The notes under the pieces are model-generated. The model had not been told where the DNA came from, made no database searches, and was given only the letters and a program-made list of their open reading frames with translations. From Candidatus Woesearchaeota archaeon (GTDB lineage Archaea; Nanobdellota; Nanobdellia; Woesearchaeales; WJKL01): a stretch of 45,978 nt of DNA. This document shows positions 1 through 45,978 of the stretch, piece by piece (position 1 is the stretch's first letter; the number at the start of each line of letters is the position of its first letter). The position numbers and the translations under genes are program-made. The DNA lies in NCBI GenBank assembly GCA_019322815.1, contig JAHWIB010000002.1:1-45978 (forward strand). The letters run 5' to 3'.

Positions 1-198
1 ACATTTAAGATGATTGATGGCGCGATTGAGACAGCTGATAAGCAAAGAGATTATTATGGCTGGGAAACATTGACTAATCTAAGAGGAGCTTTAGTTGATT
101 ATGTATCTGATTCACCTATACAATCTTTAAGAGAAGTTGCAGATAGGTATAAAGAACCTGCAAGAGAATCAAAAATAGTTTTGGCTCATGCAGTTTAA
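1..198 (+). CDS. C-terminal fragment of a hypothetical protein (frame open to the window edge)
   Basis: Frame 1 is open from nt 1 to TAA at 196-198. It could also start at ATG 10. No recognisable motif. Confidence 0.3.
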   Translation, partial: TFKMIDGAIETADKQRDYYGWETLTNLRGALVDYVSDSPIQSLREVADRYKEPARESKIVLAHAV

Positions 199-1097
199 TC
201 AGTGATTATAGCAAAGAAAGATCCTGAGGTATTTCTTATTTTTTCTATTAATGCAATCAAGTGATGTATTAATATTGTTTCTTTATTTTTTATTAATAAT
301 TCATTTGATTTTTTATTAAGTTCTTTAAATGTTTTTGACATTAATTTCTTTTTTTCAGGGTCAAATTTATAATGGATTTCATATAACATATTGTAATATC
401 CATTTGTTTGTTTTAATATATCTAAAAATGTTTTATCAATAGGTTTTTTTGAGTCAGCCAGATTATCACATAGATATTTGTATTCATCAGCTAATCTTTC
501 TAAGTTTTGGATCATATCATAAGCTTGCAGTGTTCTGTTTGCTTTTTTATAGCCTTTTTTATTCAATAATCTTAATAAGAAGCTTGTAAATTTGTTGTTT
601 ATTGTCTCTAATTCTTTTATCTGCTTTAATCTTTGGAATTCTTTGTTTTTCAATGATTCATATATTTTATCAGCCATTTCTTTTAAGATCAAGAAGACTT
701 TTCTTAGAATATTATCAAATTCTCCTTCTAAAGCGCTTGAAATGCTTTTAATCGTGACTTTATTTTCAGATTGATCTATTATCTCATACCCAATGCAGTC
801 AGGGATTCTTTCCTGCATCTGTCTTAGAACTTCTTTGTCTTTGAAATTGATAGTAATTTCATCATAACCTGCTATGTATAGATGAGAAAGATCTGTTTTA
901 GTAAAATCTCCTAGTTTTTCAGCATCAATCTCTGCCTTTGTTTCACCCATTGCTTTTTCTGTTGATATCTCTATCTTATTGCCTGTTTCATCAATATCTA
1001 ATTCATCTCCTACTTTAAGGTTGAATTTCTTGATCCATGTTGCTGGCAAGCTTATAGTCATTGTTGCTGCTCCTTGTTTTACGATTTTTCTCTTCAT
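195..1097 (-). CDS. AbrB/SpoVT-fold plus PhoU-like domain regulator (archaeal phosphate-uptake-regulator type)
   Basis: N-terminus KIVKQGAATMTISLPATWIKKFNLKVGDELDID matches the AbrB/SpoVT swapped-hairpin motif. The remaining ~230 aa are helical and PhoU-like. 4-nt overlap with the upstream HEPN gene. Confidence 0.7.
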   Translation of the reverse strand: MKRKIVKQGAATMTISLPATWIKKFNLKVGDELDIDETGNKIEISTEKAMGETKAEIDAEKLGDFTKTDLSHLYIAGYDEITINFKDKEVLRQMQERIPDCIGYEIIDQSENKVTIKSISSALEGEFDNILRKVFLILKEMADKIYESLKNKEFQRLKQIKELETINNKFTSFLLRLLNKKGYKKANRTLQAYDMIQNLERLADEYKYLCDNLADSKKPIDKTFLDILKQTNGYYNMLYEIHYKFDPEKKKLMSKTFKELNKKSNELLIKNKETILIHHLIALIEKIRNTSGSFFAIITD

Positions 1098-1519
1098 TCT
1101 TTTAGTTTCTCCTTTAATTTCTTTATTGTACTCTTAAATTCTAATTCATTCCTTTTAAGATAATCTTTTTTAACAGAAAATCCTCTATAATTTATTTCAT
1201 TCCTTACTTTTCTTAGTTCATCTATCTTTTGTATCTCAAAATCCATATCTTTAAAATTTTCTTTAAGAAATGCTATAAGGCATAAATGGTTTGTGCAATT
1301 TAATCCTTTCTTATAAAGATGGGCAAATATTAATTCTTTAATTATATCATAGTAAGCTTCAACCTTAAGGGCGATAAATTTATCTTCTATCTTTTTGCTC
1401 CAGAATTCTAACCTTAAATCAGCCATATCCACCATCTGTGATGATCTTTCTTCATCTGGAGTAGTTTTTGTGATAATCCCTTGGTCAATGCACTCTTTCC
1501 AGCTAAATTTTTCAGGCAT
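1094..1519 (-). CDS. HEPN domain protein (partner of the adjacent nucleotidyltransferase)
   Basis: 141-aa all-helical protein with a C-terminal ELRKVRNEINYRG motif (R-x4-Y variant typical of PF05168-type HEPN). It lies 1 nt downstream of the NTase gene. Confidence 0.6.
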   Translation of the reverse strand: MPEKFSWKECIDQGIITKTTPDEERSSQMVDMADLRLEFWSKKIEDKFIALKVEAYYDIIKELIFAHLYKKGLNCTNHLCLIAFLKENFKDMDFEIQKIDELRKVRNEINYRGFSVKKDYLKRNELEFKSTIKKLKEKLKE

Positions 1520-1520
1520 C

Positions 1521-2060
1521 TTATTTTTCTCCTTTTATTCTTATTGAACCATATAATATAATTCCATTTATGATATTATTTCTTAATTCTTTTGAAAGGT
1601 TATTTATATCTGTTTCAAATAATATGTTAATCTTTTTTTCTATTTCTTTTTCGTACTTTTGAAGATTTAATTTTATCTCTTTTGATTCAATAAAAATATC
1701 AATATCACTCTTTTCTGTGAAAACTCCTTTTGCACAGCTTCCAAATAAAACAATTACAGAAGCTAATGTTTGTTCTTGAATAAACTCAATTAATCCAGAT
1801 TCTTTTATTTTGGATATAATATAATTTTTTTTATAAAATCTATAATCATCATTTTCTATATTAGCATAATAAGTAGGATATAATGTCTCTTCTTTCTTTT
1901 TTATCAGGTCTAATTCTAATAGATTTTTAAGGTATTTCAAGACTGTAGCATGATTTAATTTCAGTGTTCTTGCAATTCCTCTAGCAGAAAAGTCTTTGTT
2001 TGGCTTTTCTATGAATAATTCGAGTATCTTGTAAATGTTATTTTTGAATATATTTTTCAT
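1521..2060 (-). CDS. winged-HTH plus minimal nucleotidyltransferase (MNT-type) protein
   Basis: N-terminal ARGIARTLKLNHATVLKYLKNLLELDLI resembles a wHTH. VLFGSCAKGVFTEKSDIDIFI is the G-S-x(n)-D-x-D polymerase-beta-type NTase motif. Confidence 0.7.
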   Translation of the reverse strand: MKNIFKNNIYKILELFIEKPNKDFSARGIARTLKLNHATVLKYLKNLLELDLIKKKEETLYPTYYANIENDDYRFYKKNYIISKIKESGLIEFIQEQTLASVIVLFGSCAKGVFTEKSDIDIFIESKEIKLNLQKYEKEIEKKINILFETDINNLSKELRNNIINGIILYGSIRIKGEK

Positions 2061-2071
2061 CTTAACCTTCT

Positions 2072-2107
2072 GGTTAAATAATTAACCACTTGGTTATTTA
2101 AATAACC
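2072..2107. promoter_or_regulatory. Two tandem 16-bp palindromic operator-like sites between a TATA-like box and the NTase start
   Basis: GGTTAAATAATTAACC (2072-2087) and the perfect palindrome GGTTATTTAAATAACC (2092-2107). Each is followed by ACTT, and they are spaced 20 bp centre to centre. TTTATATA on the minus strand sits at about 2111-2119. Confidence 0.45.
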
Positions 2108-2301
2108 ACTTATATAAAAATGTTTTGTTTTGATATTGTTATATCCTAGTTGTATATAAACCTTTCGGAATATCTATACATATATACTAATCTATATTCT
2201 ATAATAATAAAATATATATAATGCCTAGAATCTCTATACATTTAGTTACCAACGAGTAACAAACTAAAAATCAAAAACAAAACAAAGAAGGTGAATGAAA
2301 A

Positions 2302-2718
2302 ATGATAACTAAACCAAAACAAGATGTTTCAAATGAAGAGGAAATAAACTTTATTCCTAAAGACCCTCAAATTCAATACCCATTGACAGAGCAAGTAGTG
2401 CATTTAGTGCATGATAGGGGAGTCAGAGGCATAGAAGCTGCATGTGCTGATACTCTTTATTTTGCAAAATATCGTGATATAAATGATGCAATTGAGCACA
2501 GATATGGAGAGTTTTTGCATGATTTGGCGAATGCTTTGTGTGAAGGACAGCCTGAATCAGACTCTCTTTATGGAGTGAGATTTCCAAGTGTGTTTTCAGG
2601 AGCAGACCCTAAACATGTTTTGGAAAGACTGGCTGCAAGTCAAGAAATAAGAGAAGCTTATTTTGATCAAGTAAAATGCGTGATTGCTGATAAGAGACAT
2701 GATCTATGGCTAGACTAA
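2302..2718 (+). CDS. hypothetical protein (islet gene 1)
   Basis: 138-aa ORF preceded by AAGGTGAATGAAAAATGA (2288-2305). Composition is visibly less Lys/Ile/Asn-rich than neighbouring genes. No motif recognised. Confidence 0.6.
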   Translation: MITKPKQDVSNEEEINFIPKDPQIQYPLTEQVVHLVHDRGVRGIEAACADTLYFAKYRDINDAIEHRYGEFLHDLANALCEGQPESDSLYGVRFPSVFSGADPKHVLERLAASQEIREAYFDQVKCVIADKRHDLWLD

Positions 2719-2790
2719 ATGCAACTTATACAAGATGTGCAAGCATAACACCTTAACATAGGTGTTAGATAAAAACAAGGTGAATGAAAA

Positions 2791-3159
2791 ATGAATGAAA
2801 ATTTAGAACAAGCAGCTCAAAAATATTATGGTTATGGATGTAGTACAGAAGATATTCAAAGATATGAACAAGAAGGATTAAGGACTAAAACGGCAACTGT
2901 AAGTCAAGCTTATTTTGGAAGACCAAGACAAACAATGTTTGGTCATCAAATGCCTTTTGGCCTTACTGTATCAATTGATTTTGATTCTTATGGTTCTGCA
3001 GACCAAACCTATACTGATATGAATTCAATATCTGGATTGATGAATGATTTAGATGTTAACAGACCAGAGGAAATGGTTGGAAAAAAAATAGTTGGTCATT
3101 TTCCTCAAAATAGTACTAGATTGGTTGCACTATCTGTTAAAAAAGGTGATGAAAAATGA
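2791..3159 (+). CDS. hypothetical protein (islet gene 2)
   Basis: 122-aa ORF preceded by the identical 18-nt cassette (2777-2794). Its stop overlaps the next start (ATGA at 3156-3159). Confidence 0.6.
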   Translation: MNENLEQAAQKYYGYGCSTEDIQRYEQEGLRTKTATVSQAYFGRPRQTMFGHQMPFGLTVSIDFDSYGSADQTYTDMNSISGLMNDLDVNRPEEMVGKKIVGHFPQNSTRLVALSVKKGDEK

Positions 3160-3494
3160 AACAAAAAATTGATCCAATAAAACAAAGCATACTTGAAACA
3201 GAGCTAAAAGCTTTTAGAGTAGATCCTAAGGGTTTGCCTAGGCAGATGGAACAGGTATATGATCCAGAACATCCTGGAGTTGAAGTCAGTCATCTTTATC
3301 CTATAACACTAGATCTTGTTGACAATATTGCTATATGTCCACATTATAGATCAGATATAGATCCAAGGATAAGAAGGGTGATATTCAATAAAAATGATGG
3401 ACCTGCACAAGAAGCATATGTAAGGATGCCTAAAGAAGATTATGTCTACTCTTCAATGTTTAGTAATCCAAAAGAGCTTACATTTGGAAGGTGA
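3156..3494 (+). CDS. hypothetical protein (islet gene 3)
   Basis: 112-aa ORF preceded by AAGGTGATGAAAAATGA (3143-3159), a one-base-shorter cassette. Confidence 0.6.
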   Translation: MKQKIDPIKQSILETELKAFRVDPKGLPRQMEQVYDPEHPGVEVSHLYPITLDLVDNIAICPHYRSDIDPRIRRVIFNKNDGPAQEAYVRMPKEDYVYSSMFSNPKELTFGR

Positions 3495-3501
3495 ATGAAA
3501 A

Positions 3502-4287
3502 ATGAAAAGATTATACAGACCAGAAAGAACAGTTCCAGGATATACAACAAGCTCTCCTACTACTATTCCGGCTTGTGAAGTTCCATCTAGAAGAGGAATA
3601 GTAACAGAAGTGATTCCTGCAGAAGGAGAATGTCATGCTGTGACAGCACATTATGCTGAAGCTTATGACATGAGAGGAGAATTAGTTGCAAGTGCTGCAG
3701 GTATTATGCATGATGTTCCAAGAGTCCCTTTACAGTTTAGGACAATTGCTACTCTTGGTAAAACACTTGTTGCAAGAATTCCAAGAGATGCTCAATATAT
3801 GCTTAAGCAAGGAGAGATAGTTGTTGTTTATTCAGATGCTTTTGATGATTTATTTAAAAGAAGACCTACTGCTTTTGCAGATCCAGGTTATCCAAAACCT
3901 AGTAAATTTTCAGAAAAATTATCTAAATTCACAAAGTTAGGATTTTATTCTGCTATTGCTTTAGGAATGACTGGAGCTTTTCCACCAACTCCTGATTTTG
4001 AAGAAGTTCAGAGTGAGAATCCAGATTTAGGTTTTCCTCCAAATATACAACCAAAATATCTTCTGGATGATATCCCAGAAAACCCATATAAAATTAAAAA
4101 ACTACATGGAGATCCTTTTTATGAGAAAAATTCTTTAGAAGAATTGAAAGCAAGGAGAGCAGCAAGAGATATCATCTATAATTTAGAAGCACGTATACCT
4201 ATAATTCTGCAGGGAATGCAGGTTCTGGATGTGAACGGAGAAGTTAGATTTGAAGCAGTGTGTGACCAAGGATTAGAATTTAGATAA
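3502..4287 (+). CDS. hypothetical protein (islet gene 4)
   Basis: 261-aa ORF preceded by the identical 18-nt cassette (3488-3505), which contains the previous gene's TGA stop. Confidence 0.65.
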   Translation: MKRLYRPERTVPGYTTSSPTTIPACEVPSRRGIVTEVIPAEGECHAVTAHYAEAYDMRGELVASAAGIMHDVPRVPLQFRTIATLGKTLVARIPRDAQYMLKQGEIVVVYSDAFDDLFKRRPTAFADPGYPKPSKFSEKLSKFTKLGFYSAIALGMTGAFPPTPDFEEVQSENPDLGFPPNIQPKYLLDDIPENPYKIKKLHGDPFYEKNSLEELKARRAARDIIYNLEARIPIILQGMQVLDVNGEVRFEAVCDQGLEFR

Positions 4288-4304
4288 TAAATAAAATAAA
4301 CAGT

Positions 4305-4646
4305 TTATTCTGTTTTAGAAAACAGTTTCCTTAATTTATCATAATCATGCCTGAATTCAATATAATCCTCAAGAGTTACATAAACTCCCTGTCTGTGAAG
4401 TTCAGCAACAGTTTCTTTTAGTCTTTTTGTTTCTCTATTTACATCTAATTCAATATCATTCCTCTGATCCATAAACCTTTCAGTATCAAAATCAAAGAAT
4501 GAATTGACTATAGCAGGAGCATAATTTATAGCCAAACCTCTGTCATATCCTCTGCTGCGCAGAGCCTGCTCTACTCTGCCTACAACTTCCTCATAATGTT
4601 CTATTCTAGGAAGCACAAGATGATCTAATGAATATTTTTCTACCAT
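4305..4646 (-). CDS. hypothetical protein (islet gene 5, convergent)
   Basis: 113-aa ORF with the same GC-richer composition as 2302-4287. No motif recognised. Confidence 0.5.
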   Translation of the reverse strand: MVEKYSLDHLVLPRIEHYEEVVGRVEQALRSRGYDRGLAINYAPAIVNSFFDFDTERFMDQRNDIELDVNRETKRLKETVAELHRQGVYVTLEDYIEFRHDYDKLRKLFSKTE

Positions 4647-4774
4647 AAAACCAAAATTTTAATTGCTTATTTATAAAGGTTATGGTAATATTGGCGAAAA
4701 ACTTTTAGAAGATATTATTAATCTTTAAAAATTTCTAAGAACACAGCAAGATACAAATATTTGAATTAATTCTT

Positions 4775-5368
4775 CTATAAAATTGATTTTAATCTGCTGG
4801 GTATCAGAATAGGAAATTCTATAAATCTTATTTTCCAGTTCTCAAGGTATTCTTTCAGCTTTTCTGTATTAGTTGAAGGGCATAATAAGATTGCATCTGA
4901 AAATTTTATGCAATTGAATTCTTCCAATACTCCTTTCTGGTCTTTTCCTCTTCCATACAAACTGTAATAAAATCTCATTCTTTCTGATTTGCTGAATCCT
5001 TTCAATTCATATCTAAACAGAACAAAATTCATATAACCTAAACCTTCTGCCAGAAATTTATTGTAAACTAAGCTGTATCCTTCAGCAAGAATAGCTTCTC
5101 TTGCTTTAAATGATTCTTCAAATAATTCTTTATAGGTTTTATCTGTAATTGAAACTTCAAAACCTTTAATTGTTTTCTTCAATTCATAGCTTATATCAAT
5201 ATCTTTTTTATCTTTGAATAAAATCAAAATATCTATATCATTTGGTTTTTCTTTTCCTTTTACAGAAGATCCAAATAGGATAATATCTAAAACCTTCTCT
5301 TTGTTTTTACTGAAAAAAGATTTTACTTCAGATTTAAACCTTATATCTTTCAATAATCCTTTTGACAT
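4775..5368 (-). CDS. nucleotidyltransferase domain protein (MNT-type)
   Basis: ILFGSSVKGKEKPNDIDILILF is the G-S-x(n)-D-x-D NTase motif. It overlaps the upstream HEPN gene. Confidence 0.7.
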   Translation of the reverse strand: MSKGLLKDIRFKSEVKSFFSKNKEKVLDIILFGSSVKGKEKPNDIDILILFKDKKDIDISYELKKTIKGFEVSITDKTYKELFEESFKAREAILAEGYSLVYNKFLAEGLGYMNFVLFRYELKGFSKSERMRFYYSLYGRGKDQKGVLEEFNCIKFSDAILLCPSTNTEKLKEYLENWKIRFIEFPILIPSRLKSIL

Positions 5369-5663
5369 TTTCTTTTACCTTATCACACGTTTCTTTATCG
5401 ATAGTAGTTGAATAAGTATCCCTATAAATTTTGAAGTATTTGTCAAGAAATTCATACAAGTCAGGATAAGATTTTTCAAGAACTCTAAATCTTTCTGTAT
5501 GGTCTTTTGGAGCTTTTCCTTCTGATTTCAATAAGATTAAATCTATAACACTGAAAACTGCTTTGAAATAAAGAATAGTTGCTGATGTAAAATCCTTATT
5601 GGAGTAAACTAATTCTGCAGAACTTAATATTTTTTTTATATTTTCAGTTAATTCGCCCATCAT
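5334..5663 (-). CDS. HEPN domain protein
   Basis: 109-aa helical protein with KDHTERFRVL and a C-terminal YRDTY (R-x-x-Y) motif, typical of small HEPN proteins paired with NTases. Confidence 0.6.
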   Translation of the reverse strand: MMGELTENIKKILSSAELVYSNKDFTSATILYFKAVFSVIDLILLKSEGKAPKDHTERFRVLEKSYPDLYEFLDKYFKIYRDTYSTTIDKETCDKVKENVKRIIERYKV

Positions 5664-5776
5664 GTTGGTATTATAAACATTAAACTAATATTTAAATCTT
5701 TTGGTTGGTAATACAAACAAAGTTGGTACTACAAACTTAATATCCTAATTAGTGTTTATTTGTTTGTATTACAAAC
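5664..5776. promoter_or_regulatory. Four copies of a 15-bp imperfect palindrome GTT(G/T)GTA-N-TA(C/T)AAAC upstream of the HEPN/NTase pair
   Basis: Copies at 5664-5678, 5704-5718, 5722-5736 and 5762-5776. The first abuts the HEPN start codon (5661-5663). A TTTAAATA-like box on the minus strand lies at about 5688-5697. Confidence 0.4.
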
Positions 5777-5788
5777 AACAAGGAAATA

Positions 5789-6436
5789 TTAACTCCCTAA
5801 TTTTTTTATCTTCCTATGCAATGTTTCATATCTTAATCCAATCTTACGAGCTGTTTTAGAAACATTTCCTTTATTCTCATCCAAAGCTTTTTTGATAAAA
5901 ACCCTTTCAAATTCTTTTTCAGCTTCATCCCATGTCATCTCTATTGTTGGCAGCTCTTTGACAATCTCTCCGCTTATCTTGTCGACATTTCTATACATCT
6001 TCTCTAGTCTGCTTGGACGGATGACCTCTCTATAATTATCAAGAGTCTCTTTCAGAATTCCATCAACAGCTTCTTTCCTGTAATAGTCAGCTTTGACCAT
6101 CTCTTTTCTTGTTCTCTTTATATTTATTCCTAATGTCTTAATTGCCCTATGGATGCTTCGTCTGTTTAATCCAGTAATCCTGGCAACAAAAGAAACATTG
6201 CCATAATTGTTCTGCAGCATTCTTGTCAAGAATTGTTTTTTGAATAGTTTCTTTGCTGCTTTAAATGAAAGTGAAGTATCTATATCATAAGCAATCAACG
6301 GGCTCTTTTCAATCTTGTCTGAGATGTCTCTTCCAAATTCGCTTATTGTAACACCAAGCATATCATGCATGCTTTCATCAAGCATCGGCTCTATCCTATC
6401 CTTCAATGCTCTTTCCAAAGTTTTTCTCTCTGCCAT
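5789..6436 (-). CDS. DNA-binding protein with two Fis-type (HTH_8-like) helix-turn-helix motifs
   Basis: NVSFVARITGLNRRSIHRAIKTLGI (mid-protein) and NVSKTARKIGLRYETLHRKIKKLG (C-terminus) both resemble the Fis/NtrC C-terminal HTH. Confidence 0.55.
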   Translation of the reverse strand: MAERKTLERALKDRIEPMLDESMHDMLGVTISEFGRDISDKIEKSPLIAYDIDTSLSFKAAKKLFKKQFLTRMLQNNYGNVSFVARITGLNRRSIHRAIKTLGINIKRTRKEMVKADYYRKEAVDGILKETLDNYREVIRPSRLEKMYRNVDKISGEIVKELPTIEMTWDEAEKEFERVFIKKALDENKGNVSKTARKIGLRYETLHRKIKKLGS

Positions 6437-6556
6437 AATCTATGATTAAAATGTCTCACTATTTAAGTCTTTTTATTTTAAGGATAACCATTATTAAATA
6501 GTTAAAAACATTAATATAAGCTCTCAGATATTTAAATATAAAAAGGGGTTAATTAA

Positions 6557-7357
6557 ATGAAATTTGAAGTTAAAAAGAGGACTAATCCTAATGTTGATAA
6601 GTATCCTACTGAAGATATGACTATTGCCAGATCTTTCTCTAAAAGATTATTCAATGAATTTGGAGAATTTCTAAAAGCAGTTGTTTTATTTGGTTCTGCA
6701 GCAAGAAAAACATCAAGACCTAAAGGGGATATTGATATTCTGATTGTAGTTGATGATACCACAATAAGGATGACAAAAGAAGTAGTTGAAGCTTATAGAT
6801 TAATAACAGAAGAAATTATTGGAAAAGTAAGTACTAGGCTTCATGTTACATCATTGACATTAACATCATTTTGGGAATATATTAGGGCAGGAGACCCGAT
6901 TGCAATTAATATCTTGAGAGATGGAATTGCATTGATAGACACAGGAATGATTGATCCATTGCAGGCTTTATTGATTCAGGGAAGAATAAGGCCTACTCAT
7001 GAATCTGTATGGGTTTATTTTGGCAGAGCACCAAGAACATTGACAAATTCAAGATGGCACTTATTGCAGGCAACCTTAGATTTATACTGGGCAGTTATTG
7101 ATGCAGCTCATGCAGCATTGATGCATATAGGAGAAACTCCTCCAAGCCCAGAACATGCAGCAGATTTACTATATGAAAAACTAGTAAGAGAAAAGAAACT
7201 GGAATCAAGATATGCAGACACAATGAGAAAATTCTACAGGATTATGAAGATGATAACACACAGGGAAATAAAAGAGATTAAAGGCCCTGAATATGAAAAT
7301 TATTACCAGGAAGCAGAAGATTTTGTAAACAGGATACAAAAGTTTATTGAGAAATAG
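6557..7357 (+). CDS. nucleotidyltransferase domain fused to a HEPN-like helical domain
   Basis: VLFGSAARKTSRPKGDIDILIVVDD is the NTase motif. The C-terminal half is helical (WHLLQATLDLYWAVIDAAHAALMHIGE...) and HEPN-like. Confidence 0.6.
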   Translation: MKFEVKKRTNPNVDKYPTEDMTIARSFSKRLFNEFGEFLKAVVLFGSAARKTSRPKGDIDILIVVDDTTIRMTKEVVEAYRLITEEIIGKVSTRLHVTSLTLTSFWEYIRAGDPIAINILRDGIALIDTGMIDPLQALLIQGRIRPTHESVWVYFGRAPRTLTNSRWHLLQATLDLYWAVIDAAHAALMHIGETPPSPEHAADLLYEKLVREKKLESRYADTMRKFYRIMKMITHREIKEIKGPEYENYYQEAEDFVNRIQKFIEK

Positions 7358-7388
7358 ATTTAAATATTTCTAATATTATTTTTATAAT

Positions 7389-7961
7389 ATGCAGTTTCAA
7401 AACCAAAAGAAAACATTCTTGAAAAAATTAGACAAATCAAAAAAAGGAGAAATAGATAAACCAATAAAACAGTTAATTAAAATTATAAACAAGTCAAAAA
7501 ATTATTACACAACATCTTCATGCTCAGGAAGGATTGTTTTATTGGCAAAGAAACCAGGAAAAAAGAAAGGTTCTAAATGGTTATTGTCATCACACAAGAA
7601 AATAAATCTAAAACAAGCAAATTCAGCATTAAAATCAATTCTAGAGACAGATGTTTACTTCAGATTTGAACCATTGATTCTGCATGTTGCTGCAAAAAGC
7701 ATAGAAGATGCGCAAAGATTAATCAATAAAACAAGAGATATTGGATTCAAAAGAACAGGGATCCAGTCAACAAAAAATAAGATAATCATAGAAATTGCTT
7801 CAACAGAAATCTTAAACACAATTATTGCTAAAAACAAGAAATTACTAGTAGACAACAGCTATCTAAAAATTCTAATCAAAGAAGCAAATAAAAAACTAGA
7901 GCAAAACAATAAGAAGATAAAGAGATTTGAAAATCAATTAAAATTTATAACCTCCTGTTAA
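7389..7961 (+). CDS. taw3: tRNA wyosine-derivative methyltransferase TYW3/Taw3 family
   Basis: Contains YYTTSSCSGRIVLL (the SSCSGR signature) and FRFEPLILHVAA (the EP-ILHV signature), both characteristic of the TYW3 family. That family is restricted to archaea and eukaryotes. Confidence 0.7.
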   Translation: MQFQNQKKTFLKKLDKSKKGEIDKPIKQLIKIINKSKNYYTTSSCSGRIVLLAKKPGKKKGSKWLLSSHKKINLKQANSALKSILETDVYFRFEPLILHVAAKSIEDAQRLINKTRDIGFKRTGIQSTKNKIIIEIASTEILNTIIAKNKKLLVDNSYLKILIKEANKKLEQNNKKIKRFENQLKFITSC

Positions 7962-8540
7962 TATAAACATTCCTTTCACATTATCGCTTCCAGCTATTGC
8001 TATATAAGCAAGTCTTACACCAACATCTTCTATGCCAGCTGCATCAAATCTCATATCTGCTCCAAAACCTAATCCAATATTTGTATCTGATTCTTTATCA
8101 TGAACATTAAATGGAGCTGGAATATCAATTGTTGCAAATTCACTTAAAAAAGCAAGACCTCCTGTTAGATATATAGAAGGATTAATATCTCTTATCGGAT
8201 AAGTTGCATCTACTCTCAGTAAAAGACTATCTGTTTCCATATATTGTACTGATGAATGAAAATATTCTAAACTAGTTTCTAATCCTATTCTTTCTTTAGG
8301 AGAACCGCTAACTTTACCACTTACACCATAAGTTACACCAATTATAGCATAAACATTATCCTCTCTGTGTTCTTCTACTGCAGGATCATCTTCTGATTCT
8401 GCTGCAATAGGAGCAACCATACCTAATCTTGGTTCAACATACTGTTTTCTAACAGGCATACAACTAGCTACTAAAGCAGTTAATCCAGCTAATGCAAAAA
8501 TCTTCACTTTTCTGACTAATGAATCAATTCCCATTTTCAA
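7938..8540 (-). CDS. lipobox-containing small beta-barrel protein resembling bacterial 8-stranded outer-membrane proteins
   Basis: Signal peptide with lipobox LTALVAS-C. About 7-8 amphipathic beta-strand segments (YAIIGVTYGVSG, IGLGFGADMRF, VGVRLAYIAIAG). C-terminus GMFILTGGYKF ends in Phe. 4-nt ATGA overlap with the 1378-aa gene. Confidence 0.5.
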   Translation of the reverse strand: MKMGIDSLVRKVKIFALAGLTALVASCMPVRKQYVEPRLGMVAPIAAESEDDPAVEEHREDNVYAIIGVTYGVSGKVSGSPKERIGLETSLEYFHSSVQYMETDSLLLRVDATYPIRDINPSIYLTGGLAFLSEFATIDIPAPFNVHDKESDTNIGLGFGADMRFDAAGIEDVGVRLAYIAIAGSDNVKGMFILTGGYKF

Positions 8541-11500
8541 ATGCAGTATTCATAACAATTTCCAAAATTACATACTTTTATACAATTAATACAAACTCCA
8601 TTTTCACATTTATATGCACAGTTTTCTTTTGTCTGTTCAGCATCAGTAAAATTACAAAAAGAACCTGCAGTTCCAGGATTACTGCATGTATAATTTCTAT
8701 AACTACTAATTACATCATTTCCATTGCAATAATAACTTGTCTCTAACCATTCATCTGTTCCGCATTCTGAATCAGTATAACACTCTATCGAAACGCAGGC
8801 GCCTGATTCGCAGTTATCAATACAATCTTCTTTTAATTGATTTTCATCGTTGCTGACACAATAAGCGCCACTGCTGTTGCTTTCACATACATTAGTTCTA
8901 TATGTCTGCCATAAATCATCTCCGCTGCAATAAGGACTGCCTATCCATCCGCTTGTTCCGCAGTCTTGCTTTAGTTGATCATTATCAAAATAAGTACAAG
9001 AAGAGCTGGATGTTCCAGGATTGTTGCATGTCCATGTTCTATAAATATCTCGAACATCATCTCCATTACAATATTCAACTTCAATAAATCCATCTGTTCC
9101 GCAGTCAGAATCTAAAGAACAAATTACATCAGAATACTCTTGCCATGCAAGACCAGTTGGATGCTGTCCCTGTGAACTAAAACTATCAATGACAGTTCCA
9201 TCTGTTGTTATTTTGTAAATTATTTCATTTACATTATCCGTATTCCACAAATAAGTACCATCCCATGCCAAACCCCATGAATAAGTTCCAGGAGCATCAA
9301 AACTTGTTGCAACTGCTCCGCTTGTTGTTAATTTATAGATATCTCCATTAATAGAACCATCAGCACTCCACAAATAAGTACCATCCCATGCCAGCCCAGT
9401 TGGATAAGTTCCAGGGCTGTCAAAACTATCAACAACAGTTCCACTTGTTGTTAATTTATATATCATATCAACATCAGTATCAGTATGCCACAAGTATGTT
9501 CCATCCCATGCCAAACCAGAAGGAGATGTTCCAGGAGCATCAAAACTATCAACAACAATTCCATTTACATCTATTTTGTGTATTTTGTCATTATTATTAT
9601 CAGCATGCCATAAATATGCTCCATCCCATGCCAAACCCCTTGGCTGTGTTCCAGGAGCATCAAAACTATCTATTAAATTACCATTATCATCTAATCTGTA
9701 AATAGTATCAGTAGTTGAGATTGAGTCAGCGCTCCATAAATAATCTTCTTCTAAACAACTTCCTCCTGCACAATCCTCCCTGCATGTTTGTTTTAATTGT
9801 TCTGTTTCAGTAAAACTACAAGAAGCAGATGCAGTTCCAGGATTATTACATATATGTTCTCTAAATGTATTCCATACTTGTAATCCATTACAGTATGAAT
9901 TATCTAACCAGATATCTTCACCACAATCTAGGTCACTATAACATTCTACTGTAACACAATTTCCTTCTAAACAAGTGTCTATACAATCCTGTTTTAACTG
10001 ACCAGCATCAGTATGACTGCATGAAGCGCTTGCAGTTCCAGGATTATTGCAGTTCCATGTTCTATAATCTTCCCAAACATCATCTCCATTGCAATATTCA
10101 TTGCCTAACAAACCATCTGTTCCGCAGTCATTATCATCAAAACAAGCAATATCAGTGCAAACTCCATTTGAACAAGTGACAGGACAGTTTATTATTATCT
10201 GATCAGTATCAATATAACTACATGAAGCAGAAATAGTTCCAGGGTTATTGCAATGATAATTTCTATAGATATTCCATACATCTTCATTCTTACAGTAGTT
10301 TCCTAACCATCCATCTGTCCCGCAGTCAGAATCTGAATCACATTCTATAAATAGTTCATAAGCAAGGCCCCATGCACTAGACCCAGGAGCATCAAAACTT
10401 GTTGCAACTGCTCCGCTTGTTGTTAATTTATAGATTTTATTATTATCTCCATCAACATTCCAAAAATATTCTCCATCCCATGCCAGCCCCCTTGGTTGTG
10501 TTCCAGGAGAAGCAAAGCCAGTTGGAGATGCAAGATTATACCAATAAATCATATCATCATTTCTGTCTGCATTGTATAATTCAGTTCCATTCCATGCCAA
10601 GCCTGTTGATAAAGTGCCTATTGTGTTATAACTGTCAACAAATGTTCCGTCAGTTGTTATTTTATATGACATTGTATCAGATGTATACCATAAATATATT
10701 CCATCAAAAGCTAACCCATTTGGCAGGATTAAATCTTTTGTTAAGAAACTATCCACAACAGTGCCGTCAGTTGTTAATTTATATACTGTTCTGTCTAACA
10801 GATCAGCACACCATAAATATGTTCCATCAAAAGCTAAATCAGTTGGAGTAGCTCCAGGAGAAGGAAAGCTGTTGATAACAACACCATCTTTTGTTAATTT
10901 GTATATTGTATCATCCACATTATCAGAAAGCCATAAATGATTCTCATCATCACAAGAACCGCTGATACATGCATTTGTACAGGTTTTCTTTAATTGATCA
11001 TTATCAGAATATGAACATGATGCACTTAAAGTTCCAGGATTAGAACAGGTATAAATTCTGTAATCATCCCAAACTTCTGTTCCATTGCAATAGCTGTTGC
11101 CCATCCATCTGTCTGTTCCGCAGTCATCATCATCAAAACAAGCAGGAATCTGGCATGCTCCTGCACTGCAGCTGTAAGTGCATGTTTCTTTTGTTTGATC
11201 AACATCAGTATGACCGCAAGAAGCGCTTGCAGTTCCAGGATTAGAGCAGGTATAAGTTCTGTAAGTATCTATAACATCTAATCCAATACAATATTCATTA
11301 CCTAACCAATCATCTGTCCCGCAGTCATCATTATCATAACAAGCAATTGTTGAACAAACTCCACTTAAACAAGTGGTTGGACAATTTTGTTTTAATTGAG
11401 CATTATCAGAATATGAACATGAAGCAGAGGTTGTTCCAGGATTAGAGCAGGTATAAATTCTATAATAATCCCAAACATCATCTCCATTGCAGTAGTTGCT

Positions 11501-12673
11501 TCCAACAAATCCATCTGTCCCGCAGTCAGAATCACTGTCACATTCGATTACACAGCTTCCTGAAGAACATCCATTTGGACAGCTTTCACGCTCTTGGTCG
11601 CTGTTTGTATATCCGCAGTAAGAGCTTGCAGTTCCAGGATTATAGCATTTATCTTCTCTCCATATATCCCATACATCTCCTCCTGAACAATATTCATTAT
11701 TTACCCACCAGCCTCCTGTTCCGCAGTCAGAATCTGAATTGCATTCAACAGCACAAGTACCTCCTGAGCATGTAATGCAGCTTTCTTTTAATTGTTCCTG
11801 GTCAGAGTAGCTGCAGGAAGAGCTAGGTGTTCCAGGGTTATAGCATGTCCATGTTCTATAAGTCTGATAAACATCATCTCCGCTGCAATAAGGAGCATTT
11901 ATCCATCCGCTTGTTCCGCAGTCAGAATCTGAATCACATGCAACACCCTGGCAGCTTGGATTATTATCAATACACATTTCATCTGAATTGCAGTTATCAT
12001 AAACAGTCCAGGAATCCCACTGCAGAGAGCCGCTGCAGCTGGAGCTGCTGCCGCTGCAGTACCTGTCAGCATGCTGAATCCCTACATCATCTCCAGGGCT
12101 TGTTCCCCAAGGGCAGCCATAATCTGTTTGAACATTATCAGCACATTTATAAGAACTAGGCCTAAAATTACAGCTTGATAAATCGCAGCAGACTCCGCTT
12201 CCGCATTGTCCAAAAGTTATATCAATATCTTTTGTTGAAGTTGAGCATTCTCCGTCATAAGGGCCGTTATGCGGAATAATATATCCATATATTTCAATTG
12301 TATCTCCTTCTATACCTCCGGCAAAATCACTTAATCTTACATTAAATTTATGGCTGTAATCAACATAACTGCAGAACATCGGAGCTTCAACAGCCTGGTA
12401 ATCACCATTATATTGATCTATTAAATCATCTGAACTAGACCAGTCCTCTTCATAAAGATAGAAATCTATTTCTACTACTCCAAAATTAGCGCCGCACCAA
12501 GTCGCTTCATCTGTGTCCATATAATATCTTCCGCTGACAATAACATCAACATATTCTCCATTGCAGGCATTAGATTGGACAGATATAGTTTGAGTGCCGC
12601 ATGTAGTAGCATAAGCAATACTTAAACTGAATAGAAATACTATTATTCCAATTAAGAATAATCTTTTCTTCAT
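8537..12673 (-). CDS. giant secreted protein: about 11 Cys-rich repeats (~66 aa, 8 Cys each) interleaved with two beta-propeller-like blade arrays
   Basis: Sec signal MKKRLFLIGIIVFLFSLSIAYA. Repeat consensus C-x-S-D-S-D-C-G-T-D-G-W-x5-Y-C-x-G-D-D-V-W-x3-R-x-Y-x-C-x-N-P-G-T-x-S-A-S-C-x11-C-x3-C-x3-C occupies aa 245-575, 776-976 and 1184-1362. Blades of ~43 aa (IYKLTTxGxVVDSFxxPGxxPxGLAWDGTYLW) occupy aa 578-773 and 978-1180. Confidence 0.85.
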   Translation of the reverse strand: MKKRLFLIGIIVFLFSLSIAYATTCGTQTISVQSNACNGEYVDVIVSGRYYMDTDEATWCGANFGVVEIDFYLYEEDWSSSDDLIDQYNGDYQAVEAPMFCSYVDYSHKFNVRLSDFAGGIEGDTIEIYGYIIPHNGPYDGECSTSTKDIDITFGQCGSGVCCDLSSCNFRPSSYKCADNVQTDYGCPWGTSPGDDVGIQHADRYCSGSSSSCSGSLQWDSWTVYDNCNSDEMCIDNNPSCQGVACDSDSDCGTSGWINAPYCSGDDVYQTYRTWTCYNPGTPSSSCSYSDQEQLKESCITCSGGTCAVECNSDSDCGTGGWWVNNEYCSGGDVWDIWREDKCYNPGTASSYCGYTNSDQERESCPNGCSSGSCVIECDSDSDCGTDGFVGSNYCNGDDVWDYYRIYTCSNPGTTSASCSYSDNAQLKQNCPTTCLSGVCSTIACYDNDDCGTDDWLGNEYCIGLDVIDTYRTYTCSNPGTASASCGHTDVDQTKETCTYSCSAGACQIPACFDDDDCGTDRWMGNSYCNGTEVWDDYRIYTCSNPGTLSASCSYSDNDQLKKTCTNACISGSCDDENHLWLSDNVDDTIYKLTKDGVVINSFPSPGATPTDLAFDGTYLWCADLLDRTVYKLTTDGTVVDSFLTKDLILPNGLAFDGIYLWYTSDTMSYKITTDGTFVDSYNTIGTLSTGLAWNGTELYNADRNDDMIYWYNLASPTGFASPGTQPRGLAWDGEYFWNVDGDNNKIYKLTTSGAVATSFDAPGSSAWGLAYELFIECDSDSDCGTDGWLGNYCKNEDVWNIYRNYHCNNPGTISASCSYIDTDQIIINCPVTCSNGVCTDIACFDDNDCGTDGLLGNEYCNGDDVWEDYRTWNCNNPGTASASCSHTDAGQLKQDCIDTCLEGNCVTVECYSDLDCGEDIWLDNSYCNGLQVWNTFREHICNNPGTASASCSFTETEQLKQTCREDCAGGSCLEEDYLWSADSISTTDTIYRLDDNGNLIDSFDAPGTQPRGLAWDGAYLWHADNNNDKIHKIDVNGIVVDSFDAPGTSPSGLAWDGTYLWHTDTDVDMIYKLTTSGTVVDSFDSPGTYPTGLAWDGTYLWSADGSINGDIYKLTTSGAVATSFDAPGTYSWGLAWDGTYLWNTDNVNEIIYKITTDGTVIDSFSSQGQHPTGLAWQEYSDVICSLDSDCGTDGFIEVEYCNGDDVRDIYRTWTCNNPGTSSSSCTYFDNDQLKQDCGTSGWIGSPYCSGDDLWQTYRTNVCESNSSGAYCVSNDENQLKEDCIDNCESGACVSIECYTDSECGTDEWLETSYYCNGNDVISSYRNYTCSNPGTAGSFCNFTDAEQTKENCAYKCENGVCINCIKVCNFGNCYEYCI
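8588..11941 (-). repeat. Intragenic coding repeats (~200-bp Cys-rich units and ~130-bp blade units)
   Basis: Recurrent DNA strings such as CCAGGATTAGAGCAGGTATAA near 11040, 11235 and 11440. An exact 53-nt duplicate sits at 9288-9340 and 10383-10435. Confidence 0.8.
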
Positions 12674-12753
12674 CCCCCAACATAATTAGCTAAGATTTAA
12701 AATTATTTAAAATTAATGTTTTTAATAATATAAAAAAAGAAAAAAGATATAAT

Positions 12754-14121
12754 TTATCTTCTTAACAGCAGCACAATAAGCAGAGTAATTGAGCCGATTG
12801 CTGCTACAATTGCAACTATTAACAAGACAATGTAAGCAGTGCTGTCTTTGAATGAGGTTTCTACTGATTCAGTTACTCCAAATTCCTGCAGTATATAATC
12901 TGGAACATTTTCATCATATAGATCATCTGCTGAATCATCTTCTTCATCTGATTCTTCTTCATCTGCTGAATCATCTTCTTCATCTTCCTGTGGTCTTGTT
13001 GCACAGTCTTGGATTATTAAATCAACATCAACCTCATCGCTATGCACATCTTCACTAAAAAATACAGTGACTGAGACTGGGTAAGTGCCTGCATAAGCAT
13101 CTTCATCTATGTTTATATTAAATGAAGTTTCATACTCATTATCTCCGTCAGGATCTGATTCTAATTCAGGAACATTTGTCTTGCGCATATTGATTCCAAG
13201 AGCATCGTTTTCAACTAGTATTTCTACTTCATCTTCATCTCTTGCTCCAATATTTAATACTTCAACTTCAAGTCTTGTATCCCTTGTGCAGCTTAAAGTG
13301 TCTCTCATAAATTCAGCTCTTTGGATTAATACTTGGTGTGATTTTTTACTAATATCAACATCAAACTCAAAACTGAGTCCTTGGTCATTTCCATCTTCAT
13401 CCTCAGCCTCTATATCTATAGTTAAATCATATACTCCATCTTCAACTATCAGAGGGATTTCAAATACCAGCTCAATAGGATCATCTTCCTCTGCTCTTAG
13501 TCTATTAATATCAGCAGTATCATCAATATCGCTTCCATCATCAACTTCTTCCAGTACTCCTTCGATCTCTATATCTTCAATATCAATATCATGTGTATCT
13601 TCATCATACATATTCTTTAATTCAATAAATACTTTGATTTCGCTGCCAGGATATATGTCATCTTCTATATCACATATAGTATCAACACAGTCTTCATCAA
13701 TGCCAGAATGCTTGTCTCCATCAACATATACTTTAAGATCATTAACAATTAATTTTGGATACTTGACATTTACTGTTCTGTTTGCAGATGCAAAAACTGA
13801 ATTAGCTTCGCTGTCAGTGCATTCTACATTCCATAAGAATGATGTCTCATCATCTATTCCTGTTCTTGTAAAACTATTAGCACCCATTGAGATGCTTGTA
13901 TCAGTAGCAGTTAGAGCCCAAACACTAGAAATATTTGTCCACAAATCACATTTTGTGATATTATTTAAATCATCGCTGACAGTATATTCAAAAGTTACAT
14001 CACCATCATTATCATCATAATTATCTGAAGGACCTGTTAATGTAACTAGAGGTGGAGCAGCATATGCAATCAAAGCTCCTATAACTATCATAAAAATTGC
14101 TATTAATAAACCTTTTTTCAT
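12754..14121 (-). CDS. highly acidic secreted protein with a C-terminal transmembrane anchor (Ig/CARDB-like modules possible)
   Basis: Likely start is ATG 14121 (GGAGGG SD upstream), giving MKKGLLIAIFMIVIGALIAYA. It has long Asp/Glu runs and ends in a hydrophobic helix plus LLLRR. The ORF-track extension to 14166 is probably spurious. Confidence 0.7.
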   Translation of the reverse strand: MKKGLLIAIFMIVIGALIAYAAPPLVTLTGPSDNYDDNDGDVTFEYTVSDDLNNITKCDLWTNISSVWALTATDTSISMGANSFTRTGIDDETSFLWNVECTDSEANSVFASANRTVNVKYPKLIVNDLKVYVDGDKHSGIDEDCVDTICDIEDDIYPGSEIKVFIELKNMYDEDTHDIDIEDIEIEGVLEEVDDGSDIDDTADINRLRAEEDDPIELVFEIPLIVEDGVYDLTIDIEAEDEDGNDQGLSFEFDVDISKKSHQVLIQRAEFMRDTLSCTRDTRLEVEVLNIGARDEDEVEILVENDALGINMRKTNVPELESDPDGDNEYETSFNINIDEDAYAGTYPVSVTVFFSEDVHSDEVDVDLIIQDCATRPQEDEEDDSADEEESDEEDDSADDLYDENVPDYILQEFGVTESVETSFKDSTAYIVLLIVAIVAAIGSITLLIVLLLRR

Positions 14122-14295
14122 TTTATTGACCCTCCAATATCTTAAATATAAATTTATAATCCTCAAATATAAGTTTTTATTCTATAGTAATAACAGTTAT
14201 TTATAAATATTTTGGTTTTTAATATAATATAAAAATCAAAGAATAAACTTAATATTTTGAAATTTTTTTTAATTTAATAACTTATTTTAATATTA

Positions 14296-14754
14296 TCATT
14301 TATTGCCATAATAAAATATCTTATCTACAGCAACATCATTTGGATTTATTTTTCCTGTTCTTTGATTTGTTTCATTCTTCTTTGCTTTTAATTTTTGCTG
14401 TACAGGCTCTTTTGGATCATCTTCCTCTGTTTTTTCAACAGATTTTACAACTTTTAGAACAGATATTTCATTTTTTAATTTCCTGACTTCAGATGATAAT
14501 AATTCAATCTCTTTCTTAAAAGCATTCAGCTGCTGCAGTGTATATTCTTTTGTTCTTGTGATTATATTCTTATAATATTCTAGATTATCTTTTGCAGCAG
14601 CACTGCCGTCTTCTTTGACTTCTTGCTTGCCAACAATTTCTTTGTTTAATATTCTTTGAGCTTCTTTGATAGCATCTTCTCTTGAACTCATCATTCCTTG
14701 TTCAAGCAAATCCTGAGCTAATCTATTAACCTTTTGGACATCTTCAATGCTCAT
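14296..14754 (-). CDS. coiled-coil protein, paralogous N-terminal motif (B)
   Basis: N-terminus IEDVQKVNRLAQDLLEQGMMSSREDAIKEAQRIL aligns with the upstream gene's N-terminus. Heptad-rich middle. ATGA overlap with the upstream gene. Confidence 0.55.
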   Translation of the reverse strand: MSIEDVQKVNRLAQDLLEQGMMSSREDAIKEAQRILNKEIVGKQEVKEDGSAAAKDNLEYYKNIITRTKEYTLQQLNAFKKEIELLSSEVRKLKNEISVLKVVKSVEKTEEDDPKEPVQQKLKAKKNETNQRTGKINPNDVAVDKIFYYGNK

Positions 14755-15218
14755 TCTTTTTCTGCCTCTTCAACATCTTCTTTTAACTCTTCAATCTCTT
14801 TTTTCAGTTCTTCTATTCTTTTTGAATTGCCGCCTTCTTCCATCTTTTTTATATGGCTTTTTATTTCACTGGCTTCTTCTTTCATCTCATCTATTTTTTC
14901 TTCTCTTTCAACCTCTTCAACCAGTTCTTCTGCACCTTCTTCAGGCCTTTCAGCAGGTTTTTCTTCTCTTTTCTTAATATGCAAAACTTCTTCAACTTCT
15001 TCTAGTCTATGCTTTATTCTTTCTTTAGGGCTGATCCTGATTTTTTCTTCAACTAATTCTTCAGTGCTTGGCGGCTGCTTGCTTACTTCCTCTATGCTTT
15101 CTTCGCCTTTTTCTATCATATCTTCAGCCATTTTAACAGCTTCATCCATTGTCTCTGCCATGCCGCTTTCTTTTAAGGCCTTTGCCAATTTATTGATTCT
15201 ATTGATTTTTTCAAACAT
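14751..15218 (-). CDS. Glu/Lys-rich coiled-coil protein, paralogous N-terminal motif (A)
   Basis: Likely start is ATG 15218 (GGAG SD 7 nt upstream), giving MFEKINRINKLAKALKESGMAETMDEAVKMAEDMI. The rest is charged and helical. Confidence 0.55.
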   Translation of the reverse strand: MFEKINRINKLAKALKESGMAETMDEAVKMAEDMIEKGEESIEEVSKQPPSTEELVEEKIRISPKERIKHRLEEVEEVLHIKKREEKPAERPEEGAEELVEEVEREEKIDEMKEEASEIKSHIKKMEEGGNSKRIEELKKEIEELKEDVEEAEKE

Positions 15219-15219
15219 T

Positions 15220-15732
15220 TTAATCTCCTTCAACAGTTGTAGTAAAAATATCTCCTTTTGCTTGATATATTCTTTTACCTTCTTTATTTTTTTTGATATT
15301 TAAAATTTTTCCGATTATAATTATATGATCTCCGGAATCAATTTCATTTACAACATGGCATTCTAAAAAAGCCAAAGCCTGTTTTATTCTGCAGCAGTCA
15401 ATCCTGTCTGCTTCTTCTTTTTCAAGCCCTATCTCTTTGAATTTATCCATGTGTTCTCCGCTGTTCCTTCCGCAGAACAAAACTTCTTTCTCAAGCTTAG
15501 TTGGCATGAAATTAACAACAAAGACACTGCTTTCTCTTATAAGTTTTAATGAATATTTTCCTTTCCCAATTGCTATTGCATATAATGGAGGATCATTGCT
15601 TATGGGCATATGCCATGATAAAGTCAAAACATTGTCCTTGATCTCTTTTTCAGGAGAGAATTTTGATTTTGTTTCTCCTCTGCAGCTGACAAGAATTACC
15701 TGTCTAGGATATGCAACATCTCTTATTTCCAT
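15220..15732 (-). CDS. flavin reductase-like (FMN-binding split-barrel) domain protein
   Basis: QVILVSCRGE...NVLTLSWHMPISNDPPLYAIAIGKGKYSLKLIRESSVFVVNF matches the Flavin_Reduct domain pattern. Confidence 0.65.
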   Translation of the reverse strand: MEIRDVAYPRQVILVSCRGETKSKFSPEKEIKDNVLTLSWHMPISNDPPLYAIAIGKGKYSLKLIRESSVFVVNFMPTKLEKEVLFCGRNSGEHMDKFKEIGLEKEEADRIDCCRIKQALAFLECHVVNEIDSGDHIIIIGKILNIKKNKEGKRIYQAKGDIFTTTVEGD

Positions 15733-15831
15733 CTTTTATTTTTATTTGGAATTAATGTTTAAATATTTTTTGTTAAACTACTTTTTTTGAATATAAATAA
15801 TTTTATATATAGCTTCCTGAGCGAAGTTTAT

Positions 15832-16536
15832 ATGGCAGAAGAGCCCCTGAGAGAAACGCTTTTTAGTCTGGAGGAAAGATTTACTGAATTATGCAGAGGA
15901 ATAGGCCATACAAATCCAAAATATGTTTTTGATTTTATTCAAAAGCTTCATACAAGGCCAGGCAGATACCATCATAATTTAGAGCTTTTAAGAAGAAGCC
16001 TTAATGAATTTTATGAAGCAGTGCATTTAGCAGAGAACCCTGCAGCAGTCGAAGTTGCTTTGTTCTTCAAGGATTTAATATTTGAACATTATTTAAATGA
16101 CAACAAGCAGAGAAGTGCCAGATATGCTCTTCATTATTTGAAGGGAATGGGAGTTGAAAGAGATCTAGCTTATTATGTTTTTGATTTGGTTTTTGTAGCA
16201 GACCCTAATAATAGATATTCAGGAGACCGTAAACACAGGCCCTGCACTATTGATCAAAAGATTGTTGCTGATATTGATTCTTCTGCCTTAGGATTATCTC
16301 CTGAAGCTTATGCTCAATATGAAGACAATATAAAAAGAGAATATTTTGCAAATGCTAATAGTAGAATCTCTGAAAGAGATTTTCAGACGCAAAGAATTAT
16401 ATTCCTTCAAGGGTTTTTGGATGTTCCTAATATTTTTTTGACTGAATTTTTCAGAAAAAAATACGAAAAACAGGCTCAAGAAAATGTAACTGGAAAAGTA
16501 ACTGAATTAAAAGAACAATTAGGCTATGAAGATTAG
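15832..16536 (+). CDS. COG4339-type HD-related protein (predicted metal-dependent phosphohydrolase family, divergent)
   Basis: RPGRYHHNLELL and the C-terminal DIDSSALGL...Y..YEDNIKREY...R..FLQGFL...IFLTEFF....E.QA.EN pattern resemble COG4339 proteins. ATG 15832 lies 30 nt after TTTATATAT (15802-15810), suggesting a leaderless start. Confidence 0.45.
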   Translation: MAEEPLRETLFSLEERFTELCRGIGHTNPKYVFDFIQKLHTRPGRYHHNLELLRRSLNEFYEAVHLAENPAAVEVALFFKDLIFEHYLNDNKQRSARYALHYLKGMGVERDLAYYVFDLVFVADPNNRYSGDRKHRPCTIDQKIVADIDSSALGLSPEAYAQYEDNIKREYFANANSRISERDFQTQRIIFLQGFLDVPNIFLTEFFRKKYEKQAQENVTGKVTELKEQLGYED

Positions 16537-17001
16537 ATCCTTTTCCTCTTCAATCATTTCTTTTACATCAAACATCTCTTCAATTAATTTCTTGATTATA
16601 TCTGCTTTGCTGCTTTTCTTCAAGAAACTCAAGACAAATTTATTTTTACCAACTCTTTTTATTTCTGACAGCCCTTTTTCAATATCATGAAAATTCTGTA
16701 TTGCTGTGATACTAATAACAATATCAAAGAAGTTATCTAGATAAGGGATATTTTCTGCTGGAGCTAATTTATATTCAATGTTTTCTTTGTCTCTTGCTCT
16801 TGCTAAAAGCTGTTTTGCAGGATCAATTCCATATCTTTTACAAGACCAAGGCTCTGTTGTCAATCCAGTGCCACAACCAACATCTAATAATTTATCTTCT
16901 GGATTTGGTTTAAGATATTTTTTAATTAACTCTATCTTTTTTAACTGCTCTTCTTTATGCAGTTCTTCATAACCACTCGATATCTCATCATAATACCCCA
17001 T
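16519..17001 (-). CDS. class I SAM-dependent methyltransferase
   Basis: Motif I LLDVGCGTGLTT, plus later FDIVISITAIQNF (Methyltransf_11-like). Confidence 0.75.
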   Translation of the reverse strand: MGYYDEISSGYEELHKEEQLKKIELIKKYLKPNPEDKLLDVGCGTGLTTEPWSCKRYGIDPAKQLLARARDKENIEYKLAPAENIPYLDNFFDIVISITAIQNFHDIEKGLSEIKRVGKNKFVLSFLKKSSKADIIKKLIEEMFDVKEMIEEEKDLIFIA

Positions 17002-17050
17002 ATAAAACTATCTAAAAACATTTATATATAAATCTATTTTTTTCTGCAAT

Positions 17051-17845
17051 ATGCAGCAAATCTTAGAAAGATTAAGGCAATTGACAGGAAGCAAATATAT
17101 ACAGCTTACTGAAAGAGGAAATAATTCTCTTCTAATAGCTTTAACCCTGGTAAAAGATTTTCTAGATAAAGAAAAAGTTTTGATCCAGGACCAGGGAGGA
17201 TGGATAACTTACAAGCAATATCCAAAAAAATTAGGTTTAGAGATTATTGAATTAAAAACAGATCACGGGTTGATTGATTTAACTGATCTGGAAGATAAAG
17301 CAGATGAAAATTCTATTTTATTGATAAACTCAACACCAGGTTATGCTGTTTTTCAAGATATGCAGAAAATACAGGAAGCCTGCAAAAGAAAGAGATGTTT
17401 GTTGATAAATGATGTTTCTGGTTCAATTGGAACAGATACAGCAAAAATTGGAGATATAATCTTTGGATCTTTTGGAAGATGGAAGCCTATTAATGTTGAA
17501 TATGGAGGATTTATTGCAACAAATAATGATAAATACTATGAAGAATTTGCAGCATCTTATTTTGAAGAGCATAAATATGATGAATTAATTAAAAAGATTG
17601 AAGAGCTTCCGCAAAGACTGGAAAAATTACAGGAAGCAAGAAAAAAAATATTAGAGGATTTACAAAGCTTCAACATAATCCATAAATGCAAAAAAGGAAT
17701 AAATGTCATAATAAAATTTGATGATGATGAAGTTAAGCAAAGAATCATAGATTATTGCAAAGAAAACAAATTAGAATTTACAGAATGTCCGCGTTATATA
17801 AGAATTAATGAGCCAGCTATTTCTATTGAAGTTAAAAGATTATAA
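17051..17845 (+). CDS. small PLP-dependent-transferase-like protein (fold type I, DegT-like lysine motif); function uncertain
   Basis: LLINDVSGSIG...GSFGRWKPINVEYGGFI resembles the D-x-(A/S) and S-F-x-x-x-K...GG motifs of DegT/aminotransferase-like enzymes. Only 264 aa. Confidence 0.35.
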   Translation: MQQILERLRQLTGSKYIQLTERGNNSLLIALTLVKDFLDKEKVLIQDQGGWITYKQYPKKLGLEIIELKTDHGLIDLTDLEDKADENSILLINSTPGYAVFQDMQKIQEACKRKRCLLINDVSGSIGTDTAKIGDIIFGSFGRWKPINVEYGGFIATNNDKYYEEFAASYFEEHKYDELIKKIEELPQRLEKLQEARKKILEDLQSFNIIHKCKKGINVIIKFDDDEVKQRIIDYCKENKLEFTECPRYIRINEPAISIEVKRL

Positions 17846-17892
17846 TCTTATACAGTAAACCTTTTAAATGGATGCCAAAAAATCCTTAATTT

Positions 17893-18921
17893 ATGGGAAA
17901 TACATCATTTTTTGAAGCAGAGACTAAAGATCCGGCAATTCTTTCTTCTGAAGAGACAGAAGAAGAAAAAATTCCATTAGATGAACTTATAGATAAGCTT
18001 AATAAGGATTTTTTTTATCATGATCCTCCTCTAGTTTTTGATGGTTACATAGGTAAAGGAAGTTTTGGTCATGTCTTCAAAGGCATATCTCATTATGATA
18101 CCTTAGAAGAGCACGCAATAAAAATCATGAAACCCCAATTATTAGATACTCCCAATCCAATGGATCTAAAAGATTTGAAAAAGTTTTTTATGAATGAGTG
18201 TGTTTTTCAATATTTCCTATCTCAACAACTGGAAGATAAAGTTGTTAAGGTATATGATTATGGAGAATTCTTAACTTATAGATTTATGGTTATGGAGCTT
18301 ATGAGTGATAAGAGCTTGAGACATGTGATTAATGATTATAGAAGTTATTCTCTAAAAGACAGAGTTAGTATTATGATAGATATTGCTGGTATTTTATCAG
18401 AGATCCATGAAAAAAGGATTGTTCATAGGGATGTTAAGCCAGAGAATGCATTATTTTCACGCAAGACATATATAGTTGATGGAGAGCATGGCAAAGAGAT
18501 TGTAGGAGAAAGAGTTATTAAGATGTCTGATTTTGGTTTAGTAAGATGGATGCATTCTCACTTTCTTCCTGAACAGAATAAGATAATAGGCTCTTCTGAT
18601 TACATGTCTCCAGAGCAGGTTCATGAACCTAAATATGTTGATAAGAGGACAGATATCTTTTCTTTTGGAGTTGTTTTTTATGAAATGCTTAATGGAGTAT
18701 ATCCCAGGCAGGTTGATATTGATACTGATGATGAATATAGATATCTTTCTACATTAGTTGGAATACCTGCAAGAGCAATTATTGACTTGAATGATACTGT
18801 AAAAGATCTTAATTATATCATTATGAAATGTATGGAAAAAGATCCAGAAAAAAGATACCAGTCAATGGGAGAAGTTCTTGTTGATTTGAGAGAATATTAT
18901 AATAAACAATTTGATGCATAG
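17893..18921 (+). CDS. Hanks-type Ser/Thr protein kinase
   Basis: GKGSFGHV (Gly loop), AIKIM (VAIK-like Lys), HRDVKPENALF (catalytic loop), SDFGL (DFG), SPEQ (APE-like). Confidence 0.8.
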   Translation: MGNTSFFEAETKDPAILSSEETEEEKIPLDELIDKLNKDFFYHDPPLVFDGYIGKGSFGHVFKGISHYDTLEEHAIKIMKPQLLDTPNPMDLKDLKKFFMNECVFQYFLSQQLEDKVVKVYDYGEFLTYRFMVMELMSDKSLRHVINDYRSYSLKDRVSIMIDIAGILSEIHEKRIVHRDVKPENALFSRKTYIVDGEHGKEIVGERVIKMSDFGLVRWMHSHFLPEQNKIIGSSDYMSPEQVHEPKYVDKRTDIFSFGVVFYEMLNGVYPRQVDIDTDDEYRYLSTLVGIPARAIIDLNDTVKDLNYIIMKCMEKDPEKRYQSMGEVLVDLREYYNKQFDA

Positions 18922-18955
18922 ATTAATAAATTTTATAAATGATATTGATAAACTT

Positions 18956-19516
18956 ATGATTATGGCAGAAGTAAAAATTCTTGTCAAAGGATATATATCT
19001 GCAGAAAGCAATGGAAGTTTTTGCAGTACAATAACATTGATCCAAGACAAAGATATTAATATGGTTGTTGACCCAGGAACTTTGAAAGACAGGCAGATTC
19101 TTATTGATGTATTAAAAAAAGAAAATTTAGATTTAGAAGATATAAACTTTGTCTGCATTACTCATTCTCATATGGATCATTATAGAAATATTGGAATGTT
19201 TCCAAATGCAAAAGCATTGGATTATTATGGGGTTTGGGATAAAGATAAGGTTCATGATTGGAATCAAAAATTTTCAGAAAATATTGAGATAATTAAAACA
19301 CCAGGTCATAATTATGATTGCATTACTCTTTTAGTTAATACAGAAAAAGGAATCATTGCTGTTGTTGGAGATGTTTTTTGGAAAGAAAACTTTCCAGAAT
19401 ATGATGAATATGCATCAGATATAGAAACATTAAAAAAGAGCAGAGCTTTGGTTTTAAAAAAAGCTGATTTTATAATACCAGGACATGGAGATATATATGA
19501 GGCAGCGCAAAAATAA
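18956..19516 (+). CDS. MBL-fold metallo-hydrolase
   Basis: ITHSHMDHYRN (the H-x-H-x-D-H motif) and a later PGHG. A start at ATG 18956 or 18962 avoids overlap with the kinase stop. The ORF-track TTG 18911 is unlikely. Confidence 0.7.
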   Translation: MIMAEVKILVKGYISAESNGSFCSTITLIQDKDINMVVDPGTLKDRQILIDVLKKENLDLEDINFVCITHSHMDHYRNIGMFPNAKALDYYGVWDKDKVHDWNQKFSENIEIIKTPGHNYDCITLLVNTEKGIIAVVGDVFWKENFPEYDEYASDIETLKKSRALVLKKADFIIPGHGDIYEAAQK

Positions 19517-19558
19517 ATTTTTGCTGGTCTCAAAATTAAAATTTTGAGGTGAAGAAAG

Positions 19559-19960
19559 ATGGTAAAGATGCCAGAATCAATGGATGAATGTTTTTATTTT
19601 ACAAACAGAACTTTAGAGGATGGAAAAGGCTCAGTTATTGCATGGGTCTACAGGCCAAAATGTCCTAAGTGCGGAAAAGGAACTATGGGCAAGCCAGTTG
19701 ACCCAAAAACAGGCAAAGTAAAGAAAAGAGCAGATATCTATGTTTGCCCTGAATGCAAATATGAAGTTAAATGCGAAGAATTTGATCCAACATTAAAAGT
19801 TGAGATCCAATACAAATGCCCTTTCTGCGGAAATGAAGGAGAGACAACAACAGAATACAAAAGAAAATCATACAAAGGTGCCAAAGCTTATGTATTTACT
19901 TGTGGCAAATGTGGAGAAAAGATAGGGATTACAAAAAAGATGAAAGAGATAAAAAAGTAG
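19559..19960 (+). CDS. double zinc-ribbon protein
   Basis: Four CxxC pairs: CPKCG, CPECK, CPFCG, CGKCG. Basic C-terminus. AGGTGA SD upstream. Confidence 0.6.
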   Translation: MVKMPESMDECFYFTNRTLEDGKGSVIAWVYRPKCPKCGKGTMGKPVDPKTGKVKKRADIYVCPECKYEVKCEEFDPTLKVEIQYKCPFCGNEGETTTEYKRKSYKGAKAYVFTCGKCGEKIGITKKMKEIKK

Positions 19961-20085
19961 AGGCGTTCGTACTGTTGAGCAAAGCGAAATAGTACAAAAC
20001 TCATTACTGTATCTATATGGTGAATCCCTTAGAGATGAAGGAAACAAATAAATAATAAAGTAAGCTATTTTCTTAGTTAAAATAG

Positions 20086-20100
20086 AAATATTTATATACT
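20086..20100 (+). promoter_or_regulatory. TATA-box promoter of adhesin paralog 1
   Basis: AATATTTATATA, with TTTATATA at 20091-20098, 66 nt before ATG 20157. AGGTGA SD at 20145-20150. The same arrangement precedes paralog 2. Confidence 0.5.
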
Positions 20101-20156
20101 AAATTAGTAAACCATTCCGTATATTAGTATATTTTTTAAAAAAAAGGTGATATTAG

Positions 20157-22886
20157 ATGAAAAAAAAAGGTGAATCAAAAAGATTATTTCTAAGTTTGTT
20201 TATTGCGATAATATTGTGTGTTGGTATGATTTCATTTTCATATGCTTCTTCAGCAGGAAGTGCTGGAGGTAGCGATAGCTTTATTTCAGTTATGTGGGAT
20301 GGCATTGTGTCATTCTTTAAATATGTATTTGGAGGAATTACAGGATTCGCGATTGGCGGAGATAATGGTTATTATTACTATGGTGGATGTCCAGTATGTA
20401 GTATAACTGTAATTAAATATAATGATTTAGATGGAGACGGAATGAAAGATAATAATGAAAATAATATTCAAAATGATCCTTTTGCAATTGTTGCTTCTAC
20501 AGACATAGCGATAGAAGATGACAAATTACAACTTACTGATAATACTGGGAAAACAGTATTTGAGTATGATTGTCCTCTAGCTCCTGGTAAAGATGTTTTT
20601 ATTTCTGAGGATTTGACAATTGGAGCAGCACCTCACCCAGGATGGGTTAACACTGGAATAGGACCTGATAATCCTGTCACTTGCTTATGTCCAGATGATT
20701 GTGAACATACTGTTTATGTAGGCAATCGACAAATAATTGATGTACCTAATGGAACTTCTTTAGATTTTGGAGATGCCCCTGAAAGCGCAGTAACTACAAA
20801 TCATTTTGGATTAAATATGACTGCATATCCTAAAGGAGGACCTCTAGGAGTTCTTGCTAGGTTCCCGACTGTATTTGATCCATATATTAAAAACAATTAT
20901 GGACCATGTCATCTAAGGAATATATCAGCAGACTATCCAAAATTAGGAACAAATATTACAAATGATTGGAATGATGCTGATGTAATGCCTGATGATGATA
21001 ATGTCCCTAATATAAATGTAACAGCAGATCTTCCTGACTTGGATCTTGCTGATGATGGATTGATCAATATCACAGGAAGTCATTGTGGTATTGGAAATCT
21101 TACATTTAGTGTAACAGGTACTTTTGATAAAACCTATTATTTCAGCGCATGGGTTGACTTTAATAGAGATGGAGATTGGGAAGATACTATCACTGATTGC
21201 AACGGCCAATCTATCCCTGAACAGATCGTTAAAGACATGGAGATAAATGCTCCAGGAATCTATTCTAACACTTCTTGGATAGCTTTAAATGCATTACCTA
21301 ACGATGAAAAATGGATAAGATTATCATTATATCATGAGACCGATATATTTGGCGAACCAGTTGGTACGCCTATAACTAATTGCACTGATTTACAAGCAAT
21401 GCAGAATGATTTAGGTGGAGATTATTATCTAGCAAATGACATTGACTGCTATGATACTATTAATTGGAATATAGATGATAATTGCAGTGATTATACTACC
21501 TCCACTGATTGTTATGCATCAGGAAGATGTGGATGGGTATATGAACCTACACCGCATTGTATTGATAACAACGGATTTGAACCTATTGGTCCTGATCATT
21601 ATCATCGATTCTATGGAACATTAGATGGTAGAGGGCATACAATAACAGGGCTTTATATTAACAACGCTTATAGTGTTGCTTTGTTTGAGTATGTTCATAC
21701 TGGCGCTGTAATAAAGAATCTTGGTTTAGTAGATGTTGATATAAATGGAGGATCTGGTGCCTCTGCTTTAGTTGTTCGTAATCATGGAGGAGAAATCAAT
21801 AAATGTTATAGTACTGGAAATGTAGAACTTTTTAATCAAGGTTATGGTGCAGGTGGTTTAGTTAGTTTTATGTATTCTGGTAAGATAATTGATTCTTATT
21901 CTACTGCGACCATAATCAGCAGTGATTATTATGGAGGATCTAATGCAGGTGGTTTAGTTGGTAGTGTAAGTTACGGTGTTCAGATAGATCGTTGTTATGC
22001 TACTGGTGATGTGACTGCTACTGGCGGAAGAGTTGGTGGTTTAGTTGGTGATCTTGGTGGTACAATCACTGATTCCTTTTCAACTGGCATTGTTAGTGGT
22101 GTTGAAAATTCAAGTAGTGGTTATGGAGTAGGCGGTTTAGTTGGTTCTGCTAGTTTAAGTAGCTCAATAACCTCTTCTTATTGGTATAATTTTACAGGAA
22201 ATCCAAGCAAATGTGTAGGTTATGGATCTAATGCTGGTTGTACTGCTATTGATACAGAATCTTACTTCTATAGCAGTAGCAATGCACCAATGACTAACTG
22301 GAATTTCATTGATAACTGGCAGGAAAATACAAATGACTATCCAACATTGAGATTTACTGGACCAACAAAAGGAATGAATGAAGATGGTTCAATGACAAAG
22401 GATGAATGTTTTACTTATGGTGAAACAGAGGATTATTATTCAGTTATAACTGTTCCTCCTCCGCCAGAATATGACAGATGTCCTGATTCAATTATTCCAG
22501 AGATAAATGTGCCTGTAGATCATTATTTGACATCTTGGGATAATGTAGAACAAAAACCTATTGCAACTTGTGAAGGTGCTACAGAGACATGTCCAAATGA
22601 GCTTTGGTTAAACCCAAATCATTTTGCAGTAACCAGAGAAACATATAATCCAATATATTTCCAGACAAATATAGGAAGTTCAAAAGATCCAATCATTGTA
22701 AACTCAATGTACACATTGAATGATACATATGGATGTACTTGCGAGCAGATCTTAGAGTGTAAACATGGAAATAATAAAGGAGAATATAAGTGGGGATGCT
22801 CACCAGGAACAATTAATGTCTGGATTAAGCAAGAAGCAGAATGGGCAAGAAATTGTGAAGTTTATCCACCTATAGTAACTTCATAA
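20157..22886 (+). CDS. secreted adhesin-like protein with GLUG-motif repeats and a GEVED-like module; conserved N- and C-terminal cassettes
   Basis: Signal anchor KKKGESKRLFLSLFIAIILCVG. FYGTLDGRGHTITGLYIN is followed by repeated GGLV(G/S) units (GLUG-motif pattern). LDFGDAPE...WVDFNRDGDW...YGETEDYY resembles a GEVED domain. C-terminal Cys module YGCTCEQILECKHGNNKGEYKWGC. Confidence 0.8.
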   Translation: MKKKGESKRLFLSLFIAIILCVGMISFSYASSAGSAGGSDSFISVMWDGIVSFFKYVFGGITGFAIGGDNGYYYYGGCPVCSITVIKYNDLDGDGMKDNNENNIQNDPFAIVASTDIAIEDDKLQLTDNTGKTVFEYDCPLAPGKDVFISEDLTIGAAPHPGWVNTGIGPDNPVTCLCPDDCEHTVYVGNRQIIDVPNGTSLDFGDAPESAVTTNHFGLNMTAYPKGGPLGVLARFPTVFDPYIKNNYGPCHLRNISADYPKLGTNITNDWNDADVMPDDDNVPNINVTADLPDLDLADDGLINITGSHCGIGNLTFSVTGTFDKTYYFSAWVDFNRDGDWEDTITDCNGQSIPEQIVKDMEINAPGIYSNTSWIALNALPNDEKWIRLSLYHETDIFGEPVGTPITNCTDLQAMQNDLGGDYYLANDIDCYDTINWNIDDNCSDYTTSTDCYASGRCGWVYEPTPHCIDNNGFEPIGPDHYHRFYGTLDGRGHTITGLYINNAYSVALFEYVHTGAVIKNLGLVDVDINGGSGASALVVRNHGGEINKCYSTGNVELFNQGYGAGGLVSFMYSGKIIDSYSTATIISSDYYGGSNAGGLVGSVSYGVQIDRCYATGDVTATGGRVGGLVGDLGGTITDSFSTGIVSGVENSSSGYGVGGLVGSASLSSSITSSYWYNFTGNPSKCVGYGSNAGCTAIDTESYFYSSSNAPMTNWNFIDNWQENTNDYPTLRFTGPTKGMNEDGSMTKDECFTYGETEDYYSVITVPPPPEYDRCPDSIIPEINVPVDHYLTSWDNVEQKPIATCEGATETCPNELWLNPNHFAVTRETYNPIYFQTNIGSSKDPIIVNSMYTLNDTYGCTCEQILECKHGNNKGEYKWGCSPGTINVWIKQEAEWARNCEVYPPIVTS

Positions 22887-22893
22887 ATTTGAA

Positions 22894-22921
22894 TTTTTTT
22901 CTTTTTTTCTCTTTCTTTTTT
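22894..22921 (+). terminator. oligo-T terminator region after paralog 1
   Basis: TTTTTTTCTTTTTTTCTCTTTCTTTTT directly after the stop. A near-identical string follows paralog 2. Confidence 0.5.
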
Positions 22922-22974
22922 ATATTTCAATTTAAAATTAGAATAGATAAGCTATTTTCTCAACAATATTAGGA

Positions 22975-22988
22975 ATATTTATATAATA
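22975..22988 (+). promoter_or_regulatory. TATA-box promoter of adhesin paralog 2
   Basis: AATATTTATATA, with TTTATATA at 22978-22985, 64 nt before the SD-led ATG at 23042. Confidence 0.5.
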
Positions 22989-23015
22989 GTTTAGTATACT
23001 AATTTGTATATTATT

Positions 23016-25292
23016 ATGTTAAATAAAAAAGGTGACCTCTCATGGAAAAAAAAAGGTGAATCAAAAAGATTATTTCTAAGTTTGTTTATTGCAATAATAT
23101 TATGTGTTGGTACGATTTCATTTTCATATGCTTCTTCAGCAGGAAGTACTGGAGGTAGTGATAGTTTTATTTCAGTTGTATGGAATGGCATAGTTGGAAT
23201 ATTTAGATCAATATTTGGTGGAATAACTGGTTTTGCAGTTGCTGGAGAAAATGGTTATTATTCATCAAATGCAACTTGTTCTATTAGTGGTATTAAGTAT
23301 AATGATTCAAATGCAAATAGGATTAAAGATGAAGGAGAAAATTTATTAAGTGGATGGGTTATAAATTTATATAATGGAGATAGGACACAGTTTTTAGGAA
23401 GTACAACTACTAATGAAAATGGTTTTTATGAATTTTCTTCTTTAACATCAGATGAGTATATAGTATGCGAGCTAATGAAAGTTAGTTGGGTAAGTACTGC
23501 TCCAAATGCTGGAATAAATTCTGGAGATGGTAATTGCCATTTAGTAACTTTTTCAGAAGGAAATGTAGTTTCAGGTATAGATTTTGGTAATTATTTTAAT
23601 TATACTAATTGCACTATTAGTGGTATAAAATGGCATGATTCAAATGCAAATGGAAATATAGATACAGGAGAAGAACCCTTATCTAATTGGTTAATTCAAC
23701 TGAAAGAAGGAGACACTATCATAGACACTGCAGTTACTGATGAAAATGGAGAGTATAGTTTCAATGTTTTAACACAAGGAACTTATAGTGTATGTGAACA
23801 AATGAAAGATGGTTGGACAAGTACTGATCCAATAGCTGGTGAAACAAGTGGTTACAATAATTGTTGGGATGGTCTTGAATGTTCAGAACCTGTTACTAGT
23901 CATACAGGCAAAGATTTTGGAAATGATCAGGAACCTTTCTGTAAATTTTATATTCAAAAAAAGGTGGATGCAAATGCAAATGGTATATATAATGATGGTG
24001 GGCTTGAAAATCAACATCTTCCTGCTTGGGTGTTTGATATCAAGGACACATCTAACAATAGATTGACATTAATATTCACAGATTCAGAAGGGATAGGAGA
24101 CTCACCTTCACAAGACTATATTGTTAAGGATGATGGATCATCATTAGAATGTGATAAGAGTTATATTGTAGATGAATCTGTGAGACCTGGATGGACAGCC
24201 CAAACCAATCCACAAACAGTTACTTGCGGATCCCCAACTTCAGATGGATTTTGTTATATCAATGGTGCAAGTGATCTAGATGATAGTTTTGTAGAATTTA
24301 AAAATTCATATCCTTATCTTGTATATAATGTAGGTGGAAGAGTATATGGGAGTGTAATTGAAGGTGCTTCAATAACAATAGACGGGCAAGATGTATTCAA
24401 TGTAAGCTACTCCAATTCTACATTAACAGATTCATCTGGAGATTATGAATTTTTATCTGTTCCAGGTGGAATATATAATATAGCAGTCTCTGCAAATTGT
24501 TATGAGCCTCAAACTATAGTAGGTGAGAATATAATTTCAGATAGAACTATTGACTTTAACTTAGATTCAGTAGACTGCTCAACAAATAACTTGCCAGCAA
24601 TTGCAACATGCACAAATGGTCCAGATGGAAATCCATATACCTATGATACTGCACCAGCATTTGTAAGTACTTGCGATACTCTAACTGGAACATGCTCAAC
24701 AGGAACTTATTCATACACACATACATGCGATGTAGCGCAATGCGGAGCTGAATGTGATTCAAATGATGACTGTGCAAGTGGAGAAGTCTGCAATGCAGGA
24801 TGTACATGTGAACCAGAAGTATGTCTTGATGACGATAATGATGGAGTATGTAATGCAGATGATAAATGTCCTGCAACAGTAGCTTGGTATGCAACACAAG
24901 GACTAAGGCCAAATCATTATGATAACTCAAATATGGATTTAGCAACAACTTATGGATGCAGCTGCGAACAGATACTATATTGTAAACCAGGAGCAAACAA
25001 TGGAGAACAAAAATGGGGATGCACAGAAGGAACAATGAATGTGTGGACTAACCAGATAGGATGGGCTCCAGACTGCCAAGTTAATGGTATAGTTGCAACA
25101 GAAGGAGAAGCAAAATCAATTTTAGAAGACACTGATAATGCAGGAATGATTGACCCATTGGATGGTGATAATGACAACGATGGAATACCTGATGGTGAAG
25201 ATTCAGAAGATGATTCAACACCAAGTGAACCTGGACAACAAGGAACTGGAAAACCAGACTGGTGGTGCGATAAGCATCCAACTAAGTGTTAA
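23016..25292 (+). CDS. secreted adhesin-like protein with SdrD-B/Cna-B-like and carboxypeptidase-regulatory-like modules; paralog of 20157-22886 at both ends
   Basis: Shares KKKGESKRLFLSLFIAIILCVG...GGSDSFISV and YGCSCEQILYCKPGANNGEQKWGC with paralog 1. The middle has CSISGIKYNDSNAN...ENGFYEF and CTISGIKWHDSNANG...ENGEYSF units. An Asp-rich DGDNDNDGIPDGED lies near the C-terminus. The start codon is uncertain (23004, 23016, or a frameshifted 23042). Confidence 0.75.
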   Translation: MLNKKGDLSWKKKGESKRLFLSLFIAIILCVGTISFSYASSAGSTGGSDSFISVVWNGIVGIFRSIFGGITGFAVAGENGYYSSNATCSISGIKYNDSNANRIKDEGENLLSGWVINLYNGDRTQFLGSTTTNENGFYEFSSLTSDEYIVCELMKVSWVSTAPNAGINSGDGNCHLVTFSEGNVVSGIDFGNYFNYTNCTISGIKWHDSNANGNIDTGEEPLSNWLIQLKEGDTIIDTAVTDENGEYSFNVLTQGTYSVCEQMKDGWTSTDPIAGETSGYNNCWDGLECSEPVTSHTGKDFGNDQEPFCKFYIQKKVDANANGIYNDGGLENQHLPAWVFDIKDTSNNRLTLIFTDSEGIGDSPSQDYIVKDDGSSLECDKSYIVDESVRPGWTAQTNPQTVTCGSPTSDGFCYINGASDLDDSFVEFKNSYPYLVYNVGGRVYGSVIEGASITIDGQDVFNVSYSNSTLTDSSGDYEFLSVPGGIYNIAVSANCYEPQTIVGENIISDRTIDFNLDSVDCSTNNLPAIATCTNGPDGNPYTYDTAPAFVSTCDTLTGTCSTGTYSYTHTCDVAQCGAECDSNDDCASGEVCNAGCTCEPEVCLDDDNDGVCNADDKCPATVAWYATQGLRPNHYDNSNMDLATTYGCSCEQILYCKPGANNGEQKWGCTEGTMNVWTNQIGWAPDCQVNGIVATEGEAKSILEDTDNAGMIDPLDGDNDNDGIPDGEDSEDDSTPSEPGQQGTGKPDWWCDKHPTKC

Positions 25293-25298
25293 ATAAAC

Positions 25299-25326
25299 TT
25301 TTTTTATTTTTTTTCTCTTTCTTTTT
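25299..25326 (+). terminator. oligo-T terminator region after paralog 2
   Basis: TTTTTTTATTTTTTTTCTCTTTCTTTTT. It shares TTTTCTCTTTCTTTTT with the paralog 1 terminator. Confidence 0.5.
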
Positions 25327-25342
25327 AATAACTAAGAAATAA

Positions 25343-26140
25343 TCAAGCAGCTTGTCTTAGTTCCTTTCTTTCTTTTACAAATGCTTCTGTGCTTTTTAAT
25401 GTTCTGTTAACTAATTCTACATCAGCTTCAATTGGATATTCTTTTAGAATTCTTTTAACTGCACCTAATTCTCCTATTTCCATGTAACAGTGAGCATCAC
25501 TTGATATAACAATCCTTGGAACATATTTATTTATTGCATCTATCATTTCTCTGTGTTTTTTTGGATCATTTTTTCTTTTATTAGCATATATTGAATTGTT
25601 TAATTCAATAGCAACTCCTTTTTCTTTGCATGCTTCAACTATTGCATCCATATTAATAGGAAATTTTGCTAATGGTGGATGTGTGATTACATCTATTGAA
25701 TTTTGTGCTATTGCTCTGTGCAATAATGCTGTGTAATAAGTTTCTGATTCTCCTGTTGGCAATAATAAAGTTCTATCTTCAGGAGAAAGGTATTGGAATT
25801 TTGGATTATTATCTCTTGTTGCATGAATGCCTAATAGGATAATATCTAATTGTTTTTCATATTTTTCTTGAACATCTGTTGTTCCATCTATTCTTAGATT
25901 AGCTTCAATTCCTCTAAAAACCCTAACTCCTTCCATTTTTGCAGGAGTTCTTTCATATTCTAAGAAAGTTGAAGGAGTAGCCATTCCTCCTAAATCTAAT
26001 CCATGATCAGTTACTGCAATTGATGACATTCTTTTTCTTTTTGCCTGTTGATACAAAACAAAGTAATCATGCTGGCCGCATCTGCTTCTAAAGCTGTGTA
26101 CATGCAAATCATTCTTTATTTTATCTGGTAGTTTTAGCAT
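25343..26140 (-). CDS. PHP-domain phosphoesterase (YcdX/histidinol-phosphatase-like)
   Basis: DLHVHSFRSRCGQH (H-x-H), AVTDHG, GIEAN, LGIHA, VITHP and SSDAH follow the metal-ligand series of the PHP superfamily. Confidence 0.7.
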   Translation of the reverse strand: MLKLPDKIKNDLHVHSFRSRCGQHDYFVLYQQAKRKRMSSIAVTDHGLDLGGMATPSTFLEYERTPAKMEGVRVFRGIEANLRIDGTTDVQEKYEKQLDIILLGIHATRDNNPKFQYLSPEDRTLLLPTGESETYYTALLHRAIAQNSIDVITHPPLAKFPINMDAIVEACKEKGVAIELNNSIYANKRKNDPKKHREMIDAINKYVPRIVISSDAHCYMEIGELGAVKRILKEYPIEADVELVNRTLKSTEAFVKERKELRQAA

Positions 26141-26198
26141 TTTGTCTATTAATTAATAGGAGTTATTTATAAAACTGAGGTTATAATTGTATATATAA

Positions 26199-27008
26199 TT
26201 AAGGAAGGCGAATTGTGTTAAACTCTATAGTATATCTATTATCTCTGTTATGGTCAGAATATAGATGGATACATCCTTCGCTTGGAACTTCAAATGGCCC
26301 GTCTTTTGCAAAACAGGAATTAAATAATCTTTTTGAAAAATAACTGCTGCTTATTACTGCAACTTCTTTTCCTTTAGCTGATTCGTATGCAGCAATTACA
26401 AGCTTTTCTTTAGTATATCTAGGTTTTTTTGGTTTATTTTTAGGAGTAAGTCTTGAGTCTTTTTTTACTTCTTCTGCTCTTGCCAACACAGCTTCAAGCA
26501 AAGAATCATCAAACTCTATTATTCTATCCGCCAGTGCACTATATAAATTAAATATCTGATTAGCATATATTGATAAAATCTTCAATGCTTCTTCTTCTAC
26601 TTCAAAATCTTCATTATTATATTCTGATTTTCTTCTTTTGCTTTTTCTACCTTTTCTTCTTTCAGTAACTCTAATTCTTTTGCGAGATTTTTTTCTACTT
26701 TTCTTGGATTTTATATTTCTTTGATGATAAGCAACTTGGCCATTTAATATATCTGAATAATCTTTAAATTCATCAACAACTTCTTGGATAGTCCAAATGT
26801 TTTCATTGGTATGGATAAGATTTGTTACTTCACTTGTATATCTAATTTTTCTTTGGAGATCATCAGTATCTATTGCAAGCTCTTCATGACAATCATATAT
26901 CTGTTGGGCAATATTATCACTAAAGTCGCGGATAGCAGAATCAACTAAGACAATATCATAATCTCTAGCTATTTTGTCTAGGCTTAATCTATCTTCATCT
27001 TGTACCAT
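26199..27008 (-). CDS. hypothetical protein with a central Lys/Arg/Ser-rich insert
   Basis: 269-aa ORF. The stretch KSKKSRKKSRKRIRVTERRKGRKSKRRKSE splits two acidic/hydrophobic halves. YDIVLVDSAIRD and KEVAVISSS faintly resemble PIN-type strands. Confidence 0.5.
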   Translation of the reverse strand: MVQDEDRLSLDKIARDYDIVLVDSAIRDFSDNIAQQIYDCHEELAIDTDDLQRKIRYTSEVTNLIHTNENIWTIQEVVDEFKDYSDILNGQVAYHQRNIKSKKSRKKSRKRIRVTERRKGRKSKRRKSEYNNEDFEVEEEALKILSIYANQIFNLYSALADRIIEFDDSLLEAVLARAEEVKKDSRLTPKNKPKKPRYTKEKLVIAAYESAKGKEVAVISSSYFSKRLFNSCFAKDGPFEVPSEGCIHLYSDHNRDNRYTIEFNTIRLP

Positions 27009-27102
27009 AAATAGGAATATATTAGAGGTATTTTAAAAAATTTCCATATTTTTAGGTCAGAAAAGGTAAAGATTTAAATATCTTCAATTTTAGGTTATTT
27101 CT

Positions 27103-28587
27103 ATGGCAAAGAAATTTTACATAACAACTGCTATAGCATATCCTAGTTCACGGCCACATTGTGGCCATGCATTGGAAATCATCCAGGCAGATGCAGCTGC
27201 AAGATTTAACAAGCTGCTTGGCAAAGATGTTGTCTTTCAGACAGGAACAGATGAGCATGGAATCAAGAACTGGCAGACAGCGCAAAAACAAAAAAAGGAT
27301 ATAATGGATTTTCTAAATCATAATGTCTCTATCTTTCAAAAGCTATACAAATCACTGAATATCTCTTATGATAGGTTTATAAGAACAACAGATGAAAAGA
27401 CGCATTATCCAGGCGCAGTAAAACTTTGGAAGGAATTAGTCAAATCAGGAGATATCTATAAGAAAAAATACAAAGGACTGTACTGCACAGGCTGCGAATC
27501 ATTCAAGACTGAAAGAGATTTAGTTGATGGAAAATGCACTAATCATCCTACAAGAGATATTGAAAAAGTAGAAGAAGAAAACTATTTTTTTAAATTATCA
27601 AAATATAAGGATAAGGTTGCAGAACTGATTGAAAAAGATGAATACAAAATCATCCCTCATGTAAGAAAAAATGAGATTCTTGAATTCTTGAAAAATGCAA
27701 AAGATATCTCTTTTTCAAGGCCAAAAACTTCTCTGCCTTGGGGGATTCCTGTTCCAGGAGACGAAACCCATGTAATGTATGTCTGGTGTGATGCACTTTC
27801 TAATTATATAACAGGAGCAGGATATGGAAGAGATGAAAAACTGTTCAATCAGGAATGGCCTGCAGATGTCCATATTATTGGAAAAGACATTTTAAGGTTT
27901 CATGCAGCCTTTTGGCCTGCAATGCTGATTTCAGCAAAGGTTCCTTTGCCAAAAGAACTTTTTGTCCATGGTTTTATTCTACTAAAAGGAGCAAAGATGA
28001 GCAAATCCGGAGGAACTGTTGTAGATCCTTTTGATCAAATCAAGAAGTATGGTGTCAGCCAGTTTAGATTTTATATATTAGGAGCAATGCCGATTGATGG
28101 TGATGGAGATTATTCAGAAGAGATTATTAAAAAGAGAATTAATACAGAATTAGTTGGAAATTTTTCAAATTTATGTTATAGGGTTTTGTCTTTTACAGAA
28201 AAAAATTATAATTCTGAAATCAAGGCAATAGATGGAGCAGATGTTATAAAACAAATAGAAGATAAATTTGATGAGATCAGAAAAGCTTATGAAGAATATG
28301 ATTTCAAAAAAGCAGTTGATTTGATAATATCTGTCTCAGCATTAGGAAATAAATATTTCCAGGAAAAAGAACCTTGGAAAAATCCAGCTGAATCGCAGGA
28401 TGTTTTAGGAACATGCGTCAATATTGTAAAGAATTTATCTGTTTTAATAAGGCCGATAATGCCGGAGCTGGCAAAAAAACTTCAAAAACAGCTGAATCTC
28501 AAAGATTTAACCTGGAATGATTTGAATTTTGACTTAAAAAACCATAAAATAGGAAAACCAGAAATTTTGGTTAATAAAATTAAATAA
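27103..28587 (+). CDS. metG: methionyl-tRNA synthetase (core enzyme, no C-terminal tRNA-binding extension)
   Basis: Class I HIGH region AYPSSRPHCGHALE and KMSKS motif GAKMSKSGG. Zinc-knuckle-like CTGCESF...GKCTNHP. WCDALSNY is typical of MetRS. Confidence 0.9.
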   Translation: MAKKFYITTAIAYPSSRPHCGHALEIIQADAAARFNKLLGKDVVFQTGTDEHGIKNWQTAQKQKKDIMDFLNHNVSIFQKLYKSLNISYDRFIRTTDEKTHYPGAVKLWKELVKSGDIYKKKYKGLYCTGCESFKTERDLVDGKCTNHPTRDIEKVEEENYFFKLSKYKDKVAELIEKDEYKIIPHVRKNEILEFLKNAKDISFSRPKTSLPWGIPVPGDETHVMYVWCDALSNYITGAGYGRDEKLFNQEWPADVHIIGKDILRFHAAFWPAMLISAKVPLPKELFVHGFILLKGAKMSKSGGTVVDPFDQIKKYGVSQFRFYILGAMPIDGDGDYSEEIIKKRINTELVGNFSNLCYRVLSFTEKNYNSEIKAIDGADVIKQIEDKFDEIRKAYEEYDFKKAVDLIISVSALGNKYFQEKEPWKNPAESQDVLGTCVNIVKNLSVLIRPIMPELAKKLQKQLNLKDLTWNDLNFDLKNHKIGKPEILVNKIK

Positions 28588-28618
28588 ATTCTTATTTTAT
28601 TCATAAATTTTAGTAACA

Positions 28619-28656
28619 TTTATATATAGGAAGCAATGTTATTCCTTATTGAGGGG
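28619..28656 (+). promoter_or_regulatory. TATA box plus SD upstream of the seven-gene surface operon
   Basis: TTTATATATA at 28619-28628. GAGGGG at 28651-28656, 8 nt before ATG 28665. Confidence 0.5.
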
Positions 28657-28664
28657 TATTAAGT

Positions 28665-30956
28665 ATGCTTAAAAAAAAGGGACAGATTACAATATTTATA
28701 ATTGGAGGGATTATACTTCTATTACTTGTTGCATTATTTCTTTATGTCAGAAGTTTTAGAGTAGAAAAAGTGCCGGCTGCACCAACAGTGGAAGAAGTGC
28801 CAACTCAATTGGATCCTGTAAGAACTTATATGCAGGATTGTTTAAGAGAAACAACTGTCAATGGCTTTAATCTTTTAGGAGCAAGAGCTGGTTATGTAAA
28901 TCCAGAGGAATATGGAATTACATCAAATCCAAATGATCCTACTAGTTCAAATGCTGTTTCTTTTTTTCCAGATGATCCTAATTCACCTCCTGTTGCTTAC
29001 TGGCAGTATTTTAAAAGCAGGAACACATGCCTTGAAAATTGTGCATGCGGAAGCAAACAGCCTCCATTATGCAAGCCTGACAGAAAAGACTGCTTTTCCA
29101 GAGGAGAAAATTCTATAGAAGCACAGCTTGAAAATTATATAGCAGATAATATTGGATTTTGTATTAAGAATTTTGCAGATTTAGCTGAGCAGGGCTTTCA
29201 AATTGAGGAAACTGGAGAGATAGAGCCAGAAGTAACAATAACAAAATCAGCTGTTAGAGTCTATCTAAGATATCCTTTGCAGACAGAAAAAGAAGATACA
29301 AAAGAAACAATTCCTGATTTTTATACAGAGCTTCAGTTTAATTTTATGAAGATTTATGAATTTGCCTCTCAGATAGCAAAAGCTAAACAGCTTTATCATT
29401 TCTTTGAAAGATGGACGATGACTATTATTGAAGGAGTAGGAGGTTTAAATTCAGCAATCCCAAAAACTTATTCTGTTGATTTTAGTCCAGGAACAACAGA
29501 GAGGTGGAGTAAATCTAAGATTAAAGAGCAGATTACAAATAATATCCTCCCAGGATATACTTCTGTTCTTAGAGTCTATAATACCCAGAATTTTAGACCG
29601 ATGACATTTCAAAACGAAATTGCAACAGGAATATACAGATACAGAGACCTTCCGATTGGAAGCACGCAGGATTTTAGTTTTTCTGATTTAAAGGTAAATT
29701 TCCATTATTTTCCTCACTGGCCTATTTATTTTGAGATGGATGGAAGAGGAGTAGAAGGAGATCTTATCACAGCAGAGCAAGGGAGCGCATTTGAAACATT
29801 CTTTTCATGGCTTGGCTTAAAAAGATACCAGTATTATTATGATATCTCTTATCCAGTTATTGTTGAAATAACAGATAATACACAGAAAGCAAAAAATATT
29901 TTCGGCCCAAACGGATATAAATTTCAGTTTGCCTTAGAGGCAAATATAAGAGATAATGAAGAATTGAACTGTTCAGGCCCTGGCCTTGTTTTGACTACTA
30001 AACCATTATCTTCAAACCTATGCAAACAGATCCATTTCAAAAGCGGAGACACTATAATTGAAACCCGCGACGATCAAGGCAATCCAGTGCCTGATGTTTA
30101 TATAATATATCAATGCGGAAAACAAACAGGATGCAGCATAGGTTATACAGAGATTGAGACAAACAGTTCTTCTCCTTATTTTGGCAGAGCAATTTTATCT
30201 ACAAAATTGCCCTATCCTTGTGTAGGAGGATATTTAACAGCAAAAAAACATCATTATTTTATGGACCCTCTGCAGTATAATACAGCTCCTGTAAGAAATG
30301 ACAGCATTGTGCTTGAACTAATGAAAGTAAGAACAGTAAATGCAGCTGTAGCTAAACTAAGAGTAATAAAATCAATGGATGACTGGCAGGCAGCTCCTGG
30401 ATTTAGTAATTTACTTCCAAATGAACAGGCAGTGATCACATTAGAAAGAATAAGACCAAATTTTGCTGCTGAAGATTTTACAAAAGTTGTTTCTGTTGAA
30501 GGAAACACACCTTCAAGAGTTGACTTAATACCAGGAGACTATAAAATCAGCGGATTATTAGTATATAATTTGCCTGCTTTAAATAGAAATGAGATTGTAT
30601 TTAAAGATGAATATGAATGTGCAGGCCTGGAGATGGGAGATATATGCCTTGGAGATACAGTAACCCTTCATATAGACCCATTTAATGATTCTTTTATGGA
30701 AGGAGGGATTGAACTTGAAAATATTAATATTCCTGCTTCTTATTTAGATAATTATGATACTCTTTATTTTAAGGTTGTTTCAATTCCAGACAGCAGCAGT
30801 TTTAACTTATTGTCATTCAGCGATATAGAACTGATGGGCCAGTACAGCACTTGGTCTGGTAGTCTTGCATCTGAATTACAGCCAGATCCAACTGTATTTA
30901 CTTTTGATTATGCTGCAACAGGAGGAGAAAACCCAATGTGGGAATTAACAGAATGA
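28665..30956 (+). CDS. P1: large extracellular protein with a class III (type IV pilin-like) signal/anchor N-terminus; unknown ectodomain
   Basis: MLKKKGQITIFIIGGIILLLLVALFLYV is a basic stretch, then G-Q, then a hydrophobic helix. The 763-aa Cys-containing ectodomain is a paralog of P5. Confidence 0.8.
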   Translation: MLKKKGQITIFIIGGIILLLLVALFLYVRSFRVEKVPAAPTVEEVPTQLDPVRTYMQDCLRETTVNGFNLLGARAGYVNPEEYGITSNPNDPTSSNAVSFFPDDPNSPPVAYWQYFKSRNTCLENCACGSKQPPLCKPDRKDCFSRGENSIEAQLENYIADNIGFCIKNFADLAEQGFQIEETGEIEPEVTITKSAVRVYLRYPLQTEKEDTKETIPDFYTELQFNFMKIYEFASQIAKAKQLYHFFERWTMTIIEGVGGLNSAIPKTYSVDFSPGTTERWSKSKIKEQITNNILPGYTSVLRVYNTQNFRPMTFQNEIATGIYRYRDLPIGSTQDFSFSDLKVNFHYFPHWPIYFEMDGRGVEGDLITAEQGSAFETFFSWLGLKRYQYYYDISYPVIVEITDNTQKAKNIFGPNGYKFQFALEANIRDNEELNCSGPGLVLTTKPLSSNLCKQIHFKSGDTIIETRDDQGNPVPDVYIIYQCGKQTGCSIGYTEIETNSSSPYFGRAILSTKLPYPCVGGYLTAKKHHYFMDPLQYNTAPVRNDSIVLELMKVRTVNAAVAKLRVIKSMDDWQAAPGFSNLLPNEQAVITLERIRPNFAAEDFTKVVSVEGNTPSRVDLIPGDYKISGLLVYNLPALNRNEIVFKDEYECAGLEMGDICLGDTVTLHIDPFNDSFMEGGIELENINIPASYLDNYDTLYFKVVSIPDSSSFNLLSFSDIELMGQYSTWSGSLASELQPDPTVFTFDYAATGGENPMWELTE

Positions 30957-33900
30957 AATTGAAAAAAATATCAGCAATATTTGTGATGGTTTTGATACTC
31001 TGCATACCTGTCTCTTTTGCAGTAAATGTAAGCATAACAAGCAGCGCAGGCGATGATGATGGTATTGAAGGATTATTTGACGGCTATTCAGATCAATGGA
31101 ACATTGAAGTAAGAGCAGAGCTTGGCGGCACTGAAGTCAGACCGGAATATGTAACAGCCCAGTTTGCCAGAAGCACGCTCCCATTTGACCAGTGCACTGA
31201 AATAGCAAGTCCTTTTTATTCATGCAGCCTGATATTTCCTAAAGATCCAGCATCTTTTCCAGAGAATGAATTAGTTCTTCCAATTATCTTGAAACATCCA
31301 GTTACAGGAGCAATAGCAGAAGCAGTTCCTCCAGCCAGAATTGGTATAGACGCACATCCGCCTATAGTAACAATCCACAGCGTATCGCAGCAAGGTTATG
31401 ATACTGTTATGGATCTAGAGATTAGAGACGGCGGCAGCAGAGTATGTTCTGTTGATTTAATTGAGTTCTATGACGGAAATTTTAGAGTGCTGCAGCATAA
31501 TGTAGATGTAACAGACTGCAGTTCATGGCGCAATCAAACATTTATAATTCCTCTTACAGATATAGGAACAACCTTAAAATCAATAAGAGTAGTTGCTCAT
31601 GATTTGGTCGGTCATTCAGGAGATGATATCAGTGATACATTTACTCTTGATCATACGTCTCCTGTAATTGATGCAGACAGTTTTAGATTTACTGCACTAG
31701 GTCAAGACCAATATGCACCAACCACCCCAATACAGACATCAATAGCAATAGATGTAACAGAAGAGCAGACAACACCAGGCATTGCAGAGCCATTGATTGT
31801 TACAGCAGATTTTTCATCATTAGGGCTTTCATCAGCAGAAATCGCCAGTTGTGTTCTAGCTGATTCTATCACAGGAAAATATACATGCACATGGAGCCAA
31901 AAAACAATTACAATACCCTCAAGCTTTACAGTGACTATAACAGCAGAAGATAATGGTGGAATGGATTTTACTAAAGTTATATCAAAAGGTTTTACAGTTG
32001 ACAGCACAGCACCAGATGCAGTTTATTTAGGAGGAAATGAAAGTGCATATGTTGTTACAGGCAAGCCAAATACTTTAAGAGCAACATTTAGAGAAGCACA
32101 AAGCGGAGTTACTGCAGAAAATGTCTTTTTAGATATCAGGGGAATAAATCCTAGCGGCTCATTTAATTTAGAAGCAAGTGAATGTGTTCAAGAAGGAGAA
32201 TTCTGGCATTGTTTTTGGTATAATGTAATAGCAACACAAGCAGGGACAATAACTCTTGTCCAGGTAAAAGATAATGCAAATAATTATGCTATTAATCTGC
32301 CTAGCGCTTCATTGAGCGTTGATACAGACTCTCCTGTTATAGAAAGCATTGAAATTCTTTCATTAAGCGATGTCGGGCGTGTTCCTTATCACCAAGAAGG
32401 AGATTATCTAGAAATAACAGCTGTTGTCAATGATATCAGCGGAATTAAAGCAGCAGCTGATTTCAGGCATGTTATCTCAAATATCGGCAAAGTAGAAGCT
32501 GACTGCCAGGAAACATCTGATGAACAATGGACTTGTGTATGGTCTGGCATAGGTCCCTTGATATCAGTAGCTTCAAGGCAGAGAAGAAATATAGATTTTA
32601 TATTTACTGATTTAGTTGGGAATTCTGTATCAGAAACAGAACCTATTGATATAATTGATATAGGTCTTCCAGAAACAGAACCAGACTATTGGTCAAGCGA
32701 AGCCAGCCCGTCACTGCCAAATATAGACAGGCGGCTAGTGTCTAGAATATTTCCTTATGTATTTGCTCCAGTACATTTAAATCCAGTAGTTTCAGGTTCA
32801 GATCCTTCAAATAAATGGCCTTTACTGGTTACTGATATTCAATGCCCGTCTGATTTTGTAACAACAGCTGAAATATTTAATTATAACAATCCTTTGCCTT
32901 CAATAGGATCTACATTTCCTTATTCATTCTATGCAAAATTAAATCTTGCACAAGCAGCTCCTGAATCTGATGAATTAATTATTCCTTGTACATTTAAGGT
33001 AATGTCTTATATCTATGGAAGAGCTTTGCCAAATCCAGAAATAGAAAATGTAAATGTCACTGTAAATTATTATCAAAATCCATTAGGAGAGGTTGGAGAT
33101 GAAGTCCAAGGAGAGATAGATGAAATTAAAGACAGCTGGCTTGTAGAGGCAGAATGGCTTGATATTGTTGAAGATATCTTGATATTTTCAGAAGCAATCT
33201 GCAAAGCGATGAAGATATTGAATGATATAAATACAGTGTGGACAGCAGGTGTAGATGTTATTAATAACTGTTGCTATACTGTCTATGCTTCAGCTGCTTG
33301 CTGTCCGTTAAAAGCTAGCCAAGGAGCAGCAACCTCAGCTTCAAAAAATGCTTTAGATAGTGTATATAAAGGTGCAGGCGGAAAAGGAATGAATAAATTT
33401 TGCAGAGTAATAAACTGCCAGCTATGGAATATAAAAGATGGAGATGCAGCTAAAAGCGCTTGGGACAGCTGGGTTGACTGGGCAGCAGAAACATCTGGCA
33501 GCAACAGAGGGTATTTTGGAAATGTCAAGCCAGAAGACAGCCTTATATTATCAATCGTATTCCTTTGCCTAAAAGGAGTTATTTATAATCTGCAGAAAGC
33601 AAGGCAGATTGACTGCAGATATGCTTATTGCTTGGAACAGACTTCTTCAGGAGTTCCAGTAAGCTTGTGTGTTCAGCAAAGAGCATTTGCATTATGCAAG
33701 TATGTCTTTAACCAGATATTTAATTTAATACCTTTTGCAGCTGTTATTTCAGATATAGCAGAAGCAATTGGAAGGGCACTGGCAAATCCATGGGTAATGG
33801 GAGAGATAGCATTGAAAGCAACATGCAGATATGCTATCTGTGATATTCCAGGAGTTGCAGGATGCAAATTTTGTTCAGTAGTTGAATATGCCAGCTGGCT

Positions 33901-34030
33901 TTTAGAAACACTATGTGATTTAGGAATAAGTCTTGGAGAAGGCGAGTGCAAGCCATTCTGGGAGACAGTTGATCCAATTCCTGAAAATTATTGCCATAAG
34001 ATAGGAATAGACCCTTATGATGATGAATAA
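30953..34030 (+). CDS. P2: secreted giant protein with an Ig-like domain array and a Cys-rich helical core; paralog of P6
   Basis: ATG 30953 overlaps the P1 stop (ATGA). GTG 30938 is an alternative start. Signal MKLKKISAIFVMVLILCIPVSFA. Repeated D-x-x-x-P-x-I domain starts (DAHPPIV, DHTSPVI, DSTAPDA, DTDSPVI). The C-terminal ~330 aa carry many Cys. Confidence 0.8.
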   Translation: MKLKKISAIFVMVLILCIPVSFAVNVSITSSAGDDDGIEGLFDGYSDQWNIEVRAELGGTEVRPEYVTAQFARSTLPFDQCTEIASPFYSCSLIFPKDPASFPENELVLPIILKHPVTGAIAEAVPPARIGIDAHPPIVTIHSVSQQGYDTVMDLEIRDGGSRVCSVDLIEFYDGNFRVLQHNVDVTDCSSWRNQTFIIPLTDIGTTLKSIRVVAHDLVGHSGDDISDTFTLDHTSPVIDADSFRFTALGQDQYAPTTPIQTSIAIDVTEEQTTPGIAEPLIVTADFSSLGLSSAEIASCVLADSITGKYTCTWSQKTITIPSSFTVTITAEDNGGMDFTKVISKGFTVDSTAPDAVYLGGNESAYVVTGKPNTLRATFREAQSGVTAENVFLDIRGINPSGSFNLEASECVQEGEFWHCFWYNVIATQAGTITLVQVKDNANNYAINLPSASLSVDTDSPVIESIEILSLSDVGRVPYHQEGDYLEITAVVNDISGIKAAADFRHVISNIGKVEADCQETSDEQWTCVWSGIGPLISVASRQRRNIDFIFTDLVGNSVSETEPIDIIDIGLPETEPDYWSSEASPSLPNIDRRLVSRIFPYVFAPVHLNPVVSGSDPSNKWPLLVTDIQCPSDFVTTAEIFNYNNPLPSIGSTFPYSFYAKLNLAQAAPESDELIIPCTFKVMSYIYGRALPNPEIENVNVTVNYYQNPLGEVGDEVQGEIDEIKDSWLVEAEWLDIVEDILIFSEAICKAMKILNDINTVWTAGVDVINNCCYTVYASAACCPLKASQGAATSASKNALDSVYKGAGGKGMNKFCRVINCQLWNIKDGDAAKSAWDSWVDWAAETSGSNRGYFGNVKPEDSLILSIVFLCLKGVIYNLQKARQIDCRYAYCLEQTSSGVPVSLCVQQRAFALCKYVFNQIFNLIPFAAVISDIAEAIGRALANPWVMGEIALKATCRYAICDIPGVAGCKFCSVVEYASWLLETLCDLGISLGEGECKPFWETVDPIPENYCHKIGIDPYDDE

Positions 34031-34034
34031 TAAA

Positions 34035-36146
34035 ATGAAACACATAAAAATATTTGCAATAACATTTGTAATGATTTTATTAGTCTTAAATATCTCTTTT
34101 GGTAAAGATACTACATCAAGCACATTTGATACTAGAAATCCTCAAAATACTAGATACTATTATGATGATGAGTTTCATAGTGAAAAACCATCAAGAGGAG
34201 GATATTATGAAATAACTAGAGATAATGACAACAATGAATGGGATGTAGTTCAATACAATACTCAAGGACAAGCGACTAATTCATACAGCTCTACTCAAGA
34301 TTCACCACCCTCTCCAACAAAACCTGGGGAATGGACTCAGACAGGCAGATATTTTGATGCTAGAGATCTAAATGGTGACAAAGATACAACTGATCCTGGA
34401 GAAGCAGCTGGCTTGTATTCTTTTGTAGATCCTGTTAGGGGTTCTGCTGGTGGTTATTTTGACAGGCAGAATAATTATTATGATAGTGGGAGAAATCTTC
34501 AAGGACGAAGCTATGATCCAAAAACAGGCACTTATATTCCAAAAAATAATGATGATATAAGAGTAGATCCTGATGGAAATGTCTTTGTAGATATGAATGG
34601 AGACGGCCAGGTTAATATCAATGATATTGATACAAATAGAGATGGAAAAGTAGACAGCGATGAAAGAGCCCGTGCAACTATTTCATCAAATTATAATCCA
34701 GATACAGGAACATTTACCCATGATAATGATCCTAATATAATTTTTAGTGATGATGGAGAAATAAATGTTTATGGAGAAGAATTTGAAGATACTGTTCTTT
34801 ATCAAGGTGGTTCTTTTAGTTTTGAAGATGTAGATGGAATTGATAGGCATATGGTTCTTGCAGATGGTACAGTTGTTACAGATCCTGCAACAGGTCTGAT
34901 GGCTGATGTATCACCAGATACTTTTGGAGGTTATTATATAGATACTACTCATTTTGGAGGCTACGATTTAGGCGGAACCTTGCCTAGAGATGACACAACA
35001 ACTATCCATTATGTAGCTCAGTCAGATGATAATAATGATGGATATCCTGACAGTTATTTAGGAGTTGTAGACAGAGCTGGCTCTGATATTGTTTTTAATC
35101 CAGATAATCCTTCACAGACCTTTACAATAGAATCAGATGTTGTTGTAGTTGATCCTGATGACCCAACTAATCCTCATATTGTTGTTCAAGGTACAGACGG
35201 CACATTATATGTGATAGATGGTAATGATGATCTTAATGATCTTTTAGAAGGAAGAGGACGCGTACTTGATCCAGAATCAGATGAATATGAAGAATATTTT
35301 GGTGGAGGCCCGATGGGAACATTTCAAGTTTACAGATTTGGAACACAGTTAGATGATTTAGCAGAAGTTGCAGAAGGTTATCCAGGATTTAGCATGTTTT
35401 ATGATGAAGATGAATATAATGACTGGACAGGTCTTTTGGATGATGAATTTGTAAGAACTCTTTTTGGAGGGATGGATTCATGGGCAGATGCTTTCTGCGA
35501 AGAGCGAACATCAGATGTAGGAGGATCAAATGTAGCTACAGGAGCTGAGCCAGGCAGTGCAGCAGCATATGTGTCTGCAGAAGAATATCAGATACCTGAT
35601 CCAACTGATCCAAGCAATACTCAATATCTATATATGATAGAATTTTATGTTTATGCAGGAGAATCACCAGCAGGCTATCCAAATGTTGGATGCACTGATC
35701 TTCATTTTCAGATTCTAAGACAAGGAGTATCACTTTTTGACAACAATGTGACAGGAGCTGCTTATACATGGGAATTAGAAGAAGGAGATGCAATAACCTA
35801 TACTGCAGATGCTATGTGGTTTGGTACAGGCACTGCAACTCATGTAGGTGAAAATATCTGCATTAAATTTACAACAATGGTTCCAAATGGCTGTATCCCT
35901 GGACTTAGCGAAGGAGATGATCTTTGTGATGCTATTACAATAGCAGCAGAAGAAACATATGATTTTGATTGCGAAGGCTGGTATTGCAGTGAATTTATAG
36001 GATTTTTAACAGGAGTTCCTGGAAGAGATGGATGGTCTTTTGAACTAGATGATGAAGACACAGACGATGCAGAAGCAGGCTCACCAACTCCTTCAGGTGA
36101 TACAACAGATCCAGATTCAGGACAGCCAGTACTTAATCTTGGCTAA
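34035..36146 (+). CDS. P3: secreted Asp/Gly/Tyr-rich protein with tandem Ca-binding-loop motifs
   Basis: Likely start is ATG 34035 (MKHIKIFAITFVMILLVLNISFG). The ORF track starts at 34017. DMNGDGQVNIND and DTNRDGKVDSDE are DxNxDGxxxxxD/E loops. Confidence 0.75.
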   Translation: MKHIKIFAITFVMILLVLNISFGKDTTSSTFDTRNPQNTRYYYDDEFHSEKPSRGGYYEITRDNDNNEWDVVQYNTQGQATNSYSSTQDSPPSPTKPGEWTQTGRYFDARDLNGDKDTTDPGEAAGLYSFVDPVRGSAGGYFDRQNNYYDSGRNLQGRSYDPKTGTYIPKNNDDIRVDPDGNVFVDMNGDGQVNINDIDTNRDGKVDSDERARATISSNYNPDTGTFTHDNDPNIIFSDDGEINVYGEEFEDTVLYQGGSFSFEDVDGIDRHMVLADGTVVTDPATGLMADVSPDTFGGYYIDTTHFGGYDLGGTLPRDDTTTIHYVAQSDDNNDGYPDSYLGVVDRAGSDIVFNPDNPSQTFTIESDVVVVDPDDPTNPHIVVQGTDGTLYVIDGNDDLNDLLEGRGRVLDPESDEYEEYFGGGPMGTFQVYRFGTQLDDLAEVAEGYPGFSMFYDEDEYNDWTGLLDDEFVRTLFGGMDSWADAFCEERTSDVGGSNVATGAEPGSAAAYVSAEEYQIPDPTDPSNTQYLYMIEFYVYAGESPAGYPNVGCTDLHFQILRQGVSLFDNNVTGAAYTWELEEGDAITYTADAMWFGTGTATHVGENICIKFTTMVPNGCIPGLSEGDDLCDAITIAAEETYDFDCEGWYCSEFIGFLTGVPGRDGWSFELDDEDTDDAEAGSPTPSGDTTDPDSGQPVLNLG

Positions 36147-36149
36147 AAA

Positions 36150-36965
36150 ATGAGTAAAAAATCTATTATCAAAGAAAAATGGAAATTATTTATCAATTCA
36201 TTTAAACTTAAGTCTAATTTTATCTATATTGCTTTGTATGATCTATTATTTTATTCAGTAATGATCTTATTCATCTTGTTTTCTAATATACTAGAAAAAA
36301 AATCAGCAGCAATTGACCCGGATATTTTATCAAAGCTTACTTCAGCAGTAAATGTTACAGCTGCTCAGACTCAGGAGCTGCAGCAGATGGCTCAATCAAT
36401 GCAAAGCTTTATTTATTTTTTAATATTTGGGATTATTTTTTTAACTATAGCAGCCTTATTAATATATACTTTAAGCAGAACATTGATATGGAATAATCTG
36501 CTGGAAAAGAAATTTGATCTTAAAAAATATCTTAAATTTAATGTTTTAAATATTGTTTTTGCAGTAATTCTTGGTATAATATTATATATAATCTTAAGGT
36601 TAAGAATGTCAGTTATGTTATTTCTTGTAGATATATCAATTGATTTTGCCTTGATAGTTTCATCAATATTATTCCTGATAATATTTACAGCAATATCTTA
36701 TTTTTCATCATTATTATATATCAATTACACGCTTAAACCTGAAATTTTTAATTCTTTCAGCAGGACCTTTAAATTAATCAAAAATAAATTTCAAAATATT
36801 TCTTATTCATATTTGTTTATCTTTATCACTGCAATTCTAGCATCACTAATAGCTAGAATATTCTGGCTGGTGCCTTTTCAGATTCAGCAATATTCTAATA
36901 TAGTTATTGTAATATTATTTGCAGCGTGGATGAGGATATATATACTTAATGTAATCAAAAAATGA
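36150..36965 (+). CDS. P4: polytopic membrane protein (about 6 TM); paralog of P7
   Basis: Multiple 20-25-aa hydrophobic segments. Starts 4 nt after the P3 stop, and its own stop overlaps the P5 ATG. Confidence 0.75.
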   Translation: MSKKSIIKEKWKLFINSFKLKSNFIYIALYDLLFYSVMILFILFSNILEKKSAAIDPDILSKLTSAVNVTAAQTQELQQMAQSMQSFIYFLIFGIIFLTIAALLIYTLSRTLIWNNLLEKKFDLKKYLKFNVLNIVFAVILGIILYIILRLRMSVMLFLVDISIDFALIVSSILFLIIFTAISYFSSLLYINYTLKPEIFNSFSRTFKLIKNKFQNISYSYLFIFITAILASLIARIFWLVPFQIQQYSNIVIVILFAAWMRIYILNVIKK

Positions 36966-38839
36966 AAAAAAAATCTCAGGTAACAATATTCATAATAATT
37001 TGAATAATATTGCTTCTTTCAGTAGCTTTGTTTCTCTATTTAAGGCAGGAAATAACAATCTTCAGGCCAAGAGAGGTTTATCCTCCAGAAGTCATGCCAA
37101 TTGTAGATTTTATGGATACTTGTTTAAATGATCTGGGAACACAAGCAGCAAATATTGTAGGATCAACAGGAGGCTATATTGAAATTCCTCCAGAGATAGC
37201 AAATGACCCTTCTGCCCATATCTCATTGGCTCCTCCTGGAATACCAACAGCAAAGGTCCCGTTATGGTATTACCAGGGCCAAAACAGGATTCCAACTTTA
37301 GAATTTATAAAAGATCAGATGGAGGGTTATATTGAAGAAAGATATAGGGAATGTCTTAATAACTTGACTGAATTCAGGCAAAGATTCAACATAACAGAAT
37401 TAGGGCAGATTATGATCACAGTAAATCTGGAAGAAGAAAACACTCCAATAGAGCTTAGTTTTCCTTTAGAAATCAGCGATGTTTTAGGAAAAAGACTGGC
37501 TAAGATAGAGACAAGAACAGTCACTCTTCCATTTAGGATCAAAAAAGCGTATACATTAGCAGCTGCTATCATGGAAGCAGAGCAGAGAGACATGAAACTA
37601 GAAGATATAACAATGGATTTAATAGCCTTAGATCCTGATATACCTTATGCAGATATGGAATTTACTTGTTCAAAAAAAAGATGGTCAATTAATGATATAA
37701 TCAATAAACTAAGAGTGATGTTAAGGACAAACCTGGATGAATTAAGAATTGGTAATACAGATTTTGTAGAGGTCCCTAAAAGCAAGCCGTATATTTTTCA
37801 TCATTATATCTGGCTTGTAACAGATGTAACTTATCCTGATATGACAGCAAGCTTTACTTATGATGAAAAATGGCCTTTATATCTTTATGCAAGGCCAAAC
37901 AAAGGATCTTATTTAGAAAGCGGCATGCAGCAGGGGCTTGACGTAATGTCATGGCTTTGCATCCAGAACTGGAAATTCACATATGATATAAGATATCCTG
38001 TTTTGACAACAGTTAAAGACAAAAAGTCAGATTATAGTTTTAATTTTGCATTTAGAGTATTGATAGACCATAACCAGCCTACAAGACACACATTCCCGGT
38101 ATCAGTATTTGAATTTGAAACAAACCCAACAATATCAGAATACTGTGATAGCAGAGTGCATGATATCACTGTTTTGACTTATGATAATGTAAGTGTTAAT
38201 GGAGTTGAAGATTATATTGAAATAGATGGTGTTGATGTTAGTTTCACATGCTTGAAATATAGGTGTGAATTAGGAAAAACAGAATGGAGTGAAAGCGGAG
38301 CAGTTGCTGAATTAACAGCAGCATTCCCTTATTGTGTCTTGGGAATTTTAAGAGGAAAAAAAGAAGGATATAAAGACGCGCATGTCTTTATGTCCAGCGA
38401 AAGGCCAAAAACAGTAGAGCTTTATCTTACTCCTATAAAAGAAGTCGAAACTTATACAGTTGTAAAACACCCTGATTTAAACACCCTTGCCGAACAGCCT
38501 ATAGATGAAGATGAGATTGTTTCAATCTCAATAGAAAGGCCAGGCCACTCAACCTTCGGCTTATATCCAAGACAAACAGATATTCCTCTGACATTTCTAG
38601 CAGAAGCTGATTTTAATTATACAGTGCAGATGTACCTAACAGATTTAGATGGAGATTTTAAAGGAGGTTATAAAAGCGTTTGGACTCCTGACTGGTCAGA
38701 GCTTAGGGACGCAAAGCAGATTAAATTCCATGTATATTATTCAATGGATGCAGAGGGAGATAAAGTGCTTGACTCTTTAGTTAGCTTAGAAAATCTTTCA
38801 GTAGAAATTCCAGAGCCAGAAATAATAACAACAGAATAA
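36962..38839 (+). CDS. P5: paralog of P1, interrupted by an in-frame TGA (37001-37003) inside the signal anchor; possible pseudogene, readthrough or sequence error
   Basis: ATG 36962 overlaps the P4 stop (ATGA). It translates to MKKKSQVTIFIII*IILLLSVALFLYLRQ, colinear with the P1 N-terminus. The ORF track only calls TTG 37010 onward. Confidence 0.6.
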
Positions 38840-38840
38840 C

Positions 38841-41800
38841 ATGCTATATAAAAAATTAAATAAAATAATTGCATTGATTTTAATAGAATTAATCTTAATC
38901 CTGCCTGTTTATACAGCAGCGCTTACTATATCTAATATACAGGTAGATGCATCTGATAAGTCTGCATTTGTGACATGGCAGACAGATGAAGAAAGCGCTA
39001 CAGAAATTAGTTACGGCAAAGACACAGCCAATTTGAATAACACTATATCTGATGTAAATCTTGTTAAAGATCATTCTGTTCTGCTGAGGAATCTGGAAAA
39101 ATCAACTGCATATTTTTTTGAATTGACTGCGCAGACACCTACAGAGACATTAGTTGATGACAAATCAGGAGAATACTACAAGTTTTTGACGCTTGCAGAA
39201 GATACAGTAGAGCCCTTTATAGATGTAGAACTTCCAGAAGCAGTTGACAGCAATGAATTAGATATAGTCGGAAAAACAGAGATTGAGTCAAAGATAGAGC
39301 TTTTTGTAAACGGCCAGGCAAGAAGAGTGGTTGATTTTTCAAAAAATACTCTTGGAGAATTGAAATTTTATGGGGTTGACTTGCTGCCGAATGAGCAGAA
39401 TATTATATTCTTAAAAGTAACAGACCTTGCAGGAAATACAGCTCAAAAGCAGTTTACTGTTTATTCAGATTTGGTCGCTCCAGTAATAACCTTTACACCT
39501 GAACTGCCTGATGTGATTGATGCAAGTTCAATTAATATCATCGGAACATTGTCAGAAATATCTTTATTTAACGTGACATTAAATGATGCGTCTATATATT
39601 CTGCTGAAACAGCTTCTTTTTCTTTTAATACCCAACTAACAGAAGGAGAAAATAGATTTGTTATAAAAGCAAAAGATAAATCAGGCCGTGAAACAATTAT
39701 AGAAAAAACAGTTATTTCAGATACACTGCCTCCAACACTGATAAATGTGACGCCTGTTTCAGGGAGCTTTTATTATGAAGGAAGAGGGATAATAGATCTT
39801 CAATTTGCAACAGAGCCAAATGCAGAAGTAAGGGTTTACAGGGACGGCAGAGGCATTTTGGCAAAATATGATGAAACAAGAACAGCAGATGCAAATGGCA
39901 ATGTAAGATTTAATGATGTTGAGTTAGAAGGAGTTCATTTCGGGCCTTTTTCAGTATCAGCAGAATGGCCTCCTATGAGAGAGGTGCAGGCAACAACTCA
40001 AAGAGTAGTTACATCTCAAACAACACAGCAGGGCACAGAAGCTCAGCAAAGAACAGTCAAATTAATTATTGCTGTAAGAGATATAGCAGATCATGTAACC
40101 ATACATACAATGAGCTATACAATTGGAACATGCTGGAGCGGAGAACTAGATTTTCATATTTCTAACATGATAGAATATAATACACCTACATTATTAAGCC
40201 CAGAAAGATTAGAAGAAGGCTCTGAATTGATATCATTTGTATTAAATGTCAGTTATGAAGGAGGAGCTAAAGATCCATCAGACTGGCAAATAACTGATGT
40301 AAGGTTTGACAAAGCATGCAGAGGAGGAAGATTAGGCGAGCCAGAATTCTTTTTAGAAGAAGACATAAGATATGACGTGTCTTGTTCAATACTGCCAAGT
40401 TCTCCAACAACTAAAGACAGAAATACTGCAGGAACATTATGGTATGTCAGATATGATCTAGGCAGTACAGCTGAATTTACTAATTTTACAGAGGTTGATT
40501 GGGAAGAAATCGGAAGGCGCGAGTTAATATTTCCTTTAAAACTTACAGTAAGGTATAAAGAAAGAGAAGTTAATCCCACAACAGGCAGGAAAGAATGGAG
40601 CGGAACAAAGACCCAGACAAAATGCATGCAGGTTGCTTATTTTGTTGATATTCCAATAGACCCAAGAGATGTTCTTCCTGATGCAATATTAGAGGATCTT
40701 CCAGATGCTATGAATAATACAATCAATTCAATAAATGATATACTCAATACAACAGAAGAAATCACAGAATATATTGCAATAGGCTGCTTAAGTAGTCTTT
40801 TAATAAAGTTTGTAACACAGATTATAAGAAAAATAACATGCAGATTAAACACAAGATCAGCAAAGATTGCTAAATCTGTTGGAAAAGAAGCAACATGCCC
40901 TACAACAGATGATGGAAGGATGTCTTTGCCTTTAAATAATGCTTCTAGAAAAGGTGTTACAGTCCCTACTAAATTATACAGGCCTTCTGGAAAAGCAGAA
41001 AACCCCGAATATCCTTATCTTGAGACAGCCTGTTCAGGATGCGCAAATGCATGGAAAGCAGAAGCAGGTCTTTATCAGCTTGAGAGATGGCTGTGTGACA
41101 GGATTTTATGCCATAAAGCTCCTGCAAAATGGACAGCTTTTGAAAAAGGAGTAAAAGATGAGCAGATTAAATTAGCTGAAAAAAAATCAAGAACATGCGG
41201 CGATGAAGACAAAGCAGGCGTTCTATCTCTTTCAAAAATTGAAAATTGCGCAAGGACATACGGCCCGTCAGGCAGAAACGTGCTGTCAATTGGATTTGAA
41301 ACTAGAAATCTGTGTTATTTATATGAAAATACCTTATATGTAGAAGCTACAACACCACTTGCAGCAGATGCAGACGGTTTTTATACATTGACTAAAGCCA
41401 GTAAAGGAGGAGAAGGGCCTGGGGAGCTTAAAGTAATAAAAGAAGGATCTAATTATGCGACAGCAAGAAACAAGAACTGTGATGACATCTGCAAAGAGGT
41501 TAATAGAAAAGCTGTAGGAAGCTGTGAAGCAAAAAAAACCTGCGTTGAAGTGAAAGGAAAACTAGATGCAGGAACTTTGATGGGCTACAGCAATGACTGC
41601 TGGTACAGGCAGGATGCAATAAAAGACAAAGAACAATGCTGCTGCAGAACAGAAAAAGGAGTTGTACCAGAGCCTCCTGTTACAACAGTCAACTGCAAAG
41701 TAGGCCAAACTCCAGGAAAAGACTGCCAGGATTGGGAATACAGAGAGCAGGAATTGAATAGAAAAGACAAGAAAAAATATGGAACTTATTATCCTGAAAA

Positions 41801-44318
41801 CAGATATTTTGAAGGCCGTGACTTGCCAGCTTGTTTTGGACAGAATTATTTCTTTGAAACTCCTGCAAAAGGCAAGCCAGGAAAAGTTCCGACACTCGAT
41901 CCATTCAGGCAGCACTTAAGCACATTTCAGTGCCTTTGCTTGACAGGAATAAGGCAGAGGCTGATCATGTTAAAGAATATTTTAACAGGAATGAGGAACT
42001 GTTTAATCCAGATAAGAGAAACAGGAGATGCAGATGTAGGTGTCTGCAAAGAAATGTTCACTCAATATGTATGTGATGTTGTTTATCAGGTTTATTTATG
42101 GTTTAAAAGAGGATGTATTCCAAACCCATTTGGAGATGATATAACACTTGGAGGAAGATCAACAGGAGTAGGCGGAACAAATGTCAGTGCTCCAAGCGTA
42201 TTTTCAATAGTTGGAGGAGAGATGTTTGGAACAGTCAGAGATATGGGAAGCAGCATTGGAGCAGAGTATGGAAGCTCGCAATTTTCAAATTACTTAAGCA
42301 TGGGAGAAAGAGAGCTCTCAAGAAAGATTTGTTTAGCAGCATTTGGATTTGATGTAGGCTGGGATTTTGATACTCTTTTAGACATGACTTATAATACCCA
42401 ATTTGCATCATCTGTATTAGCCTTAGGATTAAGAAGAGATTTTTTAACTTATAATCCTGACAATGAACTTGCAACCTATGCATACAGGGGCTCGTGGACA
42501 ATATATCCTGGATGCGAGATTATAAGCTATAAAGTTGATTTAACTTGCGTCAACCAGCAGGAAAAAAGCAAGTATCGAGGGATTGATTGCACTACAGTTG
42601 CTGATCCGGAAAACCCAACAGGATGCGACTGCCTAATGCAGTCATCGCCGTATGCAGCCAGGTCAAAATTATTCTATACAGGAGGCCCATTATCAGCTAC
42701 TGCAATGGAAGATAAAGATCATCATACTAATGTTGAAAGCCAATTTAGATATGATCATCTAAGGATACAGCTTTTCCTGCATCCAGAAGCTGATAAGAGT
42801 AAATGCCTGCCAACAGGTTATGATGAAGGAATATTTTATTTCCCAATAACAGACAGGACAGCAAGAGATCTTCTTGACTGCACCCTTGACCTTGAAAGAG
42901 GACAGTTCAGATGCAGCCGCGGCTTGGAATGGGAGCAAAAAGGAGAAGCTCGTTTTGATTATTTCACAAAAGATGAATGCAAGGCCGGCGAATCATGCAA
43001 TTTATTATGCAATAATCCTTATGAAAGTTCTGCATGGATTGACTGTAAAAATGTAACTTACACAGCAGGCAAGAATATCCAGATAAAACCAAAGATAAGA
43101 GGAAAAGGAAGCCAATGCTTGAAAGCAACATTGACAGCAGAAAACGGAGAAAAGGTCTACGATGAAATGCATTCTATTGGCCAAAGCGGGTTTGAGCAGG
43201 AATATACAGAATCAAATCCAATATCTCTGACTACTGTAAGGCCGGATCAATTTGCAGGAGGAGGAGTTTCTATAGATTCAACAACAAAAGAAAACTGTAC
43301 AATAGGAGATATTTCAAATGTATCAAGCAGGATGCCTGGCCAAACATTAAATCTAGAATGGGAAAAAACAGTAGAAGCAGGCATCACTAAGTTTAAGCCC
43401 AAAACCATTCCAACTGGCTTGAAGATTTATGACCAGTCTGGAACTGAAGTTGGATTTATAGGCTCTAAAGCAGCAAGTGAAATAGAAAAATTAAGTTTTG
43501 GATTTGCAGGATTTAGGTTTAAATTTACTAAGATCGAGCCAGGCAGATGTATAATAAAGACAAAAGCAGGAACAGGCAGTGAAAATCAGATATGGCAGCT
43601 TAGTCTTGAATTATATCATCCAGATGCTCAAGGCAGCTGCGCAATGACAGCAGGCAGAGTATTAGACAGGATATTTATTGTAGGACAAGAAACATCTATT
43701 GACAGGTCATTGGATGTTAGGAAGAGCTACAGCCCTCCTGCTGCTGGCACAGTTGGAACAGGCAAAGCTGCTGATGTGATAGGACTTAGCGGTTCAGAAC
43801 TAGAAAACTTTTTGAAGGAAAAATTAGAGAAAAATGAGATGTTATCTTCCTGCAACAATAATAAATTAGATGAAGGAGAGTCATGCGACATTATAGATGG
43901 AAGAATAGTGTTAGCAGGAAGTCCAGTCCTTTCTCTTGATGAAGACTTTTTAAAAATAAATAATACAATTCAGATAAGTACAGGATCTTGCTTACATTTA
44001 GCAACAGATGATTGTTATGAAAATAATGCTAATTTTGATATTTCTAGTATAAAATGTTTTGGCTGTTATGCCTGGAGCCCTTTGTTAACATGCATAGATG
44101 ATGATAGTCTTGGAGATGACGGACAATCAAAATGGTATCCTGCCAGATTATATTATAGTTATAGTGAAAAGAAATTTGATAGAATATACTGGTATAAAAA
44201 AGAATCATATGTTGGAAGTGATTCAAGTTGCCCAAATGAGTGCATTAATAGAGATGATAATAATCTAAAAGATATAACTAGAAAGCCATTTGCAGCTAAT
44301 AATAATTTTTGCAGTTAA
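38841..44318 (+). CDS. P6: 1825-aa secreted giant protein with FN3/Ig-like N-terminal array and Cys-rich core; paralog of P2 (and possibly P3)
   Basis: Starts 2 nt after the P5 stop. Signal anchor IIALILIELILILPVYTAA. FN3-like ISNIQVDASDKSAFVTWQTDEESATEISYG. Ig-like starts DLVAPVITF and DTLPPTLINV. The Cys-rich core aligns with P2. Confidence 0.85.
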   Translation: MLYKKLNKIIALILIELILILPVYTAALTISNIQVDASDKSAFVTWQTDEESATEISYGKDTANLNNTISDVNLVKDHSVLLRNLEKSTAYFFELTAQTPTETLVDDKSGEYYKFLTLAEDTVEPFIDVELPEAVDSNELDIVGKTEIESKIELFVNGQARRVVDFSKNTLGELKFYGVDLLPNEQNIIFLKVTDLAGNTAQKQFTVYSDLVAPVITFTPELPDVIDASSINIIGTLSEISLFNVTLNDASIYSAETASFSFNTQLTEGENRFVIKAKDKSGRETIIEKTVISDTLPPTLINVTPVSGSFYYEGRGIIDLQFATEPNAEVRVYRDGRGILAKYDETRTADANGNVRFNDVELEGVHFGPFSVSAEWPPMREVQATTQRVVTSQTTQQGTEAQQRTVKLIIAVRDIADHVTIHTMSYTIGTCWSGELDFHISNMIEYNTPTLLSPERLEEGSELISFVLNVSYEGGAKDPSDWQITDVRFDKACRGGRLGEPEFFLEEDIRYDVSCSILPSSPTTKDRNTAGTLWYVRYDLGSTAEFTNFTEVDWEEIGRRELIFPLKLTVRYKEREVNPTTGRKEWSGTKTQTKCMQVAYFVDIPIDPRDVLPDAILEDLPDAMNNTINSINDILNTTEEITEYIAIGCLSSLLIKFVTQIIRKITCRLNTRSAKIAKSVGKEATCPTTDDGRMSLPLNNASRKGVTVPTKLYRPSGKAENPEYPYLETACSGCANAWKAEAGLYQLERWLCDRILCHKAPAKWTAFEKGVKDEQIKLAEKKSRTCGDEDKAGVLSLSKIENCARTYGPSGRNVLSIGFETRNLCYLYENTLYVEATTPLAADADGFYTLTKASKGGEGPGELKVIKEGSNYATARNKNCDDICKEVNRKAVGSCEAKKTCVEVKGKLDAGTLMGYSNDCWYRQDAIKDKEQCCCRTEKGVVPEPPVTTVNCKVGQTPGKDCQDWEYREQELNRKDKKKYGTYYPENRYFEGRDLPACFGQNYFFETPAKGKPGKVPTLDPFRQHLSTFQCLCLTGIRQRLIMLKNILTGMRNCLIQIRETGDADVGVCKEMFTQYVCDVVYQVYLWFKRGCIPNPFGDDITLGGRSTGVGGTNVSAPSVFSIVGGEMFGTVRDMGSSIGAEYGSSQFSNYLSMGERELSRKICLAAFGFDVGWDFDTLLDMTYNTQFASSVLALGLRRDFLTYNPDNELATYAYRGSWTIYPGCEIISYKVDLTCVNQQEKSKYRGIDCTTVADPENPTGCDCLMQSSPYAARSKLFYTGGPLSATAMEDKDHHTNVESQFRYDHLRIQLFLHPEADKSKCLPTGYDEGIFYFPITDRTARDLLDCTLDLERGQFRCSRGLEWEQKGEARFDYFTKDECKAGESCNLLCNNPYESSAWIDCKNVTYTAGKNIQIKPKIRGKGSQCLKATLTAENGEKVYDEMHSIGQSGFEQEYTESNPISLTTVRPDQFAGGGVSIDSTTKENCTIGDISNVSSRMPGQTLNLEWEKTVEAGITKFKPKTIPTGLKIYDQSGTEVGFIGSKAASEIEKLSFGFAGFRFKFTKIEPGRCIIKTKAGTGSENQIWQLSLELYHPDAQGSCAMTAGRVLDRIFIVGQETSIDRSLDVRKSYSPPAAGTVGTGKAADVIGLSGSELENFLKEKLEKNEMLSSCNNNKLDEGESCDIIDGRIVLAGSPVLSLDEDFLKINNTIQISTGSCLHLATDDCYENNANFDISSIKCFGCYAWSPLLTCIDDDSLGDDGQSKWYPARLYYSYSEKKFDRIYWYKKESYVGSDSSCPNECINRDDNNLKDITRKPFAANNNFCS

Positions 44319-44335
44319 AATAAATTTATGATAAG

Positions 44336-45115
44336 ATGAAACGAATAATATCCTCTTTGAAGCAATCCTTTAAAATAAAGAATAAAAAACTGTTATTCTT
44401 ATTGCTTTTTCTGATCCAAATAGGATTTATAGTTTTGATCTCTTATTTATTTGTTCATTATTATACAATTATTATGAACTTATTGAATTCAATCATACAA
44501 GGTATTGAGCAGTTAACTCCAGAATCACTTGCTGATATGCAGCAAAGCTTAAGGATGTATGCAAATCTAGAAAAAGTAACTAGCACATTCTCTTTGGCAA
44601 TATTAGTTATGTATCTTGTTTATGCAGTATTAAACGGGCTTAATTGGGATTTTACAAATATGCTTGTAAATAAAAAATTAAAATTTCCAAAATATGAAGC
44701 TCAGTTTGCAGTATTGGCATTTATTTTTCTTCTGCCTGCAATGATTATATTCAGAGCTATTCTTAACTCTTTAATTCAGCTGGATTTCTTATATCCTATG
44801 AAAATTATAGCAGGATTGATAATATTAGCAACATGGTATTTTATGATGATTGCATTTGCATTGATTAATAAATACAAATTAAATAAATTAAAGCAGCACC
44901 TAAAACAGACATTCATCATAGGCTGTAAAAAAGCAAAAATCCTGATTCCAACATATCTGATAATTATAGTTGTATTATCAGCATTCTTTACCTTGATTTA
45001 TCTTGTACAGGACATAGAATCTCTTTCTGTCTTGATTTTATCAATAGTCTTGTTCATGCTGTCAATTGTCTGGAGCAGAATTTATTTCCTGACAACGATG
45101 AAGAATTTATCTTAA
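44336..45115 (+). CDS. P7: polytopic membrane protein; paralog of P4
   Basis: About 6 hydrophobic helices. NWDFTNMLVNKKLKFPKY and VWSRIYFLTTMKNL align with IWNNLLEKKFDLKKYLKF and AWMRIYILNVIKK in P4. Confidence 0.75.
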   Translation: MKRIISSLKQSFKIKNKKLLFLLLFLIQIGFIVLISYLFVHYYTIIMNLLNSIIQGIEQLTPESLADMQQSLRMYANLEKVTSTFSLAILVMYLVYAVLNGLNWDFTNMLVNKKLKFPKYEAQFAVLAFIFLLPAMIIFRAILNSLIQLDFLYPMKIIAGLIILATWYFMMIAFALINKYKLNKLKQHLKQTFIIGCKKAKILIPTYLIIIVVLSAFFTLIYLVQDIESLSVLILSIVLFMLSIVWSRIYFLTTMKNLS

Positions 45116-45937
45116 AACAGCTTTCAAAGAAGCAATTGCAATTTCTATCTGCTTGTTTGTAGGCTCTTTTGTGGTTATTCTCTGTATCCATAAGCCAGGT
45201 GCATTTAGGATTCTAAATATTAAATTATTTTTGAATCTTGAACTTATTTTCAGGATTTCATAAGAAACAGCTGCAATTACTGGTATCAGGACAATCCTTG
45301 CTCCTAATTTTACATACCAATGATCACTTATTACCAAAGAAAAAACCAATATTGAAATAACCAAGACTATAACTAAAAAACTGGTTCCGCATCTTGGGTT
45401 GATTGTTGTAAATTTCTTTGCATTCTTAATAGTTAATTCTTCGCCAGCTTCATAGCAGTTTACTGCTTTGTGCTCTGCTCCATGGTATCTGAACAGCTGC
45501 TTGACATCCTTCATAAAACTTATTCCAGCAAGATATATCAAAAATATTCCTATCCTTAAAACACCATCAATCAGATTAAACAAGATTCCTTTTGCAACAA
45601 TCAATCCAGTTAAATAAAAAGGAATTACAATAAAAAACAGTATAACAAATATAAATGATAACACTATTGTAAATATCAATTCTTTCATAGTTAATTTTTC
45701 TTTTTTCTCAAGCTGCTGATTAGCGCTCCAGTTCAGAGCCTTGATTCCTAAAATCAACGTATCCCATAATACAAAAAAGCCACGGAAAAGAGGAGCAGCA
45801 TATATTTTGCTTTTTCTTTTTAATCTTTTTTTCAATGTTTTTATCTTACCTTTTGGCAGTCTTACAGAAATAGCATACTTTGATTTACTTTTCATCATCA
45901 CTCCTTCTATAACAGCCTGGCCTCCAATGTGTTCCAT
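45107..45937 (-). CDS. DUF1385-family membrane protein (YqhQ-like)
   Basis: IGGQAVIEGVMMKS, YHGAEHKAVNCYE and NPRCGTSFLVIVL are the conserved blocks I recall for DUF1385. Several TM helices. Confidence 0.65.
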   Translation of the reverse strand: MEHIGGQAVIEGVMMKSKSKYAISVRLPKGKIKTLKKRLKRKSKIYAAPLFRGFFVLWDTLILGIKALNWSANQQLEKKEKLTMKELIFTIVLSFIFVILFFIVIPFYLTGLIVAKGILFNLIDGVLRIGIFLIYLAGISFMKDVKQLFRYHGAEHKAVNCYEAGEELTIKNAKKFTTINPRCGTSFLVIVLVISILVFSLVISDHWYVKLGARIVLIPVIAAVSYEILKISSRFKNNLIFRILNAPGLWIQRITTKEPTNKQIEIAIASLKAVLR

Positions 45938-45978
45938 ATTTTTTTTAGAAAAATTAGAGTATATAAAAGTTTTGGAAA

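What the first reader, a model, noticed from the sequence alone, without database searches (positions are those of the whole stretch)
20086..25326. Two tandem adhesin-like genes share promoter, signal peptide, C-terminal Cys module and terminator but have unrelated middles
Shared between the two genes:
- Upstream AAGCTATTTTCT...AATATTTATATA, with the same TATA-to-SD-to-ATG geometry (66 vs 64 nt).
- About 140 nt of near-identical 5' coding DNA (20160-20300 vs 23046-23190), encoding KKKGESKRLFLSLFIAIILCVG.ISFSYASSAGS.GGSDSFISV.
- A C-terminal module (22590-22870 vs 24867-25082): L.PNH(F/Y)...YGC(T/S)CEQIL.CK.G.N.GE.KWGC..GT.NVW...Q..W...C.V.
- The terminator string TTTTCTCTTTCTTTTT.

Between these ends, paralog 1 carries GEVED-like and GLUG modules. 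Paralog 2 carries SdrD-B/Cna-B-like and carboxypeptidase-regulatory-like modules.

This pattern of constant ends and swappable payload suggests recombination-driven diversification of surface proteins. The shared Cys module could be a common anchoring or docking element.
Basis: seen in the sequence. Interest (0 to 1): 0.65.

Follow-up and report, generated by a model that had tools for sequence, protein, structure and literature searches.

The report
Archaeal surface-protein genes with shared ends
Two neighbouring genes of a small uncultured archaeon, plus a third gene found elsewhere in the same sample, encode secreted proteins with the same promoter, export leader and cysteine-rich tail domain but different middles. 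The tail domain belongs to a large, apparently undescribed domain family found in both bacteria and archaea.

Summary
Gene 1 (20157-22886) and gene 2 (23016-25292) resemble each other only at their ends:
- promoter plus 5' coding DNA: 82% over 317 nt
- a C-terminal Cys module: 55% aa identity
- an identical 19-nt T-rich 3' string

The middles carry different Pfam domains.

New findings:
1. A third gene (L038) has the same leader and tail around a third, unrelated payload. It comes from the same sample, with similar depth and the same tetranucleotide signature.
2. Synonymous divergence is mosaic. L038 groups with gene 1 in the leader and with gene 2 in the tail, and the signal-peptide DNA is homogenised. 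This points to recombination or gene conversion.
3. Gene 2's SD-linked ATG is out of frame (ATG-G-A9). An upstream ATG keeps the ORF open.
4. The C-module belongs to a widespread C-terminal domain: at least 510 protein clusters, and DPANN, Methanosarcinales, Myxococcota, Acidobacteriota, Gammaproteobacteria and Peregrinibacteria among 34 genome loci. Only its TSP3 lead matches Pfam, NCBIfam or PDB. AlphaFold models a canonical member confidently, and Foldseek matched nothing solved beyond the TSP3 lead.

Its spread across different cell-envelope types argues against an envelope-specific anchor.

The parts
20061..20098 (+). Gene 1 promoter region: conserved block TAAGCTATTTTCT (20061-20073) and a BRE/TATA-like box, AAATATTTATATA (20086-20098)
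   Evidence: Aligned with 22948-22985. The motifs occur only before these two genes in the window. The TATA-like box is also present in L038. Promoter function is inferred from the archaeal TATA consensus.
20140..20156 (+). Gene 1 Shine-Dalgarno-like AAAAAAGGTGA, with a 6-nt spacer before the ATG
   Evidence: Sequence. Conserved in gene 2 and L038.
20157..22886 (+). Gene 1 CDS, 909 aa, secreted modular protein
   Evidence: ORF. The exact protein occurs on 3 public contigs. Pfam Glug at aa 593-620 and GEVED-like at aa 328-352. 29 Cys; the only strongly hydrophobic segment is N-terminal.
20157..20387 (+). N-cassette of gene 1 (aa 1-77): an A9 run at codons 2-4, a Sec-type signal peptide (MKKKGESKR / LFLSLFIAIILCVGMISF / SYA), a Gly/Ser linker, and a conserved aromatic-hydrophobic segment, WDGIVSFFKYVFGGITGFAIGG..GYYYY
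   Evidence: 80% aa identity to gene 2 and 86% to L038. dS is 0.15 for codons 2-45 and 1.47 for codons 46-75.
20388..20462 (+). Start of an SdrD_B-like domain shared with gene 2 (CSITVIKYNDLDGDGMKDNNEN)
   Evidence: Only about the first 30 residues are detectably similar; hhalign probability is 32%.
22461..22883 (+). Gene 1 C-module (aa 769-909): CPDSIIPE..VP, a 29-aa insert, LNPNHFAV, a variable loop, YTLNDTYGCTCEQIL, KWGCSPGTINVW and NCEV. It has no TSP3 lead and no acidic tail.
22894..22924 (+). T-rich 3' tract after gene 1, probably an archaeal oligo-T terminator
   Evidence: 90% identical to 25300-25330. The exact 19-mer is shared. Terminator function is inferred.
22948..22985 (+). Gene 2 promoter region: TAAGCTATTTTCT and GAATATTTATATA
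23031..23054 (+). Gene 2 SD (GGTGA, 23031-23035), the ancestral ATG (23042-23044), an extra G (23045) and the A9 run (23046-23054). This ATG is out of frame with the ORF.
   Evidence: Sequence and alignments with gene 1 (ATG-A9) and L038 (ATG-G-A8, in frame). Other assemblies show no indel here.
23016..25292 (+). Gene 2 CDS, 758 aa from the upstream in-frame ATG: N-cassette, three SdrD_B-like domains, CarboxypepD_reg, a Cys-rich region, C-module and tail
   Evidence: ORF. Pfam. Called as 758 aa in another assembly. A population variant, L8F, lies in the N-terminal extension.
23016..23273 (+). N-cassette of gene 2 (aa 1-86), including the 10-aa extension MLNKKGDLSW
24822..25088 (+). Gene 2 C-module core: TSP3-like lead CLDDDNDGVCNADDKCP, LRPNHY (the variable loop is deleted), TTYGCSCEQILYCKPG, KWGCTEGTMNVW and APDCQ
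25089..25289 (+). Acidic TSP3-like tail ending GKPDWWCDKHPTKC, specific to the DPANN subtype of the module
   Evidence: Conserved in P0001, P0002, P0004, P0058, P0095, L003, L004 and L038. Modelled with low confidence.
25300..25330 (+). T-rich 3' tract after gene 2
   Evidence: Also found after the L038 gene.

Best explanation
These are members of a small family of secreted or surface modular proteins in a low-GC, probably DPANN, archaeon. At least three genes belong to it: two in tandem here and a third at another locus, probably in the same genome.

Each gene is its own transcription unit. It has a TATA-type promoter, a GGTGA ribosome-binding site and an oligo-T 3' tract.

The shared 5' cassette supplies expression signals and a Sec-type signal peptide. 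It also encodes a conserved aromatic/Gly-rich segment that stays on the mature N-terminus and may hold the protein at the cell (inferred).

The shared 3' cassette encodes a small domain that probably contains disulfides. It is preceded by a calcium-binding-type TSP3 repeat. It belongs to a widespread, undescribed C-terminal domain family and most likely acts as a distal binding, oligomerisation or capping module rather than a membrane anchor (inferred).

The genes were diversified by duplication and by exchange of the internal domain-coding DNA between the conserved ends. Gene conversion keeps the signal-peptide DNA nearly identical (inferred from divergence patterns).

Gene 2 lost its ancestral start frame through a 1-nt change at the A-run. 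It is now read from an ATG 26 nt upstream.
For: **End-only similarity**.

**Different Pfam content in the middles**.

**Third member**
- L038 has the same promoter, SD and leader (86% aa), a full tail (89.6% DNA identity to gene 2's 3' end, T-tract included) and a unique Cys-rich payload.
- It is found in the same two runs as the window (these may be one dataset deposited twice) at similar depth, 9.4-9.6 against 7.9-8.9.
- Its tetranucleotide correlation with the window is 0.983.

**Mosaic synonymous divergence (dS)**

| Gene pair | Codons 2-45 | Codons 46-75 | C-module core |
|---|---|---|---|
| gene 1 vs gene 2 | 0.15 | 1.47 | 1.22 |
| gene 1 vs L038 | 0.23 | 0.29 | 1.13 |
| gene 2 vs L038 | 0.32 | 1.02 | 0.42 |

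- For gene 1 vs gene 2, the contrast between codons 2-45 and 46-75 gives Fisher p = 2e-4.
- RNA structure does not explain the conserved leader DNA: z = -0.4.

**The C-module is a true domain family**
- At least 510 protein clusters match the profile.
- It is at the C-terminus in 105 of the 124 hits examined.
- It has four invariant Cys.
- It follows diverse payloads.
- AlphaFold models a canonical member at pLDDT 95-98.

**Archaeal host**
- RNase P p30 and TYW3 are present.
- The closest relatives of the module are in Woesearchaeota.
Against: - The recombination inference rests on three sequences and small counts. The L038 contrasts give p = 0.04 and p = 0.10.
- Faster evolution of gene 1's degenerate tail could account for part of the pattern.
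- That L038 lies in the same genome is inferred, not shown. X1 and X2 look like the same data, so co-abundance amounts to one observation.
- No transcript or protein evidence is available, so gene 2's start site and its expression are unproven.
- No function has been tested for either cassette.
- The N-cassette was found nowhere else, so the family may be very small.
Confidence: 0.6

Rival explanations
1. These are ordinary old tandem paralogues. The ends are kept by purifying selection and the middles have simply diverged beyond recognition. No recombination or cassette exchange is involved.
For: The N-B segment and the C core do evolve under purifying selection, with dN/dS about 0.15-0.3. 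Both genes begin with an SdrD_B-like segment, so some of the middle could be homologous.
Against: - The middles hold different Pfam families and differ in length.
- Purifying selection on the protein does not explain dS of 0.15 in the signal-peptide DNA next to 1.47 in the adjoining codons (p = 2e-4).
- It also does not explain the reversed dS pattern of L038 against gene 1 and gene 2.
- L038 has a third, unrelated payload.
Confidence: 0.15
2. This is a phase-variable or switchable surface-protein system. The A-run at codons 2-4 slips in length and turns individual family members on or off. Recombination between the identical leaders would swap or delete genes.
For: All three genes carry an A8 or A9 run directly after the ATG, and the three differ in frame state: ATG-A9, ATG-G-A8 and ATG-G-A9. 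The 47-nt identical run is a possible substrate for recombination. One Logan contig in X1 carries gene 1-type bases at 23093, 23102 and 23113 inside gene 2's leader.
Against: - No length variation at the run appears in any assembly.
- Gene 2's frame is restored by an upstream ATG, and the leader's TAG stop has been removed, which suggests a fixed adaptation rather than switching.
- Only contigs were available, not raw reads, and contigs drop rare variants.
- The X1 variant may be an artefact of graph traversal through the repeat.
Confidence: 0.1
3. The C-module is a cell-envelope anchoring or sorting signal, comparable to LPXTG, PGF-CTERM or the T9SS C-terminal domain.
For: It lies at the extreme C-terminus in 105 of 124 hits, often ending W..VNP. 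It follows many different secreted payloads, as sorting domains do.
Against: - It has no hydrophobic or TM segment and no LPXTG.
- It occurs in diderm bacteria, Peregrinibacteria and archaea, which share no sorting machinery.
- In Rubrivirga a Por_Secre_tail sorting domain follows it.
- In L007 and L030, 170-200 further residues follow it.
- In Peregrinibacteria it is on proteins with a prepilin-type N-terminus.
- No partner gene is conserved across phyla within 6 kb.
Confidence: 0.12
4. The shared ends are an assembly artefact: chimeric contigs joined through repeats.
For: Logan contigs break at the shared leader.
Against: - The same tandem arrangement and the exact proteins occur in ENA, JGI (contigs of 144,972 and 73,535 nt) and NCBI assemblies.
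- Single contigs span from gene 1's 3' end into gene 2's leader (20647-23147).
- The cassettes differ at many positions, so they are not collapsed copies.
Confidence: 0.02

Closest known systems
Gram-positive MSCRAMM / Sdr-Cna adhesins (SdrC/D/E, Cna)
   Same: They are families of surface proteins with a common export leader, a common C-terminal element and variable stacks of Ig-like B domains. Gene 2 contains three SdrD_B domains (Pfam E 2e-29; NCBIfam partial hits to SdrD and SdrC).
   Different: The host is an archaeon. There is no LPXTG motif, no C-terminal TM segment and no Ser-Asp repeat region. NCBIfam scores are far below the family cut-offs (42 bits against 2500). The C-terminal element here is a folded Cys-rich domain, not a sortase signal.
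Bacterial TSP3-repeat proteins (OmpA-like, PDB 5wtl; MtsC MYXO-CTERM cohesion protein; TraB)
   Same: The lead of the C-module is a DxDxDGxxDxxDxC(P) repeat of the thrombospondin type 3 kind. This is the only part with a Pfam, NCBIfam or PDB match.
   Different: The about 80 residues after the repeat (PExVPT..L.PN[HR][YW]AL ... DTxGC[ST]CEQI ... FGCSxGxMxxW) match nothing in these families. Gene 1 lacks the TSP3 lead altogether.
C-terminal sorting domains (T9SS Por_Secre_tail, PGF-CTERM/archaeosortase, PEP-CTERM, LPXTG)
   Same: They are terminal and follow many unrelated secreted payloads.
   Different: The module has no TM or hydrophobic stretch. It occurs across organisms with different envelopes. 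It co-occurs with, and precedes, a Por_Secre_tail domain in one bacterium. No sorting enzyme is linked to it.
Variable surface-protein gene families with a conserved leader and homopolymer tracts (e.g. Mycoplasma Vlp/Vsa, Neisseria Opa) - from my own knowledge
   Same: The 5' region and signal peptide are conserved, the mature part varies, there is a homopolymer near the start, and the genes sit in tandem.
   Different: No population heterogeneity in tract length was seen. Each gene carries a distinct domain architecture rather than varying repeat number. The family found so far is small (three genes).
Large surface proteins of DPANN episymbionts (e.g. nanohaloarchaeal SPEARE proteins) - from my own knowledge; not compared here
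   Same: They are big, Cys- and domain-rich secreted proteins in reduced archaeal genomes and are thought to mediate host contact.
   Different: No sequence comparison with these proteins was made here. These proteins are much smaller (758-959 aa).

Membership tests
Pfam SdrD_B (PF17210), gene 2 | HMM score above the gathering cut-off (29.7 bits) | tested here: met
   102.3 bits, E 2.3e-29, 3 stretches.
Pfam CarboxypepD_reg (PF13620), gene 2 | HMM score above the gathering cut-off (32.3 bits) | tested here: met
   74.6 bits, E 7.9e-21.
Pfam Glug (PF07581), gene 1 | HMM score above the gathering cut-off (20.5 bits) | tested here: met
   23.5 bits at aa 593-620. GGLVG-type repeats are also seen as DNA repeats D4 and D11.
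Pfam GEVED (PF20009), gene 1 | HMM score above the gathering cut-off (24.4 bits) | tested here: inconclusive
   23.7 bits. Only profile positions 1-25 of 78 matched.
MSCRAMM / sortase-anchored adhesins | C-terminal LPXTG motif followed by a hydrophobic segment and a charged tail | tested here: not met
   Neither protein has LP.TG. The C-termini are hydrophilic: Kyte-Doolittle -0.73 and -1.66 over the last 19 aa.
PGF-CTERM / archaeosortase substrates | C-terminal PGF motif plus a TM helix | tested here: not met
   No C-terminal hydrophobic window. No NCBIfam hit.
Thrombospondin type 3 repeat (PF02412) | HMM score above cut-off for the DxDxDGxxDxxDxC repeat | tested here: inconclusive
   Not reported for either window protein at E <= 0.1. 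The motif is visible in gene 2 (CLDDDNDGVCNADDKCP; DGDNDNDGIPDGED). Relatives pass the cut-off: P0095 at 40.2 bits and P0071 at 40.5 bits. Gene 1 lacks the motif.
Undescribed C-terminal 'GCSCEQ' domain family (defined here) | Four invariant Cys (C of the ..CP lead, the GC[ST]C pair, and FGC) | tested here: met
   Invariant columns C43, C95, C97 and C115 in alignment A11, which includes both window modules. Gene 1 has them at aa 775, 862, 864 and 882. Gene 2 has them in the CP, GCSC and WGC motifs.
Undescribed C-terminal 'GCSCEQ' domain family (defined here) | Motifs L.PN[HR][YWF]A, DT.GC[ST]CEQI[LI] and [FWH]GC..G.[MI]..W, in this order | tested here: met
   Both genes carry them. The profile built with them retrieves 510 clusters at E <= 1e-3.
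Undescribed C-terminal 'GCSCEQ' domain family (defined here) | Position at or near the C-terminus of a secreted protein | tested here: met
   Gene 1 ends 47 aa after the start of the GCxC motif. Gene 2 ends 111 aa after it, because of the DPANN-type tail. 105 of 124 hits end within 45 aa.
Archaeal class III (type IV pilin-like) signal peptides | [KR][GA] cleavage site immediately followed by an uninterrupted hydrophobic stretch | tested here: not met
   KG is followed by ESKR, which is charged, before the hydrophobic core (sequence). The features fit a Sec-type signal peptide with an SYA|SS c-region. No signal-peptide predictor was available.

The most novel reading that the evidence does not exclude
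The leader and the GCSCEQ tail frame a recombination-based cassette system. A DPANN episymbiont would use it to swap host-binding payloads among several loci, with on/off control from the A-run at the start codon. The tail domain would be a new fold shared across domains of life that mediates calcium-dependent docking to a common extracellular ligand or to itself.
Probability: 0.15. Interest if true: 0.8.

Novelty: new variant of a known kind. Interest (0 to 1): 0.5.

Why it matters
DPANN archaea depend on contact with host cells, yet how they attach is largely unknown. A gene family that keeps one export leader and one terminal domain while exchanging the binding modules between them is a concrete candidate for how surface repertoires diversify in very small genomes.

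Separately, the tail is a conserved domain of about 100 aa that AlphaFold models with confidence. It has no Pfam, NCBIfam or PDB counterpart beyond its TSP3 lead. It occurs on hundreds of secreted proteins in bacteria and archaea, including nucleases, lectin-like proteins, beta-propellers and pilin-like proteins. Defining it would allow annotation of many 'hypothetical' proteins and gives a clear target for structural and binding studies.

Tried and rejected
- **Representative-library search with the 126-column N alignment.** It was swamped by SdrD_B repeat proteins, because the alignment ran into the first domain. Only gene 1 itself matched the leader.
- **The search for homologous proteins with the leader alone.** No hits. 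This tool returned only proteins under 300 aa for short queries, and did not list the window's own 758- and 909-aa proteins. The negative result is therefore weak.
- **Foldseek of the gene 2 tail model.** The model has pLDDT 67 and gave no hits.
- **Foldseek and PDB sequence search for the canonical module.** The model has pLDDT 86. Foldseek aligned about 22 columns of the TSP3-repeat OmpA protein 5wtl (E 3.3), and the PDB profile search matched only its TSP3 repeat (profile positions 2-24).
- **Viral contigs.** No relatives of the module.
- **Conserved neighbour genes of module-bearing genes.** Synteny exists only within lineages.
- **Similar shared-end tandem pairs in ten other archaeal loci.** None found.
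- **RNA structure as the reason for the conserved leader DNA.** z = -0.4, so rejected.
- **hhalign of gene 1's first domain against gene 2's SdrD_B repeats.** Only the first 30 residues align, with probability 32%.
- **Extending the window.** The right side holds housekeeping genes only. The contig returned for the left end did not extend beyond the window.
- **A-run heterogeneity.** It could not be tested, because only Logan contigs were available, not raw reads.
- **Class III signal peptide, LPXTG and PGF-CTERM readings.** All rejected from the sequence.
Full report
**1. The observation**

The region holds two same-strand ORFs, gene 1 (20157-22886, 909 aa) and gene 2 (ORF 23004-25292).

BLASTN of the two gene regions finds three significant blocks:
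- 20061-20376 vs 22948-23262: 82% over 317 nt.
- 22725-22831 vs 24948-25054: 76%.
- 22894-22924 vs 25300-25330: 90%.

One further 28-nt match (E 0.02) is at chance level.

BLASTP finds two significant segments:
- N-terminal: 72/101 identical, E 9e-39.
- C-terminal: 33/60 identical, E 1e-15.

Further checks:
The 19-mer TTTTTTTCTCTTTCTTTTT is exact after both genes; allowing up to 2 mismatches, 0.04 matches are expected by chance.
- TAAGCTATTTTCT and the TATA-like box occur only before these two genes.
- Pfam supports Glug and, marginally, GEVED in gene 1. It supports three SdrD_B domains plus CarboxypepD_reg in gene 2.
- The tandem arrangement and the exact proteins recur in independent public assemblies. 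Single contigs run from gene 1's 3' end into gene 2's leader. An assembly artefact is therefore excluded.

**2. Corrections to the anatomy**

*Start codon of gene 2*
- The 5' alignment shows that the ATG aligned with gene 1's start lies behind the same AAAAAAGGTGA and the same 6-nt spacer.
- That ATG (23042) is followed by a G and then A9, which puts it out of frame.
- Gene 1 reads ATG-A9-GGT (MKKKG). The third member, L038, reads ATG-G-A8-GGT (MEKKG).
- Gene 2's ORF is kept open from ATG 23016, giving the extension MLNKKGDLSW. This works because the TAG that closes this frame in gene 1's leader is replaced in gene 2.
- Another assembly's gene caller also uses this start and gives 758 aa.
- A population variant differs only by L8F, inside the extension.

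*N-terminal region*
- The N-cassette proper is aa 1-77 of gene 1. It consists of a Sec-type signal peptide, a Gly/Ser linker and a conserved aromatic/Gly segment (WDGIVSFFKYVFGGITGFAIGG..GYYYY).
- L038 diverges exactly after this segment.
- Genes 1 and 2 share about 25 more residues, which are the start of an SdrD_B-like domain. Beyond about 30 residues the homology of gene 1's first domain is not demonstrable.

*C-terminal region*
- Gene 2 has a TSP3-like lead, lacks the variable loop, and carries a conserved acidic tail ending GKPDWWCDKHPTKC.
- Gene 1 has no such tail, although the DNA after the stop codon still aligns.

*Hydrophobicity*
- Neither protein has LPXTG or a C-terminal hydrophobic segment. 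The only strongly hydrophobic stretch is the N-terminal one.

**3. A third member and a mosaic history**

A scan of JGI metagenome contigs with the leader found one locus, L038, on a 101-kb contig. Its 959-aa gene has these features:
- The same TATA-like box, SD and leader: DNA 84% to gene 1 and 78.5% to gene 2.
- A Cys-rich middle with no Pfam match.
- A complete module plus tail and T-tract, 89.6% identical in DNA to gene 2's 3' end and 77% to gene 1's.
- Flanking genes unrelated to the window.

L038 probably lies in the same genome:
- Its payload is in the same two runs as the window.
- Its depth is similar: 9.4-9.6 against 7.9-8.9.
- Its tetranucleotide profile correlates 0.983 with the window. 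That is as high as a piece of the window's own contig.
- The two runs look like the same data, so this counts as one observation and remains an inference.

Nei-Gojobori dS values are mosaic:

| Gene pair | Codons 2-45 (signal peptide) | Codons 46-75 | C-module core |
|---|---|---|---|
| gene 1 vs gene 2 | 0.15 | 1.47 | 1.22 |
| gene 1 vs L038 | 0.23 | 0.29 | 1.13 |
| gene 2 vs L038 | 0.32 | 1.02 | 0.42 |

- The jump between codons 2-45 and 46-75 in the gene 1/gene 2 pair is significant (Fisher p = 2e-4).
- The reversed L038 contrasts are weaker (p = 0.04 and 0.10).
- The leader RNA has no unusual predicted structure (z = -0.4).

The simplest reading has two parts. Gene conversion or very recent exchange homogenises about 135 nt of signal-peptide DNA. 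At least one further exchange made L038 gene 1-like at the N end and gene 2-like at the C end. Purifying selection (dN/dS 0.15-0.3) shows that the aromatic N segment and the C-module are functional parts of the proteins.

**4. What the C-module is**

A two-sequence profile found only six fragments. A genome scan for [DT]T[YFR]GC[ST]CEQ then gave 34 loci in GTDB species-representative genomes. They come from DPANN lineages, Methanosarcinales, Polyangium, Xanthomonadales-like and Woeseiaceae bacteria, Acidobacteriota and Peregrinibacteria.

The ORFs encode secreted proteins of 300-2100 aa, with the module at or near the C-terminus.

A 27-sequence profile retrieved 510 protein clusters at E <= 1e-3. 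Nearly all are 'hypothetical'. In 105 of the 124 hits examined, the protein ends within 45 aa of the GCxC motif, often with W..VNP.

The consensus is:

DxDGDGVxDxxDxCP-T(V/I)IPExVPTxxLxxN(R/H)(W/Y)AL-(variable loop)-(F/Y)TxxDTxGC(S/T)CEQI(I/L)-GxGxxK(F/H)GCSxGxMxxW

Four Cys are invariant.

Database status:
- Pfam and NCBIfam recognise only the TSP3 lead.
- The PDB sequence search finds only the TSP3 repeats of OmpA-like 5wtl.

Structure prediction:
- AlphaFold2 of a canonical member gives pLDDT 95-98 over residues 30-129. The model is a short beta-hairpin plus three helices.
- Foldseek against the PDB gives no significant match (E >= 3.3). Its best hits align about 22 columns of the TSP3-repeat OmpA protein 5wtl.
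- The gene 2 version models less well (pLDDT 67; core 78-87; tail low) and has no PDB match.

Payloads upstream of the module are diverse:
- NosD / beta-helix
- Laminin_G_3
- NHL / TSP3 / Glug
- LTD plus EEP nuclease
- DUF7948 plus SBBP
- FG-GAP
- MopE

Three observations argue against an envelope-specific anchor or sorting signal:
- In Rubrivirga a Por_Secre_tail domain follows the module.
- In Peregrinibacteria the carrier proteins have a prepilin-type N-terminus (TIGR02532, above its cut-off). This places the module at the far end of the protein.
- No neighbouring gene is conserved across phyla.

These points favour an exposed binding, oligomerisation or capping domain that is stabilised by calcium and disulfides. 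That function is inferred, not tested.

A DPANN subtype adds two Cys (YCKPG and PDCQ) and the acidic tail with two more Cys. It comprises gene 2, L038, L003, L004, P0001, P0002, P0004, P0058 and P0095; L006 has the extra Cys pair and an acidic tail, but the tail lacks the terminal Cys pair. Gene 1 keeps the core but has lost the lead and the tail.

**5. The N-cassette**

It was found only in these three genes:
- Representative library: only gene 1 matched, although the query was badly chosen.
- Word-indexed search: none, although results appear limited by protein length.
- Metagenome scan: only L038.
- None of the other 34 module-bearing loci has it.

A similar layout occurs in two other DPANN proteins: a signal peptide followed by a hydrophobic segment ending ITGxA(V/I). 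These are in L005 and at L038:2632. This hints at a lineage-level N-terminal motif of unknown role.

**6. Host and context**

The window has 34% GC and TATA-type promoters. It encodes RNase P p30 and TYW3. Many of its large secreted proteins have no Pfam match. The module's closest relatives are in Woesearchaeota. The host is therefore an archaeon, probably DPANN.

**7. Verdict**

The 'constant ends, swappable payload' reading is supported and now rests on a third member and a mosaic divergence pattern. The 'anchor' idea for the Cys module is not supported.

This is a new variant of a known kind. Modular surface-protein families with a common leader and a common terminal element are well known. 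This one is in a DPANN-like archaeon and uses an undescribed, widely distributed C-terminal domain with no detectable solved-structure counterpart.

Interest is moderate (0.5). The domain family and the frameshifted, re-started gene 2 are the most useful by-products.

Noticed in passing
window 23016-23054: Gene 2's ancestral, SD-linked ATG (23042) is out of frame because of an extra base at the G + A9 run. The frame is rescued by ATG 23016, which lies close to the predicted transcription start, so the mRNA may be leaderless or have a very short leader. All three family members carry an A8 or A9 run at codons 2-4.
   Followed up: partly
L005:376 and L038:2632 (also window 20337-20354, 23222-23239): Other DPANN secreted proteins show a signal peptide followed by a segment ending ITGxA(V/I): SLLQSIVQFFRDLFSGSPITGAAV and LGITLESITGLAV. 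This resembles the FGGITGFAI of the N-cassette and may be a lineage-specific N-terminal motif.
   Followed up: partly
L024, L025, L027-L029, L031-L033, L035 (Peregrinibacteria): Proteins of about 1000 aa carry the GCSCEQ module with an insert of about 30 aa between CEQL and the last GC, in a syntenic neighbourhood. The one checked (L024) has a prepilin-type N-terminus (GFTAIE).
   Followed up: partly
window 23093, 23102, 23113 (run X1, contig 20647-23147): One Logan contig carries gene 1-type bases at the first three positions that distinguish the two leaders. This is either a conversion variant in the population or an artefact of graph traversal through the 47-nt identical run.
   Followed up: no
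window 28665-44318: A same-strand run of six large genes (763, 1030, 709, 271, 609 and 1825 aa) with N-terminal hydrophobic segments and almost no Pfam matches. Only the 1825-aa protein has weak Ig-like or Glucodextran_B hits.
   Followed up: partly
window 8537-14166 (- strand): Two more secreted proteins, of 1378 and 470 aa. The larger has a Vgb_lyase/beta-propeller-like region (E 1e-18). Neither carries the N- or C-cassette.
   Followed up: partly
window 1094-2060, 4775-5663, 6557-7357: Several small nucleotidyltransferase genes (NTP_transf_2 / Polbeta), two with small adjacent partner ORFs. They look like MNT-HEPN-type toxin-antitoxin pairs. The first ORF of the window (195-1097) has a weak MazE-like hit.
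   Followed up: no
window 25343-26140 (- strand): A PHP-domain protein with a weak RNase P p30 match lies directly downstream of gene 2. It supports an archaeal origin for the window.
   Followed up: partly
L001:4838-10764: A frameshift-ridden contig, probably from noisy long reads, encodes a large surface protein broken into many ORFs. Its last pieces carry PKD/Big_13/Ig-like domains and the DPANN-type GCSCEQ module.
   Followed up: no

What the first reader, a model, noticed from the sequence alone, without database searches (positions are those of the whole stretch)
28619..45115. Seven-gene, translationally coupled surface operon built from a tandemly duplicated three-gene module
Seen in the sequence:
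- All seven genes are on the + strand, with gaps of 17 nt or less or ATGA overlaps (30953/30956 and 36962/36965).
- There is a single TATA+SD upstream, and a convergent gene closes the cluster downstream.
- P1/P5 paralogy: KKKGQITIFIIGGIILLLLVALFLYV vs KKKSQVTIFIII*IILLLSVALFLYL; DPVRTYMQDCL vs MPIVDFMDTCL; YYYDISYPVIVEITD vs FTYDIRYPVLTTVKD.
- P2/P6 paralogy: LCLKGVIYNLQKARQIDC...VSLCVQQRAFALCKYVFNQIF vs LCLTGIRQRLIMLKNILTGMRNC...VGVCKEMFTQYVCDVVYQVYL. In both, this core follows arrays of Ig-like units that start D-x-x-x-P-x-I.
- P4/P7 paralogy: IWNNLLEKKFDLKKYLKF vs NWDFTNMLVNKKLKFPKY; AWMRIYILNVIKK vs VWSRIYFLTTMKNL.

I recognise no characterised family for the P1/P5 ectodomain, the P2/P6 Cys-rich core, or P4/P7.

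Inference: this is a dedicated, duplicated cell-surface or cell-cell contact apparatus. The anchor protein would present a giant disulfide-rich effector or adhesin, and the membrane protein would act as assembly or anchoring partner.
Basis: partly seen in the sequence, partly recalled or inferred. Interest (0 to 1): 0.85.

Follow-up and report, generated by a model that had tools for sequence, protein, structure and literature searches.

The report
Duplicated surface-protein operon of Woesearchaeota
Seven tightly packed genes in a tiny symbiotic archaeon (Woesearchaeota) encode two ancient copies of a cell-surface protein set that matches no described family, is conserved in hundreds of related species, and probably forms an attachment or envelope structure.

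Summary
Seven + strand genes (28665-45115) have gaps of 17 nt or less, or overlaps. P1/P5 are clear paralogs (BLASTP E 3e-27). P4/P7 (hhalign 98.6%, E 1e-15) and a ~70-aa Cys-rich core of P2/P6 (HMM 1e-17; hhalign E 4e-5) are paralogs only at profile level.

Three corrections:
- The module has four genes, not three. P3 has a hypervariable N-terminal region and a C-terminal domain conserved in the same slot of at least 33 loci. P6 may be a P2-like plus P3-like fusion (weak, P about 7e-4).
- The duplication is ancient. There is no DNA similarity between the copies, and the P5 type forms its own clade.
- The in-frame TGA in P5 is a single base private to this assembly; four others read GGA.

The order A-B-C-D-A'-B'-D' recurs across Woesearchaeota/Nanoarchaeota genomes: at least 383 P1 relatives among species representatives and 513 P2 clusters at E<=1e-30. 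Nothing significant turned up in Pfam, NCBIfam, PHROGs, PADLOC, or PDB sequences and folds. No family has conserved catalytic-type residues.

P1/P5 carry a conserved K-[KR]-[GA]-Q-[ILV]-T-[ILV]-F N-terminus like EppA-type prepilin signals, but no pilus machinery lies nearby.

Best reading: a non-enzymatic, membrane-anchored surface complex that displays variable domains. That role is inferred, not shown.

The parts
28619..28626 (+). TATA-box-like TTTATATA about 38 nt upstream of the P1 start. GAGGGG (28651-28656) lies 8 nt before the ATG.
   Evidence: Read directly from the sequence. Promoter function is not tested. No other intergenic space in the cluster exceeds 17 nt.
28665..30956 (+). P1 = component A (763 aa). 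It has an N-terminal K-K-K-G-Q-I-T-I-F-I-I-G-G motif plus a hydrophobic helix (residues 4-30), a Pro-rich linker, an alpha/beta ectodomain (about 47-430), and beta-sandwich domains (about 460-735).
   Evidence: ORF. The AF2 model has pLDDT 83.4. The family N-terminal consensus is KRGQITIFIIIG. Foldseek matches only generic beta-sandwiches.
30953..34030 (+). P2 = component B (1025 aa from the ATG). It has a Sec signal peptide, Ig-like repeats, a beta-sandwich, and an all-alpha Cys-rich C-terminal region. P2 contains 32 Cys.
   Evidence: The family has 513 clusters at E<=1e-30 in 1.84 billion representatives. No Pfam or PDB match.
33506..33712 (+). Conserved Cys-rich core of P2 (aa 857-925 of the 1030-aa ORF; consensus LC.PGI..NL.K.RQI.C.Y..CL...G.P...C.....C.YV). 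This is the segment shared with P6.
   Evidence: It is the most conserved 50-aa window of P2.
34017..36146 (+). P3 = component C (709 aa). It has a signal peptide, then an acidic, hypervariable N-terminal region (aa 1-430), then a conserved domain.
   Evidence: Only the closest relative (L001) shares the N-terminal region. The C-terminal domain is shared widely.
35307..36143 (+). Conserved C-terminal domain of P3 (aa 431-709; C494 invariant, C615, C637 and Y539 in at least 90% of sequences). It is found in the gene between B and D in at least 33 loci.
   Evidence: Local jackhmmer E 1e-17 to 1e-83. Alignment A12. No PDB sequence match.
36150..36965 (+). P4 = component D (271 aa). It is a membrane protein with about six TM segments. 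It has no Cys and no conserved acidic residues, and carries a C-terminal W-x-R-x-Y motif.
   Evidence: No Pfam match in any of 47 family members.
36962..38839 (+). P5 = component A' (625 aa when intact), paralog of P1. In this window it is interrupted by TGA at 37001-37003, at the codon of the near-invariant Gly of the N-terminal motif.
   Evidence: BLASTP E 3e-27 against P1. Four other assemblies have GGA at that codon. The A' type forms a monophyletic clade.
38841..44318 (+). P6 = component B' (1825 aa). It has a signal peptide, FnIII/Ig-like domains (aa about 30-335), a middle region, the Cys-rich core, and a long C-terminal extension. P6 contains 58 Cys.
41874..42086 (+). Core of P6 (aa 1012-1082), homologous to the P2 core.
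42156..42800 (+). Post-core region of P6 (aa about 1106-1320). It aligns collinearly with the P3 C-terminal domain, which hints at a B'+C' fusion.
   Evidence: hhalign P 6.7e-4 over 185 columns. Controls: reversed profile P 0.71; other P6 regions P 0.35 and 0.78. Weak evidence.
44336..45115 (+). P7 = component D' (259 aa), a membrane protein with about six TM segments and a paralog of P4.
   Evidence: hhalign probability 98.6%, E 1.1e-15. A D-type gene also follows B' in L067, L083 and L088.

Best explanation
The cluster encodes two ancient tandem copies of a four-component, non-enzymatic cell-surface module specific to Woesearchaeota-type (Nanoarchaeota) archaea.

The components:
- A (P1, P5): a ~600-800-aa ectoprotein. 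It is tethered by a conserved prepilin-like N-terminal hydrophobic helix and a flexible linker.
- B (P2, P6): a secreted giant with an Ig-like stalk and a disulfide-rich helical core.
- C (P3; possibly fused into P6): a secreted protein. Its conserved C-terminal domain would dock it to the complex and its N-terminal region is hypervariable.
- D (P4, P7): a six-TM membrane protein with no catalytic signature.

Proposed mechanism (inferred): the genes are co-translated from one transcript. D and the helix of A form the membrane base. The conserved parts (the A ectodomain, the B core, the C-terminal domain of C) hold the complex together. The fast-evolving parts (the B Ig-like array, the N-terminal region of C) face outward. 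There they would mediate attachment to, or recognition of, a partner cell or surface.

Shown: the gene layout, the paralogy, the conserved synteny, the predicted export and membrane features, and the lack of any known family. Inferred: that the proteins form a complex, its orientation, and the adhesive role.
For: - Tight co-directional packing with overlaps.
- A/A', B/B' and D/D' are paralogs.
- In 82 related loci, A-B adjacency occurs in 58, A-B-C-D in 23, and D-A'-B' in 13. Most of the remaining loci are cut by contig ends.
- The A' type is monophyletic and its branching mirrors the A clade, so the two modules have co-diverged since an old duplication.
- Distribution is wide but lineage-restricted. 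There are at least 383 P1 relatives in GTDB species representatives, essentially all from Woesearchaeota/Nanoarchaeota. The B family has 998 representatives at E<=1e-10.
- Signal peptides, TM segments, Ig-like hits and high Cys content are present.
- The invariant and >=90%-conserved columns reported for these alignments are mostly C, W, Y, G, P, F, N, L. A single Asp (D393) is near-invariant in P1; none is a His, Glu or Ser.
- Conserved cores contrast with variable parts. The P3 N-terminal region is shared only with the nearest relative, whereas its C-terminal domain is shared by at least 33 loci. In P1 the N-terminal 100 aa are the most conserved stretch.
- The AF2 model of P1 shows an anchor helix, a low-confidence Pro-rich linker, then folded ectodomains.
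Against: - There is no direct evidence of expression, of complex formation or of binding.
- AF2 failed on the B core (pLDDT 45), so its fold and any membrane activity are unknown.
- No structural or sequence analog supports an adhesin role beyond generic beta-sandwiches.
- High Cys content is unusual for surface proteins of presumed anaerobes. It could instead indicate metal binding or another chemistry.
- Conservation in so many species could mean a housekeeping envelope role rather than partner recognition.
Confidence: 0.5

Rival explanations
1. It is the main cell-envelope lattice, an S-layer-like two-tier wall. The A proteins would act as membrane stalks and the B proteins as the outer canopy, as SlaB and SlaA do in Sulfolobales. 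C and D would be accessory subunits.
For: - An anchor gene and a large secreted beta-rich protein are co-transcribed.
- The cluster is conserved in many species next to housekeeping genes.
- The beta-sandwich part of the P1 model matches SlaB 8qox_B (Foldseek E 1.9e-4, probability 0.97).
- All families look structural.
Against: - The SlaB match has a TM-score of only 0.11-0.18 and is no better than matches to unrelated Gram-positive pilins.
- A is anchored at its N-terminus, whereas SlaB is anchored at its C-terminus.
- S-layers are built from one or two proteins (PMC5744192 abstract), not two sets of four.
- In Woesearchaeota metatranscriptomes, separately annotated S-layer genes are among the top expressed genes (PMC11606122).
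- A hypervariable C and a variable gene order fit poorly with a lattice.
Confidence: 0.2
2. A and A' are true class III (type IV prepilin-like) substrates. A prepilin peptidase would cut between G6 and Q7. A type IV pilus-like machine encoded elsewhere would assemble them into a short fibre or pseudopilus. That fibre would carry B and C as tip or side adhesins, like TadG-type large pseudopilins or the Sulfolobus bindosome.
For: - The N-terminal consensus K-[KR]-[GA]-Q-[ILV]-T-[ILV]-F-[IM]-I-x-G is conserved far beyond what a plain anchor needs.
- It matches the KGQI/KGQV/KGQL/RAQI processing sites of EppA-dependent pilins, which have a conserved +1 Gln (PMC4371748, Table 1 and text).
- Five of eight N-termini give recurrent sub-threshold hits to PF13400, the TadE/G-like pseudopilin N-terminus (E 0.0011-0.39).
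- Archaellin genes are transcribed in Woesearchaeota (PMC11606122).
Against: - No PilB/PilC/peptidase A24 gene lies in the 46-kb window, in the 10 kb beyond the cluster's downstream end, or next to the cluster in the other loci with Pfam-annotated neighbours.
- Position +5 is Phe, not Glu.
- The Pfam and NCBIfam scans returned no class III/pilin model above its cut-off.
- In the AF2 model the helix is separated from the globular part by a disordered Pro-rich linker, rather than continuing into a pilin head.
- No small pilin genes with this motif occur in any of the 84 loci.
Confidence: 0.15
3. It is a delivery or attack system. The hydrophobic, Cys-rich helical core of B would insert into a partner membrane, and the variable C proteins would be exchangeable cargo or effectors, as in polymorphic toxin loci.
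For: - The N-terminal regions of C are hypervariable on a constant docking domain.
- Two slot genes in other genomes carry Peptidase_M23 or Peptidase_S8 domains.
- The B core contains hydrophobic helices (P2 867-886, P6 644-663).
Against: - Nearly all C proteins, including P3, have no enzymatic or toxin domain.
- No immunity-like small genes follow C.
- There is no ATPase or secretion machine.
- The hydrophobic segments may simply be buried helices, and the model of this region is unreliable.
Confidence: 0.1

Closest known systems
EppA-processed archaeal type IV pilins and other class III signal-peptide proteins (Methanococcus maripaludis Epd pilins; Sulfolobus bindosome sugar-binding proteins)
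   Same: A short basic N-terminus, then [KR]-[GA] followed by Gln, then a ~20-residue hydrophobic stretch. As in bindosome proteins, a large globular ectodomain hangs on that N-terminus.
   Different: There is no +5 Glu. No pilin or class III Pfam/NCBIfam model is matched. The model shows no pilin head fold. No assembly ATPase, platform or peptidase lies nearby. Cleavage is untested.
SlaA/SlaB two-component S-layer of Sulfolobales
   Same: A membrane-anchored beta-sandwich stalk protein and a very large secreted partner are encoded side by side. There is a weak Foldseek match between the P1 beta-sandwiches and SlaB (8qox_B).
   Different: The anchor is at the opposite end. There is no coiled coil. 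Four components are present in two paralogous sets. There is no sequence similarity. One component is hypervariable.
Bacterial fibrillar adhesins, and TadG-type large pseudopilins of Tad/Flp pili
   Same: Arrays of Ig-like stalk domains with D-x-x-x-P-x-[IV] linkers. A large protein carries a pseudopilin-like N-terminus (sub-threshold PF13400 hits).
   Different: There is no sortase, LPXTG or T1SS signal and no vWA domain. The distal 'adhesive' domain is not identifiable. The organism is an archaeon and the accessory membrane protein has no bacterial counterpart.
DPANN host-attachment structures seen by cryo-ET (attachment organelle of Nanobdellota YN1; intercellular tubes of ARM-1)
   Same: They occur in the same broad group of ultra-small symbiotic archaea. 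They are surface structures whose protein components are explicitly unknown (PMC11420986).
   Different: Those organisms belong to other orders. Nothing links these genes to those structures. I could not test whether these families occur in Nanobdellales.

Membership tests
Archaeal class III signal peptide / type IV prepilin-like proteins (EppA type) | A basic n-region, then [KR]-[GA] directly before the cleavage site, with Gln at +1 | tested here: met
   P1 reads MLKKKG|QITIF and intact P5 reads MKKKS|QVTIF. The family consensus is K[KR][GA]Q[ILV]T[ILV]F. Compare KGQI/KGQV/RAQI in PMC4371748, Table 1.
Archaeal class III signal peptide / type IV prepilin-like proteins (EppA type) | A hydrophobic H-domain of ~20 residues after the cleavage site | tested here: met
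   P1 residues 7-28 (mean Kyte-Doolittle 2.8). The AF2 model has a helix at 4-30.
Archaeal class III signal peptide / type IV prepilin-like proteins (EppA type) | Glu at +5, typical of EppA substrates and bacterial pilins | tested here: not met
   Position +5 is Phe in nearly all members (F11 is at least 90% conserved).
Archaeal class III signal peptide / type IV prepilin-like proteins (EppA type) | A match to curated pilin or class III signal models | tested here: not met
   No pilin or class III model was returned above its cut-off by Pfam or NCBIfam, for the full protein or for the 50-aa N-termini. The only related hit is a sub-threshold one to PF13400 Tad (best 19.7 bits against a cut-off of 22.3).
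Archaeal class III signal peptide / type IV prepilin-like proteins (EppA type) | Cleavage by an A24-family prepilin peptidase, and assembly by a PilB/PilC-type machine | not testable with these tools
   No such genes occur in the window, in the 10 kb beyond its downstream end, or in the loci with Pfam-annotated neighbours. Whole genomes could not be searched.
GXGD-type prepilin peptidase (considered for P4/P7: ~260 aa, ~6 TM) | Two conserved catalytic Asp residues, one in a GXGD motif | tested here: not met
   No conserved acidic residue in 47 members. Besides the start Met, only W260 is near-invariant across all 47, and Y264 in the 18-member P4 subset. No Peptidase_A24 hit.
SlaA/SlaB-type S-layer | An anchor subunit with a C-terminal TM helix and coiled-coil stalk, and homology to SlaA/SlaB | tested here: not met
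   P1 has only an N-terminal TM segment. The AF2 model lists no long C-terminal helix. The Foldseek match to 8qox_B has TM-score 0.11-0.18. PDB profile searches found no sequence match.
Bacterial Ig-like fibrillar adhesins (Big_13 / FnIII stalks) | Pfam-recognisable stalk repeats plus a known adhesive or anchor domain | tested here: inconclusive
   P6 aa 30-293 hits Glucodextran_B at its cut-off (27.2 against 27). Big_13, Pur_ac_phosph_N and fn3 fall below theirs. P2 gives no hit. No adhesive or anchor domain was found.
Phage/virus structural module or anti-phage defence system | Matches to PHROGs or PADLOC families, and a mobile-element context | tested here: not met
   PHROGs gives one weak FnIII-region hit only. 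PADLOC gives none. The flanks are housekeeping genes: MetRS upstream, in the window and in L001, and DUF1385 and GrpE-DnaK-DnaJ downstream.

The most novel reading that the evidence does not exclude
The A-B-C-D module is the genetic basis of a previously unrecognised kind of archaeal surface organelle: the partner-cell attachment or bridging apparatus of Woesearchaeota. In this reading a prepilin-like anchored base (A+D) carries a disulfide-locked helical B core that engages the partner envelope. An exchangeable hypervariable C subunit sets the specificity. All four protein families, and at least the A ectodomain fold, would be new to biology.
Probability: 0.15. Interest if true: 0.9.

Novelty: new variant of a known kind. 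Interest (0 to 1): 0.62.

Why it matters
Woesearchaeota and their relatives are among the most widespread uncultured archaea. They are thought to live attached to other cells, yet the proteins that build DPANN attachment structures are explicitly unknown (PMC11420986). Most of their lineage-specific membrane and extracellular families also have no predicted function (PMC8204110).

This cluster defines four co-inherited families: A, B, C and D. They have a fixed order, an ancient duplication and a hypervariable subunit, and they occur in hundreds of species. That gives a concrete, testable candidate for the surface machinery of these organisms, and gives marker genes for finding it in metagenomes. 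The conserved prepilin-like N-terminus also suggests a testable processing step.

Tried and rejected
- Pairwise BLASTP for P2/P6 and P4/P7 was not significant. Profiles were needed.
- P3 against P6 by BLASTP gave only noise.
- Pfam, NCBIfam, PHROGs and PADLOC on all seven proteins gave nothing above cut-offs apart from one borderline Ig-like (Glucodextran_B) hit in P6. The same held for every member of the D family, the B C-terminal alignment and the slot-gene set.
- PDB sequence-profile searches with the A, D, B-core and C-domain alignments gave nothing.
- Foldseek with the confident P1 model, against PDB and BFVD, returned only generic beta-sandwich hits with TM-score about 0.1.
The model had pLDDT 45 and its Foldseek search was empty.
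- The word-index homolog search badly under-recovers these families: 25, 6 and 3 hits.
- TGA recoding as Gly was rejected. TGA terminates P1 and P4 in the same operon, and other assemblies read GGA at the P5 site.
- A prepilin-peptidase role for P4/P7 was rejected because no Asp is conserved.
- A recent duplication or a diversity-generating retroelement target was not supported. The cluster contains no DNA repeats.
- Literature searches found no description of these families.


Full report
**What is in the sequence.**
Seven ORFs lie on the + strand:
- P1: 28665-30956
- P2: 30953-34030
- P3: 34017-36146
- P4: 36150-36965
- P5: 36962-38839
- P6: 38841-44318
- P7: 44336-45115

The junctions are -4 (ATGA), -14, +3, -4 (ATGA), +1 and +17 nt. 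TTTATATA lies at 28619-28626 and GAGGGG at 28651-28656, both ahead of the P1 ATG. A convergent DUF1385 gene overlaps the end of P7. GC content is about 0.33-0.38. The context is archaeal housekeeping: MetRS directly upstream, plus TYW3, an RNase P p30/PHP protein and a Ser/Thr kinase. Several other large surface proteins are also present. GrpE-DnaK-DnaJ follow downstream.

**Paralogy.**
- P1/P5 are significant pairwise: E 3e-27, 25% identity over 531 aa.
- P2/P6 and P4/P7 are not significant pairwise (E 6.7 and 0.094).
- I therefore fetched 83 related loci and built profiles from their ORFs.
- The P2 profile hits P6 882-1082 (iE 2e-17). The P6 profile hits P2 854-928 (iE 5e-18).
- Profiles of the two subfamilies built separately give hhalign E 4e-5 (probability 70%) over 70 columns for P2/P6.
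- For P4/P7 they give probability 98.6%, E 1.1e-15, over 242 columns.
- So all three pairs are paralogs. For B the recognisable homology is limited to a short core plus generic Ig-like repeats.

**A fourth conserved component.**
The gene between B and D looked non-conserved: sizes range from 160 to 1455 aa, and full-length P3 found only 8 relatives.
- Splitting P3 resolved this. Residues 431-709 detect the slot gene in at least 33 loci (E 1e-17 to 1e-83). Residues 1-430 are shared only with the closest relative, L001.
- In the domain alignment one Cys is invariant, and two further Cys and a Tyr are conserved in at least 90% of sequences.
- The unit is therefore A-B-C-D, where C is a hypervariable head on a constant domain.
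- The P6 region just after its core (aa about 1106-1320) aligns collinearly with this C domain. The P value is 6.7e-4, against 0.71 for a reversed-profile control and 0.35 and 0.78 for other P6 regions.
- This hints that P6 is a B'+C' fusion. It would explain why the second module lacks a separate C gene and why P6 is about 800 aa longer than P2. I treat it as suggestive only.

**Synteny and age.**
- Across 82 other loci, A-B adjacency occurs in 58, A-B-C-D in 23 and D-A'-B' in 13. Most of the rest are truncated by contig ends.
- B' is followed by a D-type gene in L067, L083 and L088.
- A neighbour-joining tree of 90 A-family proteins places all 20 P5-type proteins in one clade. Nearly all with enough upstream sequence sit directly after D. 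In that clade the same loci group together as in the P1 clade.
- A third clade of 754-965-aa A proteins sits in B-D-A'' loci.
- The two modules share no nucleotide repeat.
- The duplication therefore predates the divergence of these lineages. Order can be permuted: L088 is A''-D-B-x-x-A-A'-B'-D'.

**Distribution.**
- The N-terminal pattern K[RK][GA]Q[IVL]T[IVL]F[IM]I found more than 599 sites in one genome per GTDB species. Of these, 383 encode P1 relatives.
- The 80 kept loci are Woesearchaeota/Nanoarchaeota MAGs. Some are titled 'uncultured Methanosarcinales', although they include a 774-kb chromosome and contigs of 0.68-0.97 Mb. I take these to be mislabelled DPANN genomes.
- A P2 profile finds 1289 (E<=1e-3), 998 (E<=1e-10) and 513 (E<=1e-30) representatives among 1.84 billion 50%-identity clusters. 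Most are 1000-1300 aa. The sampled names are all 'hypothetical protein'.

**What the proteins look like.**
- P2, P3 and P6 begin with Sec-type signal peptides. P4 and P7 have about six hydrophobic segments. P2 and P6 are 3.1-3.2% Cys, whereas P4 has none.
- The AF2 model of P1 is confident (pLDDT 83.4). It shows a helix at 4-30, a low-confidence Pro-rich linker, an alpha/beta domain at about 47-430, then beta-sandwiches.
- Foldseek against PDB and BFVD returns only beta-sandwich proteins at TM-score about 0.1: Gram-positive pilins, SlaB and phage fibres. The main ectodomain has no detectable structural relative in those libraries.
- The B C-terminal half could be modelled only from a shallow alignment and the model failed (pLDDT 45). 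Its secondary structure suggests a beta-sandwich followed by an all-alpha region.
- Nothing above cut-offs was found in Pfam, NCBIfam, PHROGs, PADLOC or PDB sequence profiles apart from one borderline Ig-like hit in P6.
- The invariant and >=90%-conserved positions reported for these alignments are mostly C, W, Y, G, P, F, N, L. P1 has one near-invariant Asp; none is a His, Glu or Ser. This points to a structural assembly rather than an enzyme.

**The conserved N-terminus of A.**
- The first ~15 residues (consensus KRGQITIFIIIG) fall in the most conserved stretch of the family.
- The motif reproduces the [KR]-[GA]|Q-[ILV] processing sites of EppA-dependent Methanococcus pilins. EppA requires the +1 Gln (PMC4371748).
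- Five of eight N-termini give sub-threshold hits to the TadE/G-like pseudopilin N-terminal model.
- Several points count against true pilin status. Position +5 is Phe. No pilin or class III model was returned above its cut-off. A disordered linker follows the helix. No pilus ATPase, platform or peptidase occurs in the window, in the 10 kb beyond its downstream end, or in the other annotated loci.
- P4/P7 are not hidden prepilin peptidases, because no Asp is conserved.
- The closest analogy is a bindosome-like, class III-type anchor for a large ectoprotein. Cleavage remains to be tested.

**Interpretation.**
- Best supported (confidence about 0.5): a non-enzymatic, membrane-anchored surface complex, in two anciently diverged versions. 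Its conserved parts hold it together and its variable parts (the B Ig-like array, the head of C) are displayed, most likely for attachment or recognition.
- Rivals: an S-layer-like envelope (0.2), a pilus-machine-assembled fibre (0.15), and a delivery system with exchangeable C cargo (0.1).
- The single Peptidase_M23 and Peptidase_S8 slot genes are the only hint for the delivery system.
- No paper in the searched library describes these families. Reviews state that most DPANN-specific membrane and extracellular families are unannotated (PMC8204110). The proteins of the DPANN attachment organelle are unknown (PMC11420986).

**The stop codon in P5.**
- TGA at 37001-37003 replaces the near-invariant Gly of the N-terminal motif.
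- Four other assemblies of essentially the same genome read GGA and encode a 625-aa protein.
- A JGI contig whose coordinates coincide with the window's (probably its source record) has P5 called as only 581 aa.
- TGA terminates P1 and P4, so recoding is excluded.
- It is a private nonsense allele or a base error.

**Verdict.**
The interpretation as a dedicated surface apparatus is reasonable but untested, and it needs the four-component correction. Novelty lies in four uncharacterised, co-inherited families with a distinctive architecture. The general kind, an anchored archaeal surface complex, is known. Interest is moderately high.

Noticed in passing
window 37001-37003: The in-frame TGA in P5 is a single G>T difference from four other assemblies (L084-L087), which read GGA. 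It falls on the near-invariant Gly of the N-terminal motif. A JGI contig whose coordinates coincide with the window's (L091) calls P5 as only 581 aa.
   Followed up: yes
window 20061-20376 and 22948-23262: Two adjacent large surface-protein genes are 20157-22886 (GLUG/GEVED hits) and 23004-25292 (SdrD_B/CarboxypepD_reg). They share their upstream region (83 nt, 76% identical) and their first ~218 coding nt (87% identical). This looks like a duplicated promoter plus signal-peptide cassette on otherwise different genes.
   Followed up: partly
window 8537-12673 (- strand) and 7938-8540 (- strand): A 1378-aa protein is built from ~201-nt Cys-containing repeats and ~120-nt repeats, with a Vgb_lyase-like beta-propeller hit. 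The next gene gives a sub-threshold hit to the outer-membrane beta-barrel model OMP_b-brl (25.7 bits against a cut-off of 28.7), which is odd for an archaeon.
   Followed up: no
window 1521-7357: Three nucleotidyltransferase-domain (NTP_transf_2/Polbeta) genes sit with small unannotated partners and an HTH_8 protein within 6 kb. This resembles a cluster of minimal nucleotidyltransferase toxin-antitoxin-like pairs. Similar genes are inserted into the B-D slot in a few other genomes.
   Followed up: no
L007, L008, L028 and other loci titled 'uncultured Methanosarcinales': Records labelled Methanosarcinales include a 774-kb chromosome and contigs of 0.68-0.97 Mb that carry this Woesearchaeota-type cluster. 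The taxon label in those records is probably wrong.
   Followed up: partly
L012, L045, L051, L060, L064, L065, L068, L070; L088 719-3157: A third paralogous type of component A (754-965 aa) forms its own clade and sits after D in B-x-D-A'' loci. L088 shows a permuted nine-gene array, A''-D-B-x-x-A-A'-B'-D'. Some genomes carry the module at two separate loci: the JABJCP01 genome (L014, L070) and the CAYUUQ01 genome (L019, L069).
   Followed up: partly
window 34500-34700 (P3 aa ~165-225): The hypervariable acidic part of P3 contains D-x-[ND]-x-D-G runs (for example DMNGDGQVNINDIDTNRDGKVDSDE). These look like dockerin/EF-hand-type calcium-binding loops. Pfam did not report them.
   Followed up: no
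slot genes between B and D in related loci (alignment A11): One slot gene carries a Peptidase_M23 domain (E 4e-17) and another a subtilase domain (E 1e-46). I did not work out which loci they come from, or whether they also keep the conserved C-terminal domain.
   Followed up: no
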